DNA of 64,000 nucleotides. It comes from Candidatus Krumholzibacteriota bacterium. Its GTDB lineage: Bacteria > Krumholzibacteriota > Krumholzibacteriia > JAJRXK01. The translations under genes were made by a program, and so were the position numbers. Numbering within the stretch: the stretch's first letter is position 1; every line of letters begins with the position of its first letter. Positions 1 through 64,000 of this stretch are shown here, in pieces. Location of the stretch: contig CAVXTH010000002.1 in assembly GCA_963764625.1 (NCBI GenBank), forward strand, positions 34,554-98,553, in the 5' to 3' direction. Under the pieces are notes generated by a model that saw nothing but the letters and a program-made list of their open reading frames with translations, had not been told where the DNA came from and did no database searches.

Positions 1-274
1 ACTCACGACACGCCCCACATGGCGGAATAGCTACGCCATTGCTATCCACGGCTGCAACCATGGATACTTTCGTTTCGCCGCTCTTCAGCATCTCTGCCGC
101 CGCCGCTCGTTCCGCACAGAATCCAAGACCACATCGAAGGTCCACGCATATCCCCGTAAATAAGTTGCCGGAGTGCGTATAGAGCGCCGCCGCTACAGTG
201 GCGCATGACCCGCCGGGTAGCGCGCGCGGAGACGCAAGCTGGGCTGCTATTCGAATCAGCTCTCTCGCAGTCAT
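1..274 (-). CDS. Cytidine deaminase family protein (cassette; 3' end outside window)
   Basis: Own translation from ATG 274: MTARELIRIAA...GFCAERAAAAEM...PPCGACRE; zinc-deaminase motifs CAE and PCxxC. Confidence 0.8.
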   Translation of the reverse strand, partial: MTARELIRIAAQLASPRALPGGSCATVAAALYTHSGNLFTGICVDLRCGLGFCAERAAAAEMLKSGETKVSMVAAVDSNGVAIPPCGACRE

Positions 275-360
275 CTTAGCACCGACTCCCCACGCAACCA
301 GGACTATACTGTGCGACTACTTTCCGTTTCGGGTACGAGCCACGTGGCCATTCCCGAAAG

Positions 361-397
361 CCTGACGTCGGCTTCATCTGCTAGAAGCTCCTGCTAG
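361..397 (-). repeat. Degenerate, internally deleted attC
   Basis: cctgacgtcggcttcatctgc...aagctcctgctag resembles both ends of the attC family at 6259 and 15574. Confidence 0.45.
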
Positions 398-801
398 ACT
401 CCGCCACTTTCACCAATCCGTCGGAGCGGCCTGTCTCGAACTATCAGGAAGCCGGAGGCGGCAGCAAAGAAAGCATACACGGCCACAATGAGCCAACCCA
501 ATGCGTTCAGAACGCTCGACAGAGTCGCCTGAAGGGTTACTACCATAGCAATCGCATCATAGACCAGGAGATAGAGAAGGATCGCGCCTCTGGCGTCAGA
601 GGCCCGGACGTCTTTGGCGAACCACATCAGGAGTAGTGCCCCCATGAGGGCAGAGCCGTACTCACGACCCGTGAACGCTCCGCCGGCGCCCAGGTTTGCA
701 CCCAGAATGCCGAGCAATGTCGTTGGCGCAGCAAGCAGGAAAACTCCAAAGACCAAACAGACCGCGGCCTTTGCGACGAGCAACATTCGGTATGACACCA
801 T
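394..801 (-). CDS. Four-TM membrane protein (first cassette after attI copy A)
   Basis: ATG 801 with GGGAGG RBS; four hydrophobic segments. Confidence 0.7.
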   Translation of the reverse strand: MVSYRMLLVAKAAVCLVFGVFLLAAPTTLLGILGANLGAGGAFTGREYGSALMGALLLMWFAKDVRASDARGAILLYLLVYDAIAMVVTLQATLSSVLNALGWLIVAVYAFFAAASGFLIVRDRPLRRIGESGGV

Positions 802-830
802 CTGCCTCCCTTCAGGTAATACTCTCGGGA

Positions 831-950
831 GCCCAACGTGAATTCTACAGCCTCGTGCAAGGAGCCCGCTACGAGGGACCAACACCAGTAGGGATCCTAC
901 GTGGATCCCAGGGACCAAGCAAGCCGTCGGTTGCCAGGGGCCTGCATTCC
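831..950 (-). other. attI-like module copy A
   Basis: gcccAACgtgaattctacagcc...ggagcccgctacgag...gatcctacg...caggg...gcaagcc aligns with the intI-adjacent attI region 62259-62370. Confidence 0.7.
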
Positions 951-1011
951 ATGGCGTTCTTGCCGGTGCGCCTTGAGTCAGAGCTGGGTACGTGGCAGCG
1001 ATCAGATGCAC

Positions 1012-1038
1012 TGCAACCTTTCGGTTCCCTCTCACGTC
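1012..1038 (+). promoter_or_regulatory. Possible ECF-sigma promoter
   Basis: TGCAAC-N17-CGTC upstream of the DUF5916 gene. Confidence 0.3.
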
Positions 1039-1111
1039 CAACGGATAGATGCCAAAAGATCAGTATCCCCCGTGAGCTGCTGAAGCCTCCGTTGAGTCGG
1101 AGGCTTGGCCC

Positions 1112-3847
1112 TTGGAGGCAATCGTGAGCCCTCCCTCAGCCAACCGAGAGGTCCACACCATTTCTGCGGTGCGTTGGGCCGCCGCTGTCGTGTTCCTTCT
1201 TTTCCTGTTCATCTCGGGCGGCACGGCGTGGGCTCGCCAAGGTGGCCCGGGTTCGACGAGCGAGCTGCACGTCGAGCCTCTGAAGTCCGTCAAGGCCCAC
1301 CGTCTTAACGACACAGTCAAGATCGATGGCGTACTTGACGAAGCCGATTGGCAGGGAGAAGGCACCGATGGCTTCGTCCAGAACGAGCCGAACAATGGAG
1401 CCGCGCCCGTGCACCAGACGCGCTTTTGGGTCGGTTACGACGCGGACGCGATCTACCTGGCCATTCGCTGTTTCGACGACGCCCCCGACTCCATCGATAC
1501 GGCCATCGGCCGCCGGGACAGCGGAATCGATACCGACAAGGTCTACTTGGAGCTGGACACCTATAACGACGACCGTACCTGCTTTGAATTCATGGTCAGC
1601 GCCGGCGGCTACATTCTCGATGCTTCCGAGTACAACGAAGGCTGGGAGGATATGTCCTGGGACGGGGTGTGGGATGCCGCGGCCCGCGTCGACGACCAGG
1701 GATGGGCGGCTGAGATGCGCATCCCCTTCTCGCAGCTTCGCTACAGCAAGGACGACGACCAGGTGTGGGGGATCAACATCACGCGCTTCATCAAACGCGA
1801 TCATGGCCGGGAGGATCTGTTCTGGAAGGAGCGCAACGAGTCGGGTCACATCAGCCGCTTTCCCGATCTGGTGGGCATGCATGGACTACATGTGGACAGA
1901 CAGCGTGAGGCAATTCTGTACGGGGTGGGCAAGGGTGAGTATCTGCAGACTACAAACGGCGACCCGTTCAACGACGGCTCCAAGTACCTATACGACGTCG
2001 GCGGTGATCTCAAATGGGCTCTGGGAAGCAATCTCACTCTGAACGCCACCGTCAATCCCGATTTCGGTCAGGTCGAGGTGGATCCCGCCGTGGTCAATCT
2101 CTCGGATGTGGAGACGTTCTTCGATGAGAAGCGCCCCTTCTTCGTGCAGGACAGCAATACCTTCCGGTTTGGCCGCAATGGGACCAACAACAACTGGAAC
2201 TTCAACTGGAGTGATCCGACCCTGTTCTACAGCCGCCGCGTAGGACGCACCCCGCAGTTAGGCGTGACCGACAATGCCGACTACACTGACGACCCGGCGG
2301 GCACCACCATCTTGGGGGCGGCCAAGCTCACCGGGAAGGTGGGTAGCACCAGCATCGGTGGACTCACGGCGCTGACCTCGGCCGAGTTCCACGAGCTGGC
2401 GTCGGGTCCAGTGCGATCGCGGCAGCTCGCCGAGCCCCTCACCAGCTATACTGTCCTGCGGGCCAATCGGACTAATGCCGATGCCAGCCACGCCCTGGGG
2501 TTCATGTTCACGGCTACCGAGCGCAATCTCAGCGATCAAAACGCGCGCCAGTCGCTGACCCGCCAAGCGTATGCCACGGGCATCGACGGCTGGACCTATC
2601 TGGACAGCGATCGGCGCTGGGCGCTGCGCGGCTATCTGAGCGGCAGCCTCATCCAGGGCGAGACCGCGGCCATCCAGGCGCAGCAGCTGTCATCGAGGCG
2701 TTACTACCAGCGGCCCGACGCCGGCTATCTGCATTACGACCCCAATCGCACCCAGCTCAGCGGATGGACCTCGCGTCTGATGCTCAACAAGCAGAAGGGC
2801 GCCTACACACTCAACACCGCCTTGGGAGCCGTATCACCGGGATATGAGATCAACGATCTGGGCTTCCAGTGGCGCGGCGACGTCGTCAACTTCCACATGG
2901 TCGCGGGTCGGCGTTGGACCGAACCCAACCGCGTGTTTCGCAACCGTGGCGTTACCCTGGGCGGGTACTCGACCTGGGATTTCGGTGGCACTCGCAACGG
3001 CGGCGGCGTGGGTCTGTTCTGGAACGCCACGCTGGCCAACTACTGGTGGGCCGATGGTCAGTTCTTCTACAACCCCCAGTCCGACAACACGCGTGCCACC
3101 CGGGGCGGCCCCGTGCTGCGCAACCCCACCAACCGCGAGTTCTATCTGGAAGTGGGTACGGACTCGCGGCGCTGGTATCAGCTGTCGAGCGAAGTGGCGT
3201 CCTCGTGGATGGGAGACGGCACCCGCACCGCCAACGGTGGCCTGAACCTAAATCTGAAACCCACCCCCGCCCTGCAGATCAGCATGGGGCATGAACTGAG
3301 CTGGACCTACGACAGGAGCCAGTACGTCGACACGCGGGAGGATCCCATGTCGGCCACCTATGGTCATCGCTACCTGTTTAGCGACCTCCACTATCGCGAG
3401 CTGAGCATGAGCATGCGCGTGGACTGGTCGTTCACCCCGCAGCTCACGCTGCAGACCTACGTGCAGCCTCTCATCGCCGTGGGCCGCTACAGCGAAATCA
3501 AGGAGTTCACCGATCCCGGTGGTTACGCATTCAAGACCTACGGCAAGGATGGGGGCAGCAGCCTCGCCTACGACGCCGCCAGCGACGTGTACACCATCGA
3601 TCCCGGCGATGGCGGTGATCCCTTCACCCTGGACAACCCTAATTTCAACTTCAAGTCGCTACGGCTGAACATGGTGTTGCGCTGGGAGTATCTGCCGGGC
3701 TCGACCTTCTACCTGGTGTGGACGCGCAACGGCACGAACTTCGATCATCCCGGACAGCTCGATCTGAGCCGTGACATCGACGCGCTGCTCAAGGCGCCCA
3801 GCGACGACGTGGTGTTGGTCAAGCTGACGCGGTGGTTCGATTTCTAG
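1112..3847 (+). CDS. DUF5916-type outer-membrane protein with N-terminal carbohydrate-binding family 9-like domain
   Basis: Signal peptide; IDGVLDEADW, GWAAEMRIPFSQLRY, TVNPDFGQVEVD, EKRPFF, LFYSRRVG; C-terminal F. Exact start uncertain. Confidence 0.85.
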   Translation: MEAIVSPPSANREVHTISAVRWAAAVVFLLFLFISGGTAWARQGGPGSTSELHVEPLKSVKAHRLNDTVKIDGVLDEADWQGEGTDGFVQNEPNNGAAPVHQTRFWVGYDADAIYLAIRCFDDAPDSIDTAIGRRDSGIDTDKVYLELDTYNDDRTCFEFMVSAGGYILDASEYNEGWEDMSWDGVWDAAARVDDQGWAAEMRIPFSQLRYSKDDDQVWGINITRFIKRDHGREDLFWKERNESGHISRFPDLVGMHGLHVDRQREAILYGVGKGEYLQTTNGDPFNDGSKYLYDVGGDLKWALGSNLTLNATVNPDFGQVEVDPAVVNLSDVETFFDEKRPFFVQDSNTFRFGRNGTNNNWNFNWSDPTLFYSRRVGRTPQLGVTDNADYTDDPAGTTILGAAKLTGKVGSTSIGGLTALTSAEFHELASGPVRSRQLAEPLTSYTVLRANRTNADASHALGFMFTATERNLSDQNARQSLTRQAYATGIDGWTYLDSDRRWALRGYLSGSLIQGETAAIQAQQLSSRRYYQRPDAGYLHYDPNRTQLSGWTSRLMLNKQKGAYTLNTALGAVSPGYEINDLGFQWRGDVVNFHMVAGRRWTEPNRVFRNRGVTLGGYSTWDFGGTRNGGGVGLFWNATLANYWWADGQFFYNPQSDNTRATRGGPVLRNPTNREFYLEVGTDSRRWYQLSSEVASSWMGDGTRTANGGLNLNLKPTPALQISMGHELSWTYDRSQYVDTREDPMSATYGHRYLFSDLHYRELSMSMRVDWSFTPQLTLQTYVQPLIAVGRYSEIKEFTDPGGYAFKTYGKDGGSSLAYDAASDVYTIDPGDGGDPFTLDNPNFNFKSLRLNMVLRWEYLPGSTFYLVWTRNGTNFDHPGQLDLSRDIDALLKAPSDDVVLVKLTRWFDF

Positions 3848-3891
3848 GGGCGAGGTGGCGGGCGAGAGGCTGACTCGTCGTCGCAGTAGGA

Positions 3892-4083
3892 TCATTCATC
3901 CTCCGACTTTGCTTCGATGCTCACTACCTCGCCCTCAGATGTAACCACGGTGATGACGATCGGTCGACAACACACACTGCAGTCTTCAACGTATTCCTGG
4001 CGCCTCACTGAGCAGTCGACCACCACCTCGATCTGCTCCCAGCAGTACGGGCACTGGATCGATGCGGATTGGAGATTCGACAT
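3892..4083 (-). CDS. CPXCG-motif cysteine-rich protein
   Basis: CPYCWE...QEYVEDCSVCCRPI, 63 aa. Confidence 0.8.
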   Translation of the reverse strand: MSNLQSASIQCPYCWEQIEVVVDCSVRRQEYVEDCSVCCRPIVITVVTSEGEVVSIEAKSEDE

Positions 4084-4238
4084 CTTGGTTCCCAGAGGGT
4101 CCAGAAGAGTGTGCGCAGTCAGTAGCTTGATGATTCTGCTCAGATCTGCCTCACTGATCAAGCTAGTATCAACGGCGTTGACCGTGGAGTTCGTACGTCG
4201 GAACGGGAGCATCCGGGGCCAGGTGGACCCCGAGACCC

Positions 4239-4787
4239 TCATTGCCTCCAGCGCTCCAATCTGAGATGCGGCCACTGCACACGCTCTGGCTCCATGTTCA
4301 GTTCAACCGATATGCGCTTGCGCAGAACCTCCTCATCAACGAGGGAACTGCTCAGCGGATCCTCACTTGGATATTCGGGTGCCAGCGCCACCCAGAGTTC
4401 CGCGATCTCCAGCTCCGTCGCGTTCAGTGAGCCGCGGGTCGCCAAAACACCCCACTTCGCCCTGTAGTCGGGGTCCGCTCCCGGTAGGCCCTGTCCGGCC
4501 TTGCCGTCGGCCGCGAAGAAACCATCCGCATACCTCGCAGTGGATCCCACCAGGGACTTGCTCGGAAAGAGTGTGACCTGCGTGAGATCGAGACCGTACT
4601 CCTCGTGGAGCTCCCAAGCGGCCCTCGCCAGAGTCTGGGCATGCTCCTGGAAGGTCGATGAATCAGACACAATGTTCCAGTGTCGTGCCGTCCGCTCGTT
4701 CGATGGATTCAACTCGTTGCTGCTCACGACCTGGTAGGGGCGCGCTTCTGACGTGGAGATACCAAAACCAGCTCCCGATAAGCACAT
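4239..4787 (-). CDS. Hypothetical secreted protein
   Basis: Long ORF with hydrophobic N-terminus; start uncertain. Confidence 0.5.
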   Translation of the reverse strand: MCLSGAGFGISTSEARPYQVVSSNELNPSNERTARHWNIVSDSSTFQEHAQTLARAAWELHEEYGLDLTQVTLFPSKSLVGSTARYADGFFAADGKAGQGLPGADPDYRAKWGVLATRGSLNATELEIAELWVALAPEYPSEDPLSSSLVDEEVLRKRISVELNMEPERVQWPHLRLERWRQ

Positions 4788-4831
4788 GGCCAGCGGTACA
4801 ACGACGGCGAATGCGAGCCGGTGGCTCCACA

Positions 4832-5314
4832 CTATCTCGTCATCTCGTTGGCCGACCAACTGATAGCCGCCAACTTCCACTTTCCTGAAATCTTTTGCCA
4901 AACACCCAAATACTTGCCGACGGCCACCGTTCTTTCGCCCGATATTTCGAGCGCCATTTGGCTTCTCCCGTCGAAATACGCCAAGTCGCCCGAAGACCCC
5001 GCCACAATTGCTTCAGGCGTTCCAGATATTTCGATGAAGGGGAACTTGAACCATTGGGTGTCATAAAACACCCTGATGGCCTCATACCCCACAATTGGTG
5101 AATGCCCCGGAGGCTGAAAGACGGCGTGAGGAGCAATAAACTCCATTACACCGTCCAGGTCCCGTTGCTCTTCAGCCCGTAGAAGAGCCAGATCAGCTTC
5201 ACGGATCTGCGCCTCTATCGATTCAGTATCAACTGAACGGCCATTGGTACTGGCACAGCCACCTAACGTCGCGACGGCTACCACCAACAGGGTAAAAGCT
5301 AAATGTCGACTCAT
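4832..5314 (-). CDS. DUF4440/SnoaL-like (NTF2-fold) lipoprotein
   Basis: Lipobox LGGC; SGDLAY...GKYLGVWQK..GKWK; paralog of 52302-52784. Confidence 0.8.
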   Translation of the reverse strand: MSRHLAFTLLVVAVATLGGCASTNGRSVDTESIEAQIREADLALLRAEEQRDLDGVMEFIAPHAVFQPPGHSPIVGYEAIRVFYDTQWFKFPFIEISGTPEAIVAGSSGDLAYFDGRSQMALEISGERTVAVGKYLGVWQKISGKWKLAAISWSANEMTR

Positions 5315-5357
5315 TATTGGCACCCCTCGTTGTCTTCTACGTCGTTGACTTCCGATG

Positions 5358-5423
5358 GTATAACGCTAGAGCTAAGTGGCTGAATCGCCACGTGGCACAG
5401 TCTATTTGAGCGAATTGTCATGC
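5358..5423 (-). repeat. attC (degenerate)
   Basis: gtatAAC...gctaagt...atttgagc...gtcatgc. Confidence 0.55.
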
Positions 5424-5442
5424 TACCTCCACAAGATATTGC

Positions 5443-5753
5443 TCAGCCGCGCCACTTTGATAAGAGCCAGAAAAGGGCGGCGGAATTCATGATTGTAATA
5501 AGTGATGAAAACAACATCGGACGCTCTTTCCGAAATAGCGATATGCATCCCAATATGAACCCTAGTAAAAGAACACCGCCGAAACCGACCAACCCGGCGG
5601 CAATACCTTCATAACCCAGAAGATCCTCGGATGGACAAAAAGGGCCGCACTGATTCGACCAAATGGAAACGCTGCTATCAAACAAGCTAACCCTACGAAA
5701 GCAAAACTTGGCTTTTTCAAATAACCGATTACTTGCTCATCATTTTTTGGCAT
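5443..5753 (-). pseudogene. Small membrane protein cassette, frameshifted
   Basis: Two overlapping hydrophobic ORFs (5562-5753, 5443-5685) directly after an attC core at 5750. Confidence 0.5.
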
Positions 5754-5980
5754 AACGTTGGCTTCACCTGCAAGTGCGGATGGCGAGTTACAGACATCCA
5801 GCGAATCAAGCGCCTCTTATTTCGATTCAGCCGTTCCCGACTTACAATGTTCGGCAAATGCCAAAACGTGGCCGTCGGAATCCATGCTGTATACCAGAAA
5901 ACACCGCAAGCCGATCAAGAGTGGACTGACTTCCTTCGCGCCATTTGCAATTGAACGACTATGATACACTGACGCGTAAT

Positions 5981-6235
5981 CTACGACCGAGTCGACTCGG
6001 CGCGAGGTACGCCTGAGGCCGTGGCGGGATCCGGAATCGCCCTGCCGGTCGCCGACAACTCCCTCCCTGGCATCAAACCCAGATTTCCGCCACTTACCAA
6101 CGGAAACTCGGTCATGCCCGGGACGTTAAGAATCGGTTCAACACCGAGTACTGCGCGATAGAATTCACAGCTACGCTCCTGGCTTGAAACGTAGAACACG
6201 ATAAGCGCTCGATGCACTGGACCCGTCAAAGTCAA
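5981..6235 (-). pseudogene. Truncated VOC/glyoxalase cassette
   Basis: FYRAVLG..P.LNVPGMTEF...LGLMP matches 60807-61196; frameshifted, C-terminus missing. Confidence 0.7.
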
Positions 6236-6258
6236 TCCTCCGTCAATTCCCTACGTCC

Positions 6259-6355
6259 TCATAACGCTGAGTTCACCTGCAAAGACGATTGGCGCGCCCC
6301 TCGTCCCACCAGGGTCACAACGAGCGGCTTTGGCAGGTGCAAGCTCCTGTTAGGC
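6259..6355 (-). repeat. attC
   Basis: tcatAAC..ttcacctgc...gcaggtgcaa..GTTaggc with extrahelical base. Confidence 0.85.
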
Positions 6356-6427
6356 AATTCCAAGGTCCAAAGAACGGGTCCAACTGCTGCTCACATCCTC
6401 GCAAAGGTTCCATAAGGTCACTGTCAC

Positions 6428-6742
6428 TCATGCTAAAACAGAACTCCCAAACCGATCGCAAACAGCCCCGGCAAAGCACTCCAGTATCCTATCCTGTTCA
6501 CCCTTGTCCAAGGCCAGAAGTTCTGCCAACCCAGCTATTTTATCCGCGTCTAGCTCAGTTAGCAATTCAGCCGGGCATTGATCAATGTCAGCTTGAGTCG
6601 AACCACCGCGATAGCCACCTAATTCACAGACTCGAGCAAGCAAGTCATCAACTGTTGTGAGCGCCGAAGTCCCTTGTGTGAGTGAGTCGTCGTCACTACA
6701 GGCTGATATCAGTAAAAGCAGAAGTCCAACCCCTAGATTCAT
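6428..6742 (-). CDS. Hypothetical lipoprotein cassette
   Basis: LLLLISAC lipobox; lies between attC sites. Confidence 0.6.
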   Translation of the reverse strand: MNLGVGLLLLLISACSDDDSLTQGTSALTTVDDLLARVCELGGYRGGSTQADIDQCPAELLTELDADKIAGLAELLALDKGEQDRILECFAGAVCDRFGSSVLA

Positions 6743-6803
6743 TCTTAGGATTTACATTGTGCCCTCCTACTGAGAAATCATCAACTGCCCAACATTGAGA
6801 TTT

Positions 6804-6910
6804 GTCTAACGTCTGTTTCAGCTGCAAAGCTGGCTAGCGGACCGTTGGCCCCGCCGAGGCCGTGACAGATGCGATTGTCGGCTGCAAGCGCTTTTTCGAC
6901 ACGTTCAGAC
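6804..6910 (-). repeat. attC (degenerate)
   Basis: gtctAAC..ttcagctg...cggctgcaa. Confidence 0.6.
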
Positions 6911-6960
6911 GGCATGATTGGGCTATGAAGTCTGTCCTAGCCAGACGAGAAATCCGCCAC

Positions 6961-7266
6961 TCAGGACTCGACCACCAACGCACCGGCAATCAACCCTTGT
7001 GCGGCGTCGCCCAGCAAGGAAAAAAAGAGTGCCGTCATGCCGTAGGTGACCGCGCTCATCCAAATGCACCAGCCAGCCTTTGGAGAATGGCGCCTTAGAT
7101 CCGCTGTCTGAATTACCCCCGCCAACGCGCCGGCGATAATTCCGATGGGGACCAGCCACGCAACGGGCACTACAATAGCGTCGAACCAGGCCTCCTCTAA
7201 TAACACATCGAAAGTGAACGGAAGCCCGAACCCGACTATCACACCCCTCGTGCTCCGCAAACTCAT
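6961..7266 (-). CDS. Hypothetical membrane protein
   Basis: Hydrophobic ORF with RBS; end may be frameshifted. Confidence 0.45.
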   Translation of the reverse strand: MSLRSTRGVIVGFGLPFTFDVLLEEAWFDAIVVPVAWLVPIGIIAGALAGVIQTADLRRHSPKAGWCIWMSAVTYGMTALFFSLLGDAAQGLIAGALVVES

Positions 7267-7512
7267 CAGGTGGATTCAGTTTCAAGCCGTTCTCTCCAGC
7301 CTCCAAAAACCTCCAGGACTACCGCTGTCTTCCTCTTTGCCGTCCATCGTTGAATCTCAAGCGTCTCATCCGTCATCGTTTACCTCCATAACTAAGACCC
7401 TGCTATCTTAGCAGCTGTCCAGTCTCAGGGGGGACGCTATACCCGCTCGCAACGCCACGGGGCTGCGCGATCGTTGGCCTGTGGGGGACACGATGGATAT
7501 TCCCGCACCAGT

Positions 7513-8418
7513 TTATTTGTTAACAGTGAAATTGAACACATCAGGTCTTGCATAATGCCCAACTACATCGAACCTGCGTTTTGCAGCAATGATTTCGCTT
7601 AAATCGATATCTGCGTATAGGATCAATTCTCTTGAATCTATGGGGCCAGAAATTATTTCACCTTTTGGATTAATAATGCAACTCTGTCCTTTGCTTATCC
7701 ATTCTTTCCCTTTTGGGTATATCGTTTTTAATTCTTCGGGTACATCATCTATATGCAAGGTCATGCAGTTACTTATGACAAACAAGCCACCTTCTCTTGC
7801 AATATGCCGCACACTTTCCAACCAATCATCACCTTGATCCCAAGTTGGAGAAGCAAGTATTTGAGCTCCAGATTCATAAATTGCATTTCGTGCCAAAGGC
7901 ATGAAATTTTCCCAACATATAAGGCCACCAATCTTCCCAGCAGATGTGTCATAGGATTTAAGTGTACTGCCATTTCCTTGGCCCCATATCAACCGTTCAC
8001 AATTTGTGGGCATTAATTTTCTATGTTTCCCAAGTATTTCACCAGCATCATCTATAAATAGAATTGTGTTATAGAGGCTGGAATTACTAGTCTCGGAGTT
8101 TCGTTCGTTCATCCCCATGACCACATTGATATTTGCTGACTTTGCCGCTTCAGAGAGCCTTCTAGTTGTATTGTCGGGAATTGATACCGCATTCTCTACT
8201 AGCTTTACATATAGGTCGTTTAGTTGCTCAGTTTGGTTGGCAGGAATACACCATACCCAATCCGGATAACCGGAAATAAACGCTTCGGGAAATACAATTA
8301 ACTCTGCTCCATTTTTTCCGGCATCTAAAATAGCTGAACATGCTTTGTCAACCGTTTGTTCCTTGTTCAAAAATACTGGTGTAAGTTGAGCTGCTGCTAT
8401 TTTTGTTTTCTTAACCAT
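7513..8418 (-). CDS. Nitrilase / carbon-nitrogen hydrolase
   Basis: Catalytic triad motifs FPEA, HRKL, ICWEN; FDVVGHYARPDVF; visibly AT-rich. Confidence 0.92.
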   Translation of the reverse strand: MVKKTKIAAAQLTPVFLNKEQTVDKACSAILDAGKNGAELIVFPEAFISGYPDWVWCIPANQTEQLNDLYVKLVENAVSIPDNTTRRLSEAAKSANINVVMGMNERNSETSNSSLYNTILFIDDAGEILGKHRKLMPTNCERLIWGQGNGSTLKSYDTSAGKIGGLICWENFMPLARNAIYESGAQILASPTWDQGDDWLESVRHIAREGGLFVISNCMTLHIDDVPEELKTIYPKGKEWISKGQSCIINPKGEIISGPIDSRELILYADIDLSEIIAAKRRFDVVGHYARPDVFNFTVNK

Positions 8419-8689
8419 GTTGTTCCCTTCTTCTAATTGCCTGCTACGCAGGTATATATTCCAGCGCTCCTAACTGTCAACATTAACAGTAAAAGCGCTG
8501 GGGCATGTAAATACTCTCCGGGTATTCCAGAACCTCCGTTACGTGAGTACCACCTCTCCGGCTGATTCGGCCGGTCTGCCGTGAAGACGCATTTCACGAG
8601 ATCGGCAAGACTCTGCAAATCGGCTCGACCCCGTACTCGCCTCGACTCCGATACACACCTAACTGCCAGATGCGGAGACCGCATCGAGT

Positions 8690-9154
8690 CTACGCAGTCG
8701 GCCGTTGGACATTGCTACGTCCTTCGGGTGGTAAGTCCAACCAGAGAGCCGTAAGAGACAGGTTAATGTCCCAGAGGAAGAGCAGGAGCGCAGATATGAG
8801 GCAGAGCATACAGAGGATGAACGCGATGGAGAGGACAACTCCGACCGCAAGCTCAAACAAGGCCCCTAGGAACAGGCTGATGATGAGGAACGCCGCGAGA
8901 AGGGCGCTGAGGGCCGCGAGGGCAACGCTTGTCCGGACTATTCTTCCCCTACTCGAGAGAATCCTCAGCTCCGCCAGAATCGTGGCTCGTTGCATTTCGG
9001 ATGCCCCATGCAGGTCGTAGTTGAGGAGCCGGGATCGGTCGATAACGCGGCCGAAGCGGTTGGTCATACTCAAGAGGATCAGTCCAATACCCGAAATCAG
9101 GATGACCGGACTGATAGAGAGCTGCAGTGTAGGGATGAGGTCAGTGAGTGACAT
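8690..9154 (-). CDS. DUF2721-like membrane protein (first gene after attI copy B)
   Basis: ISPVILISGIGLILLSMTNRFGRVIDRSR. Confidence 0.75.
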   Translation of the reverse strand: MSLTDLIPTLQLSISPVILISGIGLILLSMTNRFGRVIDRSRLLNYDLHGASEMQRATILAELRILSSRGRIVRTSVALAALSALLAAFLIISLFLGALFELAVGVVLSIAFILCMLCLISALLLFLWDINLSLTALWLDLPPEGRSNVQRPTA

Positions 9155-9242
9155 GAAAACCCCCGTCAGCCGCAATGGCTGGTATGTTGATCGTCGGTCG
9201 AGCGTGCGGCCTCGCTTCTGCCGGGCCCTACTCTCGGAAATG

Positions 9243-9356
9243 TCTGGCGTGAATTCGACCGCCCCATGAAAGGGGCCTGCAAGGAGTCGTCCAGCACCGA
9301 TACTGACCTTACCCCGCTCGAGGGAACCGAGCAAGTCAATACATTTCAATGGCTTA
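9243..9356 (-). other. attI-like module copy B (core mutated)
   Basis: gtgaattcgaccgccccatgaaagggg...gagtcgtccagcacc...agggaaccgagcaagtc...atggctta aligns with copies C, E, F. Confidence 0.6.
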
Positions 9357-9453
9357 CAAGACAAGGAAGTCCCCTAAGAAAACGTGATCGATTCCGCTCC
9401 GGTTCCGTGCGTCTTCCTCCGAGCGAATTCACCGGACCCGTCTGTGAAAGGAA

Positions 9454-11094
9454 TTGATCATGAAGACCCCAAAGCGGCTGAGACAACTCTGCGGCTGCCC
9501 CCCCTTGTGCCTCCTGACGCTGCTGGCCGGCCTGGCCCTGCTCGGCCTCGGCTGCAGCAAGAGCGGCCCCACCGATCCCGGCAACACCGACCCGATCGAT
9601 CCCGCCCAGGTCAACGCCTTCGTCAATGACCTCCCCGACTGGGAGGTCCCGTCGACGGTAGAGGATCCCCCCGTCGATTTGCCCGACGAGCAGGACCTCG
9701 AAGACAACCAGTACTACCGCTGCCATCTCGTGCAGTACGACATGAAGCGGAACTTCGACAGCATCGTCGCGGTGGGCGCCAACGCGACCGCGCTCAAACC
9801 CGGCATGATGGTGCAGGGCAACGGAGTGAAGGACGGCTCGCTGTCGACCATCGGCCTGAAGCGCTCGCCGCTGCTATTGTCAGTGAACCTTGCCCTCGAT
9901 ACCCCGTCGCGGCGGGTGGACGTGCCCACCAGCTCGTCGATCCAGGACGCGATCGCGTCGCTGCAGCGCGAGGCGGACACGCGACTAGGCTCGCTTCCGG
10001 TCGTGCCGGCAATGATCAACTTCAAAGTCCAACAGGCCTACTCGTTCAGCCAGGCGATGCTATCGGCAGGGATCAGCCTCAACTATGACGCAGTCTTCGC
10101 GAACGGCTCGGTCAGCTCGACCTTCAACCAGAATAGCTCGGTAAAGTCCCAATCGGTCGTCGTGAAACTGCTGCAGCCGATGTACACGATCTCGTTCGCC
10201 GACGACGAGATGGCCGAGCCAGGAAACTTCTTTGCCGAGGATGTCACCCAGGCCGACTTCGACCGCCAGCGTCAGCTCGGCACGATGGGCCCCGGCAACT
10301 TGCCGTGCTACGTGCAGTCGGTCACCTACGGCCGCATGCTCGTCTACACCATGACCTCGACGGAAGCGACCAGCGCCCAGGAGCTCCAGCTCGCCGTGCA
10401 GGCATCGTACGGCGCCTGGGAGGGCTCAGGCCACGTCGACAGCCAGCAGCAGCAACTCGTGAACAACTCGACCATCCAGGTCCAGGTGTTCGGTGGCACG
10501 CAGGAGGATCAGCTCGACGCGATCAAAACGGCGCTGCACACCGGTGACTTCAGCGCCTTTCTGACGCCGGTGCCAGCAACCACGGCGGTGCCTCTTTCCT
10601 ATCGCATCAACGACTTGAAGAACCGGCAGCCGGCGGTGATCGGCGACGCGACGAAGTTCTCGATTAAAGAGTGCGAAGCCGTCAATGACATGATGTTCAC
10701 CGTATCGCTGGACAGCATCACTGTCGTCGACGGCTGCACGGACCAGACTCTCTTCGACATCGAGAGCTACGTCGACGTCACGGACAACGGCGAGTACTGG
10801 CTGATGCACCGGAGCGGTCCTGCCTTCACGCGCGAGGATCTGTTGAACGCGTACCACCAGGCCATCTTTACGGTGACGGCGAGTGCCAACACGACGATCA
10901 CCTTCACGACGAACTTCAACGGCGCCGGCGGTACGCACGACTACCACTGGTGGTCGAAGGTAACGACCTTCCAGTATCCATTCGACTTCCCATCAAATCC
11001 CCTGCACTTCAGCCATCTCGACACGACGACGAACGATCTGTACGACGGCTGTACGATGGAGATGCACTACACAATCCAGTGGGAATTGCAGTGA
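9454..11094 (+). CDS. Thiol-activated cytolysin (CDC-like) family lipoprotein
   Basis: Lipobox LLGLGC; PGMMVQG, YVQSVTYGRM, VFGG, VPLSY motifs; no ECTGLAWEWWR undecapeptide. Confidence 0.8.
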   Translation: MIMKTPKRLRQLCGCPPLCLLTLLAGLALLGLGCSKSGPTDPGNTDPIDPAQVNAFVNDLPDWEVPSTVEDPPVDLPDEQDLEDNQYYRCHLVQYDMKRNFDSIVAVGANATALKPGMMVQGNGVKDGSLSTIGLKRSPLLLSVNLALDTPSRRVDVPTSSSIQDAIASLQREADTRLGSLPVVPAMINFKVQQAYSFSQAMLSAGISLNYDAVFANGSVSSTFNQNSSVKSQSVVVKLLQPMYTISFADDEMAEPGNFFAEDVTQADFDRQRQLGTMGPGNLPCYVQSVTYGRMLVYTMTSTEATSAQELQLAVQASYGAWEGSGHVDSQQQQLVNNSTIQVQVFGGTQEDQLDAIKTALHTGDFSAFLTPVPATTAVPLSYRINDLKNRQPAVIGDATKFSIKECEAVNDMMFTVSLDSITVVDGCTDQTLFDIESYVDVTDNGEYWLMHRSGPAFTREDLLNAYHQAIFTVTASANTTITFTTNFNGAGGTHDYHWWSKVTTFQYPFDFPSNPLHFSHLDTTTNDLYDGCTMEMHYTIQWELQ

Positions 11095-11236
11095 CCGGAT
11101 CTTGGACGATCGGCGGGCCCGACGGGTCCGGGACGGTCCGCCGCGCGGACGGGGGCGGCCAAGCGTCGCCCCCGCTGCGTAGCCGACCCAATGAAAATAC
11201 TCTAGTATTCCATCTACCCCCTCTGGAAGGTGGACG

Positions 11237-11800
11237 ATGGATCCCGATCGCGCCGAGATCACCTCCCTGCTGTTGGAGCTGTCCGGCAACAACCGCGGGA
11301 CCGTTGACGCCCTCATGCCGCTCGTCTACGACTCTCTCCACGGCATCGCCCGCCGCCAGCTCAGCTTAGAGCGTCGCGACCACACACTGGCGCCAACCGC
11401 ACTGGTCCACGAGGCCTACCTGAAGCTCATCGACCAGGACCGCGTCCGCTGGCAAAACCGGGCCCATTTCTACGCGATCGCCGCGCGCGCCATGCGCCGC
11501 ATCCTCGTCAACCACGCCCGCGACCGCCTCGCGCAGAAGCGCGGCGGTGGCCTGGTCACGGTGACTTTCGACGAGGAGTTGGCCCCCGCCGTTACGGGCC
11601 CCGAGGAGATGCTGGCGCTCGAGGACGCCCTGATTCGCCTGCAGGAGCGCGACCCACGCCGCGCCCAGGTGGTCGAGTGCCGCTTCTTCGGCGGCCTGAC
11701 GCACGAGGAGATCGCAGAGGCACTCGGTGTGTCCGTGCCCACGGTGCAGCGCGACTGGCGCTTCGCCCGAGCCTGGCTCGCTAAGGAGCTGGCCTCGTGA
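11237..11800 (+). CDS. ECF sigma factor, kinase-associated (TIGR02999-like)
   Basis: HTLAPTALVHEAYLKL, HFYAIAARAMRRILVNHAR..KRGG, TVQRDWRFARAWL. Confidence 0.92.
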   Translation: MDPDRAEITSLLLELSGNNRGTVDALMPLVYDSLHGIARRQLSLERRDHTLAPTALVHEAYLKLIDQDRVRWQNRAHFYAIAARAMRRILVNHARDRLAQKRGGGLVTVTFDEELAPAVTGPEEMLALEDALIRLQERDPRRAQVVECRFFGGLTHEEIAEALGVSVPTVQRDWRFARAWLAKELAS

Positions 11801-14800
11801 GCGACTCGCACTGGGATCGTCTCGAGGCGCTGTTCGAAGCCGCCTGTGCTCTACCACCGGGGGAGAGAGACGCATTCCTGGAACGCGAATGTGGCGATGA
11901 CCTCGGCCTGCGCGACGAAGTGCAGTCGCTGCTCGACGCCGACCGGTCGAGTAACCACCTACTGGACGGCAGCGCGCTGGACCTCGCTCCTCCGCTCGCG
12001 GCTCCGCTGACCCCTGGCCGCCAGATCGGTCCCTACCGCGTGACCGCCGAGCTCGGCGAGGGCGGTATGGGAGCGGTATACCTGGCCGAGCGCTGCGACG
12101 GACAGTTCGAGCAGCGCGTGGCGCTGAAGGTCGTCCGTTTCGGCCTGGCGTCTCCCACGCTGGTGCGCCGGTTCGGGGAGGAGCGGCAGATCCTCGCACG
12201 CCTGGAGCATCCCGGCATCGCGCGGCTGCTCGACGGCGGTGTCACCGACGGCGGCCTGCCCTGGTTCAGCATGGAGTACGTCGAGGGCGAGCCGATCGAC
12301 CGCTGGTGCGACCGCCGTGGCCTCGGCGTCCGCACGCGCCTCGAGCTTTTCGCCGCGGTCTGCGACGCTGTCCAATACGCGCAGAACAACCTGGTGGTTC
12401 ACCGCGACCTCAAGCCCAGCAATATCCTGGTGACCGGCGACGGCGCCGTAAAGCTGCTGGATTTCGGCATCGCGAAGCTGGTCGCGACCAACTCCGAGGT
12501 CGATGATCGCGCCCTGCGCACCCTCACGGCTGCTCCGTTGATGACCGCCAGCTACGCGGCGCCCGAGCAGCTGCTCGGTGGGCGCATCACCACCGCCACC
12601 GACGTCTATGCGCTAGGGATGGTGCTCTACGAGCTGCTGGCCGGTGGTCGTGCCTACGAGGTGGCCGGCCTCACCCCGACCCAGCTCGAGCGTACGGTTT
12701 GCGTTGATACCCCGGCGCGGCCAAGCTCCACGGTCCGCGATTCGCGCCGGCGCCGGCACGTGGCCGGCGACCTCGACAACATCTGCCTCAAGGCGCTGGC
12801 CAAGGAACCCGAGCGCCGCTACGCAACCGCCGGCCAGCTCGGCGAGGACATCCGCCTGCACCTGTCCGGCCTGCCGGTACGCGCGCGACCGGCGACCTTC
12901 GGTTATCTCGCTCGCAAGGCGATACGGCGCTACCGTCCCCAGCTTACCGTTGCCGCCGCCGCGCTCGCCGTGTTGATCGTCCTGGGCGCCTGGTTCACGC
13001 ACCGCATCGCGCACGAGCGCGACCTGGCGCGACGCGAGGCCGCGCGCACGACTCAGGTCGCGAAGTTTCTGTCCTCGCTGTTCCGGGTGTCAGACCCCGA
13101 GGAGGCGCGCGGGGAAGACATCAGCGCACGCGAACTGCTCCAGCGTGGCGCCGCCCGGGTAGGCACCGAGCTGGCGGGGCAGCCGGACTTGCAGGCCACG
13201 ATGGACGGCGTCCTGGGCAACGTTTACCTGAATCTGGGCCTGCACGAGGAGTCCGACAGCTTGCTCACCCGCGCCGTGGCGTTGAATCAGAAGCTGAACG
13301 TGCGTGACGGACCGGAGTACGCCGAGCAGCTCGCGAACTTGGGCCAACTCCGCGTGGAGCAAGGACGGTATGCGGACGCCGACTCCGTGCTGACGGCGGC
13401 TCTGACCATCCAGCGGCGTGATCGCCGGCTCGAGGACACGCGCATCGCCGCGACGATGGTCTCGCTCGGGCACGTCATGGACTTGACGGGGGATTACGCG
13501 CGCGCGGAGACGCTCTACCGCGAGGCCATCGCCGTCTGCAAGGCGTCGCCGAAGCCCGACGAGCTCCGGCTCTCGACCGCCATGGGCGCGTTGGCGCTGG
13601 AACTCTTGGATCGCGACCAGCTGGACGAATCCGAGAATCTGTTCCGCGAGACTCTGGCGCTGCAGCGTCGCACTCTCGGCGAAGACCACCCCGAGGTCGC
13701 CACCACCCTGTTCAACCTCGGGTTGTTGCTGAGTAACCGCGGCGACTTCGCCGGTGCGGAGAAAATCCAGCGTGAGACCATGGCGCTGGACCGTAAGCTC
13801 TACGGCGAGGAACATCCCAACGTCGCCTATGATCTGAACAATCTCGCGTTCCTCGAGCGGCAGAAAGGCAATTTCGCGGAGGCCGAATCGGTGGCGCGCC
13901 AGGCCTTGGCGATGCGGCGCAAGCTTCTAGGTGACGACCATCCTCAAACGATCGAGACCGAGGCAAACCTCGCGCAGATCCTCCAGTCTCGAGGCGAGTA
14001 CGCCGCGGCTACCCAGCTGGCCCACAAAGTGCTGGACGCGAAGACCCGCATCTATGGCAGCGACAGTCCGGCTCTGTGCGCCGCCATGAACCAATTCGGC
14101 TGGTTCCTCTACGACCTGGGACGGTTCGCTGAGGCAGACTCACTCCACCGTCGTTCACTCGCGCTCGGCATCGAGAAGCTGGGAGCAGACCACAAGTCCG
14201 TCGCGATCAGCCGCCTGCAGCTCGCGCGCGACCTCGTTGCCGAGCACCAGCTGGCTGCGGCCGATAGCGTTCTGCAACCGGGCCTGGCGGCGGCCCGCCG
14301 TCTTTACGGAGACAGCAACATCTTTACCGCCGCCTTCCACATGGAGGAGGGAAGGATTCGTCTCGAGCAGGGACGCCTTAGCGCCGCGCTGACCGAAACC
14401 CGCACCGCGATGGCAGTCGCGGACAGCAGGGAGAAGGGCAGCCCTCGCCGCGCGGGGGCTCTGCTGCTGACGGCGGAAATCCAGCACGAGCAGGGGCACG
14501 CCGCCTCCGCCGATAGCCTCTACCGCGAAGCGACGCGGATCCGCGAACTCACCGTTCCCGCCAGCCATCCGGAGGCGGCGTGGATCAGGCTACGCCACGG
14601 AGCACTGCAGCTCGAGCAAGGCAAGGTCGCGACGGCTCGCACCCTGATCGTACCGGCAGCGGAGGCGCTGGCGAAGGCGCTGCCGCCCGATCACTGGCGG
14701 GTCGCTTACGCCCGGACCCTGGCGGCCGCCTGCCACCTGGACACGCGCGAACCCGGGGCCCGAGCGGAACTCGTCTCGGGGCGTGCGCGGGTCGCGGCGG

Positions 14801-14853
14801 ACCTGGGAGCTGACAATCGCCTGGTGAAGGCGCTTGCCCGGATTTCCGATTAG
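11797..14853 (+). CDS. Membrane Ser/Thr protein kinase with TPR repeats
   Basis: GEGGMGAVY, VALK, HRDLKPSN, DFG, APE; TM; LGEDHP-type TPRs; 4-nt overlap with the ECF gene. Confidence 0.95.
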   Translation: MSDSHWDRLEALFEAACALPPGERDAFLERECGDDLGLRDEVQSLLDADRSSNHLLDGSALDLAPPLAAPLTPGRQIGPYRVTAELGEGGMGAVYLAERCDGQFEQRVALKVVRFGLASPTLVRRFGEERQILARLEHPGIARLLDGGVTDGGLPWFSMEYVEGEPIDRWCDRRGLGVRTRLELFAAVCDAVQYAQNNLVVHRDLKPSNILVTGDGAVKLLDFGIAKLVATNSEVDDRALRTLTAAPLMTASYAAPEQLLGGRITTATDVYALGMVLYELLAGGRAYEVAGLTPTQLERTVCVDTPARPSSTVRDSRRRRHVAGDLDNICLKALAKEPERRYATAGQLGEDIRLHLSGLPVRARPATFGYLARKAIRRYRPQLTVAAAALAVLIVLGAWFTHRIAHERDLARREAARTTQVAKFLSSLFRVSDPEEARGEDISARELLQRGAARVGTELAGQPDLQATMDGVLGNVYLNLGLHEESDSLLTRAVALNQKLNVRDGPEYAEQLANLGQLRVEQGRYADADSVLTAALTIQRRDRRLEDTRIAATMVSLGHVMDLTGDYARAETLYREAIAVCKASPKPDELRLSTAMGALALELLDRDQLDESENLFRETLALQRRTLGEDHPEVATTLFNLGLLLSNRGDFAGAEKIQRETMALDRKLYGEEHPNVAYDLNNLAFLERQKGNFAEAESVARQALAMRRKLLGDDHPQTIETEANLAQILQSRGEYAAATQLAHKVLDAKTRIYGSDSPALCAAMNQFGWFLYDLGRFAEADSLHRRSLALGIEKLGADHKSVAISRLQLARDLVAEHQLAAADSVLQPGLAAARRLYGDSNIFTAAFHMEEGRIRLEQGRLSAALTETRTAMAVADSREKGSPRRAGALLLTAEIQHEQGHAASADSLYREATRIRELTVPASHPEAAWIRLRHGALQLEQGKVATARTLIVPAAEALAKALPPDHWRVAYARTLAAACHLDTREPGARAELVSGRARVAADLGADNRLVKALARISD

Positions 14854-14868
14854 AGAGAGTCGCCCCCC

Positions 14869-15525
14869 TCAACTCTTTTTCGCTACAACATGAAAAATCT
14901 GCCAGTGCTTTGGTTTTCGCAGCTCCGGCGGGTCATCTTTCTCTTCTTCGTTCAACAACTCGATGTCGAAGCCTTTCAATAGCTCAAAAAGCTCTTCCTG
15001 AGAGTGGTGAGTCCGACCGGGGAGCGACGCCCATGTGTCGCGGTCCCCGAAGAACTGACCAGCGAACCGTCCCCCTGGACGGATCGCCGTTACGATCCGG
15101 CCCCAAAGTGATGGAAAGTGCGCCTGCCTGCAGAACGGCAAGGCAAAGCTCGCATTCACCAGGTCGCAGTCGGGAACCTGCATCTCCGCGAAGTCCACCT
15201 CCACTGTAGTCAGCCGCGGCTTCAGCTCCGTACGCACGCGGGGCAGCAGGAGCCTGAACGAATCCGGGTGGCCATCCGTCGCCACCACCCGCCAGCCACG
15301 TTCGAGCAGCTCCAGCGTGTCCCGTCCCTCGCCCGCAGCAATGTCGATTGCGAGCCCCTCGGTGAGGCCCTCCCGTGCGAACAAGTCCAGCGCCTCAATC
15401 AGCGTCTCGCGCGCCCCTTTTCCCAGGACCGACCCGAAGTACCCCGGCCAGTCTTCTGCCTCAGAATAGTCCTGCGACTTCATGGACGGAAAACCCAGGT
15501 CGTTCGAGCGTTTTGGCTCTAGCAT
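14869..15525 (-). CDS. Class I SAM methyltransferase (TehB-like), copy 1
   Basis: IDIAAGEGRD, IRPGGRFAGQFFG, KHWQIFHVVA. Confidence 0.85.
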   Translation of the reverse strand: MLEPKRSNDLGFPSMKSQDYSEAEDWPGYFGSVLGKGARETLIEALDLFAREGLTEGLAIDIAAGEGRDTLELLERGWRVVATDGHPDSFRLLLPRVRTELKPRLTTVEVDFAEMQVPDCDLVNASFALPFCRQAHFPSLWGRIVTAIRPGGRFAGQFFGDRDTWASLPGRTHHSQEELFELLKGFDIELLNEEEKDDPPELRKPKHWQIFHVVAKKS

Positions 15526-15573
15526 CCATCCCCTCCAATACGCAGTGGATACCCCGCGATGCCTACCGACGCT

Positions 15574-15671
15574 CTCTAAGGTTGGCTTCAGCTGCAAGCG
15601 TGGCTGGCGCCAACCTGGCGCATGCCAGGTGCGTGCTAGGCGGCTTTGTCGGGTGCAAACTCCTGTTAGCT
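15574..15671 (-). repeat. attC (core AAC mutated to AAG)
   Basis: ctctaaggttggcttcagctg...cgggtgcaa..GTTagct. Confidence 0.7.
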
Positions 15672-16262
15672 GGCAACACCACTAACCACAACATCCGCCC
15701 TTTCGTCAGGCTTATGCGCCTCTACGTACCGATCTTCACTTGGCATCCAGTTTTGTTCCCATGTCTCCCGATAAGCTTCTCCATCGCGTGCGATTCCTCG
15801 GCTCAACCGCAAGTGACGTGGGCAGTCGACCCAAATACGTAGATCGTACAGCGCTGCCAACTCGCGGCGGCTAGAAGATACACCTTCAACAATGACTATG
15901 GCCCCAGGAGAGACTTCCAGAGTCTCCGCCAAAACGTCCTCCGTCCAGTCATACCTAGCAAAGCGGGCAACGTCCCCCCGACGAAGGGGGGCGAGAACTT
16001 GATCGCGGAGACGTTTCCAATCGAAATTGCCACCAATTGGTTTCTCGACAACCGCTCCTTTTGGTTGAAGCGATGAAGGCAGGTAAAAATCGTCGAAGTG
16101 GACGATCTCTGCACGCCGACCGGTCGCTTCCAACTCCGAAGCACAGGCAGCCGCAAACGTAGATTTGCCAGCGCCACCTTTCCCGTCGACGGCAAGTAGT
16201 ACCGTCGAGCAACCGGTGTCCATGGCTACAATCCGCTGAACAACTTCAGACGCTTGGTTCAT
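15666..16262 (-). CDS. Uridine kinase-like P-loop protein
   Basis: DGKGGAGKST, HFDDFY, IVEG, RGIARDG. Confidence 0.85.
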   Translation of the reverse strand: MNQASEVVQRIVAMDTGCSTVLLAVDGKGGAGKSTFAAACASELEATGRRAEIVHFDDFYLPSSLQPKGAVVEKPIGGNFDWKRLRDQVLAPLRRGDVARFARYDWTEDVLAETLEVSPGAIVIVEGVSSSRRELAALYDLRIWVDCPRHLRLSRGIARDGEAYRETWEQNWMPSEDRYVEAHKPDERADVVVSGVAS

Positions 16263-16275
16263 CGATCCCCTGCCC

Positions 16276-16381
16276 AGCTAACGCGTTCGCTCAGCTGCGA
16301 GGCCCCTTGGCGGGTCAGGTGCTGAGCCACAATCCTTCGATGCCCCTAGTCTGCACCCGAAGCACCTGGCATGACAAGGGG
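16276..16381 (-). repeat. Half attC fused to the antitoxin gene
   Basis: agctAAC...gaagcacctggcatgacaaggg, same family as 19445 and 55479, second arm missing. Confidence 0.65.
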
Positions 16382-16683
16382 CCGGCTGGAAGATTGGTGA
16401 CGCCGCAGACTTCTTGGAGCTGACCACCGAGGAAGTCGCATTCATCGAAAGGAAGCTGGCGTTGAGTAGAAGCCTGCGGCAGGAACGCGAGAAACAGGGA
16501 ATTACCCAGGTCGCGTTGGCAAAACTCATCAGTTCAAGTCAGTCATGTGTGGCAAAGATGGAAGCTGGAGACTCAAGTGTGACGATCGACCTGCTGATGC
16601 GAGCCCTACTGGCTCTCGGATTGACGAAGAAAGACCTGTCAAAGATTGTCGCGAGGGCAGACCATATCGCGACCGCTGTCTAA
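16381..16683 (+). pseudogene. 5'-truncated XRE/HigA-type antitoxin, antisense to the array
   Basis: AGWKIGDAADFLELTTEE...GITQVALAKLISSSQSCVAKMEAGD; no start codon region or toxin upstream. Confidence 0.75.
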
Positions 16684-16781
16684 CGTCGGGGATCAGCTGC
16701 AGGCGAAAGTGGCGCGCGCTTTGCGTATGCAAAGGGCGTGAGAACCGCTCCTGGCGGTTCGGCGGTCAGCGGCAATTAGTC
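16678..16781 (-). repeat. attC (degenerate)
   Basis: gtctAAC..gatcagctg...cggcggtcagc..attagtc. Confidence 0.55.
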
Positions 16782-17291
16782 GTGCCACTCGGCGGGCGGT
16801 CTTCCAAGCCAGACCCAAGCGATGTAGTCCACGAATGGAGGCTCGCCTCCTACCTCTCGGAGCCGGCGATTGATCTGCCCACGATGGTACGTGCAGTGCG
16901 AGACCACCTGATAGAGCGTCTCACCCAGCGTGGTCGGCGCCGGCGATCGGCCGAGTCGCTCCCCTATTCGGCTCGCCCACGGCAGGTCCAGCCGTGAATT
17001 CAGGTCGTTGTCCCTGAGTTCGCGGATGAACGCGGCTGCGGAACGGTAATAGGCTTGAGCCCACCCATGGAGCCCTTCATACGTAGTGAGTTGCTCTGCC
17101 GCCGACATATCCAGCGGTTCGTGGCGCCACACCATCATAAAAGCGCGCTGAGCCGAATGGAGATGCAAGAGCGTATCGAAGAGCGCCGGGTCGCGCGCAC
17201 CGGATTGCGCCGCCCGGATTTCTTTCCAGACGAGCGAGTCGGCCCATTCCATGTGCTCGTACAGGTCTTTTAGCAACGTCAATGTCATCAC
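16776..17291 (-). CDS. DinB family protein
   Basis: HMEWAD, TLLHL, HCTYHRGQI. Confidence 0.88.
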   Translation of the reverse strand: MMTLTLLKDLYEHMEWADSLVWKEIRAAQSGARDPALFDTLLHLHSAQRAFMMVWRHEPLDMSAAEQLTTYEGLHGWAQAYYRSAAAFIRELRDNDLNSRLDLPWASRIGERLGRSPAPTTLGETLYQVVSHCTYHRGQINRRLREVGGEPPFVDYIAWVWLGRPPAEWHD

Positions 17292-17616
17292 AATTCAACT
17301 CGACCCAAGAAGGCTACGGTTTGATACACACCAGCCGACGCATTCGAGTCGGCCTCAGCGACACCTAACTTGAATTATGCGGTGCACGTCCTCACGAACA
17401 CGCCCGCTAGTTCCAGAACTCTCACCACTTCTTGTTTCGCCGTCGTTCCTCTTCCGCTTCTTCATCTGTCTCGATCTCCGCACCGGCTCGCCCCCGATCC
17501 ATCCTGAGCATACAACAATCACGCCAAATTTGCCCGACATCCCCGGTTCGATCCAGCGAGATATTGGGGAGAGCGACCGGTGCCATTATGAACAGCTGGC
17601 ACGATCGACGAGTGGT

Positions 17617-18129
17617 TCATTCGGCCTGTGGAAGCGACCGGACGTATGATGCCCAGTTCTCCGGTAACCTTTCTTGGCCGGTAATCTCCAGGAAGCGTTC
17701 GACCGTCACAGACACTTCTCGAAAGCGGGCAGAGGCGACCAGCTCGCCGTTTTCGCCCCTCGCCTCTGCGTAAACGATCATGGAGTTTCCGGTTTCGGGT
17801 CGTTCAACCACCTCTCCACTTAGCATGAGTTTCTCGGAGGTCTTGCCAGGATGATGATAGGTTGTCTCCGCAGATTGAAGGAGCCAGATCCTTTCGGCCT
17901 GCCCTGCAGCTGTCATGGCCACCCAAGTCGAAAGGCAATCCAGGACAGTGAAGATTGCCCCACCATGAACTACTCCTGGAAATCCCGCCATTTCTTCGGT
18001 CGGCTTGAATGATCCGAGTAGCCTGGTTGGCACATCTTTATCTTTGAATACCTCAATCCTAAGACCCTTAGGATTCTCGTGCCCACATCCAAAGCAAGTA
18101 TTTCCTTGGAGCAGCTCTAGGTTCAGCAA
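17617..18129 (-). CDS. PaaI/hotdog thioesterase
   Basis: CFGCGHENPKGL, GVVHGGAIFTVLD. Confidence 0.85.
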   Translation of the reverse strand: MLNLELLQGNTCFGCGHENPKGLRIEVFKDKDVPTRLLGSFKPTEEMAGFPGVVHGGAIFTVLDCLSTWVAMTAAGQAERIWLLQSAETTYHHPGKTSEKLMLSGEVVERPETGNSMIVYAEARGENGELVASARFREVSVTVERFLEITGQERLPENWASYVRSLPQAE

Positions 18130-18222
18130 TCCAGATGTTATCCCTGTCTCACTTTCTCCTCAGATGGGTGATCGTTGGCCAACGAGGGGTGCGGTAAACC
18201 AACACCCATTCTTACGCGCTCT

Positions 18223-18312
18223 CCCTAACGTTCCCGCGCTCAGCCGTGGGCATGGCATGATTTCCAAACAGCTAGCAGCCGGCGGCCTGTCGGCTGCAGC
18301 GGCATGTTAGGC
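18223..18312 (-). repeat. attC
   Basis: ccctAAC..cgctcagccg...cggctgcagcg..GTTaggc. Confidence 0.85.
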
Positions 18313-18337
18313 GGCTCGTTCCCTCTTAGGGCCTTAC

Positions 18338-18952
18338 TCATTCACGTAGCTCGGTCTCCCGATGTGAACGGGCTAGACTCCCGAAGTAAAGGCAATAGAG
18401 TTCATGGCTCTTACCCAAATAGAGCCTCTGCCGCTCGTGCATTGGCAACCCCCTAAGCTCACGAGTATCTATGAACGGTGGCAGGACGATAGCCACGTCC
18501 GGAGTCAATCCCAAAGCCCTCTCAAGTAACACGTCCGAAGGGGGCTGCGTATTCGATCGACGGAACCGATAGACATGGCTGGGACCGCTCGCAGCCCAAT
18601 CCGGATCGAGAAAAGCCGCATCAAGCTCTGGGCATGCATCCAGTGTGCCCTCGTCCAGCACGTCCCCCAAGACAAATGTAACCTGACTTATCAACCCAGC
18701 TTTCTCAACGTTTTGACGGGCCTGCGCCTGATACATCGGATTGATCTCAATCGTCACCACCTGAGCCGCCTCTCGTGCGAGCGCAATAGTCGTGAAACCG
18801 GCACCTGTACACGTCTCAAGCATCCGCCGACCCGTGAAGCGCACAGCCATGTGCTTCGCGAATCGACGGTCAATCCCCATTGTGTAAGCCTGGGTGTTCG
18901 CGACGTAGTCACCTCCAAACTTCGCACGGACTCTTTCAGGGTCCACAATCAT
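18338..18952 (-). CDS. SAM methyltransferase, TGS1/RNA-cap N2-methyltransferase-like
   Basis: ETCTGAGFTTIALA, VVTIEI, FLDPDW, LYFGSL. Confidence 0.65.
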   Translation of the reverse strand: MIVDPERVRAKFGGDYVANTQAYTMGIDRRFAKHMAVRFTGRRMLETCTGAGFTTIALAREAAQVVTIEINPMYQAQARQNVEKAGLISQVTFVLGDVLDEGTLDACPELDAAFLDPDWAASGPSHVYRFRRSNTQPPSDVLLERALGLTPDVAIVLPPFIDTRELRGLPMHERQRLYLGKSHELYCLYFGSLARSHRETELRE

Positions 18953-19025
18953 CCCATCACCTCGGCCAGCATTCATTGCCGCCTAACTTGAATTGAGCTG
19001 CTCGAGTTTATTGTAGGATCTCCCA

Positions 19026-19430
19026 TCAATCCGAACCTACCCGCGACGTAGGATCTCTGCAATCCCCCGCATGACCTTGTGCCACGGCGAGATCGAGCGC
19101 TGTTTTCCCATGGAAACCGTACGCGCCTGTTCCCCGGATTTCTTTGTCAGCCCCCGAGGCCACCAGAACTCGCACGATTTCTTCATGACCGCCAATGACG
19201 GCTAACATGAGGGCGCTCAGGTGATACTTCGCCGTGTGATTTAGGTCGGCATCATGTTCTATCAGAAAGCGAACGACATCGGTGTGGCCTCTGTGTGAGG
19301 CGATCATGAGCACGGTCTGGCCATGCCGGTCGCGCGCGTCAATGTCAGCACCCTTAAGAAGAAGATCCTGCAAAGCACCAACATCAGAGGCTTCAGTAGC
19401 AGTTTCCCAAGGGTTGTCCAAGTTACTCAT
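19026..19430 (-). CDS. Ankyrin repeat protein
   Basis: GADIDARDRHGQTVLMIA, SALMLAV, GKTALDLA. Confidence 0.88.
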   Translation of the reverse strand: MSNLDNPWETATEASDVGALQDLLLKGADIDARDRHGQTVLMIASHRGHTDVVRFLIEHDADLNHTAKYHLSALMLAVIGGHEEIVRVLVASGADKEIRGTGAYGFHGKTALDLAVAQGHAGDCRDPTSRVGSD

Positions 19431-19444
19431 TCTCGGAGAAGTCA

Positions 19445-19579
19445 GCCTAATGTGTACGCTCAGCAGCGAGGCCCCATTGGCGGGGCAGCTCCTAAGCCTG
19501 AATCCTTCGATAGCTCTAGTCTGCCCCCAAAGCACCTGGCGTGACAAGGGGTCTTGGCTGCTGGAGCGGAGGGCTAGAC
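19445..19579 (-). repeat. attC (long family, cores mutated)
   Basis: gcctaat..cgctcagcagc...gctgctggagcg..gctagac. Confidence 0.7.
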
Positions 19580-19864
19580 GTCCGGCCCAGATCCCATGGA
19601 GTCCATCATCCGCATCGCCGACTTAGCGAGTCCACTATATGGGAAGCGCTCGAGGCAGCTTTCGTAGTGGTGCCGCGCTCGATGGCCGTAACCGATCTGG
19701 CTGTAGCAGAAACCAACATTGGCCAAGGCCATTTCGCGATAGCTCGCGGCCGACGACGAGAGAAGCACGACCACGCGAAATCGGTCGATCCACGATTGGC
19801 GGTCGAGAAACGCTAGGCTGCTCAGGAACCGGGGAATCGCAGACTCAAACTCCTGCTTCTTCAC
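19574..19864 (-). pseudogene. TPR-like protein fragment
   Basis: ALANVGFCYSQIG..ARHHYESCLERFP; no clear start. Confidence 0.45.
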
Positions 19865-20123
19865 GAGCCCAATGCCGTTGTTAGGCGGAGTCTACCGCCA
19901 GTAAGAGAACCCTTCTTGAGCACGGTGCGAGTCTCTTCGAGAGCCTCGGGCGGACTAATGTGCCCTCGTGGCACCACGGTGACGTTCAGGCCCGGTGGCT
20001 CACCCACACAGTCCGATTGGCCCACCACGGCGAGCGCGGGCCCCATGTGCTGGCATGTCGATGAAGACCCCGGGCATGAAGACGATCGGCATGTCTGAGT
20101 GAAGCGATACCCGGGCCGGCCGC

Positions 20124-21266
20124 TCAGTCCGGCTCCCCTCCCAGTTCGATCGGTGCGACATCGGCGGGCCGACCGGCAATGACTGCCCTCACCCGATCGG
20201 TCGCGTCGGGGCCGGCATCCAGCCAAATCGCAACGATCTCCGCCACGGTCCGGTAGACCTCCGCGGCGCGCGCTGCCGGACGGGCGGGCTCGCCGCGCGG
20301 ATCGGGTACCTCCAGAGCAGTGGAGTAGACCGGCCAGTTCTGGAAGTCGAAGTGCGTGATGATGTCCGGCGGACGAACGCCACCGACCCGCAGCACCGTT
20401 CGATAGCGGGAACCGACCTGCTTCACCTTCGAGAGATCACGCACGGAATTCGCGACGCGATAGATATCGAGAAAGGGAACCCGCAGGCTCGCAGGCGACC
20501 ATCCGAGAGAATCGAGGACCGCGACGCCATCGCGCGTCCCGGCCGATCCGTCCAGCGCGACGACCCCACCGATGCCATCCAGTCGCGATGCGAGCAGAAC
20601 CGCCTCCAGCCCACCGCTGGAGTGACCCATGAGGGTCACGTCCTCGGATCGGGCGCCGGGAAAGCGCCGCAGGGCCGCCAAGCCTCGCTCCGCATCCGCC
20701 ATCTGGCGCTGGATGGTCGCGACCCCGAAGCGGAAGCCGCCCTCGATCGTCTCCGGCACCTGACTCACGACGCCGACGATGAATCCCTCCGAGGCGAGCC
20801 GCTCCCAGAGCAGGGTGCTCTCGAGCGACCAGTCTCCCAGACCCAGCAGGTGGAGGACCAGTCGATGGGCCCCCGGCGCCGGCGGGGGATCGCGCCTGGC
20901 GGCGACGGGCAGCCTCGCCAGGGCAGTCCACAACGAGTCACTGGCGGGCGAGAACTGCCGTCGCCCTGTGTCTAGTTCCCGCGCGGTGAGGGCCGCCGCC
21001 CAGTCGGTCGGCCCCCCCGATCCACCGGGTGCCAAGTAGTCCCCGAATCGCAGCAACTCACCACCGGTGTCGGCCGGATACCAGATCAGGAGCCGGCCCG
21101 GTCGCCCGGTGCTGTCAGGATCGATCCAGCGGACCGTGAAGCCGACCCGGTGTGGCCCGTGATGTTCCGGGCTGAGCGGCGCGACAGACTGCCCGAGGGC
21201 GGCTGTTGCCGCCATGGCTATTGCCAGGACAAGGATCACCGGACCGCGGATCGACAGCTGGTTCAT
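20124..21266 (-). CDS. Secreted alpha/beta hydrolase
   Basis: Signal peptide; IWYPA; GHSSGG nucleophile motif. Confidence 0.8.
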   Translation of the reverse strand: MNQLSIRGPVILVLAIAMAATAALGQSVAPLSPEHHGPHRVGFTVRWIDPDSTGRPGRLLIWYPADTGGELLRFGDYLAPGGSGGPTDWAAALTARELDTGRRQFSPASDSLWTALARLPVAARRDPPPAPGAHRLVLHLLGLGDWSLESTLLWERLASEGFIVGVVSQVPETIEGGFRFGVATIQRQMADAERGLAALRRFPGARSEDVTLMGHSSGGLEAVLLASRLDGIGGVVALDGSAGTRDGVAVLDSLGWSPASLRVPFLDIYRVANSVRDLSKVKQVGSRYRTVLRVGGVRPPDIITHFDFQNWPVYSTALEVPDPRGEPARPAARAAEVYRTVAEIVAIWLDAGPDATDRVRAVIAGRPADVAPIELGGEPD

Positions 21267-21506
21267 ATCACGCTCGCTCCGACAGAAGAAGAAGGAGGGA
21301 GGATCGCGGGCATCGCATCGAGGACGACCGTCTTCGAATGCTAACATCGACCTTCTAGTCGCACAAGGGCGGGGTGACGACAACTGGCGCGGTACCGGAG
21401 GTTGCCGGGCGCGCTGCAGACCGTCGAGTCGCCCGACACTCCGTGCCACCGGCACGTTGTCGTGCTCATCCTCGCTTCCGCAGACGAAGAGGGCCGGCAC
21501 CGTGGA

Positions 21507-21654
21507 GTGAGCCCGCGATCAAGTCCATGGGTGTAGATCATGGTCGTCTTCACACTCGAATGACCAAGAGCTCCTGGACGATGCGAATGTTGGCGCCATC
21601 CTCCAGCAGGTGTGTGGCGAAGCTGTGGCGGAAAGTGTGGCAGCTGGCGCGCTT
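21507..21654 (-). pseudogene. intI: intI 3' stub, copy 1
   Basis: [29 protein letters not shown](L)[19 protein letters not shown] with a 1-nt deletion. Confidence 0.9.
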
Positions 21655-22112
21655 CGAATTGAGAGTCCAGAGGCCGATTTCTCATTCTTCCTCTTGCACC
21701 AAACGTATATTTGTATAACTTGAAGTTGCCTCCCCGATTACTCAGGGCTTTCCGTTCCACCGAGCGCGTTGAGCAGGGCTGCTCAGTGCGAGCGGGCCTG
21801 CACCTGCTCACAAGCTTGGGAGAGGTTTCGTGAGCCAGAGAAGGCTGAATCCCTGGGAAGAAACGACAATTTAAAGCAAATCCCACGCGTCCGCTGGCCG
21901 TGAGGGGGAACCCTATGCGCTGCGGACCCGGCTGGAAGGGCATGGAACTAGCCGGGCAGCAAAGCGCAGATTTGGTGAATAAACATGAAAACTCAGATAC
22001 GAGGAAGTCTCAGAGGAATGTCAACCAACTCCGAACGTCGAGACACTTTGGAACGGGCACGGACCAACCCCGAACCGGCAACCACGACCTCCTCTCAAGG
22101 ACCATGACCTGA
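21655..22112 (+). repeat. Conserved intI-upstream module, copy 1
   Basis: Aligns along its length with 41943-42443 and 63540-64000. Confidence 0.9.
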
Positions 22113-22192
22113 AGCGCGGGAGAGGACGTATGACACACATTCGAATCCTGACCCTTAGCTCTATCGCTCCATGCGGGCTCTGATGCTCGATA

Positions 22193-22743
22193 TCACGCTT
22201 TCAAGACCTGATCGAATAGAGCGAGCAAGGTGCTCCAATGACGTTCACCGGCCGCTGCATCGTAGTTTGCAGTATCCCTGATCACAAAACCGTGACGGGC
22301 TGAATAGGTCTCGAGCTCGTAGTCCACCCCGGCTTGGGACAGGGCCTGATCGAGTCGGGACTTCATCTCCTCGGGAAATGACGCAGCCGCGAGTGAGGCG
22401 GCCCCACCCATGCAGTAGCCGGTGGTTCCGATGCCTCCCGGCCTGACTTCGGGCTGAGACTCGAGATAGTCCAAGAATGCTCTCGTGTCGGACATGAGAT
22501 TGGGAAGTGTCGCGGGCGCAAAGAACTTCTCCATGAGGACCTTGCGCTCTTCCGGGATGCGGAACACGGTCTTTGCATTCATCGGTGCGTAGGGACCAGA
22601 GCGATAGAACAGATCTGGTAGGAGCACAAAGTAGTCGTGGGATGCGAGACGCTGTCCTATCTCAAGCATGGCGGCGCGGGATGGTAGACGTAGCTCGGAC
22701 ATGAGCCATCTCTGGTCTTGACCATGACCTTCGAATACGTCAT
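22193..22743 (-). pseudogene. Dienelactone hydrolase with internal deletions
   Basis: LPDLFYR, GYCMGG, ARHGF; segments missing after YVYHP and after AAASF. Confidence 0.75.
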
Positions 22744-22801
22744 GACAACTCTCCCCTACTGCCCGAATCGAGTGCAACTGGGTTCCAGCCTGGCTCCATT
22801 C

Positions 22802-23089
22802 TCACTTCTTTCCCCACCGCCAACGGAGCGGTTCTCCCTTCCACCAGCAAACGGCGAACAGCCCAAGCGTGACCACCAAGCTGTAGAGACCGAATCCCAT
22901 GGCTCCTTTCTCGGGGTGCAGCGCGGGAATCGCTCCCAGGATCAAGACGAAATACACTGCCAGAACGAGCCAACCCTGCCAGGTCGCCGGGAAGCTCCAG
23001 CCCCAGCCATACCGTTTCGCCGAAAACCAGTACCGCTTCTCGGCGTGCTCGCTCAGCCCTCGATGAGTGCTCTCTCTGAGAGTCATCAA
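22802..23089 (-). CDS. Small two-TM membrane protein
   Basis: YWFSAKRYGWGW.PATWQGW...KGEPLRWRWG. Confidence 0.7.
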   Translation of the reverse strand: MMTLRESTHRGLSEHAEKRYWFSAKRYGWGWSFPATWQGWLVLAVYFVLILGAIPALHPEKGAMGFGLYSLVVTLGLFAVCWWKGEPLRWRWGKK

Positions 23090-23302
23090 TTGGGATACCT
23101 CCTTCAGAGCTAGTTGATCCTCAGCAAAATCTCCCCGGGTTCCTCGCTGAACCGAAGCGATGCGAAGCCGAAGGAGCCGTCACCACAGCGGAAGACCTGC
23201 ACCTTCCACTTTTCGTCAGGCGCGAGCAGTTCCTCATAGCTGATTGATCGTTGTGTGGCGGACAAGGCTGAGGTGTCTTCACGCGTTGTGGTCTTGACGG
23301 AG

Positions 23303-24226
23303 TCATCCGTCATCGCTTTTCGCCACCTCCACCCGGTTGCGTCCATTCTCCTTCGCGCGGTAGAGGGCTTGGTCGGCCCGCTGCACCAGCGCGTTCACAT
23401 CTACCTGCCTCATCCCGTCATTCACGGCAACCCCCAGGCTGACGCGAACAGGGATCATTCCCTTCGACGTGTCCACGCGGTCGGCCGCGATACCGGCGCG
23501 GAGCCGCTCCGCCAGGGCGGCGCCACCCTCCCTGCCGCACCCCGGCGCGACGACGAGGAATTCCTCGCCGCCATAGCGGCCCAGCGCATCGTACTGGCGA
23601 AGGAGTGCGAGCATACGTTGCGCCGTCGCGCGGAGCACGGTGTCACCGGCCATGTGGCCGAAGGTGTCGTTGACTTGCTTGAAATAATCCAGATCGACCA
23701 TGATCACACCCGTCGGATGGCGGCCTTCCCGCTTGTCTCTGGCCAGTTCCCGTCCCAGGATCAGAAGTATCTCTTCATGGTTCCAGAGATCGGTGAGAGG
23801 GTCGTGAGTAGCCTTCACCCGCTGGATCTCGCGCGCCGCAATCAGCTCGGTCTGCAGCTCGACGATCCGGCGCCCCGCGCGCAGACGCACCTTCAGTTCG
23901 CTCGAGTTGAACGGCTTGGAGATGTAGTCGTCGGCGCCTGCCTCCATCCCCGCGACGAGAGCCTGTTCACCGATCTTGGCCGTGAGGAGAATGATGTACG
24001 TGTAGGAATTTCTCGCTTCCTTCCGCAGAGCGCGGCATACGCCCACACCGTCCATTCCCGGCATCATCCAGTCGAGGAGGGCGAGCTGCGGGGCGTCATT
24101 CGCCTGCAGCACCTGCAGCGCCGCCAGGCCGTCCGAGGTGGCAATTACTTCGTAGCCCCACTTGCCCAGCTTGGCTTCCAGCAAGCGACGGGTAACCGCG
24201 TCATCCTCGGCGATCACAATCTTCAT
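23303..24226 (-). CDS. Response regulator diguanylate cyclase (REC-GGDEF)
   Basis: LLDWMMPGMDG; DLDYFKQVND; RYGGEEF. Confidence 0.93.
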   Translation of the reverse strand: MKIVIAEDDAVTRRLLEAKLGKWGYEVIATSDGLAALQVLQANDAPQLALLDWMMPGMDGVGVCRALRKEARNSYTYIILLTAKIGEQALVAGMEAGADDYISKPFNSSELKVRLRAGRRIVELQTELIAAREIQRVKATHDPLTDLWNHEEILLILGRELARDKREGRHPTGVIMVDLDYFKQVNDTFGHMAGDTVLRATAQRMLALLRQYDALGRYGGEEFLVVAPGCGREGGAALAERLRAGIAADRVDTSKGMIPVRVSLGVAVNDGMRQVDVNALVQRADQALYRAKENGRNRVEVAKSDDG

Positions 24227-27200
24227 GATGGGGTCCCCCCCACGTATGCATCCAGCTCCTGGGTGAGCTTTCCGAGTTCCAGAGCGAGGGCACTCGCCAT
24301 TTCCTCGGCGCCGGCCAGGTCCTGTTGTTTCCCCATCTCCTCCAGCGCGAGGGCGAGCGCGGCGGCGGCATGCCCTCCGAAAGCTCCGACCGATCCCTTG
24401 AGCGTATGGGCCCTGCGGTGAAGGTCCATGGCATCCCCGTTGCGGATGGCGGCTTGAATCCCCGACAAGGTGCGCAGGCTGTCCCTCTTGAATAGGGATG
24501 CAACTTCCGCCAGGAGCTCCCTATCGCCATCCACGCTGGTCATGGCCACATCGCAGTCGAAACTGGCCGGCGGATCCTCTGAAGCCGGGGAAGCGGTCGG
24601 CGGCTCGCGGCGCAGTGCGGCCATGGCGTCGAGCAACGCTTCGATGCGAAGGGGTTTGGAGACATAGGCATCCATGCCCGCCGCCAGGCACTCTTCTCGG
24701 TCACCCTTCATGGCGCGGGCGGTCAGCGCAATGATCGGGATGTGCCCGCCGCCGGTCTTCTCACGCTCCCGGATACGTGCTGTGGCCTGGAACCCGTCCA
24801 TCACGGGCATTTGTATGTCCATGAGAATGATGTCGAACGAATGCGCGTCGTTTTCTTCGAGATGGGCCAGCACCTCGACGCCGTTCGTGGCGAGCGTCAC
24901 ACTATGACCGCGTTTCTCAAGCATGTTGATCGCGATCTTCTGGTTGACCAGATTGTCCTCGGCGAGAAGCAACCTGAGCGGACGGATGGCTTCCCGCAAC
25001 GTGTGTTCGGGTTACCAGGGGCGCCGTGGCGTCATTCGGTTCCGCTCTTCCAAGTACGGTCATGATCGCGTCGAGGAGGGTCGACTGCTTGATCGGTTTG
25101 GTCAGGTAAGCGGACACGCCCAGCTCTTTGCAGCGGGCGGCGTCACCGCGCTGGCCCGCGGATGTCAGCATGATGATGGCAGGGGTGATGTCAGGAGCCT
25201 GCTGTACGTGCTCGGCCACTTCGTAACCGTCCATACCCGGCATATTGGCGTCCAGCAACAACAGGGGGAAGGGGTCGCCGGCCTGCGTTGCCTCGGCGAG
25301 CATCTCCAGGGCCGACTGCCCCCCGTCAACGGCAACCGGCTGCATGCACCAATTGGTCAACATGTCGGTCAGGATACGCTGGTTGGTCAAGTTGTCATCG
25401 ACCACCAGCACCCGCAGTGCATCCGGAGGCGGCGAATTCAGCATGCTCGGGCTCGCCACAGGCGCCTGTTGCAACCCCATCCGCACGGTGAAATGACACG
25501 TGGTGCCCTGACCCAGCTCACTTTCCATCCATATCCGACCGCCCATCAATTCAACCAGACTGGCCGAAATACTCAGACCCAGGCCGGTCCCACCGTACTT
25601 GCGAGTTGTGCTGGCATCGGCCTGTGCGAACGCGTTGAAGATCCTGGCCTGCGTATCGGCCGACATGCCAGCGCCAGTATCCGTCACGGAAAACTGCAAC
25701 ATGACGGATGACTGATCACCGACCGCTGCTGACAGTTCCCCCGCGTTCTCTACCCGCAGCACGACCTCGCCGCGGTCCGTGAACTTGATGGCGTTCCCCA
25801 CCAGGTTGACAATCACCTGGCGCAGCCGGTCGGAATCGCCCACAACGGCATCCTCGACATCCGAGCGCACGTCGTAGGCGAGCTCCAACGACTTCCTCGC
25901 GGCCCGCAGGGCAAGCGACTGGAGTATGTCTGCCAGAGAGTCGCGCAGGTTGAAGTCAACCGGGTCCAGCTCGAGCATGTGTGCCTCGATCTTGGAGAAG
26001 TCGAGGATGTCGTTGATGACGGCCAACAGCGATTCGGACGACGATTTGATGGTTTGGGTAAACTCCCTCTGTTCGCGCGTCAAGACCGTGTCCATGAGCA
26101 GATCCGTCATGCCCATGACACCATTCATCGGGGTACGGATCTCATGGCTCATGTTGGCCAGGAACTCGCTCTTGGCCAGGTTAGCCGCATCGGCTTCGGC
26201 CATTGCCGCCAACAGCTTCTCCTGGGTCCGCTTGTGCTCTGTGACGTCCCGGCTGATGCCTCTGAAGCCACTCAACATGCCGTCTGCGTCCAGAAACGGA
26301 ACCCCGCCGACCTGAAACACCACCTCATGTCCATCGCGGTGCAGAACTGTGACCTCAAAACCGTCGAAAGCTTTCTCTATCTGAGCTTGCTCACCGAAGA
26401 ACTTCTCTGTTCTGTCAGTTTCAGCTTCCGGCAACAGCGCAAACAGTCTCTTGCCGACAATCTCCTCCGGAGCATAGCCAAGGGAATCCCTGACCTTGGG
26501 GTTGCAGTACGTGAAGACGGCACTTGAATCGACTTCCCATATCCAGTCGCTCGTGCTCTCGGTCAGTGCCCGGAAACGCTCCTCGCTTCTCTGCAACTCC
26601 CGCTCCGCCCGTTTCTGGTCGGTTACGTCGCTATAAATGCCCAAGAGGCCGGAGACTCTTCCCTCAACGTCGCGCAGCGGTACCTTGGAGGTTCGCAGCC
26701 AGATTGTGCTCCCGTCACTCGTGGTCTGAGGTTCCTCGAAGTCGAGTTTCGGTATGTCGGAATCCATCACCCGTCTATCATCGGCGCGGTACAGCTCGGC
26801 CTGTTCGCTCCAACTCATCTGGAAGTCATCCTTGCCGAGCAGGTCCTCGGGACGCGAAAACCCCGCATCTCGCGCAAAGGCGCTGTTGCAGCCGAGATAG
26901 CGACCTTCCCTGTCCTTCCAGAACACGCGCACGGGCACGGTTTCCAGGATGGAGCGGAGCATGTCCCTCGATTCGGCGAGTGCAGCCACGGTCTTCGTGC
27001 GCTCGGTCACGTCGCTGAAGAAGCCAACGACACAGGGCAGGCCTCCAATCTCAACCGGCGCCGTGTTGATGTCCGCGAACAGGATGGTTCCGTCCTTGCG
27101 GATGCACGGGAGGGTCGCGGCCTGTTGAGTCTCTTTGGATGCCGCATGCGCATCGAATGACGCGATCACGGCGGGCAGACTCTCGACGGGATGGATGCTC

Positions 27201-28530
27201 TCGACTGCCATTCCCGTCAGTTCTTCCACTGTATAGCCGAGCATCTTGCATAGCGTCGGATTGGCGTACTGGAACGTGTGCGACTCCTCATCAGCGACCG
27301 CGATGCCTTCGGCCGCACACTCAAACAGAACACGGAATCTCTGCTCCGAATCGCGCAGGGTGACGCCTAAGGCAGCGAGCTCGTCGAACGCCTCGGCGCG
27401 CTGAAGGGCCAGCTCCCGCTGGCGCCCTGCCGCGCGCAACATGCCGCCCATGGCGACCGCGACAAGGACCGTAAAGGCCAGTAAGGCTGCGGCCAGAGCT
27501 TCGTCCTGCCAACCCGGGAATTCCGCCGCGAACGCCGGGGCGGGGCGGGAAACCACCGTCCACCGCCGGTCTGCCACCGCCAGGGACACCCGATCCTCAA
27601 TGTCCAGGGTGTCCTCGAGGGCCGTCGCCGGGGTGTCGATTGGCTGAGTCCGGGATCGGGATGCGTGGAAGTGGAGCAATCGCTCGCCTGCCGGCAGACC
27701 GTCGTCGACCAGGTACAGGTCCAAGCCGGCAGTTTTCAGCCCGCTGAACGCTGCCTCGGCCATGTCGGCAATATGGGTTACGCCAACCGCAAAGCCGACC
27801 AGGGCCTGGCGGCGTTCCGCCATGCTCACCGGAACCGCGCCATGCTCGTATACAGGGAGCACGAAGCAGGAGTTCCAACTCGCCATCCACCTCGTGCTGC
27901 GGAGGCAAAGCAGACCGAAGCCGTCAGCGTCCCCGCGTCCCGCGCCTTCTCGAAATCGGCCATGAGCGCGGGATCTGACCCAAGGTCGAGTCCCAAGACA
28001 GCCCCATGCCCTGTCGCCGGTTCAAGGTAGTACAGTGGGAAGTACTCGTCTCGCCTCGCCGCCGGGGTCGGTGTACCGTCTTCGCCTCGCTCGGTGATCA
28101 TGAATCCGGGCAGGCCATCTTCCCGCGCGTCGGTCTCGAAGGCCTCACGATGGGCGTCGGGTACCCGCGGAATCCATTCCATGGAGTGGAGTTCGGTGTG
28201 CCGTTCGAGCGGCATGCTACAGAAGCTGTGGAACTCCGCTCGGGTCACGTTCTCCGAGCCGCTGAAATAGCTTCCGACCCCTTGAACGATCTCGCATTGC
28301 ACATCGATCATGCCCTGCAGCACCGACGCATACGCCTGGGTGCGACGGTTGAGCTCTTGGTGCATGAAGGCCTGCTCCCGCCGGTTCAGGTCCCGGTAGA
28401 GAAACAGCGACATGGCCAGACCGGTCAGGAGCACCAACCCCACGGCCACGCGGGCCCGGATCTTGGCCCGTCTCCTCGCTGGTTTCCGGTTCGCTGTTGA
28501 ATGATCATTGGTCATCGACACTTTGCTCAC
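24223..28530 (-). CDS. Hybrid sensor histidine kinase (CHASE-PAS x3-HisKA-HATPase-REC-REC-Hpt), broken by indels near 27890 and 25005
   Basis: EYFPLYYLEP (CHASE), FLANMSHEIRTPMNG, GGTGLGL, two REC domains, AHTLKGS (Hpt) across three consecutive ORFs. Confidence 0.88.
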
Positions 28531-28589
28531 TTCCCTATTCGGGATCTACAATCGAAATATCAAGATGAAACCGTGTCCACTGTCCCTGC

Positions 28590-28650
28590 TCTGCACCCGA
28601 AGCAGCTGGCATAACAAGAGGTGCTCGCCTGCTGTCGCGGAGGGTTAGGA
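28590..28650 (-). repeat. Half attC
   Basis: ctgcacccgaagcagctggcataacaag...gcggaggGTTagga, family of 55479. Confidence 0.55.
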
Positions 28651-28894
28651 TGATTCGCACTCGAGGAGCCAAGCACTAGCCCCCTTCGGCCTGGTCGCCA
28701 TCGGGATCGGCCATCCGCATCCCTATCCAGCATCTAGCTGACGATCGCGTAAATCGTGCCCGTAAACCCGATATGGGTTGGAACTTTGGAGTTATCCAAG
28801 TAGATATGCTTATGTTGACTATGTTTCGTGTCCAACTTCCAAACTTTTAGTTGCTGCTTCTGCCTGACCCTCCCAGCCTTTCGTAGACACACAG

Positions 28895-29225
28895 TTAGGT
28901 CAGGTTTCGCATACTCTTCTCGTATTCGACAGGGCTGACCGCCGGGACGCTGAGTCTTCTCGCCTGCGACGGAGGCGGCGGAAGCCCCACCGGCCCCGCG
29001 ATGTTCAGCGTCGACCAGGCCATATTAGCCGAACCTCGAGCAGCGAGTACCGACCCGCATGGAGCCCGGTCCGGTAGGATCAGCGCCATACGAAACCACA
29101 ACACTTCGCCGATGTGCACGCGGTAGATCGGATAGCATTGCAGGCCCGACAAACTCTGGGTGAAGACCCTTCTTGGTGAAAGGAGACCGATCCATAAGCA
29201 GAGCGTAGACGAAGATCTTGCTCAT
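28895..29225 (-). pseudogene. Possible gamma-glutamylcyclotransferase-like remnant
   Basis: MSKIFVYALLMD N-terminus; frame disrupted. Confidence 0.35.
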
Positions 29226-29259
29226 GGGTTCGGGGCTGTTCGTTCAGCGGGGCGACTCG

Positions 29260-29694
29260 CTATCCGGCATGCCCTGGCGGGCTGAACACCCCGAGCTGTT
29301 GCCACATGCCGAGCAGATCCAGCTGCTCCCAAGCCTCGACGATCTTGTCACCTGAGAAGCGGTAGATGGTGATTCCACCAAGAGCGATACGCGTGCCACG
29401 TGGCTCGAGACCCGCCAGGGGGCCGGTGTGAGTCCCGGTGGCGCTCCATCGACCGACGAGGATGTCCTCGCAGGCGTAGATGGCCTCGTAGGTGACGTGT
29501 GAGTCCGGGAACGCAGTCCGGTACATCTTGATCGCTTGCCTCCAGCTCTCTCGATCACCGACACCTTTGGGCATGTGAGGACCATGGTAACGGGCGTCAG
29601 GTGCCATGACCTCGGAACACACGTCCAGTTCGCCTCGATTCCAGATCTCGTCAGCGATCCGCGCAACGAGATATTTCTGATCGTCTGAAGTCAC
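29260..29694 (-). CDS. SnoaL-like ester cyclase
   Basis: AFPDSH, RWSATGTHTG, GDKIVEAWEQLD. Confidence 0.85.
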   Translation of the reverse strand: MTSDDQKYLVARIADEIWNRGELDVCSEVMAPDARYHGPHMPKGVGDRESWRQAIKMYRTAFPDSHVTYEAIYACEDILVGRWSATGTHTGPLAGLEPRGTRIALGGITIYRFSGDKIVEAWEQLDLLGMWQQLGVFSPPGHAG

Positions 29695-29772
29695 GTAGTC
29701 CCTCCCGGTTCAAAACTCTTGTGCCGCCGCTCTGCAGCCAGGTTGACAGGGGTGATCCATCCGCGGCAAACG

Positions 29773-30453
29773 CTAATTAGAGAGAGTCGTCCCCCCGCAT
29801 CTCTTTTTCGCCACCACATGAAAGATCTGCCAGTGCTTCGGTTTTCGCAGCTCCGGCGGGTCATCTTTCTCTTCTTCGTTCAACAACTCGATGTCGAAGC
29901 CCTTCAATAGCTCAAGGACCTCCTCCCGAGAGTGGTGAGTCCGACCGGGGAGCGACGCCCATGTGTCGCGGTCCCCGAAGAATTGACCAGCAAACCGTCC
30001 CCCTGGACGGATCGCCGTTACGATCCTGCTCCATAGAGATGGAAAGTGCGCCGGCTTGCAGAATGGCAAGGCAAAGCTCGCGTTCACCAGTTCGCAGTCG
30101 GGAACCTGCATCTCCGCGAAGTCCACCTCCACTGTAGTCAGCCGCGGCTTCAGCTCCGTACGCACGCGGGGCAGCAGGAGCCTGAACGAATCCGGGTGGC
30201 CATCCGTCGCCACCACCCGCCAGCCACGTTCGAGCAGCTCCAGCGTATCCCGTCCCTCGCCCGCAGCGATGTCAATTGCGAGCCCCTCGGTGATGTCCTC
30301 CCGTGCGAACGAGTCCAGCGCCGCAACCAGCGTCTCGCGCGCCCCTTTCCCCAGGACCGACTCGAAGTACCCCGGCCAGTCTTCTGCCTCAGAATAGTCC
30401 TGCGACTTCATGGGCGGTAAACCCAGGTCATTCGAGCGTTTTGGCTCTAGCAT
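29773..30453 (-). CDS. Class I SAM methyltransferase, copy 2
   Basis: Close paralog of 14869-15525. Confidence 0.85.
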   Translation of the reverse strand: MLEPKRSNDLGLPPMKSQDYSEAEDWPGYFESVLGKGARETLVAALDSFAREDITEGLAIDIAAGEGRDTLELLERGWRVVATDGHPDSFRLLLPRVRTELKPRLTTVEVDFAEMQVPDCELVNASFALPFCKPAHFPSLWSRIVTAIRPGGRFAGQFFGDRDTWASLPGRTHHSREEVLELLKGFDIELLNEEEKDDPPELRKPKHWQIFHVVAKKRCGGTTLSN

Positions 30454-30502
30454 CCATCCCCTCCAATACGCAGTGGACACCCCACAGGAGACTCCGATCG
30501 AT

Positions 30503-31255
30503 TCACCGGTACGCCTGATGCTCGTCGGCCGGCTCGAAGAATATGGGTTGTCCCACCGCAAGGCGCCCGCGTCGAACGACGGTTCCGTAAACACCAGCCT
30601 TGTTGTTCCTGTTCCGAACAACCGCCTTCAGCACCTCAGGTGCAGGGCGTGCCGAGTCAGGGTCGAAGTTTACCATTGAGCAGCGCTCGTCGCGGTAGGT
30701 AACGGCTATGGCAGTGGCCTCGCTAGTTTGTCCGAACGAGAGGAGGCCTCCCACCCATTCGTCCTCTTCGAAAGGAAGTGACCGCAGTGACTTAATCAGG
30801 ATGTTCGGTCGGAATCTCCGGACGTCGGGGCTCTGCGCCGCGAGCCTCCCGATTTCCCCAACCGTAGCGGAGGTAATCACGGAGATGTTCGCTTCGTCGA
30901 AAATGCCACGGTTCAGGTGCATCATTTCGACCGGCAAACCATAACGGCGACCGACGTCCGTTGCCAATTCCTGACCGAACACCGCCAGCTCCGCGCCTTC
31001 TGGCGTACGAACATGCGTCGGGAGGTTGCCATCGGCGACGGGTCCCCGCCGCAGTGGAGCAAAGAGAATCAGCTTCGGGAGCTTGGTGGCGGTCAACCAA
31101 GGGAAGCCGCCGTGATCGTCAACCCGACGGAAGGCCAAGCGCCGGTCGCCGTCAAGACCATGCCAGCCCAGGTCTGCGACGTCCAGAAGTTCGCCACTCA
31201 TGGACTTCACTGGGTACCGGAAGAGCGCTTCCACTTCACCGATTTTTATAGACAT
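30503..31255 (-). CDS. MOSC domain protein
   Basis: YPVKSM, GDRR, RRFRPNI, RCSM. Confidence 0.88.
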   Translation of the reverse strand: MSIKIGEVEALFRYPVKSMSGELLDVADLGWHGLDGDRRLAFRRVDDHGGFPWLTATKLPKLILFAPLRRGPVADGNLPTHVRTPEGAELAVFGQELATDVGRRYGLPVEMMHLNRGIFDEANISVITSATVGEIGRLAAQSPDVRRFRPNILIKSLRSLPFEEDEWVGGLLSFGQTSEATAIAVTYRDERCSMVNFDPDSARPAPEVLKAVVRNRNNKAGVYGTVVRRGRLAVGQPIFFEPADEHQAYR

Positions 31256-31269
31256 GTTCGTTGTCATCC

Positions 31270-31325
31270 GCCTAACGCTTCGCTTCAGCGGCGGACCGCT
31301 TTGCGGGCCGTCTGCTGCAAGGAGC
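31270..31325 (-). repeat. attC (degenerate)
   Basis: gcctAAC..cttcagcggcgg...ctgctgcaag; distal core lost. Confidence 0.55.
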
Positions 31326-31420
31326 CGCAAGGCCGAGCCCGGCGACCGCCGCTAGAATCGCAATGATGGTTCCGATTCTACTCAGATGTTTCCGAGAGCT
31401 CCATTATCCGTCAGCTCAGC

Positions 31421-31837
31421 CTAACGGCCCTTGGCGAGACCATGGGAGATCTTGTCGGGATTAATGAAGAAATTAACGAGGATCCCGACAATGCTGATGA
31501 TGATGGCCCCCAAAACTGCCGAAAGGAAATTGTCGACGTGGAATTGAATGCTGTTGAAGTGCTTAGCTATCCAGGAAGTCAGGAGCAGCAAGGCGGAATT
31601 GACTACGATGCTGAACAGTCCAAACATGAGGATCGTCAAGGGAAGCGCTATCAGGCTGATCGCCGGCTTCAAGAAGGCGTTGAGTAACCCGAGGATGGCG
31701 GCCACGATTAACGTACTCTGCCAACCAACAAGGTGAATCCCACCGACCAGCTTTGCCGCTACCCAAATGCCCAGGGCGAGGAGCAACCACCGGATGACTT
31801 GGGATACGACTTTCTCAACGGTACTTGGCCCAAACAT
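31421..31837 (-). CDS. DUF360/YvlD holin-like membrane protein
   Basis: AAILGLLNAFLKP..LPLTILMFGLFSIVVN. Confidence 0.8.
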   Translation of the reverse strand: MFGPSTVEKVVSQVIRWLLLALGIWVAAKLVGGIHLVGWQSTLIVAAILGLLNAFLKPAISLIALPLTILMFGLFSIVVNSALLLLTSWIAKHFNSIQFHVDNFLSAVLGAIIISIVGILVNFFINPDKISHGLAKGR

Positions 31838-32531
31838 GACTTATGGCCCCCTTTGTTCGCCACTTGGCGAGTGCTCCGACCATGAGACCGAGGATGATCC
31901 ACGGGGGAAGACCCATCTCATCCCGGCTCCGTGCGGCCTAAACGTCGACTTCCCCGGCAACGCTTCCAGCATGATTACTTCTCTGCTGGTCGAGTATCGC
32001 TGCAATTGGCTGCAGGACTGCCTAACTTGAACTAGGCAGTCCCGTAGAGGACCATTACGAACGATCCAATCTCGATAAGGATGCTACGCCTCACCGGGAA
32101 GCCGAGCAAGCAGGCGGTTGCCAGGGGTCTGCCAACCCGCTGCGGCCTTGATCATCGAATCCATTGCGATTCCGGCAGCTAACGGAGAATGGAACCCAGG
32201 TAGTAGGGCCAGAGTGCCAAAGCCCACACACCCTTGAGGAAGGGCAAGTGGGCAAAACCAATCGTGAAAAGCCAACCCATCATCCAGATCGGCCCCATGA
32301 TCCCCGCCACTTCCATTTTGCCCTTAATTACTCTCTTGTCATCACCCATCGAGAGTCATCTCCTTGCTCTAGAAGTAAAAGGGCGCTCCAGGTAACTGCT
32401 GTCCGTAGCTGCAGACACCCGAATTCTTCAGATGATCCAATCAGCAGCGCCCGCTTTCGTGAAATGTCAGGCAAAACTCACGCTTGCCAACTCAATAGCT
32501 CTCACAGATCCCGACAAAGCAGAAAAGTCTC

Positions 32532-32888
32532 TCAGAATCCGAATGATGCAGCTCTCCGGCAAGTCGTGTCGATGCAATAGTCCGTCTGCATTCCACAGAC
32601 GATTAGCTTGGTGATGCCATCTTCTTGAAGATCCTCATGCAAGCGAGTCCCGAGAAAGGAGTCGCAGTAATCTTTTTTGATCGTTATGTCGCCTGGCAGT
32701 TGCCGAAGGCTAGAATCAATCGAACCATCCGGTTCAACGCGGGTGTCTTGGATAAACACCACAGTTGCGTCGGATTCCCTTGCACGATCGATCAACAGTC
32801 GAATGTTGCTGAGAAGTTCGGCTTTTCCCCACGGCCCTTCATCAAGCAGGCTACGCTGAACATCGATCACAAGTAGTGCAGTTGCCAC
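32532..32888 (-). pseudogene. Isochorismatase family, C-terminally truncated
   Basis: ALLVIDVQ, GMQTDYCIDTT; stops at GF. Confidence 0.75.
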
Positions 32889-32904
32889 GTTACTTACCTA
32901 TCTG

Positions 32905-32965
32905 GCCTAACGTTCTGGTTCAGCGGCGGCGGGTGAGCGCCGTTCGCTGCAACCAATTGCTAGCC
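32905..32965 (-). repeat. attC
   Basis: gcctAAC..ggttcagcg...cgctgcaacc..gctagcc. Confidence 0.8.
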
Positions 32966-32977
32966 GGTATAAATGGG

Positions 32978-33568
32978 CTACCGAGCACGGACATATCGGC
33001 AAACCTGAGCACCGGTTGCGGCTTTGGCCGTCGACTCCAGCGTGAAAGGGATCGCCATTCCGTTTTCGGCAAAGATCGTCTTCCCCCCACCGAGGATGAT
33101 CGGCTCGATCGTGAGCAGCAACTCATCGACAAGGTCGGCGGCCAGCAAAGATCGGACCATGGTCGCACTGCCGTACACGTAGACGTAGCCCCCCGGCCGC
33201 GCGCGCAGTTCCGACACCGTCCTCAAGAAGTCGGCGCCACGAATGACCGTGGTGGGGTTCCACGTCGCGTCTTTCTCGGTGAGCGTATCGGATACCACGT
33301 ACTTCTGGACACGATTAATCCAATCGGTGAATGGATCTCCCGAGCGACTGGGCCATGCAGCGGCCGAGACCTGATAGGTGCGGCGTCCTTGCAAGAGAGC
33401 ATCACTCTGCGCAGCGAGTTCGGCATATGCGCCGCCCATGACAACCGGGTCAAAATACTTCATTGACCATCCGCCGTGACTGAAGCCGCCGTCGGTGTCC
33501 TCGCTCGCTCCCCCTGGAGCTTGTATGACACCGTCAAGGCTGATGAACTCTGTAATGAGCGTTTTCAT
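32978..33568 (-). CDS. Dihydrofolate reductase-like (RibD C-terminal) protein
   Basis: ISLDGVIQAPG, GRRTY, GSATMV, PIILGGG. Confidence 0.88.
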   Translation of the reverse strand: MKTLITEFISLDGVIQAPGGASEDTDGGFSHGGWSMKYFDPVVMGGAYAELAAQSDALLQGRRTYQVSAAAWPSRSGDPFTDWINRVQKYVVSDTLTEKDATWNPTTVIRGADFLRTVSELRARPGGYVYVYGSATMVRSLLAADLVDELLLTIEPIILGGGKTIFAENGMAIPFTLESTAKAATGAQVCRYVRAR

Positions 33569-33620
33569 GACGTCTCCTGATTCTCTGGCTGTGTGGATTC
33601 GGGTCTGCGGCTCTCATGAT

Positions 33621-33680
33621 GGCTAATCTCCGGCATCAGCGGCGGCGCGAGGCGCCGTCCGCTCGATGCTGTTGTTAGAT
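33621..33680 (-). repeat. attC
   Basis: ggctaat..gcatcagcgg...ccgctcgatgc..GTTagat. Confidence 0.75.
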
Positions 33681-33693
33681 GGCAGTGTGATCA

Positions 33694-34179
33694 CTACTGC
33701 TCTTTCTTGCCCAGCTGGCGCTGCAGACTGAGCATGTCTGGGTAGACCCACTGCTCAATGATCTTACCGTTACTCAGCCGAAATATGGCGACCTCAGAGA
33801 TATCCACCTGGTTTCCCGTCGCCAGGTTGCCGATGAACTCCCCCAAGTTGGTTCCGCGTGATCGGAATCGCACTACGACGCGGTCGCGCTCGGCTATCGT
33901 GTCCTTGATTTCCTCCGTCCAGTCTGGGAATGACGTGCGATGGGCTTTCACCGTATTCACCAGGGCCTGTCGCCCGTACAACGTTTGTCCTGGAAAGTGG
34001 CCGACAAAGTCTTCTGCAAACAAATCGTCAATCAAGTCGACGTTGCCTTTGCTCCAGATTTCGGAAAACACCATGTGGATCAGCTTGATATTCCTGACTT
34101 TGACGGAATTATCCGAAGGTCCACAAGCTATCAGCGTGATGACCACTGCCACTGGAAGCAAGGGCACGATTCGCTTCAA
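33694..34179 (-). CDS. SnoaL-like ester cyclase lipoprotein
   Basis: TTG start with AGGAGG RBS; LIAC lipobox; SFPDW, GKIIEQW. Confidence 0.8.
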   Translation of the reverse strand: MKRIVPLLPVAVVITLIACGPSDNSVKVRNIKLIHMVFSEIWSKGNVDLIDDLFAEDFVGHFPGQTLYGRQALVNTVKAHRTSFPDWTEEIKDTIAERDRVVVRFRSRGTNLGEFIGNLATGNQVDISEVAIFRLSNGKIIEQWVYPDMLSLQRQLGKKEQ

Positions 34180-34194
34180 ATACTGCCTCCTTTC

Positions 34195-34231
34195 GTCTAA
34201 CGTTGGCTTCACCTGCAAGCGCTTGTTGGGC
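34195..34231 (-). repeat. Collapsed 37-bp attC
   Basis: gtctAACgttggcttcacctgcaagcgcttGTTgggc: both cores present, interior lost. Confidence 0.65.
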
Positions 34232-34289
34232 GGCTACCGCGAGGCCGTCGTGGAGTTTCTCTTGCTTGCCAAACGCATGGTTCATCAGA

Positions 34290-35106
34290 TCAAGCACGTA
34301 CCCCGCCAACCGCGACATGTGCATACATCGGAAAGCTCAATAATGTGCCATTCCTGAATGCTTGAAGCGTCGGTTCAATCTCTTTTCGTATGGCCTCAAC
34401 CATTGTCGTCCTCGCCGGCTCGTTGAGCTGGGCAAAGGCTGGAACCGCGGCCGCGGAGTTCATGACGGCAAAAGGTACAAATTTCTCTGCATTTGGAAAT
34501 CTAACCACAGTCGATTCCGCACGTATCTCCACGTCAGCAAATCCTACTGCCGTAAACAGGGTCCGCAGTTCCTCGGTGTCGCACAAGGCAAATGGAACCT
34601 GAACGACGGATATCGGCACCGCGAGGTGGCGCGCCACTGATTCCATCAGAGCTTGAAATACGACGTGGCGCTCGAGCCCTTGCAATACCATCGCCAGCAC
34701 TCGCCCTCCAGGCTTGAGAACTCGATACATCTCGTGCGCTACCGCTGGCAGATCAGGAAAAAACGGCAAGGCATGCTGGCATAGCACAACTTTAAAATCA
34801 CCATCGGCGAAAGGCAATGCAATGGCGTCCCCAACGTGCCAGGTAATGCCCGCCCCATGCGGTTCGGGGAGCGAGCTCGCCACCCCAATCATGCTGGTGT
34901 TCATGTCGATTGCAGCAACATGACCGAGCAATCCAGCCAGGGGCGCTGCTAAGCGTGCAACTACGCCCGTCCCGCATGCCACGTCAAGTACTCGTTCCCG
35001 GATTGAATCGCTGCATGGCGGAGAAGAATCGCGGCCCACGGTTGAAACATTGCAGGGACAAAATAGTCCTCATACATTTCAGCCGGATTCGGCGGGGTTG
35101 GTTCAT
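34290..35106 (-). CDS. UbiE-like SAM methyltransferase, frameshift near 35000
   Basis: YEDYFVPAMFQPWA in one frame; VLDVACGTG, LPFAD, RVLKPGG in the next. Confidence 0.8.
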
Positions 35107-35130
35107 TTAGGCTCTCCAGTATTCAATGCG

Positions 35131-35189
35131 CGGCTTGTTCGTCAGCACAGGGTGTGACAGACAGATGCAGGTGCAAGCGCTTGTTGGGT
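35131..35189 (-). repeat. Half attC
   Basis: gcaggtgcaagcgcttGTTgggt. Confidence 0.55.
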
Positions 35190-35212
35190 GGCCCATTGTG
35201 AACTCTTTGGTT

Positions 35213-35740
35213 TCACTGTTCTTCCCCTCGTACCTGCTCCGAATCCTCAGTGTTCCATGGATTGCTGGTGTGGCGCTTAGGGTCGGTGACCGCGAATACG
35301 ATTTCATTTCCGTCGGGATCGCGGACAATGAACATGTCCATCCAGCCAGTCACCATGATATCTCCCGGCACACCTCCCCAGGCGAGTACGCGGGAACGGT
35401 GGGCTTGCAAGTCCTCGACCCGAAAATACAGGCGCTCCTGCCCGATCTTGGTCTCCTGCCCTGTTGATGTTGGTTCGTGCAAGCCGAACTTGACACCCGC
35501 TGCAGCCATTTCCGCATAGTACGGCTGCCCTGCCGAGTTGGCAAAGCCCTTGAAAGTGAACCCCAGTACGTCGCGATAGAAGGGCGCGCTCTTTTCAACA
35601 TCACTCACAAAAAGCACAGGCTTGATCTCGCCAGTGAATTTCCCATGAACATTTCGTGGATGCTGTTGCGCTCGGCCCGGCGCCCCCAGCGCCATCAAAA
35701 GTGTCAAAAGTGCAAGAACGCTTGTGTTTCTTCGCGCCAT
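35213..35740 (-). CDS. Secreted VOC/glyoxalase family protein
   Basis: FYRDVLGF, LYFRVED, RDPDGN. Confidence 0.85.
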   Translation of the reverse strand: MARRNTSVLALLTLLMALGAPGRAQQHPRNVHGKFTGEIKPVLFVSDVEKSAPFYRDVLGFTFKGFANSAGQPYYAEMAAAGVKFGLHEPTSTGQETKIGQERLYFRVEDLQAHRSRVLAWGGVPGDIMVTGWMDMFIVRDPDGNEIVFAVTDPKRHTSNPWNTEDSEQVRGEEQ

Positions 35741-35779
35741 GGCTCCCTCCTTCTATCGTACGCTCGCGGCCCCTCGCCC

Positions 35780-35837
35780 ACCCCACGCCAGCGCTCACCT
35801 GTGGCTGGAAGCCGTCAGGTGCAGCACTTGGTTATGC
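35780..35837 (-). repeat. attC of SET cassette copy 1 (core AAC to CAC)
   Basis: Otherwise identical to 38681-38738. Confidence 0.75.
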
Positions 35838-36338
35838 GCTTTCGGCAACGAATCGGTCCTGGATGTAACGCGAGAAGTAGCCAGCATAGCGCTGTTGCAG
35901 CTCTAGTAGGCGCCAGTCATCCCCCGTGATAATTTTTCGGCACTCCGGTGCGCCGCAGACGCAGGCCATGCGCTCATCTGGATTCCCGTCGATCATGGCG
36001 TAGTCGATCGTCAACTCGGCACCCGCTGGAATATCCCCCATGGCGACGAACGTGATCTGCCCCCGCACCCCGACGTTCGGGTGGCAGGAGTGGTTGAGGC
36101 ACAGGATGTTGACTTCAACCTCCTCGACGCTGGCTGGCACGATATAGAGACTATCCTCGATCTGAATCTCTGCAGGCGACACCGCCTCGCGGACCTGCGC
36201 AAAAGCGGCAGTGTCCATGATGGTTCCCCCCTTGACGGCGACGATTTCGCCCGAAGAGATCGCCTCACGCGCGAAGAGCCCACGACCTTGGATGGGACTG
36301 ACACGTTTCCCGGTTTTGGGATTGAACCAACTACTCAT
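35832..36338 (-). CDS. SET domain protein with post-SET motif, copy 1
   Basis: GRGLFA, NHSCHPN, ELTIDY, CVCGAPECR. Confidence 0.9.
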   Translation of the reverse strand: MSSWFNPKTGKRVSPIQGRGLFAREAISSGEIVAVKGGTIMDTAAFAQVREAVSPAEIQIEDSLYIVPASVEEVEVNILCLNHSCHPNVGVRGQITFVAMGDIPAGAELTIDYAMIDGNPDERMACVCGAPECRKIITGDDWRLLELQQRYAGYFSRYIQDRFVAESA

Positions 36339-36366
36339 CGCCAGATCTCCAAGCAAGCGTATATGC

Positions 36367-36432
36367 GCATAACGTCCTGCCGATAAGCTCCGGGCGCCGA
36401 AGGCGACCGTCAGCTTCATTGGCTGGTTAGGC
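36367..36432 (-). repeat. attC
   Basis: gcatAAC..gataagct...agcttcatt..GTTaggc; family of 52827. Confidence 0.85.
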
Positions 36433-36464
36433 GGCGCCCGTCGGCCACCAGTTTCGATCAGATC

Positions 36465-36662
36465 CTACTCACCCTTGTTCGGTCGACTTCGCGCTAATGG
36501 AACGACAATTCCAACAACGAATGCCAGATCAAACGCAGCCTCCCAGTCGACCGCTCCAGAGCCGTGAGCGATGAGGTTGTATAGGTAGGTGACCACTACT
36601 GCAACAACGAACGTCACAGGGATGGTAATCGCCAGATCCTTCAGAAACTGCTTCGTGTTCAT
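36465..36662 (-). CDS. Small two-TM membrane protein cassette
   Basis: GGAGG RBS; between two attC sites. Confidence 0.7.
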   Translation of the reverse strand: MNTKQFLKDLAITIPVTFVVAVVVTYLYNLIAHGSGAVDWEAAFDLAFVVGIVVPLARSRPNKGE

Positions 36663-36716
36663 ATTTGCGCCTCCTTCTCTTGAGGTGAGGTGGGCAAAAC
36701 ACCGACGCTCCCAGCC

Positions 36717-36815
36717 GGCTAACGTTGTGCGTAACCTGCGGGGCGGTCTGGCGCGGACCGTGCGCAAGCACGGGCCGTGACAGGCCGGACCGTCAGGTTC
36801 ACGCACTTGTTAGGC
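36717..36815 (-). repeat. attC
   Basis: ggctAAC..gtgcgtaacctg...caggttcacgcac..GTTaggc. Confidence 0.9.
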
Positions 36816-36977
36816 AACGCTGCACCTCACATTAGAGCGAACAACCGTTCAGTCCTTGAGCGCAGCACTCGCGCCAACGAAACTTGGCACAACCACACGG
36901 GGCAGCCACAAGATATTCGAACTGAGCAGAGGCGATGCACAAGAAACAACCAGTGCCTTACGCTCAACGTCGCCTTC

Positions 36978-37343
36978 CTAGTCCTTGAAAGGAACGATCT
37001 GAACGGTTCCCTCCGGAAACTCGACAGTCAAATTAATAAGTTTACCATCTGCCGCCTCAATATACTGCGTGAGCGTACTCATGAGTAGATCACTACGTTT
37101 TTCTATCTGAGAAACCGCCGACTGCGATCGACCAAGCCGAGTGGCCATTTCTTCCTGTGAAATCTGCCGCGATTCGCGTACCTCTCGCAAGCGGGGGCCA
37201 GTAATGAGGTCTTCTCGGCCGTCAACGGATCGCTCGCGCCACCCCGAATCGACCTTGTCTCGCAGTTCACCCAGCAGGCTCGCGCCTTGTTTGATTGCAT
37301 CCTTCTCTATAGGCGAAATTTTGTCCCAAATTCTCTTAGCCAT
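36978..37343 (-). CDS. XRE-family HTH regulator/antitoxin
   Basis: LREVRESRQISQEEMATRLGRSQSAVSQIEKRSDLLMSTL; GAGGAG RBS. Confidence 0.85.
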   Translation of the reverse strand: MAKRIWDKISPIEKDAIKQGASLLGELRDKVDSGWRERSVDGREDLITGPRLREVRESRQISQEEMATRLGRSQSAVSQIEKRSDLLMSTLTQYIEAADGKLINLTVEFPEGTVQIVPFKD

Positions 37344-37420
37344 GATTGCTCCTCGGCATTTGTTCCAGTATCCCTCCAAGGGTACGATTCTGCCGGCCAT
37401 CGAGTGGCCGTTCAGAACAA

Positions 37421-37449
37421 AACATAATGCCTGGCTTATATTATGTCAA
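37421..37449 (-). promoter_or_regulatory. Sigma70 promoter with overlapping operator palindrome
   Basis: TTGACA-17-TATGTT on minus strand; inverted repeat ACATAAT-N11-ATTATGT. Confidence 0.75.
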
Positions 37450-37519
37450 GCTTATATTCGATTGTGGCCCAATGATCGCGAAATCCGCCGCACTTGCGGT
37501 AGGCCGTCAAGATTCGATT

Positions 37520-37652
37520 GCCTAACGGCCAGGACATAAGTTGCGAGCGCCACCTTGACATGCGGCCGGAGGCTTAGGCGCCATCCGATCTTGCCAAGCG
37601 TTCAATCATTCAGCCACCCACGGCGCTCGTCAACTTCATGGTTTTGTTAGGC
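37520..37652 (-). repeat. attC
   Basis: gcctAAC..cataagttgcgagcgcc...ggcgctcgtcaacttcatg..GTTaggc. Confidence 0.88.
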
Positions 37653-37881
37653 CGCGCCACGCGCGACACTGCAGCACGAGACGATAGGCCAGTCAGACCC
37701 CAAGGAGGATCAGCGTTCTGGCTGACGCTCGCAAAGCCGGCCCCGGGCGCTGATGATTCGATAGACTCGCCTGGCTTGCGTTCGGACCGAGTCAGGAGCC
37801 GAGGGAAGGGCGTAGCTCGCATCGCCCGCCGAAACAATTCGCGCTCGGCCGCCGTCTTGGAGTTCGTCACGGGCTTGGTGT

Positions 37882-38643
37882 TCAGACCTGCTCGGTGGGA
37901 CGTACGAGCAGCTCGGCGACGGCCACGTGCCGGGGGCGGGTGACAATGTAGCCGACGGTGTCGGCGATGTCCTGGCTCTGCAGCCGTTCGATGTTGCCCA
38001 GGGCGGCGGCGATATGCTGCTGGACGGCGGCCGGGTTGTGCGTGCGCAGTTCGGTGTCGACGCTGCCCGGCTCAATGACCGAGACGCGAACGTGCTGGCG
38101 TGCCAGTTCTTGGCGTAGCGACTCGCTGAACGCGCCAACGCCGAACTTGGTGGCGCAGTAGACGGCGGACATGGCGAAGGCACCGCGGCCGGCGAGTGAG
38201 CCTATGTTGACGATATCCGCGACCTGCCGCGGCTCGGCGGCGGCTGCCTTGACCAAATGGGGAATGGCCGCGTGGGTGCTGTACATCAGGCCCATGAGGT
38301 TGATATCGATCATGCGCCGCCAATCGTTCAGGTCCGCGCCGGGGGCCGGCCCAAGCAGCATGAGGCCAGCGTTGTTGACCAAGGTGTCCAGGCGGCCCAG
38401 GTCCTCGACGGTCCGTTCAATCGCTTCCGCAGCGGTCTCTGAGTCGGTGATGTCGGCGGGCACAACTAGGGCCTTTCCACCGGCTCTGGAGATTTCCTCG
38501 GCGAGGTCGCTGAGCCGGTCCTCGCGCCGGCCGACGAGGGCCACGGAGGCGCCCTCGCGGGCAAGCTCCAGCGCGGTGACGCGGCCGATGCCGCTAGAGG
38601 CTCCAGTGATCAGGGCAACGGTTCCTTCAAGACGACGAGTCAT
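37882..38643 (-). CDS. Short-chain dehydrogenase/reductase
   Basis: TGASSGIG, NNAG, YCATK. Confidence 0.93.
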   Translation of the reverse strand: MTRRLEGTVALITGASSGIGRVTALELAREGASVALVGRREDRLSDLAEEISRAGGKALVVPADITDSETAAEAIERTVEDLGRLDTLVNNAGLMLLGPAPGADLNDWRRMIDINLMGLMYSTHAAIPHLVKAAAAEPRQVADIVNIGSLAGRGAFAMSAVYCATKFGVGAFSESLRQELARQHVRVSVIEPGSVDTELRTHNPAAVQQHIAAALGNIERLQSQDIADTVGYIVTRPRHVAVAELLVRPTEQV

Positions 38644-38680
38644 GGGTTCAAGCCTTTCGATGATCGGCCACGTCGCCGCG

Positions 38681-38738
38681 GCCTAACGCCAGCGCTCACC
38701 TGTGGCTGGAAGCCGTCAGGTGCAGCACTTGGTTATGC
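38681..38738 (-). repeat. attC
   Basis: gcctAAC..gctcacctg...caggtgcagc..GTTatgc. Confidence 0.88.
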
Positions 38739-39239
38739 GCTTTCGGCAACGAATCGGTCCTGGATGTAACGCGAGAAGTAGCCAGCATAGCGCTGTTGCA
38801 GCTCTAGTAGGCGCCAGTCATCCCTCGTGATAATTTTTCGGCACTCCGGTGCGCCGCAGACGCAGGCCATGCGCTCATCTGGATTCCCGTCGATCATGGC
38901 GTAGTCGATCGTCAACTCGGCACCCGCTGGAATATCCCCCATGGCGACGAACGTGATCTGCCCCCGCACCCCGACGTTCGGGTGGCAGGAGTGGTTGAGA
39001 CACAGGATGTTGACTTCAACCTCCTCGACGCTGGCTGGCACGATATAGAGACTATCCTCGATCTGAATCTCTGCAGGCGACACCGCCTCGCGGACCTGCG
39101 CAAAAGCGGCAGTGTCCATGATGGTTCCCCCCTTGACGGCGACGATTTCGCCCGAAGAGATCGCCTCACGCGCGAAGAGCCCACGACCTTGGATGGGACT
39201 GACACGTTTCCCGGTTTTGGGATTGAACCAACTACTCAT
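38733..39239 (-). CDS. SET domain protein, copy 2
   Basis: Near-identical to 35832-36338. Confidence 0.9.
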   Translation of the reverse strand: MSSWFNPKTGKRVSPIQGRGLFAREAISSGEIVAVKGGTIMDTAAFAQVREAVSPAEIQIEDSLYIVPASVEEVEVNILCLNHSCHPNVGVRGQITFVAMGDIPAGAELTIDYAMIDGNPDERMACVCGAPECRKIITRDDWRLLELQQRYAGYFSRYIQDRFVAESA

Positions 39240-39267
39240 CGCCAGATCTCCAAGCAAGCGTATATGC

Positions 39268-39366
39268 GCATAACGTTGTGCGTAACCTGCGGGGCGGTCT
39301 GGCGCGGACCGTGCGCAAGCACGGGCCGTGACAGGCCGGACCGTCAGGTTCACGCACTTGTTAGCT
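39268..39366 (-). repeat. attC
   Basis: Interior identical to 36717-36815. Confidence 0.9.
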
Positions 39367-39373
39367 GGCCAGC

Positions 39374-39814
39374 TCAACGAAGGCATGGGTCGGCCCCCGC
39401 TGGATCGAAGCCAGCATCCCTGATCTCCAAGACAAGGTCGTACTCGCACTCGGGCACATAGGTTTTCCCGACTGCCAGCGTGTCGCCGGGCGTCGCCTCC
39501 CGGAGCCGTTGCTCGATCAACCCAGCCAAACGTCTCAAATCGTCGAGGCTGCCGTGGATGGCGTTGCCACTGATGCCTGCATCGTGCCACGTCATGACTT
39601 TGAGGTACATGTACGGCCCATAATGCTCATGCTCGCTGAGGCCTGCGTTACGGGGTTCGCGGCAGTAGGCCTGAAGCAATTCGACGAAAGCGCGTAATCC
39701 AGCGATGGAACCGACGATACGCCACGTTCGAGCGGCGTCGTCTCGGTCGTAGAAGAAACCAAGCGCCTGCCATTCTCTTCGCGTGGCGGAATTCGTGGCA
39801 TCGGACGGCGTCAT
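39374..39814 (-). CDS. Hypothetical protein cassette
   Basis: ORF fills the space between two attC sites. Confidence 0.75.
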   Translation of the reverse strand: MTPSDATNSATRREWQALGFFYDRDDAARTWRIVGSIAGLRAFVELLQAYCREPRNAGLSEHEHYGPYMYLKVMTWHDAGISGNAIHGSLDDLRRLAGLIEQRLREATPGDTLAVGKTYVPECEYDLVLEIRDAGFDPAGADPCLR

Positions 39815-39834
39815 CGTCGGGTTTCTCTTTGTCC

Positions 39835-39933
39835 AGCTAACGCTGTGGATAACCTGCGAGCCGACCTGGCGCGGACCGTGCGCAAGCACGGGCCGTGACC
39901 GGTTGGATCGTCAGGTTCATCCGCTTGTTAGAC
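39835..39933 (-). repeat. attC
   Basis: agctAAC..ggataacctg...caggttcatcc..GTTagac; family of 36717. Confidence 0.9.
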
Positions 39934-39934
39934 G

Positions 39935-40390
39935 TCACGGCTGCGCACCCCATGAACCGTTGCGAGCGGACGACCCGGGAAGAAACAGAACAACGACCAC
40001 GTTCAACAATGGTACCAGCACGACCACCAACCTGAGCGCGGAAACCGAATACTCCGGCTTGAACACAAAGTACCCAAGGCACACCAGATTTAGGACAACC
40101 GCGGATCCCGAGGCCACCGCGGTGAGTCCGACGCGAATCGCTTTCACATTCAACAGGGGCGTCGCTGCGCAGATTGCGAGGATGACCACAACGTTTACAT
40201 ACGCCCGCCACGGTGCCGAGCCGAGACCTACCAGCACGCCCGTCGCGACAAGGAAGCAGCCCACGTAGAGCAGGTTGCCCCAAAGGGCACCGAGGCGTAG
40301 CGCACGCCATAGATGGTTGTGCAAGCCAGGCAGACGACCGGCCCCAAACATTTCACCCAGTGCTGCCGATTGTTCTTGGTCCTTCACCAT
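39935..40390 (-). CDS. Membrane protein cassette
   Basis: Four hydrophobic segments; between attC sites. Confidence 0.65.
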   Translation of the reverse strand: MVKDQEQSAALGEMFGAGRLPGLHNHLWRALRLGALWGNLLYVGCFLVATGVLVGLGSAPWRAYVNVVVILAICAATPLLNVKAIRVGLTAVASGSAVVLNLVCLGYFVFKPEYSVSALRLVVVLVPLLNVVVVLFLPGSSARNGSWGAQP

Positions 40391-40426
40391 GCGGCTCCCA
40401 GATCACTTCTCCACTCGATCGTGAAC

Positions 40427-40486
40427 GCCTAACGTTCAGCATCAGCGGCAGCGCGCAGGGCTGTCCGCTGTATGCTGTTGTTAGCC
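40427..40486 (-). repeat. attC
   Basis: gcctAAC..cagcatcagcgg...ccgctgtatgctg..GTTagcc. Confidence 0.9.
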
Positions 40487-40522
40487 ACCGCCGTCCGGCC
40501 GCCGCGATGAACTAGGCCGAGG

Positions 40523-41467
40523 CTAATCCGCCTCGGCCAGGTGTTCCTGCAGCCAGCTGGCCATGGCGGGGAACGACGGCAACTCGTTCGGGTCGTGGTC
40601 GAGCACCTTATCGAAGTTGTGCCCGCCGCCGGCGATCTCAACGTACTCGATCTCAACGTCGTGCTCACGAAGGCTTGCGGCAAGAGATCGCGACTGACTG
40701 ACCGGCACCACGTCGTCCGCATCGCCGTGCATGAGCAGCACGGGAGGATCATCGCCATCGACATAGGTGATGGGCGACGCCTCGACGTGCGCGCCGCCAG
40801 CGAACCCATCGTGCGGTGCACCGACGAACGACGCCACGTACGTTGAGCCGGCCGTTCCCGTCCAACCCTCCGCGGTCAGGTCGGTCGGGGCGGCAAAGGC
40901 GGCAACTGCGTCGACCTTTGAAGTGTAACGCTCGACTTCGTCGGCCGATTCGGGATCGCCCGTGCCGTCTTCCAGGGCGAGCATGAGCACGAGATGCGCT
41001 CCTGACGAGATGCCGAACGCGGCAATCGCCTCCTCCGTCACGCCGTATTCTTCGCCATGGCACCGAATGTATCGCACCGCGCGGCAGGCATCCTCCACCG
41101 CGGCGGGATACCGAAACAGCGGCGCCTGCCGATGGTTGATGACGAACACCGTGAATCCTGCGTCGGCGAACACCTCGTGACTCCCGCCGCCCAAGACCCC
41201 GCTGGCGACCGCGTCCTTGATTCCGCCGGCCCCGTAGCCCGTCGGCCAGTGCCATCCCGACCCGGCGATGAACAACAGCGCGTGCCCGTTGGACTCCGCC
41301 GGCTCGTACACATCCATGAGCAACGCCAACCCGCCGTGCATACCGTAGACGACGTTCTTGTGGACCGTCGCCGCGCCGGCGTCCTGGGCGTGTGTCGCTG
41401 CCGCTCCTACGAATCCGGCGGCAAAAAGCACGCCAAGGAGCACGACACGGATGAGTCTGGTTCGCAT
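40523..41467 (-). CDS. Secreted alpha/beta hydrolase (esterase), first cassette after attI copy C
   Basis: GISSG, HGDADDVVP, GGGH. Confidence 0.88.
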   Translation of the reverse strand: MRTRLIRVVLLGVLFAAGFVGAAATHAQDAGAATVHKNVVYGMHGGLALLMDVYEPAESNGHALLFIAGSGWHWPTGYGAGGIKDAVASGVLGGGSHEVFADAGFTVFVINHRQAPLFRYPAAVEDACRAVRYIRCHGEEYGVTEEAIAAFGISSGAHLVLMLALEDGTGDPESADEVERYTSKVDAVAAFAAPTDLTAEGWTGTAGSTYVASFVGAPHDGFAGGAHVEASPITYVDGDDPPVLLMHGDADDVVPVSQSRSLAASLREHDVEIEYVEIAGGGHNFDKVLDHDPNELPSFPAMASWLQEHLAEAD

Positions 41468-41585
41468 GATTACCTCCGCGGTGATTATCGTGTACGGACG
41501 CGGGCACGACGGTGCCATCGTAGAACTCCAGCCACGCTTCGTTGATGTTCCGCTCAAGATACACCTATCTGCTGCTATCGCAGGC

Positions 41586-41745
41586 GCCTAACTTGAATTC
41601 TACGGCCCCGTGTAAGGGGCCCACTACGAGTTATCCAGTACTGGTAATAATCCTACGTCTCCCCAGGGAACCGAGCAAGTCCGTGGTCACCATGGGCTTA
41701 CCGCCCGTGGATCTCGATCTTATCCCGCACATTCATACCCATCTA
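41586..41745 (-). other. attI-like module copy C
   Basis: gcctAACttgaattctacggccccgtgtaaggggcccactacgagttatccagtactggtaa almost identical to 62259 onward. Confidence 0.88.
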
Positions 41746-41763
41746 CGGAGCCAAAAACCTCCC

Positions 41764-41942
41764 TCACCGAAGCCGATCCACGGGACTCTTCACCGTCAGT
41801 CCCCGGTTCAGCACGTGCGTGTAGATCTTGGTCGTCTTCACACTCGGATGACCCAGGAGCTCCTCGATGGTGCGGATGTCAGAGCCATCTCAAGCAAGTG
41901 CGTCGCAGGGCTGTGGCAGAAGCTGTGGCAACTGGCGTGCTT
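41764..41942 (-). pseudogene. intI: intI 3' stub, copy 2
   Basis: [56 protein letters not shown]; catalytic R lost, 1-nt deletion. Confidence 0.9.
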
Positions 41943-42443
41943 CGAATTGCTAGTCCAGAGGCCGATTTTTCATTTCTCTATTGCACCAAATGTATATTTG
42001 TATATACTAAAAATGCCTCCCCAAAAACCTAGGGTTTCCCGTTCCACCGAGCGCTTTGAGCAGGGCTGCTCGGTGCGAGCTGGCCTGCATCTGCTCACGA
42101 GCTTGGGCGAGCTTTCGTGAGCCAGAGAAAGCTGAATCCTTAGAGAAGAGTGACAATTCGAGGCAAGAACCACTCGGCTGCTGGCCGCGAGAGGGAATCC
42201 TATGCGCCGCGCACCCGGTTGCAAGGGCATGGGACCAGCCGAGCGCCAGCGCGAGGATTAGGTGAATAGACATGAAAACTCAGATACGAGGAAGTCTGAG
42301 AGAAATATCCACCAACTCCGAACGTCGAGACACTCCGGTCGAAGGTGGCGACTCCGAACGTCGAGACACTTTGGAACGGGCACGGACCAACTCCGAACTG
42401 AAACCGCCCCAACCACGACCTCCCCGCAAGAACCATGACCTGA
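41943..42443 (+). repeat. Conserved intI-upstream module, copy 2
   Basis: Aligns with 21655-22112 and 63540-64000. Confidence 0.9.
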
Positions 42444-42569
42444 GCAGCGGAAGCAGCAGCGAGACCTGGAGGAGGGAACGTCGCAACGAGGTTCGCCGGG
42501 ATCCCTCATATCATGACCCGACCAACAGCAATGCAACCGGAGTAGCAGCAAAGAAGGTGGCCACCCAAC

Positions 42570-45500
42570 TCAGGGCTTCATTCTATTCGGCCCCGCCGGT
42601 ACGGGTTTCAGCACCACCGGCTTCTCCTTCAGCATACGCAGGGCCTCCGCCACGCCGCGTTCCAACTGCGGATCATGCCCGGCAATCAGCGCCGCGTCGT
42701 CCTGTTCGACCCGGATGTCCGGCGGCACGCCTTCGGCCTCTACGGCCCAGTGGCCCGACAGATCGTAGAACCCGGCGGAGGGAGCCGAGATGAAGCCGCC
42801 GTCCAGCAATGGTGGCTCACCGCCCCAGCCGACCAGACCACCCCAGGTCTTGGTGCCGATCAGCGGCCCGATCTTCATCTGTCGGAACATGTAGGGAAAC
42901 ATGTCGCCGCCCGAGCCGCTCATCTCGTTGATGAGCAGAACTTTCGGTCCCCAGATCGCCGCCGCTGGCGCCGTGACCGCCGTGTAATGATCGCCCACCC
43001 GCTGGTTGAAATAGCCGTGCAATGACCGGCTCATGATGTCGACCATGTAATCGGCAATGCTGCCGCCGTGGTTGAAGCGCTCGTCGATGACCGCGCCCTC
43101 TTTGTCTTGCTGAGCGAAATAGTAGCGGTTGAAGCTCGCATATCCGCCGCCGCCCGTGTTCGGCACGTAGACGTACGCCAGCTTGCCGTCGGAGAGCGAA
43201 TCCACCAGGCGGCGATTGCTCTCGATCCAGTCGCGCGTGCGCAGCCTTCTTTCGCTTGCAATCGGCACGACCGTGACGAGGCGCGAACCTTTTTCAACCG
43301 GCCGGTCGTTCACGCGCAATTCCACCTGCCGGCCGACCGTGCCGACGAACGGCGCATACGGACTCGCCGGCGCATGCAGCGCTTCGCCGTTTACCGAGAG
43401 GATGTAATCGCCGTCGTGCACGTCTACGCCGGGCGCCGAGAGCGGCGCCTGCAGCTTGGGATTCCAGTTTTCACCGGTGTAGATCTTCTTGATGCGATAG
43501 TAGCCGTTTGCTTCCTCGAGATCCGCGCCCAGCAAGCCGATCGGCAGGACGTCTGGCTTCGGAGAAATCTCCGCCGCCCACGAAGCTGTGGCCGATGGCC
43601 AGCTCGCCCTGCATCTGGTCGAGCAGTCGCGTGAGATCGACTCGATGCCGTACGTACGGCAACAGCACCTCATAACGCTTCTTCATGGCCGGCCAGTCCG
43701 CCCCGTTCATATTCGTGACGTACAGATAATCGCGCTCGATGCGCCACGCCTCGTCGAACATCTGTTTCCATTCGGCCATCGGATCTAGATCGATCGTGAG
43801 CGACGAGGTCTCCAGCGCGCCCTTCTCCTCCTTCGGTGGCTCGCCAGCCGCGTCCACGACCCACCAGCGATCCTTGGGCTTGCCGTCGTCGTCCTCGCTC
43901 TCGTAGAGCAGTTTCTTTCCGTCGAACGAAAGCGCGTACTCTTCCGCGGCGCCCGGCACGAAATCCACGGCCTTGCGTTTTTCGAGATCGTAGCGATGCA
44001 GTACGTCCTCGCGGTTAGGTACGCGCTCCAGATAGAAAAACTGTCCTGCCTTGCCCGCCTGCAACCCGACGTAGTCACGGGCAGGCACGTCGAGCGCAAT
44101 GATCCGCTGCGACATCCCGTCGAAATCGATGCGCACGTGCACGGATTCCGGTTTTGCTTTCGTCGTATCGCGCGCGGCCGCCTGGTCCTCGGGCTCGTCA
44201 CCCGTTTCCGGCAGAATCGGCGAGGGATCGGATTTGGAGAGCACTGCGAGGTAGACGCCACGACGCACAGGCCGGTCGTAGGAGCTCATATCGAGCCAGC
44301 CGGTGTTCAGCCCGAAATCCGTCGAAGCCAAAAACAGCAGGTACTTGCCGCTCTTGTCCCACGCCGGCGCGATGACTTCGGACATGCCGTCCGTGATCTG
44401 ATGCGTGCTTCCGTCGGAGAGCGAATAGACGAAGACCGCGTGGAACTGTGAGCCGGGCAAGCGCTTCGTGTAGGAGATGTAACGTGAGTCCGGCGACCAC
44501 GACGGCGACATGTCACGGTCGGGCCAGGTGTAGTTGTCCTGGTCGATGCGCTTGAGCTTGCCGTTGCTCGTATCGATGAACCACAGGTTGGTCTGTGCGT
44601 CCTCGTACAGGATCTTCGTGTGGTCCGGCGACCAGGATGGCGAGTAGATGAATCCGGGATGGTCGAGCGGGAAGGTGCGCGGCGATGCCGTCCCGTCCTG
44701 GTTGCCGATGACGAGCTGATACTCGCCGCTCGCATCGCTGAACCAGGCGATTTCCTTGCCGTCTGGTGACCACACGGGCACACGGTCCGCGACTCCGCTC
44801 GTGCGCGTCAGGTTGCGCCATGTGCCCTTGTCCGTCGGCACCGTGATGACCTCGCCGCGTGCCTCGAACAGGGCGCGGACGCCGGTCGGTGAAAGCTGTG
44901 GATGGGTGAGCGACTTCGAGACCTTGGCCGCGTGCGGCATGGCCCAGGGAAAATCACCGCTCACGCGGATGTCGAGCTTGTGGTCCGTACCGTCGGCGGG
45001 ATCGTAGAGATGGAGGTCGCCGGCCTGCTCGTAGACGACTCTACCTCCGCCCGCACCCACGTGCTCGACCTCGTAATCGTCGTAGTGAGTAATCTGCTCC
45101 AGCGTTTTCGTGCTCGTGTCGTAGGCCCAGAGATTGTTGGTCCAGTCCCGATCGGAGATGAAGTAGATCATGCTGCCCAGCCAGACGGGCTGCTGGTCGC
45201 GGCTGTCCGTCCACGGCAGCCTGGAGGCCGTTTTGGACTTGAGATCCAGAACGCGGATCGGCTGGTTCTGGCCGCCGCGATAGTACTTCATCTCGGACTC
45301 CCACGGCCGCACCCGTTGATACGCGAGGAATTGCCCGTCCGGCGAGATGCTTCCCGTCAGGGCGCGCGGTACCACCATCGCTTGGGGCAGACCGCCTTCT
45401 ACCCGCACCGTCCAGAGCATCGGCTCCGCATCGGGTACGCCGGTGCGCGTGGACATGAAGACGACGGCCGATCCATCGGGAGTCCAGCCGCACACCTCGT

Positions 45501-45822
45501 CGGGTGCCGGATGCCAGGTCAGGCGCTTCGGCTCGCCGCCATCGACCGGCACCACGTACACGTCGTCATTGCCGCCGTACTCACCGCTAAAGGCCAACCA
45601 CTGGCCGTCGGGCGAAAAGTGGGGGGACTTTTCCACCGTAGGCGAGGAGGTCACCCGGCGCGCCTCGCCGCCTGCCCGCGGCACGGTCCAGATGTCGCCC
45701 GCGTAGGCAAAGGCAACAGATTGCGCGCTGATGTCGGGCTGATGCAGCAGGCGAGTGGTTTGGGCCTGCGTCGTCGCAGGTAAAAGCACGGCGGCCAGCA
45801 CCAGCAAGGACAGAAATCTCAT
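42570..45822 (-). CDS. Tricorn protease (peptidase S41), frameshift near 43565
   Basis: PD40 repeats (WSPDG), PDZ region, IDERFNHGG, SGSGGD, GTKTWGG, DPQLERGV. Confidence 0.92.
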
Positions 45823-46487
45823 GGTTGTTCCTCCACCACAGCGGCGCGCACCTCACTCATGAACGTTTCGAGTTTGCGCTCGTCTAGTTCATTCGCTGTC
45901 CGCACACCACTGCAAACGTCTACGCCGAACGGACGCACCTCTTGGATAGCCTCTCTCACGTTGTCCGAGTTCAGTCCTCCCGCCAGAAAGACGGGCACCC
46001 GCGACCGCGCCACGATTCTTGCACTGACCGCCCAATCATGGGTACGCCCGGTTCCGCCAAGCTCTTTGACTGGCAGAGATCGGTTGCCCGAGTCCAACAG
46101 AAGTGCGTCGACTAAAGGACCCACCTCGAGAGCCTCTGCCACGGACTCCTCTCCCGTTACGTGAATGACCTGGATGAGAGCGATCCCGGGAAGATCCGCG
46201 CGCAGTGTAGCATATGCATCGGGATCGATTCGATCGCAGATTTGGAGCGTATTGGCCCGGCATCGCTTCTGCTGTGCAATGATGTCGGAGGCCGACATCA
46301 AACTGGTGAGGAGGACGGTCGCAACCGGCGGCGGGACTGTAGCTGCAATCTCTCGGATGCGCAATTCAGGGATGACCCCTGGCCCACTTGGCATTTCGGA
46401 CACCAAGCCGATCGCCGATGCCCCATGGCGCACCGCGAGCTTGGCCTCTTCAACTGAACTGATGCAGCAGATCTTCGTGTACAGCAT
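45819..46487 (-). CDS. trpF: Phosphoribosylanthranilate isomerase
   Basis: KICCISS, LLLDSG, GGTGRTHDW, LAGGLNSDNV, GVDVCSGV. Confidence 0.9.
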   Translation of the reverse strand: MLYTKICCISSVEEAKLAVRHGASAIGLVSEMPSGPGVIPELRIREIAATVPPPVATVLLTSLMSASDIIAQQKRCRANTLQICDRIDPDAYATLRADLPGIALIQVIHVTGEESVAEALEVGPLVDALLLDSGNRSLPVKELGGTGRTHDWAVSARIVARSRVPVFLAGGLNSDNVREAIQEVRPFGVDVCSGVRTANELDERKLETFMSEVRAAVVEEQP

Positions 46488-46502
46488 GAGAGTCTTTCGG
46501 CT

Positions 46503-46573
46503 GTCTGAGGTTGGCCCTCACTGGCGGATGACCCGCTGGGCGTCATCCGCACACGTGCCGCACCTTGTTGGGC
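46503..46573 (-). repeat. attC (degenerate)
   Basis: gtctgag..gcggatgac...gtcatccgc..GTTgggc. Confidence 0.5.
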
Positions 46574-46583
46574 GGCCCACCGC

Positions 46584-47048
46584 TCATTGTGTGAAGATCG
46601 AACTCTCTACTTCGCATTTCCAGGCTCCATCAATCTGCTTGCGCCAGATCGCCACATAGTGTCCATCACGTTGCACAAGATTGCCGCTCGAATCGCTCGC
46701 AGCGAGCTCGAATGCTCCGAACGTGTAACCAAGGTCGCCCGACTTTGAGACGACTGCTCGAGTGGGATTCCAAGTCACGGAAAATCCCGGTTGAGAACGG
46801 TTCCGTTTCACGAGTTCGCGGATGGCCTCCCTGCCGTGTGCGACTGGAGCACCGGGGAAAAAGTTGGTCGCGTCTTCGGCCCAAAATGTAGTGAGCCGCG
46901 CTATGTCCCCCGCAGCTGCGGCCGCTGCCCATTCCCTGTCGGTTTGAAGGAGACTATCGCTTTCGCGGGCTTGGTCGACGTGGCTTGTACAGCCAGAGAC
47001 CATAACTGCGAACGCGGTGGCTAGAGTTAAAATAAGGATTCGCATCAT
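46584..47048 (-). CDS. DUF4440/SnoaL-like lipoprotein
   Basis: VSGC lipobox; SGDLGYTFG, YVAIWRKQIDGAWK. Confidence 0.85.
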   Translation of the reverse strand: MMRILILTLATAFAVMVSGCTSHVDQARESDSLLQTDREWAAAAAAGDIARLTTFWAEDATNFFPGAPVAHGREAIRELVKRNRSQPGFSVTWNPTRAVVSKSGDLGYTFGAFELAASDSSGNLVQRDGHYVAIWRKQIDGAWKCEVESSIFTQ

Positions 47049-47144
47049 CACTCCTCCGAGTGGTTCGTCCGCCCAACCCCTGGGCTCGCTGGACGCTCCC
47101 GAATAGTTGGTGCCGACCCATGAACTCTGGACCGTGAGCCGCGG

Positions 47145-48599
47145 CTACCGTGAGGGTTTCTCGGGTTCCCACACACCCTGCGCGAACGTCCCCAGTGCGA
47201 TTTCGGTGGCATGACCGGTCGAAGGTGAGAATTTTACTCTCCGCCATTCCGGTGCACCTTCAGCGATGAATTCATCGCCGCCCTGGAACAGCAATCGCCG
47301 TTGGTCGAGAACGCCCGAGTCTTCCGGCCCGCCCTTGATCCGCATTGCCAATTCGATGTGAGTTCCATTTGGCACGACATCGAACTGGAAGGCGCCGGCG
47401 TCGTAGGTGCCCGCCAATCTCGCTGCCGCCTGAGGGCTAAGCAGAAGGTCGCGAACTTGGGGTTCATCGTGTCCCAGGATCCTGCGAGCGATGCGAGGTT
47501 CCAGTTCGGTTGCGATGTCGCTGGCGCCGTTCCGGTTGGCCATGATGGCGATCGTGAGGTCATCATCCGGATAGTGCGCCAGCACGGCATAAAAACCGAG
47601 CACCCGGCCCGTATGCGCGATACGCCGCCGGCCATCCAAGTCCAGCAGTTCCAAACCGAATCCGTATGGCCAGGTACGACCATCGTTCAATCTCGCCCGC
47701 GTCGTCATCCGGTCATAGCTTGCCTTCGAAACGACTTTGCCGGCCTCGAGTGACTCGCTCCAGCGCGCCAGATCCAGCGCGGTGGTCCACGCGGAACCCA
47801 GATTTGGTTCCCACGTGACTTCGAAGCCCTCGCTCGTCTGGCGATACCCTTGCGCCACGTCGGGGTCGTCCGCCGCCGGCCGAGGTGTCCAGTCGGGGTA
47901 GAACCTCTCCATCCCGGCCAAGCCGGCAACATCGCCGATAGCTTCGTAATACGTCTTTCCAGTCAACGCGGCGATCACGTAGCAAAGCAGGTCGTAGTTG
48001 GGCTGGCTGTACGAGAATCGTTCGCCTGGCGTGAAGTACAGCTTCCGTCCCTGAAACCCACCAATGTCATCCGTCGCGTCGAATCCCTTTCCAACCGACT
48101 CGTCCGAAATGGGTCCCCATTGTTCAACAGCCAGCGATGGTGCAACTCCGGAATCTTCCGGGTCCACCTCCTGCAAGCCGGAAATCTGGTGAAGCATTTG
48201 CTCGATGCGGACGACGTGGTTCGCGGTTTCCAGGCGAGGCAGGTACTTCGTCACCGGGTCCTGCAACGCAATCTTGCCTTCCTCAACCAACCGCATGATC
48301 GCCGCGGCGGTAAACTGTTTCTCGATCGATCCAATCGGAAACATCGTCCGGGGTGTCACCGGTTCCTTGCGATCCAGGTTCGCCGAACCAAATCCCCGGA
48401 CGTAGGCGGCCTTGCCTCCGCGGAGCACTGCCACTGACAGTCCAGGGATTCGGTGAGCAACCCGGAAATCGCTCGCGTCGCGCTCGAGCGTGGTTTGAAT
48501 GGATTGGCCGTTCTGTGAGCGATCGATCGTCGAGCAACTTGTACAGGCCAATGTTGACGCGATGAATAGCGCGATCTGATGTAGCTTAGGTGATTCCAT
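47145..48599 (-). CDS. Serine hydrolase (beta-lactamase/PBP-like superfamily)
   Basis: GSIEK (SxxK), FSYSQ, HTG. Confidence 0.88.
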   Translation of the reverse strand: MESPKLHQIALFIASTLACTSCSTIDRSQNGQSIQTTLERDASDFRVAHRIPGLSVAVLRGGKAAYVRGFGSANLDRKEPVTPRTMFPIGSIEKQFTAAAIMRLVEEGKIALQDPVTKYLPRLETANHVVRIEQMLHQISGLQEVDPEDSGVAPSLAVEQWGPISDESVGKGFDATDDIGGFQGRKLYFTPGERFSYSQPNYDLLCYVIAALTGKTYYEAIGDVAGLAGMERFYPDWTPRPAADDPDVAQGYRQTSEGFEVTWEPNLGSAWTTALDLARWSESLEAGKVVSKASYDRMTTRARLNDGRTWPYGFGLELLDLDGRRRIAHTGRVLGFYAVLAHYPDDDLTIAIMANRNGASDIATELEPRIARRILGHDEPQVRDLLLSPQAAARLAGTYDAGAFQFDVVPNGTHIELAMRIKGGPEDSGVLDQRRLLFQGGDEFIAEGAPEWRRVKFSPSTGHATEIALGTFAQGVWEPEKPSR

Positions 48600-48666
48600 T
48601 ACTTTACTGCCCAACGAGTAAGGGTTCATCCGCCGCCGTGCCTCTTGGGATCCTTAATCCCATTCC

Positions 48667-49068
48667 CTACTTGGCTCTCATGACTTCCTGGAACTTCGCC
48701 GTGTCGACGTACTGTTGGAACCTGGCCACTTTGCCGTCTCTGACGTCCCAGACGTGGCAAACCTGCGTGTCCATGCTCTTCCCGGTCGCCTTGTACCTCC
48801 CGCTGTATCGGGCTTCAACGATGACGCTGTCGCCAGCATCGTGAAATGTCTTCGGATGGACGGAGAAGCCGTCCCACTCCGCGCCCAGTCTCATGAAAAG
48901 ATTGTTCAGGATGGCGTCCGGCCCTACCCAGGCCTCGCCGCTAGGCATGTAAGGATTGCTCTCCGCCTCATACCAGTGGATGTCCGGGCTCATCGCACCA
49001 AGAACGTTCGGGATATCTCCGCGGCCAAATGCATCGTAGAGACTCTTCAGAAGGTTTACGTTGTCCAT
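48667..49068 (-). CDS. SnoaL-like/NTF2 family protein
   Basis: LYDAFGRGDI, DGKVARFQQYVDT. Confidence 0.88.
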   Translation of the reverse strand: MDNVNLLKSLYDAFGRGDIPNVLGAMSPDIHWYEAESNPYMPSGEAWVGPDAILNNLFMRLGAEWDGFSVHPKTFHDAGDSVIVEARYSGRYKATGKSMDTQVCHVWDVRDGKVARFQQYVDTAKFQEVMRAK

Positions 49069-49442
49069 GCTCTCTCCTCGAATTTGATTTGCTGCCCAGA
49101 TGTCACCCGGCGGTACCATTCAGAATCACCGCGGACTAATCTGACGTCAACCGTGTCCCTACCATTAATCCCATCCGGCCTGGAATGCACGGGTAGGTTG
49201 CCTCCCGAGAGTATCGGTGATGGAGTCCGCCAACCATGGGATGTTGGCGGACCGGCGGGTTCGAAATGGCGCGCGAAATAGGTGTAAAAGGAGCGTACGC
49301 ATCCAAAAAGCTAACAGCCCGGACACTGTAAGTTCAAGTTAGGCAAGGTCGATGGGGTTTCTGGTAAGGACAGCCGCACAGTGTTCGGCATGCCGAGGCG
49401 AGTTATCCTTCTGGTGCGCCGGGGTGGGAGCATTGTTGGTCT

Positions 49443-49555
49443 GTCCAACGACTTTTGGTTTAACCTACGGGAGCAGCATGCTCCCCGGCGGTTGTGAGGT
49501 GCAAGCCGAACAACCGTCCGGCCCTGCCGCCTACCCCGCAGGGTCAAACGCCTAC
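49443..49555 (-). repeat. attC (degenerate)
   Basis: gtccAAC..gtttaacctacggg...cccgcagggtcaaac. Confidence 0.5.
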
Positions 49556-49567
49556 TACTACCACTGA

Positions 49568-50728
49568 TCACATGCGGCCAAGTATCTCCGCGCGCTTGTT
49601 TTTGAAATACTCGAGATTGTTTGACTTGGATGACTGCGCCAACTCGATGCTCTTATCCGTAGCCTGAAGGGCGTCTTTCAGTCTGCCGGCTTCTAAATAT
49701 CCGTCGGAGAGACTGTCCCAAGCATTGGCCGACTGCGGATAGAGTCGCGCTGCCAATTCGAATGCACGGATGGCTTCCGGAGTTTCCCTGCCGAGTTTGA
49801 GGTAGCCAAGACTGTTGAGTACCTCCTCGGGCACTTTGTCCGGAGCTCCCACCCGGCCCAGAATCGCTTCGTAGTGTTTCAGCACCGCATCAAGGCCGGC
49901 AAACATCACCGGCTCCGGCACGAGATAGCCGTCATACAACGCCCGCAGACCCCGGATACTTCCAACAAGAGGGATACTGGCGTGGGTCTCGCTCGGCATG
50001 GGATCATAGGTCCAGCGGAGCTTGGCAGGGGCCTTTGCCTTCAACACTTCGGCCAGGCCATCGAACCATTGGAGCTTGGGGTCGTCGGTGGGGAGCAGAT
50101 AGCTGCTATTGAAATACAGAAACTGCCCAGCCGGCGTCTGGCGGTCGAGAAAATCGCCGAGTGAGCGTTCTGTCACATTGCTGTCCCAATCCAAGGTGCC
50201 GTCGTCCACCAATCGAGCGTCAAATAGCTCGGGCGCTGCGTACAGCGTGTAAAAGGCAAACAAGCCACCAAGCGAGTGCCCCCAAATCATTCGCCGTTCT
50301 GAGACGCGATACTCCTTTTCAATGATTGGCAGAAGCTCCTGTCGCAGGAAAAGCAGGAACGTACTCGCCCCTCCATCCCCCTCCCAGTCTGGAGAATCGG
50401 TGGGCGTGAAGTCGCGCATACGGTCGTTGGAGTCAATCGCGACAATCAGGTGTTCCGGAATCTCGCCGACTCGGGCAAGAAAGGTGGCATTGCCCGCCAC
50501 GATGTCCCCGTAACGGCTTCCGTCCAGCAACAGGAGCAGCGGATAGAGCTTTGATGAATTGGCAGAATAGCTCGCCGGGAGCATGACGCGGTAGTTGATC
50601 GCTTCATGCAAGACTCCCGACTCGACCGGGGCCGGCAACTGCCAACGGCCCTCAGGGCTCGCGATCGCTGTCGAACCGCCAAGAAGCACCAGAACAGAAA
50701 TCCCAAGAACCCAGAGACGATTCAACAT
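49568..50728 (-). CDS. IroE-like esterase with C-terminal TPR
   Basis: YPLLLLLDG, RDFTP, GHSLGG, YPQSANAWDSL. Confidence 0.85.
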   Translation of the reverse strand: MLNRLWVLGISVLVLLGGSTAIASPEGRWQLPAPVESGVLHEAINYRVMLPASYSANSSKLYPLLLLLDGSRYGDIVAGNATFLARVGEIPEHLIVAIDSNDRMRDFTPTDSPDWEGDGGASTFLLFLRQELLPIIEKEYRVSERRMIWGHSLGGLFAFYTLYAAPELFDARLVDDGTLDWDSNVTERSLGDFLDRQTPAGQFLYFNSSYLLPTDDPKLQWFDGLAEVLKAKAPAKLRWTYDPMPSETHASIPLVGSIRGLRALYDGYLVPEPVMFAGLDAVLKHYEAILGRVGAPDKVPEEVLNSLGYLKLGRETPEAIRAFELAARLYPQSANAWDSLSDGYLEAGRLKDALQATDKSIELAQSSKSNNLEYFKNKRAEILGRM

Positions 50729-50815
50729 GGACCTTCCTTCCCAAATGTCATTCCAGCCGTAGCCTCGCCGCATCACAAGGTGCCGGCGCTACCCGCATGG
50801 CGGCCCCTAGGGTAC

Positions 50816-50886
50816 ACCTAACGCCTGAGTTACGAGGCCGACCGCTAGCGCATCCAGTGGGCGCCGGCTTGAATGACTTGTCAGGC
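50816..50886 (-). repeat. attC (degenerate)
   Basis: acctAAC..aggccg...cggctt..gtcaggc. Confidence 0.55.
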
Positions 50887-51240
50887 TTCGGGCTCCGACC
50901 ATACAGCCAACTCATTGCCGCCCGGCTCGATGAAGTGGAACCTTCGACCGCCTGGGAAGGAAAAGATTGGTTTGATCACCTTACCACCAGCGGCTTTGAC
51001 CTTGTTGAGTGTGCCTTCAAGGTTCTCACTGTAGAGGACGATGAGAGCGCTCCCGGTTTCGGTGCGGGCTGCCAAGTCAGACTTGAAGAAGCCGCCGTCT
51101 AATCCCTGATCGGAAAATGCGGCGTAGCCGGGGCCGTAATCCTGGAATGCCCAGCCGAATGCCTGCTCAAAGAAGCGCTTCGTCTCTGTGAGGTCACGGG
51201 ACGGATACTCAACGTAGCTGATCTTCTCATGTCGCGACAT
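50881..51240 (-). CDS. VOC/glyoxalase family protein (first gene after attI copy D)
   Basis: FFEQAFGW, FSFPGGRRFHFIEPGGNELAVWS. Confidence 0.9.
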   Translation of the reverse strand: MSRHEKISYVEYPSRDLTETKRFFEQAFGWAFQDYGPGYAAFSDQGLDGGFFKSDLAARTETGSALIVLYSENLEGTLNKVKAAGGKVIKPIFSFPGGRRFHFIEPGGNELAVWSEPEA

Positions 51241-51257
51241 GGTTTCCTCCTGAGACC

Positions 51258-51350
51258 TGCCTTGAATTCCACGGCCCCGTGCAAGGGGTTCACTACGAGT
51301 CATCCAGCGCCGGAAAGGATCCTTCGCCTCTCCAGGAGTCCGAGCAAGAC
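51258..51350 (-). other. attI-like module copy D (TAAC core deleted)
   Basis: gcc-ttgaattccacggccccgtgcaagggg..cactacgagtcatccag...gatccttcgcctctccagg...cgagcaag. Confidence 0.75.
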
Positions 51351-51463
51351 TGTGGCTCTTACGGCTCCATCCGATTGGCGTAGCGGGAAACACGTACGCG
51401 ATCACGCTGCTGCTCCGAATCATTTCACTTTTTGCGCAAGAAGGACGATTCCGTTGGACGCCT

Positions 51464-52144
51464 CTAACTTGCCGACTCGCTTTCTCGCGAAATCACAGGG
51501 GCAGTCCGATAGAATAGGCCTGCCAGCAAAACGCATACGACCAGGAACACACCGACGTAGCCTAGAATACCAATGTTTCGCACTTGCATGTTCCCGAGTA
51601 CAACGCCAATCAAACCGGCGAGCGCAAGCATCCCGCTAGCGATCATGGTCCCACGAACCCAAACCGCCAAACGACTTCCATTGAAGGCAGGAGCCGCAAA
51701 CAGCATTGAAAGAGCGAAGAAGAAGTCCCAGCCGAGTATGTCGAGCGAGTACACGACAGAAGGCCACTTGAACGACATGAACAAGGGCAACCACGACTGC
51801 TCCGCGAACGCGGGATGGCGGCTCAGTGTCAGAACGACGAAGTGCAGGCTACAGGTTAGGCTGGCAAGTACGCCCATGAAAATGACGGAAGTAAGACTGA
51901 GCGCCTTGATCGACCGCGGCGCCCAAGCGTGAACCACCACCATGAGTGCGACCATAGCCGGCATCATGACAATGATAAGGACCTCGAGAATCGTGAACAT
52001 CGGATCGCGGATCGGATCATCCGGCGATTCGAGCAACGCGAGACCGACAGCGAGCGTAGCTGCGTAAGCGACTAGCAGAACCGCCGTCGCAGCGGCCGAG
52101 AACATTCCGAGCCGACGAGCGGTTGCGGAAAACTCTATCGACAT
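51464..52144 (-). CDS. Multi-pass membrane protein cassette
   Basis: About six hydrophobic segments. Confidence 0.75.
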   Translation of the reverse strand: MSIEFSATARRLGMFSAAATAVLLVAYAATLAVGLALLESPDDPIRDPMFTILEVLIIVMMPAMVALMVVVHAWAPRSIKALSLTSVIFMGVLASLTCSLHFVVLTLSRHPAFAEQSWLPLFMSFKWPSVVYSLDILGWDFFFALSMLFAAPAFNGSRLAVWVRGTMIASGMLALAGLIGVVLGNMQVRNIGILGYVGVFLVVCVLLAGLFYRTAPVISRESESAS

Positions 52145-52172
52145 ACTGCCACTTCCTGCACTTTCATGTAGG

Positions 52173-52270
52173 CCTCAACGTTGTGCTTCACCTTCAGAGT
52201 CGGCTGCGCGATTGGTGCGCCAGCCCGAACCGTGACAGACGCGAGTATCGAGTGTAAGCACTTGTTATAC
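52173..52270 (-). repeat. attC
   Basis: cctcAAC..gtgcttcac...gtgtaagcac..GTTatac. Confidence 0.75.
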
Positions 52271-52301
52271 CCTCGATCGAATGCCTGCAAGTAGCCCGGG
52301 A

Positions 52302-52784
52302 CTATCTCGTCATCTCGTTGGCCGACCAGCTAATCGCTGCCAACTTCCACTTTCCTGAAATTTTTTGCCAAACACCCAGGTACTTACCGGCCGCCACGGT
52401 TCTTTCACCCGATATTTCGATCACCATTTGGCTTCTCCCATCGAGGAACGCCAAATCACCCGAGGACCCAACGATGATTGATTCAGGCGTTCCAGATATT
52501 TCAGTGAAGGGCAGCTTGAACCACTTGCTGTCATAAAACTGCCTGATGGCCTCGAGCCCCACTATTGGCGGAAAGCCCGGCGGCTGAAACACGGCTTGAG
52601 GTGCAATAAATTCCATGACACCGTCTAGATCCCGCGCCTCCTCAGCCTGTAATAGAGCCAGGTCAGCTTGACGGATATCCGCCGCTATCGTTTCAGTGTC
52701 AACTGAACTGCTCTTGAGATCGCCACAGCCACCTAAAGTCGCGGGGGCTACCAACAACAGGGCAAAAGCCAAATAACGGTTCAC
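52302..52784 (-). CDS. DUF4440/SnoaL-like lipoprotein
   Basis: Paralog of 4832-5314 with the same WSANEMTR end. Confidence 0.85.
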   Translation of the reverse strand: MNRYLAFALLLVAPATLGGCGDLKSSSVDTETIAADIRQADLALLQAEEARDLDGVMEFIAPQAVFQPPGFPPIVGLEAIRQFYDSKWFKLPFTEISGTPESIIVGSSGDLAFLDGRSQMVIEISGERTVAAGKYLGVWQKISGKWKLAAISWSANEMTR

Positions 52785-52826
52785 TCGTGCACCTTTCTTT
52801 GTCTTCTACGTTGCCTAGTTCCGTTG

Positions 52827-52890
52827 GTCTAACGCCGTCGATAAGCTGCGGGCGCCGAAGGCGACCGTCAGCTTTATCGGCTTGTTGGGC
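52827..52890 (-). repeat. attC
   Basis: gtctAAC..cgataagctg...cagctttatcg..GTTgggc. Confidence 0.9.
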
Positions 52891-53027
52891 TGCTGCACCG
52901 GAGCGCCTGGCGCGCGGCTCGGCCGGCGCGAGGCAACGCACACAGGAGTTTCATGGACCTCAGGTGCCATCCCAGGCAGCGCCCTGTCCCACGGAGCAGC
53001 TTCTTTCACCATCGGTCACGGCTCGAG

Positions 53028-53675
53028 TCACTCACGTTTTGTCAGCACGACATGAGTTGCCGCGGCGGTCGGGACATGAGTCGTGCACTCATAGCCCAAG
53101 GCAGTGAGATCGAGGCCGTATAAGAGATGCTCGCCGGAGCCGAGCAGCCTGGGTGAGATCGCTAGGTGTAGCTCGTCGATGAGTCTCGCCTCGAGGTACT
53201 GGCGGACCGTCGCTACGCCGCCGCTGATCTGCACGTCCTTGCCCTCCGCGGCCGCCACGGCGCTCTCCATCGCCTCGCGAATACCCTTAGTAACGAAGTG
53301 GTAGACCGTACCCCCTTCCATCTCGACCGACGGGCGGGCGTGATGCGTCAGCACGAAGACCGGGCCATGGTACGGGGGGTTCTTTCCCCACCAGCCGCGC
53401 CACGTGTCATCGGGCCAGGCACCTCGAATCGGGCCGAACATGTTACGGCCCATGATCCACGCACCGACGCCATCGCCAAATCGCCCAGCGAACTCGTCAT
53501 CGACGCCAGTGGTGCCGCCAGTCTCCCCGCCCATGCGCCGGAACGTATGCGTCGGGAAGAACCACTCGTGTAGCGCCTCCCCGCCGACGCCGAGGGGCTC
53601 CTCGCGACTCTGGCGCGGGCCGGCCCCGTAGCCGTCGATCGAGATCGCAAAGTTGTGCACGCGTACGCGAGCCAT
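53028..53675 (-). CDS. Dihydrofolate reductase-like (RibD C-terminal) protein (first gene after attI copy E)
   Basis: ISIDGYGAGP, MGRNMF, PVFVLTH, GGVATV. Confidence 0.88.
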   Translation of the reverse strand: MARVRVHNFAISIDGYGAGPRQSREEPLGVGGEALHEWFFPTHTFRRMGGETGGTTGVDDEFAGRFGDGVGAWIMGRNMFGPIRGAWPDDTWRGWWGKNPPYHGPVFVLTHHARPSVEMEGGTVYHFVTKGIREAMESAVAAAEGKDVQISGGVATVRQYLEARLIDELHLAISPRLLGSGEHLLYGLDLTALGYECTTHVPTAAATHVVLTKRE

Positions 53676-53759
53676 TTGTTCCTCCTGGGCAAGAAAGACG
53701 TCTGCCAAAGGGCGATAGGACGACGCACGTCGGGCCGAGCCCACCAAGAGTGTATAGCA

Positions 53760-53924
53760 GCCTAACGTAAATTCTACGGCCCCGCGTAAGGGGTCCGACT
53801 ACGAGTTATCCAGACCTGGTAATGATCCTACGCCTCCCCAGGGCACTGAACAAGCCCATGATCGCCAAGGGCTTATGGGGTGTAGATTTCGCTATTATCA
53901 CGCGCACCCTGACCCATCCAAGTG
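53760..53924 (-). other. attI-like module copy E with putative cassette promoter
   Basis: gcctAACgtaaattctacggccc...actacgagttatccag...tattatcacgc...acccatccaagtg; TTGGAT-16-GATAAT on minus strand. Confidence 0.85.
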
Positions 53925-53929
53925 ACTGG

Positions 53930-53989
53930 TCCGAACGCTCCGGTTCAGCGGTGGCGCGCAGCGGCGTCCGCTGCAGCCGGTTGTTCAAC
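53930..53989 (-). repeat. attC
   Basis: tccgAAC..ccggttcagcgg...ccgctgcagccgg..GTTcaac. Confidence 0.85.
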
Positions 53990-53994
53990 GGCTT

Positions 53995-55080
53995 TCACTG
54001 AGACTCCGCCCAGTCAGCTAGAGTGCGCGCCAGTTCGTGTCTGGATTCCGTCCACCGGTCAACGTTCGTGGCAAGAGCAACGACGGTGCCTGTGTCTACC
54101 CTGATGTAGAGGTACGCTGACCCTCCCACGGCCGTACCACCATGGAAGACCTCGCCGGGTCGATCGGACAGCCGAAAGCCAAGTCCGTAGGCCAAATCCG
54201 CCCCAGCACGAGTCTTCTGATGCTCGATCATTGCGGCCCAAGTCTCTTTCTTGAGCAACTTTCCGTTGAGCAGCGCCGAGCCAAAAGCCACAAGATCGCT
54301 TGGCGTGGCCACGAACCCACCGGCCGGATAGCGATCGCTCAGGTCGACGAACGGGGAGTTGGTCCAAGCACCGTCTTGCGCCTTGGAGTAGGCTCTAGCT
54401 CTATGCGGGACGATGTCCTCAGGCACATCAAGTCTCGTTTGCCTCATCCCAGCGACTTCGAGAATATTCGTCCGCACATAGCCACTGAATGACGCGCCAC
54501 TCGCTCCTTCCACGACGCAACCGAGCAGTACGTATCCGAAACTGCTGTACAGGTACTTTTCCCCCGGCTCCGCGGCCAGAGGGTCGTCCTTGAAGACGCC
54601 CAGTGCCTCATCAAGGGACCCATAGCGTTTGCTGCTAAGGAACTCCTCGCGGAAGCGCTGGTAGTTGTAGCCGCGGATGCCTCCGAGGTGCGCAAGCAAC
54701 AAGCGGGGCGTGATCGTCACACCTTTGTCAGGAAACGACGTGCAGTACGTTTGGACCGGTGCGTCGAGGTCCAGTCGTCCCCTCTCAGACAGTTGCATGA
54801 TCGCGGTGGCAGTGATGGTCTTTGAGACCGAGCCGATCCGGTACACGGTATTGATCGTCGCGGGGACGCTGTTCTCGACATCAGCGAGTCCGAAGGCGGC
54901 CGCGTACACTACAGCGCCGCGGCGGGCCACCGCCACCGACAACGATGGCAGTCGGTCTTGGGCCATGTGGGATGCAATGACGTTGGCCGGGTCCTGAGTC
55001 TGAGCTTTGGAAGGGACCGACCAAACGAGACATGCACCCACTACGAGTAGGCAATACCAAAATGTCCCCGCCAGCTTCAT
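53995..55080 (-). CDS. Serine hydrolase (beta-lactamase/PBP-like superfamily)
   Basis: GSVSK, YSS, HGG; signal peptide. Confidence 0.88.
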   Translation of the reverse strand: MKLAGTFWYCLLVVGACLVWSVPSKAQTQDPANVIASHMAQDRLPSLSVAVARRGAVVYAAAFGLADVENSVPATINTVYRIGSVSKTITATAIMQLSERGRLDLDAPVQTYCTSFPDKGVTITPRLLLAHLGGIRGYNYQRFREEFLSSKRYGSLDEALGVFKDDPLAAEPGEKYLYSSFGYVLLGCVVEGASGASFSGYVRTNILEVAGMRQTRLDVPEDIVPHRARAYSKAQDGAWTNSPFVDLSDRYPAGGFVATPSDLVAFGSALLNGKLLKKETWAAMIEHQKTRAGADLAYGLGFRLSDRPGEVFHGGTAVGGSAYLYIRVDTGTVVALATNVDRWTESRHELARTLADWAESQ

Positions 55081-55116
55081 GCGATGCCTCCGGGCACTCC
55101 TTTGCGGTACTCGTCC

Positions 55117-55248
55117 GTCGAACGAATTGGCGTTCTGCTGCGCGGCTGCGCGAAAGCGAGCATCCTTGATGCTGCCGCAGCCGCACCGATGAAGCAAGAA
55201 ACCGCCCTGTCGCCGCTCAGCCGCGTCTGCAGCAACGCCCGGTTAGGC
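55117..55248 (-). repeat. attC
   Basis: gtcgAAC..ggcgttctgc..cgcggctg...cagccgcg..gcagcaacgcc..GTTaggc. Confidence 0.8.
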
Positions 55249-55257
55249 AGCAACACG

Positions 55258-55458
55258 CTACTGCGGCCGCGACCGCCCTCGGAACCACCGCACCCCACTC
55301 CATGCAAAACCGACCCCGACCAACGCGAACCCACTTCCGGCGAGTGGTCGGAGTTGCCCCGTGACTCCGCCGGCTACTCCTACCACGATGAGCCCGAAAC
55401 CGCAGACCATCGCAATTACGGCTTGGGAAGTGTCCCGACTTCGAAACGCACCGGACAT
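55258..55458 (-). CDS. Small two-TM protein cassette
   Basis: Between two attC sites. Confidence 0.55.
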   Translation of the reverse strand: MSGAFRSRDTSQAVIAMVCGFGLIVVGVAGGVTGQLRPLAGSGFALVGVGFAWSGVRWFRGRSRPQ

Positions 55459-55478
55459 GGATATTCCCCAGGTTTGCC

Positions 55479-55610
55479 GCCTAACATTGTGCTCAGCGGC
55501 GCGGCCCTTGGCAGGCCAGGTGCTGCGCCCCCTCAAAACCTAGCCCCATGATGCCCCCGAAGCACCTGGCATGACAAGGTCCAAGCGTCCGCTGGAGCGG
55601 AGGGTTAGGG
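55479..55610 (-). repeat. attC (long family)
   Basis: gcctAAC..gctcagcgg...ccgctggagc..GTTaggg. Confidence 0.85.
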
Positions 55611-55641
55611 TTTCTGCCCACCGCGCCCCCGCCGCTGTCGC

Positions 55642-56109
55642 CTAGTTGAGCCGCTTGATGAGGGTTTCGGTGTGCGGCAGGAACCCAGCCGAATCCCAGA
55701 ACCCGCGAGCCACCGAATTCACCACGTCGACTTTGACTTCGATCTGACAGATTCCCTGGTCCCGGAGCCAAGCCTCGGCCGCCTTGTATAGCTGTTTGCC
55801 CACCCCCGCATTGCGATAACTGTCGCGGACCGCGATCTCCTGGAGGAACCCGTAGTTCTCGATCGTGATGATCGGCGGATAGTCCACCACCGCTGCGACG
55901 ACGTAACCCGCTATACATTCATCAGTTTCAGCTACGAGAACCCGAAATGCAGGGTCGATGAGCTTGCCGGAGATGTATTCGGCCCACCTTGCGGATGCAT
56001 CAGGGGCCCGGACAAACCCAGAGTCCAGAGCGCAGTGGTAGTCCATGAACTCGACCCAGAGTTCGACGAGTTCGTCCACGTCGTTTGGGTTAGCAGTTCG
56101 AACAATCAC
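55642..56109 (-). CDS. GNAT acetyltransferase
   Basis: IAVRDSYRNAGVGKQL, NSVARGFWDSAGF. Confidence 0.9.
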   Translation of the reverse strand: MIVRTANPNDVDELVELWVEFMDYHCALDSGFVRAPDASARWAEYISGKLIDPAFRVLVAETDECIAGYVVAAVVDYPPIITIENYGFLQEIAVRDSYRNAGVGKQLYKAAEAWLRDQGICQIEVKVDVVNSVARGFWDSAGFLPHTETLIKRLN

Positions 56110-56127
56110 TTTCCCTATTCCCAGGAA

Positions 56128-56189
56128 ACCTAACGTCGTGGCGATCAGCGGTGGCGCGCAGCGGCGTCCGCTGCATGCTGTTGCTAGCC
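56128..56189 (-). repeat. attC
   Basis: acctAAC..atcagcgg...ccgctgcat..gctagcc. Confidence 0.75.
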
Positions 56190-56834
56190 TGCCGCGATGG
56201 AAGTGAGCATCGCATACGTTGCCTCATCACGTCTCTCCACCAACCCAACTGTCGGATGGTAACGAAGCCCACTGTGTTTCATCCCTGCCGCACCCAGGGC
56301 GCGACGGGCATGAGCGGAAGCCAACCCGCGGTCCCCTCGGGCGTGCTGAATGAGGGCACGGGCACCCTCCGCGAGGTAGATACCTGCCGGGAATGCAATG
56401 CCATCTTCACGCGAGAACTCGTCGAGGACGCCTAAGGCCTCGTCGAAGAACTCGCGTTTGCCTGATACGGCAACCCACCAAGCAAATTCGAGGTGAGCGG
56501 TGGTGAGGTAGCTGGGCAGCCGACGCTGCTCGGCGAACGCTTCACGGTACGCGTCAATCGCTTCGGCATCGCGTTCAAGGTCACGGAGGCACTCGGCACG
56601 CTGCTGGTGGACAGATGCGCGCTGGGCATCTTCCATCCAGGACTCGACGATCAGGTCGAGCAGCTCCAGAGCTGCGCGAGCGTATCGTGCCCCGTCAGCC
56701 CTGTGCAATTCGTAAGCCTGGATCCGCGCGTACTGCGCCTTGTGGAATGGGGTGCGGCTCCGCCCGAGCCGTGCGAAGAACTCCCTTTGGTCGGCTTCCG
56801 TCCATGTGTGCCGTCGGAACCAGTCGTCGCTCAT
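56184..56834 (-). CDS. Hypothetical helical (TPR-like) protein cassette
   Basis: ORF between attC sites; AECLRDL..AEAIDAYREA. Confidence 0.75.
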   Translation of the reverse strand: MSDDWFRRHTWTEADQREFFARLGRSRTPFHKAQYARIQAYELHRADGARYARAALELLDLIVESWMEDAQRASVHQQRAECLRDLERDAEAIDAYREAFAEQRRLPSYLTTAHLEFAWWVAVSGKREFFDEALGVLDEFSREDGIAFPAGIYLAEGARALIQHARGDRGLASAHARRALGAAGMKHSGLRYHPTVGLVERRDEATYAMLTSIAAG

Positions 56835-56851
56835 GGCTCGCCTTCAGGGCA

Positions 56852-56915
56852 GACTAACGTTCAACATCAGCGGCGGGCCGCCCAGCGGACCGTCCGCTGC
56901 AACCGGTTGTTATGC
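56852..56915 (-). repeat. attC
   Basis: gactAAC..tcagcggcgg...ccgtccgctgca..GTTatgc. Confidence 0.85.
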
Positions 56916-56930
56916 GGCTAGCTTCCCAGG

Positions 56931-57407
56931 TCATATGTGTTGGTTCTTGTCAGGTGCGTACCGAGATAGCACCTTCCCCACGACAAGATCGAAGCTATGG
57001 CAGCCGCTGTCCATCGCCTCGCAGTATTCCGGCGAAAGCTTGGCTACACGCGCAATGTATTTCCCCTCAAGGTCGTCAATGTCGTAGATAAACCACTCTT
57101 TGGCCCTCACTCCAAGTCGATGCTCATGGGTGGCCTTCACGTACTTAGTACGCCAAAACGGCGCCAGGTCGTCGAACCGGTGGAGCCGGGTCACACGCCC
57201 CTCCCGCTTCGGGAGAAGGAGATCAGCACAAATGTTGAAGCCGCTGCTCTCAGGTGTGAGGCTGCTGGCCTCGCGCTTTTTCCCGTCGTTGTAAAAGGCA
57301 AAAAGAACGTTGCCGCCGAACATGACCACCGTCGTCAGAACGACGACGTAGAAGTACTGTCCGTCTTCTTCAATCTGCAACAAGTCGCCGATTCGTTGCT
57401 GGATCAT
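56931..57407 (-). CDS. Hypothetical protein cassette
   Basis: ORF between attC sites. Confidence 0.75.
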   Translation of the reverse strand: MIQQRIGDLLQIEEDGQYFYVVVLTTVVMFGGNVLFAFYNDGKKREASSLTPESSGFNICADLLLPKREGRVTRLHRFDDLAPFWRTKYVKATHEHRLGVRAKEWFIYDIDDLEGKYIARVAKLSPEYCEAMDSGCHSFDLVVGKVLSRYAPDKNQHI

Positions 57408-57437
57408 CGCCTCACCGAACGCCACGAGCCGGAAGCC

Positions 57438-57508
57438 GCAGAACGCTAGGTTAAGCCGCGCCGAACGAGCGCAGCGAGCGAGACGTCGGCTTGAACCGTT
57501 TGTTAGCC
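57438..57508 (-). repeat. attC
   Basis: gcagAAC..ggttaagccg...cggcttgaacc..GTTagcc. Confidence 0.85.
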
Positions 57509-57614
57509 GCCGTGTTCTTCGCGATTCATCTGCGGTCGATTTCCGGTACGGCGCTGGACGATCATTCCAACCGCCGCGCTGATGCGGCGACGTAACCCCG
57601 CCCCCGTAACGCCA

Positions 57615-58232
57615 TCATGATCGTCTGCGGCGAAGGCAGTAAAAGCGAGGGTGTGCTTTCTGCACAAAACGGGGTGCCCCGGTCAAATCGAATGCTTCTT
57701 CCTTGGTGATCGTCCATCCGTCATAAGCTTGTTCGATCTCCTCCCGACTGATGCCTCGCGGCAGGGGTCCTCTGCGACCCGGTGAGAACGCGTACATCAG
57801 GAGCGTGGCATCCTCGGCGGCCACCGCCGTGACCTCCCGGGTCACCGCCCGCACCTGCTCGGGCTGGAGACCGTGTACGACGCCAAAGTCCAGGATTAGG
57901 TGAAATCCCGAGCCGATGCCTGCGGCCGTGAGCGTCGTTATGCTCCCTTGAACGAATAGGACCTCCACACCGGCTCCACTTGCCCGTTTGCGGGCGGTGC
58001 GGACCGCCTTCGGCACGATATCGACGCCGGTTACCTTCCACCCTCGTTGAGCCAGGTGAACCGACCAAAACCCGGTGCCGCATCCGAGGTCGAGCGCGCG
58101 CCCGTAGGGTGGTTCTCTACCGCGCTCCTCTCGGTAAAGGAGCGCGACGGCCTGTTCGCCTATAGGAAGTGACGGCATCCGTTCCCATGGCGTCATGCCG
58201 ACCAGATACTGGAATTTGTAGAAAAGGCTCAT
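57615..58232 (-). CDS. Class I SAM methyltransferase (TPMT/TehB-like)
   Basis: TPWE, ALDLGCGTG, GVDI. Confidence 0.88.
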   Translation of the reverse strand: MSLFYKFQYLVGMTPWERMPSLPIGEQAVALLYREERGREPPYGRALDLGCGTGFWSVHLAQRGWKVTGVDIVPKAVRTARKRASGAGVEVLFVQGSITTLTAAGIGSGFHLILDFGVVHGLQPEQVRAVTREVTAVAAEDATLLMYAFSPGRRGPLPRGISREEIEQAYDGWTITKEEAFDLTGAPRFVQKAHPRFYCLRRRRS

Positions 58233-58256
58233 TCAATCTCCCGGTAACACCTTGGC

Positions 58257-58358
58257 GGCTAACGCCCGCGTATCAGCCGCGGGCGCCAGCCTGGCACGCC
58301 AGGTGCGACCGCAGCTGGCGTGACAGGCAAGCTCGTCGGCTGCATACGCTAGTTAGGG
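58257..58358 (-). repeat. attC
   Basis: ggctAAC..gcgtatcagccg...cggctgcatacgc..GTTaggg. Confidence 0.92.
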
Positions 58359-58402
58359 CCTGCGCAATCACCGCCCCTTGATAGCTGCACTGCCGGCGCG
58401 AG

Positions 58403-59080
58403 TCAGTGGCCATAGCGTCTGCTCCTGCCCCTGAAGCTGGCAAGAGCGTCCTCGCAATCAGCTCTGGTCAAGTCGTTGATGAACTTGTCGAAAAACTGGA
58501 GCTCGGCGTAGCCAGCCTGAAGCGGCAGGAAGTTGCTGATGCGACGCTCGCCGGACGTGCGAAGAACAAGATCCACAGGTTCCGGAACCCAGAGCCGCGA
58601 CAGCAGCCCATCAACTCCCTGCCGCGCAGCGGTCAGAAGCTCGTCAATAGGGCTATACCCTGCCAGCAGGTATAGCCGCCTCTCCTCATTAGATGGGAGC
58701 GCTTGCAGCTCACGGATGGCAGCAAGGTAGTCACGAGGAAGCAAGTCTGCATCCCCGGCCAGACGGACCTCACAGCGCCATTTCGCAACGAGGTCTCTCA
58801 GTAGCGTTCTGAAGAACTCAGTCTCTCCGTGAGACGCGGCCTCGAAGTCCGAAGGAGGACGAGACAGGTTCTCTTTGCTGAGCATGTAGATACTGAGAGC
58901 ATCTGCTCCGTTCTCATAGAAGAAGTCGACAAACGCGGCGACACTGGGAATGGCCGCGAGGTAGGCCTCCGCAAGCGGAACGCCATTCGACCGCGCCCAA
59001 CGCCTCACGCCATCACCTATTAAGCCCACATGGAAACCGCTGCCCTCGGTGGGGCTGTCAAGCGTCCGCAGATCCAACAC
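58403..59080 (-). CDS. Divergent cis-prenyltransferase (UppS-fold) protein
   Basis: HVGLIGDGVRRWA, LSKENLSR, DLVLRTSGERRISNFLP, RSRRYG; GTG start with GAGGAGG RBS. Confidence 0.88.
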   Translation of the reverse strand: MLDLRTLDSPTEGSGFHVGLIGDGVRRWARSNGVPLAEAYLAAIPSVAAFVDFFYENGADALSIYMLSKENLSRPPSDFEAASHGETEFFRTLLRDLVAKWRCEVRLAGDADLLPRDYLAAIRELQALPSNEERRLYLLAGYSPIDELLTAARQGVDGLLSRLWVPEPVDLVLRTSGERRISNFLPLQAGYAELQFFDKFINDLTRADCEDALASFRGRSRRYGH

Positions 59081-59699
59081 CGGATTCCTCCTCGTCTTCG
59101 TCCTCGAGCGCTGAGTGAGACTGCAAGACCCATACGATTAGCAGAAGGAGTGTCACCGCCATCAGGCTGAGCGAGACCCACAGGGCACCACGTTCCCATC
59201 CCAAGATTTCGTCGTCGCCCGACGGTTTCAGCTGAAGGAACAGGACGATACTTACGACGCTCAGGATGAAGGGAATCGCGTACCTGACGAAGGCCAGAGA
59301 GCGATAGAGGATAGCTCTCCATTTCCCGATTGTAAGGTGGCTTCGATAGAGGAATCGATCCCAGGTCCAAACAGAGTCACGCGGTTCCAGTCCTATCAGT
59401 GTGTTCACGCGAGGCCGAAGGACAGTGAATATGTAGACGGCTGCCGTGTAGACGATCACGTCGTGCCGGAGAATCAGCCATATGACAATGCAGTACATGA
59501 GAGGGAATGCCAGCAGCACGGCAGCCGCAGCGGGTTGAGAGACGCTGACGCCAAACGCCGTGAGCATTGCTCCTGCCAGAATCACAGAGAGGTGGGTGAG
59601 CTGCTCCTGCCTAGCTACACGCGCCTTGATCTCGTCTCGCAGGTCCCTGTACTCATCTCGGATCGCCTCCAGCTCTGCCCGGACCCGATCTGCACTCAC
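59058..59699 (-). CDS. Four-TM membrane protein with EYxxLRxEI N-terminal helix
   Basis: GTG start with GGAGGAGG RBS; four hydrophobic helices; 23-nt overlap with the next gene. Confidence 0.8.
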   Translation of the reverse strand: MSADRVRAELEAIRDEYRDLRDEIKARVARQEQLTHLSVILAGAMLTAFGVSVSQPAAAAVLLAFPLMYCIVIWLILRHDVIVYTAAVYIFTVLRPRVNTLIGLEPRDSVWTWDRFLYRSHLTIGKWRAILYRSLAFVRYAIPFILSVVSIVLFLQLKPSGDDEILGWERGALWVSLSLMAVTLLLLIVWVLQSHSALEDEDEEESGVGSADA

Positions 59700-59760
59700 T
59701 GGGCAACACCTCCTCCAGGAGTCCGGCGGGGAATGATGTTCGTGTCGTGATTGCGCATGG

Positions 59761-59845
59761 CCCTAACGTCGGCCATGACGCGCGAGGAATGGCGCAGAGC
59801 GAAGCGGCGCGCTATTCCTCGTCGCTGTCGATGGCTTTGTTGGCC
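59761..59845 (-). repeat. attC
   Basis: ccctAAC..gccatgac..cgaggaat...attcctcg..gtcgatggc..GTTggcc. Confidence 0.88.
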
Positions 59846-60696
59846 ACCTCTTTCTGCTCGAGTTCTTTGAGTGTGGTTCCTTTTGAGTTCTTCCACGAGA
59901 TCAGTCCGTTCGCGTGGCCACCGTGGACGACCGAGGCGGCAGCGCTCGGGCTCGTGAACTCGTAGTCCTTGGCGAACGCGAGCCGATCACTCTGTTCGGT
60001 CAGAACCCCCTCGGACAGAAGCTGCGAACGTACGGTTGATGGGTAGGGGTACTTCTTGACGGAAGGACGTTCCTCCAGCACGGCTTCTGATCCCTTTAGG
60101 ACGAGAAAACCGTTCTCTGTTTGCCGCCCCGTGGCCTTGACCTTCTTGATCGTGCAAGTCAGGAGCTCGGAAGCCTTCACGGGCACGGTTGCTTTCACAA
60201 CAGGCTTGAGGAAGTCCTGCCCAAGAACGGGCAGGAGTTGCTCAACCTTTGCCAGGAAGACGTCCATATCGGCGGTGTCAGACTCTGGCAGGTGGGAGCC
60301 ACTCGCGTTGGTGTTCTCCAACTCAAATCGGTCTGCTGCTTTCGTCATCTCGATTAGCTTACCCTCAAGATACTTGATGTGAGCCTTGGTCAGGTTCTCG
60401 TCCTTGCTCACAAAGAAGATCACGGTCTTCCAGAAGTCTCGGTCGAGGTGCCCCTTCAATCTTGTCCGAACTACCTCCGCTTCCCCGACGTAGACTCTCG
60501 GTTTTCCCGTCTCGGAGTTGATCCCGGTAAGGAAGTAGATCCCCGGTTTCTTCGCTTCGTCGCGCTGAAGAACCAATTCAAGCTGGGACCGGGGGCCAGC
60601 CACAGCCTTACCCGTCCAGTTAGATATTTCCGCGGTCCGGACGGAGGCCGGATCACCTTCTGCAAGGAATATTTTTACGGTGGCTGTCTCTTTCAT
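59812..60696 (-). CDS. GIY-YIG nuclease with C-terminal DUF4357-like domain
   Basis: GIYFL..VYVGEA..RLKGH, KYLE; FTSPSAAASVVHG..NGLISWK. Confidence 0.85.
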   Translation of the reverse strand: MKETATVKIFLAEGDPASVRTAEISNWTGKAVAGPRSQLELVLQRDEAKKPGIYFLTGINSETGKPRVYVGEAEVVRTRLKGHLDRDFWKTVIFFVSKDENLTKAHIKYLEGKLIEMTKAADRFELENTNASGSHLPESDTADMDVFLAKVEQLLPVLGQDFLKPVVKATVPVKASELLTCTIKKVKATGRQTENGFLVLKGSEAVLEERPSVKKYPYPSTVRSQLLSEGVLTEQSDRLAFAKDYEFTSPSAAASVVHGGHANGLISWKNSKGTTLKELEQKEVANKAIDSDEE

Positions 60697-60706
60697 ATCT
60701 CTCCTT

Positions 60707-60766
60707 GGCCAACGTCCTGCCGTTCAGCCGGCGGCGGAGCCGGTCGGCTGCAACGGCTTGTTAGCA
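60707..60766 (-). repeat. attC (VOC cassette copy 1)
   Basis: ggccAAC..gccgttcagccg...cggctgcaacggc..GTTagca. Confidence 0.92.
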
Positions 60767-60806
60767 GGCCTTGCCTGCGTGTTGTTTTGGTAAACGAGAT
60801 AGTGCA

Positions 60807-61196
60807 TCACGTAAGCCCCGTCATTGTGGCGAACACAAGCACGTGTCCGTCTAGGTCCGTACTGTACGCCGCCTGGTCTCCCCAGTCCCGCGTGGCGAGA
60901 GGACTAAGTTCTGTGGCCCCCTGCTCCAAGGCTCGCTGGTGGAATGATTCGGGGTCGTCCACGGAAAGGTATATCTCCGCGCGAGGCACCCCCTTGGCAT
61001 CGTCCGGATCAGGGAGCTTCGTGCCCAGGAGGCGTCGGATGCCAGCCACCGGCATAAGCCCCAATACAGTTCCTTCGTTCAGCTTGAACTCTGTCATGCC
61101 GGGTACGTTCAGCGAGGGCCGCATCATCAACACCGCTTCATAGAAACGCGCGCTTGCTTCCTGATCAGAAACGAAAAGGATGATGTTCGCTCTCAT
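60807..61196 (-). CDS. VOC/glyoxalase family protein, intact copy
   Basis: FYEAVL..LNVPGMTEF, RDWGDQAAYSTDLDGHVLVF. Confidence 0.9.
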   Translation of the reverse strand: MRANIILFVSDQEASARFYEAVLMMRPSLNVPGMTEFKLNEGTVLGLMPVAGIRRLLGTKLPDPDDAKGVPRAEIYLSVDDPESFHQRALEQGATELSPLATRDWGDQAAYSTDLDGHVLVFATMTGLT

Positions 61197-61211
61197 CTGC
61201 CGCCTTCGTCC

Positions 61212-61271
61212 TGCTAACGTCCTGCCGTTCAGCCGGCGGCGGAGCCGGTCGGCTGCAACGGCTTGTTAGCA
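61212..61271 (-). repeat. attC (VOC cassette copy 2)
   Basis: Identical interior to 60707-60766. Confidence 0.92.
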
Positions 61272-61311
61272 GGCCTTGCCTGCGTGTTGTTTTGGTAAAC
61301 GAGATAGTGCA

Positions 61312-61700
61312 TCACGTAAGCCCCGTCATTGTGGCGAACACAAGCACGTGTCCGTCTAGGTCCGTACTGTACGCCGCCTGGTCTCCCCAGTCCCGCGTGG
61401 CGAGAGGACTAAGTTCTGTGGCCCCCTGCTCCAAGGCTCGCTGGTGGAATGATTCGGGGTCGTCCACGGAAAGGTATATCTCCGCGCGAGGCACCCCCTT
61501 GGCATCGTCCGGATCAGGGAGCTTCGTGCCCAGGAGGCGTCGGATGCCAGCCACCGGCATAAGCCCCAATACAGTTCCTTCGTTCAGCTTGAACTTGTCA
61601 TGCCGGGTACGTTCAGCGAGGGCCGCATCATCAACACCGCTTCATAGAAACGCGCGCTTGCTTCCTGATCAGAAACGAAAAGGATGATGTTCGCTCTCAT
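61312..61700 (-). pseudogene. VOC cassette copy 2, 1-nt deletion near 61596
   Basis: gaacttgtcatg versus gaactctgtcatg in copy 1. Confidence 0.8.
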
Positions 61701-61715
61701 CTGCCGCCTTCGTCC

Positions 61716-61783
61716 TGCTAACGTTTACTGTTCAGCCAGCAGCGGCGCTGAGCAGGCCGCGCTGCAACACGGGATTGTTAGGC
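61716..61783 (-). repeat. attC (VOC cassette copy 3, many indels)
   Basis: Recognisable distorted version of 60707-60766. Confidence 0.7.
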
Positions 61784-61834
61784 AGGCCACGCCAATTGAC
61801 GAGCTTGTTGGTTGGCTACAACGCAGATAGGCGA

Positions 61835-62243
61835 TCACGTAAGCCCCGTCATTGTGCGCGAACAACAAGCACGAGTCCGTGTAGGACGATGACTGTACGC
61901 CGACTGGGCATATGAAGTCGCCGCGTGGCGAAGAGGACTAAAGATCGCGTAGCCACCCTGCTCCGAGGCTCGAAGGTGGAATGGATCCGGGGATCGTACA
62001 CGGAAAGATATATCTGACGTGTCGAGGTATCTGCTTGGCGCAACGTCCGTGATTAGTGGAGCATGGTGCCCAGGAGGCCGTCGGATGCCAGCAACCGGCA
62101 TAAGTGCCAATACAGTTCCTTCTTTCATCATGAACATCTGTCATGCCGGGTACGTTCAGCGAGGGCCGCATCATCAACACCGCTTCATAGAAACGCGCGC
62201 TTGCTTCCTGATCAGAAACGAAAAGGATGATGTTCGCTCTCAT
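61835..62243 (-). pseudogene. VOC cassette copy 3, indel-riddled
   Basis: 5' ~105 nt identical to copy 1, remainder dense in indels. Confidence 0.75.
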
Positions 62244-62258
62244 CTGCCGCCTTCGTCC

Positions 62259-62423
62259 TGCTAACTTGAATTCTACGGCCCCATGTAAGGAGCCCACTAC
62301 GAGTTATCCAGTACTGGTAACGATCCTACGCCTCACCAGGGGAGCCGGGCAAGCCCATGGTCGCCAAGGGCTTGTTACGCGCTGATTTCGATATTATCAC
62401 GCATACCGTCACCCATCTAAGTG
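62259..62423 (-). other. attI (copy F) with putative Pc, downstream of intI
   Basis: Minus strand gtagaattcaaG/TTAGCA at the first cassette boundary; no attC-like palindrome; TTAGAT-16-GATAAT at 62420-62393. Confidence 0.85.
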
Positions 62424-62438
62424 GACCGCAATCCCCCT

Positions 62439-63431
62439 TCAACGCAGCCGATCCGCTGGACTCTTGACCGTGAGACCGCGATTGAGCACGTGGGTATAGA
62501 TCATGGTAGTCTTCACACTCGAGTGACCCAGGAGCTCCTGAACAGTGCGAATGTCGGCGCCGTCCTCCAGCAGGTGTGTCGCGAAGCTGTGGCGGAAGGT
62601 GTGGCAGCTGGCGCGCTTGGAGATTCCAGCGCGCAGAACGGCCATCCGGACCGCCCTTTGGACAGCGCTCTCGTGCAGGTGATGGCGGCGCAGTTGCCTT
62701 GATTCACGATGGCTATAGCGGCGCGTTGCGGGAAACACCCATTGCCAGGGCCACTCCCGTCCCGCATGGGGATACTTTCGCCCAAGCTATCGGGAAGCTC
62801 GACCCAACCGGCTCCCTCGCGTAGATCCTGACGATGGAGCTTCCAGGCGGAGCGCAGATGGTCCCTCAAAGGGTCGACCAGCCGCTCCGGCAACACGGTC
62901 ACGCGGTCCTTGCCACCCTTGCCCTGGCGGACGGTGAGGATGCGTCGTTCGAAGTCCAGGTCCTTCGTCCGAAGCCGACACGCTTCCAGCAGACGCAGCC
63001 CACTGCCGTAGAGCAGCATCCCAATGAGTCGATAGGGACCGGCCAGCTGATCCAAGACAGCTTCCACTTCCCTGCGGTCGAGCACGACCGGAAGACGGCG
63101 ATGGATCCGGGCCCGGGTGATCTTGTCAAGCCACGGGAGCTCCACTCCGTAGAACTTCCCGATACAGGAACAGCAAGGCGGCCATGGCTTGGTTCTGGGT
63201 GGACGCGCTCACTCGTAAATCGGTGGCGAGCCAGCTCAAGAAGCCCTCCACCTCCTCGCGCCCCATTTCGCGGGGATGGCGACCGGCGTGGTAGCGCACG
63301 TAGCGGCGCGTCCAGTTCAGATACGCCGAGCGCGTCCGCGGACTGTAGCGACGGGAGCAGAGGATTTGTTCGAATGTGGCGAGGAGGCCGGGGCGACCTT
63401 GGGATGATCGCGGCGATCGATCTTCGGACAT
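62439..63431 (-). CDS. intI: Integron integrase, +1 frameshift near 63151 and -1 near 62783
   Basis: [29 protein letters not shown], IntI-specific [48 protein letters not shown]. Confidence 0.95.
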
Positions 63432-63539
63432 GACGCACTCCCCGGGAGGCGCAAGCCGACGTCTACTCTACCTCAGCGGGTTCGTGCAGTTCAATACGGG
63501 TGCGAGCAGGCACGCCCTTCCGGAATTCCAGCTCACAGC

Positions 63540-64000
63540 TCATTTTTTGATCTTTCCTCTTGTACCAAACGAGTATTTGTATATATTGAGAATGCCTCCC
63601 CAAAAACCCAGGGTTTCCCGTTCCATCGAACGCTCTGCGGCGGGTGCTCGGTGCGAGCTGGCCTGCACCTGCTCACGAGCTTTGGCGGAGGATTCGTGAG
63701 CCAGGAAAGGCTGAATCCCTGGGAGAACGTGACAATTTGAAGCAAATCCCACGTGGCCGCTGGCCGCGAGAGGGAATCCTATACGTTGCTGCCTCGGCTG
63801 GATGGTGCCGAGATCAGCCCAGCGTCAAGGCGGAGGTTAGGTGAAAAAACATGAAAACTCAGATCCGAGGAAGTCTGAGCCGCATGTCCACCAACTCCGA
63901 ACGTCGAGACACTCGGACCGTCCGAAGAGCACCCCGCGGATGCGACTCCGAACGTCGAGACACTTTCGAACGAACACGGACCAACCCCGAACCGGCAACC
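63540..64000 (+). repeat. Conserved intI-upstream module, copy 3 (runs off window)
   Basis: Aligns with copies at 21655 and 41943. Confidence 0.9.

Follow-up and report, generated by a model that had tools for sequence, protein, structure and literature searches.

Why does a cassette region with one full-length integron integrase gene (intI) carry the stretch between that gene and the first cassette several times over? The initial annotation of the window, the whole 64,000-nt stretch of DNA analysed here, had described one integrase with six attI/promoter modules, and had proposed that the platform had spread its own entry site. The setting is that of an integron. A covariance model for attC, built from 10 training sites in the window, gave 18 matches at E < 0.01, every one of them on the plus strand; eight were new and the other 10 were the training sites. 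The attC sites are repeated, have paired RYYYAAC / GTTRRRY ends, share one orientation and follow short ORFs, and the cassette ORFs, on the minus strand, belong to typical cassette families.

The integrase gene, its remnants and the copies of the module

The two frameshifts in intI were defined against the intact 330-aa orthologue of a relative, G002, and three frames are needed to read the gene in the window. The orthologue matched TIGR02249 with 432.8 bits over profile positions 2-315 (curated cut-off 265), a span that takes in the additional segment close to the C-terminus that is specific to IntI. Because of the frameshifts, the window gene scored on this profile only in pieces (149.8 and 84.5 bits; 181, 132 and 81 in another run). 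The single-base differences could be assembly errors. No other IntI was found in the 96%-complete assembly, and since the sole full-length intI is frameshifted twice, there may be no integron activity in this genome now.

The count of one integrase needs amending, as two further intI 3' remnants with a common internal deletion are present (Table 1). The deletion lies between short direct repeats. The remnant at 21507 lacks the module and the last about 15 codons. Copies of the conserved element of about 450 nt that stands beside intI also lie next to both remnants and on contigs C5 and C7; it contains a CAAA-N6-TTTG palindrome and a small ORF (MKTQIRGSL...). The two remnants with their shared deletion point to duplication of the whole platform, not of the sites alone.

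Table 1. Positions of intI, its remnants, the module copies and associated features in the window
Feature	Position	Strand	Remarks
intI (integron integrase)	62442..63431	-	co-oriented with cassettes; two single-base frameshifts near 63148 and 62781
intI 3' remnant by copy C	41755..41945	-	last about 63 codons and stop; deletion-fused to upstream element 41966-42420
second intI 3' remnant	21507..21657	-	87.5% to intI of F; same internal deletion, joined to upstream element 21688-22100
conserved element of about 450 nt	63544..64000	+	divergent from intI; runs off contig end
copy F	62259..62441	-	between intI stop codon and first cassette; crossover GTT 62265-62263
copy E	53760..53923	-	well kept, core 84% to F; directly behind complete attC; heads RibD_C cassette
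copy D	51256..51381	-	decayed, core 62-72% to others; TGCC for TAAC; 1/3 CGTAG
copy C	41586..41750	-	well kept, core 87% to F; GTTAGGC intact; heads BD-FAE hydrolase cassette
copy X	32020..32142	-	decayed, core 54-69%; GTTAGGC intact; 1/3 CGTAG
copy B	9241..9366	-	most decayed, core 54-68%; crossover triplet gone (TGGC); 0/3 CGTAG
copy A	831..955	-	decayed, core 60-72%; GTTGGGC retained; 2/3 CGTAG
relic of module crossover end	17365..17377	-	13 nt, CTAACTTGAATT, 1 mismatch; precedes DinB cassette
relic of module crossover end	18983..18995	-	13 nt, 1 mismatch; between ankyrin and methyltransferase cassettes, no normal attC there
complete attC of PF00144-family cassette	53930..53989	+ (folding strand)	66.3 bits; immediately upstream of E

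Positions 62259-62423, from the intI stop to the first cassette, served as the query in a BLASTN search of the window. All five repeat places listed before (831, 9243, 41586, 51258 and 53760) were recovered: copies E (53762-53924, 81.7%, E-value 3e-40), C (41588-41745, 81.8%, 1e-39), D (51261-51348, 79.8%, 6e-17), A (835-944, 72.3%, 2e-10) and B (9250-9335, 72.4%, 1e-7). The search also returned copy X (32022-32127, 72.1%, 3e-8), absent from the earlier list. A profile of the copies run over the 3.57-Mb genome gave exactly these seven at E <= 1.3e-25, with the next-best match at E 0.22, and detected no module in the rest of the genome. The proposed six copies thus become seven long ones in a 62-kb region, three well kept and four decayed, together with two 13-nt relics at 17365 and 18983.

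Two classes can be told apart among the seven. F, E and C have a core identity of 80-87% and share a 57-nt upstream extension, which is absent altogether from A, B, D and X (core identity 54-72%). By our estimate, the number of invariant columns would be close to that expected from neutral decay. The single orientation described for the copies holds for seven of seven, and the damage reported in the cores of B and D is real (TAAC replaced by TGGC and TGCC, respectively). A and B do lie back to back with plus-strand genes, the starts of these non-cassette genes (a DUF5916 gene at A, a PF01289-family gene at B) being 94-157 nt away. The statement that each copy heads a run of minus-strand cassettes is borne out for F, E, D, C, X and B, with attC sites identified by the model and by sequence reading. 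It is weak for A, which is followed by two small ORFs and then a PMT_2 glycosyltransferase gene; no attC was found behind this copy. Upstream of D and X, no trace of intI was seen, nor any clear attC. Both relics may belong to delta-attI-type cassettes, in which a truncated attI replaces attC, and the ankyrin cassette has the 13-nt relic at 18983 where a normal attC is missing. Copy E does not match this type, as a complete attC is followed there by a complete module.

The module as a candidate attI site

The module is 117-165 nt long. Its crossover end carries a GTTAGGC box, and ahead of this stand three direct repeats of CGTAG, with spacings of 29 and 24-25 nt. Copy F has all three repeats and the 57-nt extension. 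The CGTAG motif is intact in only six of seven well-kept copies and mostly gone from decayed ones; we suggest these repeats as candidate integrase-binding sites. The GTTRRRY pattern at the crossover is kept in five of the seven window copies and lost in B and D. The boxes are GTTAGGC in E, C and X and GTTGGGC in A, and the GTTAGCA of F is a near-fit, with C rather than R at the fifth position.

In all four intI-linked contexts (F, C13 of G002, the metagenome contig L108 and C) the module lies immediately 3' of intI or an intI remnant, and a variable first cassette starts at its end: a glyoxalase in F and G002, an ORF in L108 and a BD-FAE hydrolase in C, three kinds in total. As had been described for the window (homology stopping at AAC, that is GTT on the minus strand), homology ends at the crossover GTT in 12 of 12 aligned copies, relatives included, with different cassettes beyond it. 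The stretch of 220-265 nt after the intI stop in two relatives of the same family, G005 and G006, also contains direct repeats and closes in CTACTACTTGTTAGGC or CTACTACTTGTTAGCC ahead of the first ORF. Among IntI relatives, which include Treponema, cyanobacterial, planctomycete and acidobacterial records with up to 62% identity, attC matches lie co-oriented downstream of intI at nine loci, and six loci have the classical divergent layout. The 4-kb flanks of 54 loci from more distant IntI relatives showed no far repeat of the 220 nt that follow intI. Given its position and its crossover behaviour, the best reading of the module is an attI site belonging to a chromosomal integron of the co-oriented (Treponema) type. 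This supports the earlier proposal of an attI-type entry site present many times. It can be recognised in this region because it is repeated.

Other accounts of the copies were weighed against this reading. That they are chimeric joins of a metagenome-assembled genome is extremely improbable, and the assembly-artefact reading is largely refuted. In keeping with such a reading, the genome is in nine contigs, and the contig end at which the window stops lies within a repeated element. However, an independent metagenome contig (L109) matches the C locus with 99.9% over 2191 nt, a run contig spans 41000-42380 across C with two differences, the F junction is also present in G002, an E-type junction occurs in L110 at 91% identity, and pairwise differences of 13-46% among the copies show that they are not collapsed or duplicated reads. 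Large segmental duplications were also considered as the source of the copies and rejected, as a longer platform segment is common to C and F only. Another account makes the module a transcribed regulatory leader or small RNA ahead of cassette runs, conserved for its RNA function. Small hairpins with two or three compensatory pairs (e.g. AAGCCC/GGGCTT vs AAGTCA/TGGCTT) and a first ORF start 13-40 nt behind four of the copies are in keeping with it. We nevertheless think this account very improbable: the consensus fold is weak on both strands (-6.0 and -10.3 kcal/mol), Rfam 15 gave no match in the window at gathering score and none at E <= 1 in 62200-64000, conservation takes the form of linear blocks and direct repeats, and the module end coincides with a recombination crossover. 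It is also improbable, if somewhat less so, that the module represents a cassette which lacks an ORF and has its own unusual, long recombination site, the true attI being short and located at the intI stop (GCGTTGAAG in F) and the module simply tending to come first. The intI stop of F does fall inside GTTGAAG, a core-site-like motif, the stop codon of the upstream ORF falls in GTTAG at D and X, and E-type copies follow attC as any cassette would. Such a cassette predicts insertions between intI and the module, whereas the module adjoins intI in each of the four contexts with the variable cassette beyond. The module neither folds nor scores as attC (the best model score on any module was 9.4 bits, E 5.5), and a similar stretch rich in repeats occupies this position in family relatives.

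Cassette exchange and the origin of the region

Two metagenome contigs bear on the behaviour of internal copies. L107 and L110 have the upstream cassette, attC and module in common (93.4% over 747 nt) and split exactly at the crossover into different cassettes; at the attC junction, both still have the sequence around the intI stop codon (CGG TGA A). Cassette turnover behind an internal copy of the E type is thus seen at the crossover in related populations, although L107 and L110, which come from different samples, could be paralogous places rather than alleles. One run contig exits the window at 53767 into an ordinary attC, and another joins it at 51259. These breakpoints suggest that internal copies have been recombination points. 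Second attI copies are present in the two family relatives as well, beside a broken intI fragment in G005 and as an orphan behind an ordinary gene in G006.

We favour, as the probable origin, a merging of several decayed integron platforms into the 62-kb region, with loss of their integrase and with the copies as their attI sites. The module would serve as the double-stranded docking site of an integrase whose gene is transcribed towards the cassettes. The concatenated platforms would comprise F, whose intI is nearly full length, two more (at C and 21507) in which intI has one and the same internal deletion, and others without intI. Platform copies diverge by about 20%, which is much for within-genome duplicates, so the platforms may have come from different lineages rather than by duplication. 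Integrase loss and array fusion would have proceeded partly via ordinary deletion, as the short direct repeats flanking the shared intI deletion suggest. Both were probably also integrase-mediated: when an attC is joined to the intI end, attI comes to lie immediately after attC, which is the arrangement at E. E and C, with a usable crossover retained, would have been places of cassette exchange in the population; A and X would be drifting, and B and D dead.

The alternative raised at the outset is that one working integrase serves several attI sites in trans and that the platform actively multiplied its entry site, giving an adaptive multi-entry integron, perhaps through an ORF-less 'attI cassette' and with independently loadable, separately promoted sub-arrays. 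In E, L107 and L110 the module lies between two crossover points about 170 nt apart, an attC core on the upstream side and its own GTTAGGC on the downstream side, which is the look of an excised and re-inserted unit, and L107 and L110 have different cassettes downstream. Within one metagenome, the modules of L107 and L108 (the latter linked to intI) share 96.5% identity, suggesting that copies exchange sequence. The 57-nt extension conserved in F, E and C holds an AT-rich GTGATAATA block. However, the remnants at C and 21507 indicate that whole platforms were copied, decay has affected four of the seven copies, two of which lack the GTT, intI is broken in this genome, and A and B adjoin non-cassette genes rather than attC sites. 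The designation as promoter modules was not supported either: a scan of the cassette strand for consensus -35/-10 sigma-70 sites with 16-18 nt spacing gave none in F, E and C (the promoter type of the host may differ), and A, B, D and X lack the upstream extension. We therefore regard the adaptive design, in all its parts taken together, as unlikely, and relics of merged platforms fit better. A related idea, to which we give similarly little credence, is that an attI may persist within cassette arrays, or even move there as a self-contained unit (from the intI end to its own GTT, about 170 nt) inserted at an attC.

Significance and comparison with known systems

For almost every chromosomal integron attI is unknown, and clusters of cassettes without an integrase are therefore treated as headless. 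On the reading favoured here, this region shows that several platforms can fuse into one long store and that the head site can outlast the integrase in sub-arrays. In related populations, different cassettes have come to lie behind at least one type of internal site. With a second attI in two relatives of the same family, this may be common wherever attI can be traced. The natural set of intact, drifting and core-dead variants could help to define the site requirements of a co-oriented integrase, and allows one to ask whether cassette capture and expression stay confined to the first position of an array. Were a mobile or persistent attI true, 'CALIN' arrays would not be dead stock but would retain entry sites of their own, loadable by any compatible integrase in the cell or population, and new cassettes could be placed at several depths of the 60-kb store of a multi-entry integron.

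The layout is most similar to that of Treponema denticola, with intI, the site behind it and the cassettes on one strand. The cited account of the co-oriented Treponema layout gives each integron only one attI (PMC3607928), whereas seven long copies, two short relics and three intI genes or remnants lie within 62 kb here. CALIN have been proposed to arise by integrase loss or integron splitting, with intI pseudogenes near 15 of 279 CALIN (Cury et al. 2016, PMC4889954); in that IntegronFinder study, attI could not be searched because it was unknown for most integrons. The cassette clusters described here likewise stand without an adjacent working integrase, but in contrast to that survey attI is recognisable and integrase-less sub-arrays retain their own head site. 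The attI1 site of class 1 integrons, as outlined in PMC12901181, has an R box (GTTRRRY), an L box and direct repeats DR1 and DR2 bound by IntI1. The module resembles it in having a GTTRRRY box at the crossover and direct repeats upstream. It differs in sequence, to which attI1 has no similarity, in length (117-176 nt vs 65 nt), in its three CGTAG repeats vs two of GTTA type, and in lying 3' rather than 5' of intI. The same source describes delta-attI cassettes, in which truncated attI pieces replace the attC of a plasmid resistance cassette and are still recombined by the integrase (2026, PMC12901181). Here too attI-derived sequence lies inside an array, instead of or beside attC, and the short ends of delta-attI have a likeness in the relics at 17365 and 18983. 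Unlike in that system, the modules here are whole (117-165 nt) and stand alone, one of them after a complete attC, and the region that carries them is chromosomal and sedentary, in an environmental bacterium.

Seven copies of an attI-like module

Used as a BLASTN query, the module between the intI stop and the first cassette (62259-62423) recovered all five further places named in the initial annotation, together with a seventh copy, not named there, at 32022. A profile of the copies found exactly seven genome-wide (E ≤ 1.3e-25; next best E 0.22). As had been proposed, they share one orientation, with 7/7 on the same contig and strand, and homology stops at the crossover, every copy losing similarity at the GTTAGGC end. 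The conserved core, of ~117 nt, opens on the plus strand with GCCTAAC, the reverse complement of the canonical core GTTAGGC seen on the cassette strand. Larger segmental duplications were ruled out with the sole exception of copy C, which has an 800-bp platform segment in common with copy F. Assembly artefacts were also ruled out: metagenome contig L109 agrees with the C locus over 2191 nt (99.9%), a contig from a sequencing run spans 41000-42380 with two differences, and the F junction, followed by the same first cassettes, is also present in G002, a genome of the same genus. The run-contig evidence is drawn from those parts of the window that such contigs cover, to which 58264-60255, for example, does not belong. 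At 17365 and 18983 lie 13-nt relics of the crossover end with one mismatch each, and at up to two mismatches this pattern was found nine times versus 0.71 expected by chance per window.

The integrase gene and the cassettes are encoded on one strand, with the intI stop at 62442, 176 nt upstream of the GTT of the first cassette. In F, contig C13 of G002, metagenome contig L108 and C, the module stands directly behind intI or a remnant of it. F and G002 then have a glyoxalase as first cassette, C has a BD-FAE hydrolase and L108 an ORF without family assignment. Taking attI as the site adjoining intI where a variable cassette starts, we read the module as attI. In a 12-copy alignment, three CGTAG direct repeats with spacings of 29 and 24-25 nt precede the GTTAGGC box. 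In G005 and G006, genomes of the same family, multiple direct repeats are likewise present in the 220-265 nt behind intI, which close with CTACTACTTGTTAGGC or CTACTACTTGTTAGCC.

Other identities were considered for the module. It scored at most 9.4 bits with the attC covariance model and was rejected as an attC. Its consensus folds were weak on both strands (RNAalifold), and it had no Rfam match at the gathering score or at E 1. Single-base and 3-base indels among the copies argue against a conserved ORF and make a coding role unlikely. The description of the copies as promoter modules found no support in a sigma-70 scan, which gave zero consensus sites in F, E and C; the GTGATAATA block, by eye a possible extended -10, fails the rules of that scan. 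For D (51455-51466), X (32177-32182) and F (62440-62446), the ORF upstream, which is intI in the case of F, has its stop codon inside a core-like GTTAG or GTTGA motif; this could be chance or a trace of junction formation.

The copies fall into two classes. The well-kept class comprises F, E and C with those of G002 C13 and metagenome contigs L108, L107 and L110; core identity is 79-96% and a 57-nt upstream extension is also conserved (60-94%). The decayed class, A, B, D and X with a copy on contig C9 of G002, shows 54-76% identity to all others, one another included, has no upstream conservation and has 0-2 CGTAG repeats left out of three; the GTT is also missing from B and D. About 25 of roughly 116 core columns are invariant, which is near our own estimate for neutral decay at these distances and thus gives no proof of selection on the decayed copies.

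Locations of module copies, ordinary-gene blocks, the ~450-nt element and integrase genes near contig ends
Feature	Location	Content or strand
Module copy F	window 62259	minus
Module copy E	window 53760	minus
Module copy D	window 51256	minus
Module copy C	window 41586	minus
Module copy X	window 32020	minus
Module copy B	window 9241	minus
Module copy A	window 831	minus
Ordinary-gene block	window 1112-3847	DUF5916 gene
Ordinary-gene block	window 9454-14853	PF01289-family gene, ECF sigma factor, TPR Ser/Thr kinase
Ordinary-gene block	window 22193-28530	two-component block
Ordinary-gene block	window 42570-46487	tricorn protease, PRAI
~450-nt element	window 63544-64000	
~450-nt element	window 41966-42420	
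~450-nt element	window 21688-22100	
~450-nt element	G000 C5:1656-2163	
~450-nt element	G000 C7:255476-255844	
intI near contig end	G005:C34	
intI near contig end	G005:C53	
intI near contig end	G007:C67	
intI near contig end	G008:C83	
intI near contig end	G009:C146	

The integrase and its remnants

The intI orthologue in G002 is intact, with 330 aa and 432.8 bits on the integron-integrase model TIGR02249 (cut-off 265). Relatives of up to 62% identity occur in Treponema, cyanobacteria, Planctomycetota and Acidobacteriota, and among the relative IntI loci attC hits were downstream and co-oriented in nine and in the classical divergent layout in six (attC model). The full-length gene of the window needs three frames; compared with its G002 counterpart, the assembled sequence shows 19 substitutions and two single-base length changes, located near 63148 and 62781. 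A tblastn search of the assembly found no other integron integrase, only Xer-like genes at 32% identity.

The claim of a single integrase needs revision, as the final 190 nt of intI are repeated at 41755-41945, adjoining copy C, and at 21507-21657, where the remnant has no module. In both remnants intI breaks off at an identical point and gives way to the ~450-nt element that is also found upstream of the full-length gene, and this common junction point and element imply descent from one internally deleted platform. The three platforms are ~20% apart. The element itself, present in at least five genomic copies in the window genome (G000), opens with a conserved CAAA-N6-TTTG palindrome and encodes a small ORF (MKTQIRGSL...) with 1-4 repeats of a SERRDT-like unit. 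It is divergent where it adjoins intI, has no Rfam match, and in its C5 copy precedes a 1083-aa DnaE2-like polymerase with PHP, Pol III alpha and finger domains. One possible role of the element is that of an SOS-type control region and leader common to intI and the error-prone polymerase.

Cassette arrays and their turnover

The window (G000:C2:34554-98553, from a 3.57-Mb assembly in nine contigs) stops at the contig end. Samples containing the organism come from salt marsh, wetland and soil. From ~3.9 kb to 62.2 kb it is spanned by minus-strand ORFs of typical cassette families (SnoaL, glyoxalase, methyltransferase, GNAT, RibD_C, DinB and PF00144 hydrolases), separated by attC sites and broken up by blocks of ordinary genes. 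Our own energy-based attC scans gave many false positives or missed sites, and a covariance model trained on ten clear sites was used in their place with reading of the sequence. At E < 0.01 the model gave 18 sites in the window, every one on the plus strand and eight of them outside the training set; further, more degenerate sites were seen by eye in the remaining sub-arrays.

Several features of these genes were recorded. On the plus strand, back to back with copy B, 9460-14853 encodes a protein of 546 aa carrying a domain of the thiol-activated cytolysin family (PF01289, E 4e-27), an ECF sigma factor (PF07638) and a TPR-repeat Ser/Thr kinase of 1018 aa. A CHASE domain is divided over two adjacent minus-strand ORFs, 27826-28530 and 24917-27886 (a 989-aa PAS hybrid histidine kinase), which suggests a frameshift in one sensor gene. 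The first cassette, of the glyoxalase family, is present in three tandem copies (60708-62265; 83-91% identity), each with an attC, the second and third apparently frameshifted or degenerate; G002 has two copies. Between or within sub-arrays, duplicates were found of a SET-domain cassette (35785-36375 and 38686-39276, 99.7%), a methyltransferase (14849-15555 and 29776-30483, 94.6%) and a SnoaL-like cassette (4808-5366 and 52278-52835, 80.7%).

Copy E starts eight bases after a complete attC (53930-53989, 66.3 bits) that belongs to a PF00144-family cassette. The same junction type is seen in L107 and L110, but behind a different attC. These two contigs have the upstream cassette, attC and module in common (93.4% over 747 nt); precisely at the crossover they part, and the cassettes beyond it are different, each with an attC behind it. 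Their attC junction retains CGG TGA A, the intI stop-codon context of L108, which suggests that copies of the E type arose by removal of intI from platforms that stood behind another array. Between the L107 module and the intI-linked one of L108, from the same metagenome, identity is 96.5%, yet the L107 module has the E-type 5' end, implying that copies exchange sequence. Among the run contigs, one variant exits the RibD_C cassette at 53767 and continues as an ordinary attC, another is joined at 51259, the D crossover, and several join 53934/5 to the attC at 55479-55610 with the PF00144 cassette missing.

Distribution among relatives and overall reading

The module was found in 2/41 relatives by BLAST, in two of ten genomes of the order and in two of 151 of the class, each time G000 and G002, the latter with three matches. 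IntI above the cut-off was present in six of the ten genomes of the order. When the attI stretches of G006 and G005 were searched against five relatives, each of these two genomes was found to hold a second, diverged copy of its own stretch, at 74% as an orphan behind an ordinary gene in G006 and at 71% adjoining a broken intI fragment in G005; second attI copies are therefore not peculiar to the window genome. Counting G002, all three relatives tested (G002, G005 and G006) carried a further copy. The module had no matches in 80 distant IntI loci, and the 220 nt behind intI had no far repeats in 54 distant loci with at least 1 kb downstream, a weak test that reached only within 4 kb. Of the seven integron-integrase genes above the cut-off in the order, five have a contig end just 218-391 nt from their 3' side, the pattern to be expected if assembly fails at the start of strain-variable cassettes. 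Dense repeated units of 180-860 nt with IS-like genes (IS66-accessory-like, IS30-like) occupy G002:C9:240000-280000 and G000:C9:475000-513000, and the diverged module copy at G002 C9:254338-254454 lies among IS-like genes, with no attC nearby (attC model).

Collectively, we regard this as probably a compound region, in which several integron platforms had their integrases decayed or deleted, leaving attI sites at the heads of sub-arrays, and in which the well-kept internal sites have nevertheless served for cassette exchange in the population. The stronger reading of the initial annotation, one integrase served by design by several promoted entry sites, appears unlikely: it is weakened by the remnants of intI, by the decay of four copies, by the frameshifts of intI in the assembled sequence and by the missing promoter signal in the sigma-70 scan of F, E and C.

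Our literature search, which covered papers outside their supplementary files, turned up no report of multiple full attI copies within a single chromosomal cassette region, and PMC3607928 states that each integron has one attI. The co-oriented layout of intI and cassettes is known from Treponema, according to the same paper. In general anatomy the module is like attI1, which has an R box, an L box and two direct repeats (PMC12901181), but sequence similarity is absent. Parallels known from the literature are the short delta-attI ends found on mobile-integron cassettes (PMC12901181) and arrays that lack an integrase but lie close to intI pseudogenes (PMC4889954).

Follow-up and report, generated by a model that had tools for sequence, protein, structure and literature searches.

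A two-gene integron cassette encoding a divergent cis-prenyltransferase and a four-helix membrane protein: a possible private lipid-carrier module

In the window, i.e., the whole 64,000-nucleotide stretch of Candidatus Krumholzibacteriota DNA that was analyzed, an integron cassette on the minus strand (58263-59766), flanked by two real attC hairpins, encodes a divergent cis-prenyltransferase together with a four-helix membrane protein. The cassette most likely alters cell-envelope lipid or sugar-carrier chemistry, and it is probably not a phage-defense alarm system. We give roughly even chances that it is a private isoprenoid-lipid or glycan-carrier module, carried as an accessory by a chromosomal integron. 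What the analysis shows is the cassette architecture, the family and residue pattern of the enzyme, a separate canonical UppS, the gene partners of the enzyme clade, and the existence, model and fusions of the membrane family; the enzyme product, the contact of the two proteins and their physiological role are what we infer. If this reading is true, integrons move private-lipid-carrier modules, beyond single resistance or defense genes, and such a module could re-route envelope glycan synthesis.

Both boundaries of the cassette were located on the minus strand. The upstream attC (59761-59845; core pattern match 59763-59843) is that of the preceding PDC-S14 cassette and overlaps the stop codon of the ORF at 59812-60696; its R' core GTTAGGG (59761-59767) is the start of the two-gene cassette. 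The downstream attC (58257-58356; pattern match 58259-58356), which is the cassette's own, contains the inverted repeats I1 and I7 and an L'' arm one base longer than L', and its R' core GTTAGCC (58257-58263) is the cassette end. The two sites have CTAAC...GTTRG cores and fold as single-stranded DNA into long imperfect hairpins with single-base bulges and an extra base in the 5' arm of the coding strand (z of -6.03 for the downstream and -4.63 for the upstream site, with 0 of 200 shuffles folding equally well). Their orientation agrees with the cassette ORFs, as at integron-cassette boundaries. The cores, hairpins and pattern matches bear out the single two-gene cassette between attC sites that was claimed in a preliminary description made from the sequence alone.

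Matches to the attC core pattern are more numerous in the window than expected, 14 versus 2.32 in one count and 13 versus 2.19 in another; none of 100 shuffles reached 14 or 13. The surrounding array includes beta-lactamase-fold, glyoxalase/bleomycin-type and GNAT cassettes, and the neighboring cassette is PDC-S14 (PADLOC, E = 2.1e-105). A Phage_int_SAM_4 domain (63126-63431) and a partial Phage_integrase domain (62513-63145) were matched on the same strand as the cassettes, and the putative integrase gene is split over two frames; the contig end coincides with the window end. No Rfam family was found in the window, and no attC-like cores were found beside the nearest enzyme relatives with available loci (L083-L086).

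The membrane-protein gene (59058-59699, minus strand, 213 aa) and the cis-prenyltransferase gene (58403-59080, minus strand, 225 aa) both start with GTG and overlap by 23 nt; therefore, an internal attC would not fit between them. As read from the sequence, a ribosome-binding site GGAGGAGG (59709-59716, minus strand) lies 9 nt 5' of the membrane-protein start, and a second one, GGAGGA (59086-59091, minus strand), lies 5 nt 5' of the enzyme start, in the 3' end of the membrane-protein gene, within the codons of its acidic tail. The overlap, the strong ribosome-binding sites and the lack of an internal attC are all as previously described. Because the ribosome-binding site of the enzyme sits inside the membrane-protein gene, the arrangement suggests translational coupling of the enzyme gene to the membrane-protein gene. 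A lack of any joint function, i.e., unrelated genes merged by attC loss or a silent passenger cassette, would fit the split integrase gene, the lack of a sigma-70-like promoter (none was found within the cassette) and the observation that most membrane-family genes elsewhere are without a prenyltransferase. However, neither frame is interrupted, each gene has a strong ribosome-binding site and the two overlap, the pair appears to recur on two other contigs (46-59% identity), and the enzyme motif DGVRRW is retained across the 11-row clade, so that we regard this explanation as very improbable.

Recurrence of the pair was seen only in the closest clade, i.e., the window and those two contigs. 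The two closest membrane homologs and two enzyme homologs are on contigs of equal size (5187 and 3308 nt), and these enzyme homologs fall in the 9-row clade of the window enzyme; within this clade, the evidence on pairing comes from the window enzyme and these two homologs. Co-occurrence of the homologs, proposed in the preliminary description as a check, is thus indicated by equal contig sizes for the two closest pairs, but was not seen beyond the closest clade: a membrane-family neighbor was found at 0 of the 160 fetched enzyme loci, the cis-prenyltransferase and GT2 families are absent from all seven other genomic contexts of the membrane family, and none of ten further membrane-family representatives is on a contig matching an enzyme contig in size.

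The enzyme belongs to PF01255 (Pfam; 120.3 bits, E = 1.1e-34, cut-off 27), and the match spans residues 21-224 on profile positions 1-219. The motifs reported from the first reading, DGVRRW (23-28), SKEN (68-71), RTSGERRISNF (174-184) and RRYG (221-224), are all present. The residues were mapped by aligning the enzyme to E. coli UPPS and to cyclolavandulyl-PP synthase. In this alignment, D23, R27, S68, N71, R174, R180 and S182 are kept (D26, R30, S71, N74, R194, R200 and S202 of E. coli UPPS, respectively), as is the C-terminal RXG motif (R222-Y-G224), whereas the UppS donor-site residues Asn28 and His43 are absent, with V25 and Y40 at the equivalent positions. We take D23 to be the catalytic Asp and R174, R180 and S182 to form the acceptor-diphosphate site. 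An adenosine-type acceptor, suggested earlier by analogy with Rv3378c, is disfavored because the kept RXG motif and the Arg/Ser site bind a diphosphate-bearing acceptor. In one article, the RXG motif is described as conserved in homodimer-type cis-prenyltransferases, and Asn and Thr/Ser as taking part in proton elimination (PMC8131916). Compared to UppS/IspU, the cassette enzyme shares the fold family (84 bits to E. coli UPPS, 1jp3) and the residues listed above, but has Val for Asn28, Tyr for His43 and Pro-Leu for Leu206-Trp207, and is about 15 residues shorter, with one internal deletion.

The enzyme is a divergent, non-housekeeping cis-prenyltransferase and not the UppS of the cell. Its score for the housekeeping UppS equivalog TIGR00055 is below the cut-off (95.1 versus 109.55 bits), and it is far under the cut-offs of all 16 NCBIfam isoprenyl-transferase models. 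A canonical UppS is encoded elsewhere in the same genome (C6:142190-142852; 273.8 bits versus 118.6 for the cassette enzyme), and the pattern of a canonical and an accessory copy is seen in three of four other genomes with accessory-clade members. The divergence claimed in the preliminary description is supported. The cassette enzyme might still act as a second undecaprenyl-PP synthase, enlarging the carrier pool or bypassing a UppS inhibitor and conferring tolerance to lipid-carrier antibiotics, with the membrane protein being an anchor or unrelated. The enzyme has every element needed for regular IPP condensation, single resistance-type functions are common cargo of integron cassettes, and the array has the beta-lactamase-fold, glyoxalase/bleomycin-type and GNAT cassettes. 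We nevertheless consider such plain supply fairly unlikely given the missed equivalog cut-off, the clade-wide replacement of Asn28 and His43, and the ties of the enzyme clade to dedicated glycosyltransferase partners, rather than a stand-alone existence; moreover, the gene overlap, the internal ribosome-binding site and the recurring partner argue that the membrane protein matters.

The altered donor site raises another alternative, which we judge to be unlikely, namely, irregular terpenoid synthesis by a head-to-middle synthase of the cyclolavandulyl-, lavandulyl- or isosesquilavandulyl-PP synthase type. Its product would be a short prenyl diphosphate, branched or cyclic, which the membrane protein exports, cyclizes or transfers. 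The best PDB sequence match of the enzyme is cyclolavandulyl-PP synthase (CLDS; 85.4 bits versus 84 for E. coli UPPS), although the margin is only 1.4 bits. With this synthase (5gul, 5ygj, 5guk), the cassette enzyme has in common a residue other than Asn at UPPS position 28 (Val in the cassette enzyme, Met in CLDS), Tyr at the position of His43, the F-x-P-L motif in which PL replaces the LW of FLLWQ, and a compact size. The residue at position 28 is of interest for this reading: according to one review, His78 of LPPS takes the position of UPPS Asn28 and is key to head-to-middle coupling (PMC7839719). A Streptomyces plasmid homolog with DGMRRW, encoded alongside an aromatic prenyltransferase gene, resembles CLDS and joins at the base of the accessory clade, but the SH-aLRT support is 89 and the branch is 1.5 long; in the enzyme tree, this sequence stands in for the irregular synthases, with no solved one placed. 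The likeness to the head-to-middle group (CLDS, LPPS, Mcl22), as judged by sequence comparison, has limits: identity is about 34%, measured to the Streptomyces plasmid homolog (plasmid matches of the enzyme are at most 35% identical), and the window enzyme is found in an integron cassette with a membrane protein rather than in a meroterpenoid cluster. Furthermore, the cassette contains no cyclase, aromatic prenyltransferase or P450, and the sister clade is partnered by enzymes of carrier lipids rather than of terpenoid tailoring.

The gene partners of the accessory enzymes speak for a private carrier. The window enzyme falls within a 100-row accessory clade (SH-aLRT 99), throughout which Asn28 and His43 are replaced. 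In a 46-row accessory subclade (support 96), 27 rows have an orthologous GT2 of about 280 aa within 1.5 kb, and all seven PDB sequence matches of this GT2 are polyprenyl-phosphate glycosyltransferases (DPM synthase, ArnC, GtrB). Accessory enzymes are also adjoined by Bac_transf phosphoglycosyl transferases (L096, L106), by GT1/GT4 genes (L086, L003, L004, L023) and by a UbiA gene (L085). Membrane modification or lipid-carrier supply, which had been named as the alternative in the preliminary description, gains from the operons of enzyme relatives with polyprenyl-phosphate-type glycosyltransferases and phosphoglycosyl transferases, and fits better than a CBASS/Pycsar-like reading. It should be noted that the cassette itself contains no glycosyltransferase, and this counts against the private-carrier reading. 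We found no published description of an accessory clade of cis-prenyltransferases that combines a CLDS-like donor site with conserved glycosyltransferase partners.

Under the private-carrier reading, the homodimer-type enzyme would condense an allylic diphosphate with an acceptor that itself bears a diphosphate, namely, IPP or DMAPP, and the product would be a non-housekeeping prenyl or polyprenyl diphosphate. Because the donor site is altered, the chain length or regiochemistry of the product probably differs from that of undecaprenyl-PP; since the enzyme, like an irregular synthase, lacks Asn28 and His43, the product may, by analogy, be no carrier lipid at all. The membrane protein, translated from the mRNA that it shares with the enzyme and probably in a coupled manner, would present a conserved cytoplasmic helical face and either keep the enzyme at the membrane or receive its lipid product, by way of docking, translocation or a hand-off. 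In this way, the envelope glycoconjugate machinery of the host would be supplied with a private lipid carrier or anchor.

The membrane protein consists of an N-terminal helix with the EY..LR.EI motif, predicted to be cytoplasmic, four membrane helices, for which hydropathy and the AlphaFold2 model agree, and an acidic tail. The motif and the four transmembrane segments noted previously are real, and the motif is a hallmark of the whole family, with E16 in 50 of 50 and Y17 in 46 of 50 sequences; the acidic tail is present in the window protein but is not common to two close homologs. The conserved polar residues E16, Y17, E23, R27, Y89, R95 and W113 are all on predicted cytoplasmic helices. The family is unannotated and has 429 representative relatives at E ≤ 1e-3, and searches with the membrane protein itself found no match in Pfam, PADLOC, NCBIfam or the PDB sequences. 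Its AlphaFold2 model is confident (pLDDT 91.2, pTM 0.85) and supersedes a poor model from a 3-sequence alignment (pLDDT 58.6); a Foldseek search of the model against the PDB returned nothing at E ≤ 0.001, and a wide search with VIA-align returned generic helical bundles, with the best Z of 11.4 under the value of about 13 needed for helical proteins. Identification as a PAP2 or UppP phosphatase was rejected, with no profile match and the PAP2 motifs absent by eye; GtrA, SLATT and holin were likewise rejected for lack of a profile match. That a family of this size has a confident model but neither annotation nor a known fold is a finding that stands on its own.

The contexts of the membrane family are mixed: GH13 and GH15-like enzymes are found there, as is a DEAD-box helicase. 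Distant members with intact hallmark motifs are fused to GT87 (P0223), a GT28/MGDG-synthase-like domain (P0271) or a methyltransferase (P0219), and at L174 a GT87 gene follows 12 nt downstream of a membrane-family gene. Against the private-carrier reading, no GT87 or GT2 gene was found on the contig of the membrane-family gene in any of the five genomes of the Chloroflexota sample. Further searches for relatives gave no match in tblastn against plasmids, 174 pattern matches in a scan of genome contigs, none of which was confirmed, and profile probabilities of at most 2% in a comparison of the family with small neighbors of the enzyme relatives L087, L049 and L020. That the family represents a new kind of protein that handles, translocates or hands off freshly synthesized polyprenyl diphosphate is quite doubtful, with chances similar to those of the conflict-system reading considered below; if true, this would bear on how cytoplasmic carrier lipid reaches periplasm-facing phosphatases.

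Known parallels include the Gtr-type and Arn-type modules of surface-glycan modification, in which a small 4-TM protein is combined with a polyprenyl-phosphate GT2 and a GT-C enzyme. By analogy, the cassette may likewise be a mobile module acting on polyprenyl-linked sugars with a small four-helix membrane protein; the sister clade of the enzyme is operonic with GT2s related to DPM synthase, ArnC and GtrB, and members of the membrane family are found fused or next to GT87. Unlike these modules, the cassette lacks a glycosyltransferase, and no sequence or fold similarity was found between its membrane protein and GtrA or ArnE/F.

In the preliminary description, the cassette was taken for a CBASS/Pycsar-like defense or signaling system made of an enzyme and a membrane effector, for which we found no direct support: there is no PADLOC match, and elsewhere the membrane family is fused or next to sugar and lipid enzymes rather than defense genes. 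The cassette resembles CBASS, Pycsar and Thoeris in the two-gene layout of an enzyme and a multi-helix membrane protein, and adjoins the PDC-S14 cassette; in contrast to them, no known signal generator is related to its enzyme class, and no sensor or ligand-binding domain was recognized in the pair. The novelty check proposed at that stage gave 0 PADLOC families for both proteins at E ≤ 0.01. A two-gene anti-phage system, in which an isoprenoid product or its depletion triggers membrane permeabilization, or in which the surface is remodeled to block adsorption, is in our assessment quite unlikely. The adjacent PDC-S14 cassette is in favor of it, as are the defense cassettes reported in integron arrays in the accessible part of a preprint (bioRxiv 10.1101/2024.07.02.601686), although "prenyl" has 0 occurrences in that part. 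TIR, SIR2, STAND, Gabija or Abi-type genes lie within three genes of the enzyme at 10 of 34 accessory-clade loci, a raw count without a control rate; like the neighboring PDC-S14 cassette, these genes are an indirect hint at defense. On the other side, a sensor domain is missing from the enzyme. Of 50 membrane-family members, 47 gave no PADLOC match at E ≤ 0.01, and the other three matches are weak (two to PDC-M50A, the best at 2.7e-5, and one to a 2TM effector, at 0.0024). Finally, the fusions of the membrane family to glycosyltransferases and a methyltransferase are unlike a suicide effector.

We assign a comparably small chance to the cassette being a stripped-down version of a conflict system of a so far undescribed class, built on the accessory cis-prenyltransferase, in which an isoprenoid lipid made or consumed upon infection would act via the four-helix membrane protein, killing or re-coating the cell.

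Relatives of the enzyme are operonic with TIR, SIR2-like or CHAT-STAND genes, usually together with a polyprenyl-phosphate-type GT2. The recurrence of operons that combine TIR, SIR2 or STAND with GT2 and a cis-prenyltransferase in these relatives is a testable lead for phage defense. Near the enzyme genes, SIR2_2 proteins are encoded at L020 and L101 (the match at L087 is weak, 22.8 bits, below the cut-off), Gabija and AbiQ at L052, AbiEii at L032, an OLD/AriA-like ATPase at L090, a ThsB-type TIR at L049 and a TIR-NB-ARC protein at L006. At L100, the gene order is CHAT-STAND, GT2 and the enzyme, and at L117 a TIR effector gene overlaps the enzyme gene.

The window carries a large array of short genes, mostly on the minus strand, whose products include methyltransferases, SnoaL, glyoxalase, GNAT, beta-lactamase-fold and other proteins, and the array resembles typical chromosomal integron cassettes. 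Cores of the attC type, CTAAC...GTTRG, were found 14 times with a spacer of 45-75 nt and 13 times with a spacer of 76-105 nt, compared to 2.32 and 2.19 expected, respectively; none of 100 shuffles reached either count. The cassette under study runs from 59766 to 58263 on the minus strand, between two long, imperfect single-strand hairpins with single-base bulges, i.e., its own attC (58257-58356, minus strand, z -6.03) and the preceding attC (59761-59845, minus strand, z -4.63). It contains two intact open reading frames on the minus strand, a membrane-protein gene (59058-59699, 213 aa) followed by a cis-prenyltransferase gene (58403-59080, 225 aa), which overlap by 23 nt. GGAGGAGG is located 9 nt 5' of the GTG of the first gene, and GGAGGA is located 5 nt 5' of the GTG of the second, within the acidic-tail codons of the first. 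No sigma-70-like promoter was found within the cassette. The reading frames, the sequence and the hairpin folding confirm the preliminary description of overlapping genes with ribosome-binding sites between attC sites. A tyrosine-recombinase gene split between two frames (62513-63431, minus strand, as the cassettes), with a Phage_int_SAM_4 domain and a partial catalytic domain, lies four to five cassettes upstream, and the contig terminus coincides with the end of the window.

The second gene encodes a cis-prenyltransferase (PF01255, 120.3 bits). Because its UppS equivalog score (95.1) is below the cut-off of 109.55, and a canonical UppS is encoded on another contig of the same genome (273.8 bits vs 118.6 for the cassette enzyme), it is not the housekeeping UppS. 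Aligned to E. coli UPPS, the enzyme is about 15 residues shorter, in one internal stretch, and keeps D26 (as D23), R30 (R27), S71 and N74 (S68, N71), R194, E198, R200 and S202 (R174, E178, R180, S182) and E213 (E193). It also has the C-terminal RXG (R222-Y-G224), a motif common to homodimer-type enzymes that touches ligands bound in the active site (PMC8131916). Mere UppS supply or target bypass, an explanation that would fit these retained residues, is unlikely. Three positions are changed: N28 to V25, H43 to Y40 and L206-W207 to P186-L187. The conserved Asn and Thr have a role in proton elimination (PMC8131916), and LPPS needs its His78, at the position of UPPS Asn28, for head-to-middle coupling (PMC7839719, a review). 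The top PDB sequence match is cyclolavandulyl-PP synthase (85.4 bits vs 84 for UPPS), in which the three changed positions are Met, Tyr and Pro-Leu, and the donor site of the cassette enzyme resembles that of an irregular synthase. Comparison of these residues with both proteins makes a diphosphate acceptor, IPP or DMAPP, the most likely one and speaks against one of the adenosine type, as used by Rv3378c. Irregular terpenoid synthesis is the reading that this likeness favors; a Streptomyces plasmid homologue with DGMRRW adjoins an aromatic prenyltransferase, and it branches at the base of the accessory clade, the non-housekeeping enzymes described below (support 89, long branch). We consider this reading improbable.

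A word-indexed search yielded 27 homologous representatives of the enzyme (210-235 aa, 117-499 bits), followed by canonical UppS at no more than 108 bits. All 27 contain DGxRRW, where x is V, A, S, T, N, C or I; FLPLQ is present in 25 of them. Pattern scans identified 90 relatives among 140 matches in species-representative genomes and at least 517 relatives among at least 594 matches in metagenomes, and 80 loci were fetched from each source. Among the matches listed, the closest relative in these 160 loci is at most 46% identical to the enzyme; thus, its eight nearest relatives (52-61% identity) are not among the DNA loci. A rapid maximum-likelihood tree with 144 rows, from which enzymes below 190 or above 300 aa, duplicates and loci below 150 bits were left out, places the enzyme in an accessory clade of 100 rows (SH-aLRT 99). 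This clade includes a 46-row clade (support 96), and the enzyme and representatives P0005-P0012 form a 9-row clade (support 95). In 27 rows of the 46-row clade, an orthologous GT2 of about 280 aa is encoded within 1.5 kb of the enzyme, and all seven PDB sequence matches of this GT2 are polyprenyl-phosphate glycosyltransferases (DPM synthase, ArnC, GtrB; best E 6.6e-8). Other accessory enzymes adjoin genes for Bac_transf phosphoglycosyl transferases (loci L096, L106), GT1/GT4 (L086, L003, L004, L023, L101), UbiA (L085) or, in Bacteroidales loci, acyltransferase_3, and canonical UppS is also present in three of four genomes with accessory-clade members. As the most likely function, with about an even chance of being correct, the cassette would serve as an accessory isoprenoid-lipid or glycan-carrier module. 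In such a module, the extra cis-prenyltransferase would make a putative non-housekeeping prenyl diphosphate, and the co-translated membrane protein, through a putative contact, would tether the enzyme to the membrane or receive its product. In a Clostridia-type subclade, proteins of 322-337 aa without a Pfam match, alike in size and position, are encoded directly 5' of the accessory prenyltransferase at five loci (L038 354-1328; L045 4934-5947; L049 2186-3154; L050 527-1516; L059 4049-5017).

The membrane protein has no sequence match in Pfam, PADLOC, NCBIfam or PDB, and no consistent Pfam, PADLOC or NCBIfam family was found across 50 members of its family. The word-indexed search detected only two close homologues (48-49% identity), and when 1.84 billion representatives were searched in full with HMMER, 429 were detected at E<=1e-3, 36 of them at E<=1e-10. 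Two residues, E16 and Y89, do not vary in the 50-sequence alignment; Y17 (46/50), W113 (44/50), E23 (41/50), R27 (40/50) and P66 (40/50) are strongly conserved, and so is the motif L94-R95-P96 (36-40 of 50). The AlphaFold2 model based on this alignment (pLDDT 91.2, pTM 0.85; helices 3-54, 56-102, 112-122, 126-157, 167-192 and 196-206) predicts a four-helix membrane bundle, in which helices 1 and 2 project far beyond the membrane; by the positive-inside rule, this extension and all conserved polar residues would be cytoplasmic. Searches with the model returned nothing at E<=0.001 in Foldseek and only generic helical bundles in VIA-align (best Z 11.4). The family is rare: in the window's phylum, 2 of 208 genomes have it (the genome of the window included), as do 1 of 401 genomes from the phylum of L006 and 5 of 401 from that of L003. 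The hallmark motifs are also intact in three distant members of greater length, each of which has an extra domain: GT87 (P0223), MGDG-synthase/GT28-like (P0271) and methyltransferase (P0219). At L174 (6421-8559), a region with a serine recombinase, the family gene lies 12 nt 5' of a GT87 gene; at L184 it lies 30 nt 5' of a GH13 sucrose-phosphorylase-like gene, at L185 just 5' of a GH15-like gene, and at L165 it is flanked by a DEAD-box helicase gene and, on the other side, by a convergent gene of the alpha-amylase family. These are the four annotated contexts among seven outside the window; neither a cis-prenyltransferase nor the GT2 family was found nearby in any of the seven, and no GT87 or GT2 was found on the contig of the family gene in five genomes of the phylum of L003. 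The company is one of sugar and lipid-linked enzymes, and the association is loose.

The pairing of the two genes was seen directly in the window only. The expected co-occurrence of their homologues is partly borne out, by indirect means: each of the two close membrane homologues comes from one contig, 5187 nt long (NCBI) in one case and 3308 nt (Logan) in the other, and enzyme homologues P0006 and P0012, both members of the 9-row clade, are on contigs of exactly the same sizes and sources. For the six other members of this clade, protein searches (105-483 aa) found no membrane partner. That the cassette genes have no joint function is the least probable of the explanations considered, set beside the gene overlap and the matching contigs.

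PADLOC has no match for either cassette protein; the leads for the proposed new defence or signalling pair come from gene neighborhoods. The cassette directly upstream (59812-60696, minus strand) encodes a DUF4357 protein of 294 aa for which PADLOC gives a match to PDC-S14, a candidate defence family (E 2.1e-105); the stop codon of this gene overlaps its own attC. Defence-type genes occur within three genes of the enzyme in 10 of 34 accessory-clade loci (140 neighbor proteins scanned), a raw count that serves as a lead, not an enrichment. These are a TIR effector (L117, E 2.9e-39, 8-nt overlap with the enzyme gene), CHAT/NB-ARC STAND followed by GT2 and the enzyme (L100), SIR2_2 (L020, L101; L087, weak, below cut-off), Gabija and AbiQ (L052), AbiEii (L032), an OLD/AriA-like ATPase (L090), a ThsB-type TIR (L049), and TIR with NB-ARC (L006). 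An anti-phage system, which these neighbors would favor, has a slim chance, below that of terpenoid synthesis. In recurrent tight operons, genes for SIR2_2-like, TIR or CHAT-STAND proteins are joined to an accessory cis-prenyltransferase gene, in most cases together with a GT1 or a polyprenyl-phosphate-type GT2 (L020 1562-5465; L087 5073-9406; L100 1402-6651; L101 1675-5502; L117 4734-7691); these operons may represent an undescribed conflict-system module. Our literature searches listed no publication that places a cis-prenyltransferase within an integron cassette or among the components of a defence system: "prenyl" has no occurrences in the accessible text of an integron-defence preprint (10.1101/2024.07.02.601686), and the available sections of an eLife paper on conflict systems (PMC7159879) name glycosyltransferase effectors and not prenyl enzymes.

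Elsewhere in the window, DNA related to the split recombinase (69-84% identical; repeat families D1, D11, D16 and D20) recurs at about 21300-22000 and 41500-42300, a pattern that points to stacked arrays or to several degenerate copies of the integrase. A repeat of about 100-170 nt (families D2, D9, D12 and D15), for which Rfam has no match, is present at up to six places (823-875, 9234-9342, 41578-41749, 51247-51355, 53752-53924 and 62251-62423), and two copies adjoin integrase-like remnants. Two exact duplications of at least 300 nt were detected, one involving a glyoxalase cassette and a truncated copy arranged in tandem (60708-61007 = 61213-61512) and the other of a SET-domain cassette (35785-36084 = 38686-38985). 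Outside the cassette pattern, the region 9454-14853 (plus strand) contains an open reading frame of 546 aa with a thiol-activated-cytolysin-family domain (E 3.7e-27), followed 3' by genes for an ECF sigma factor and a 1018-aa Ser/Thr kinase-TPR protein.
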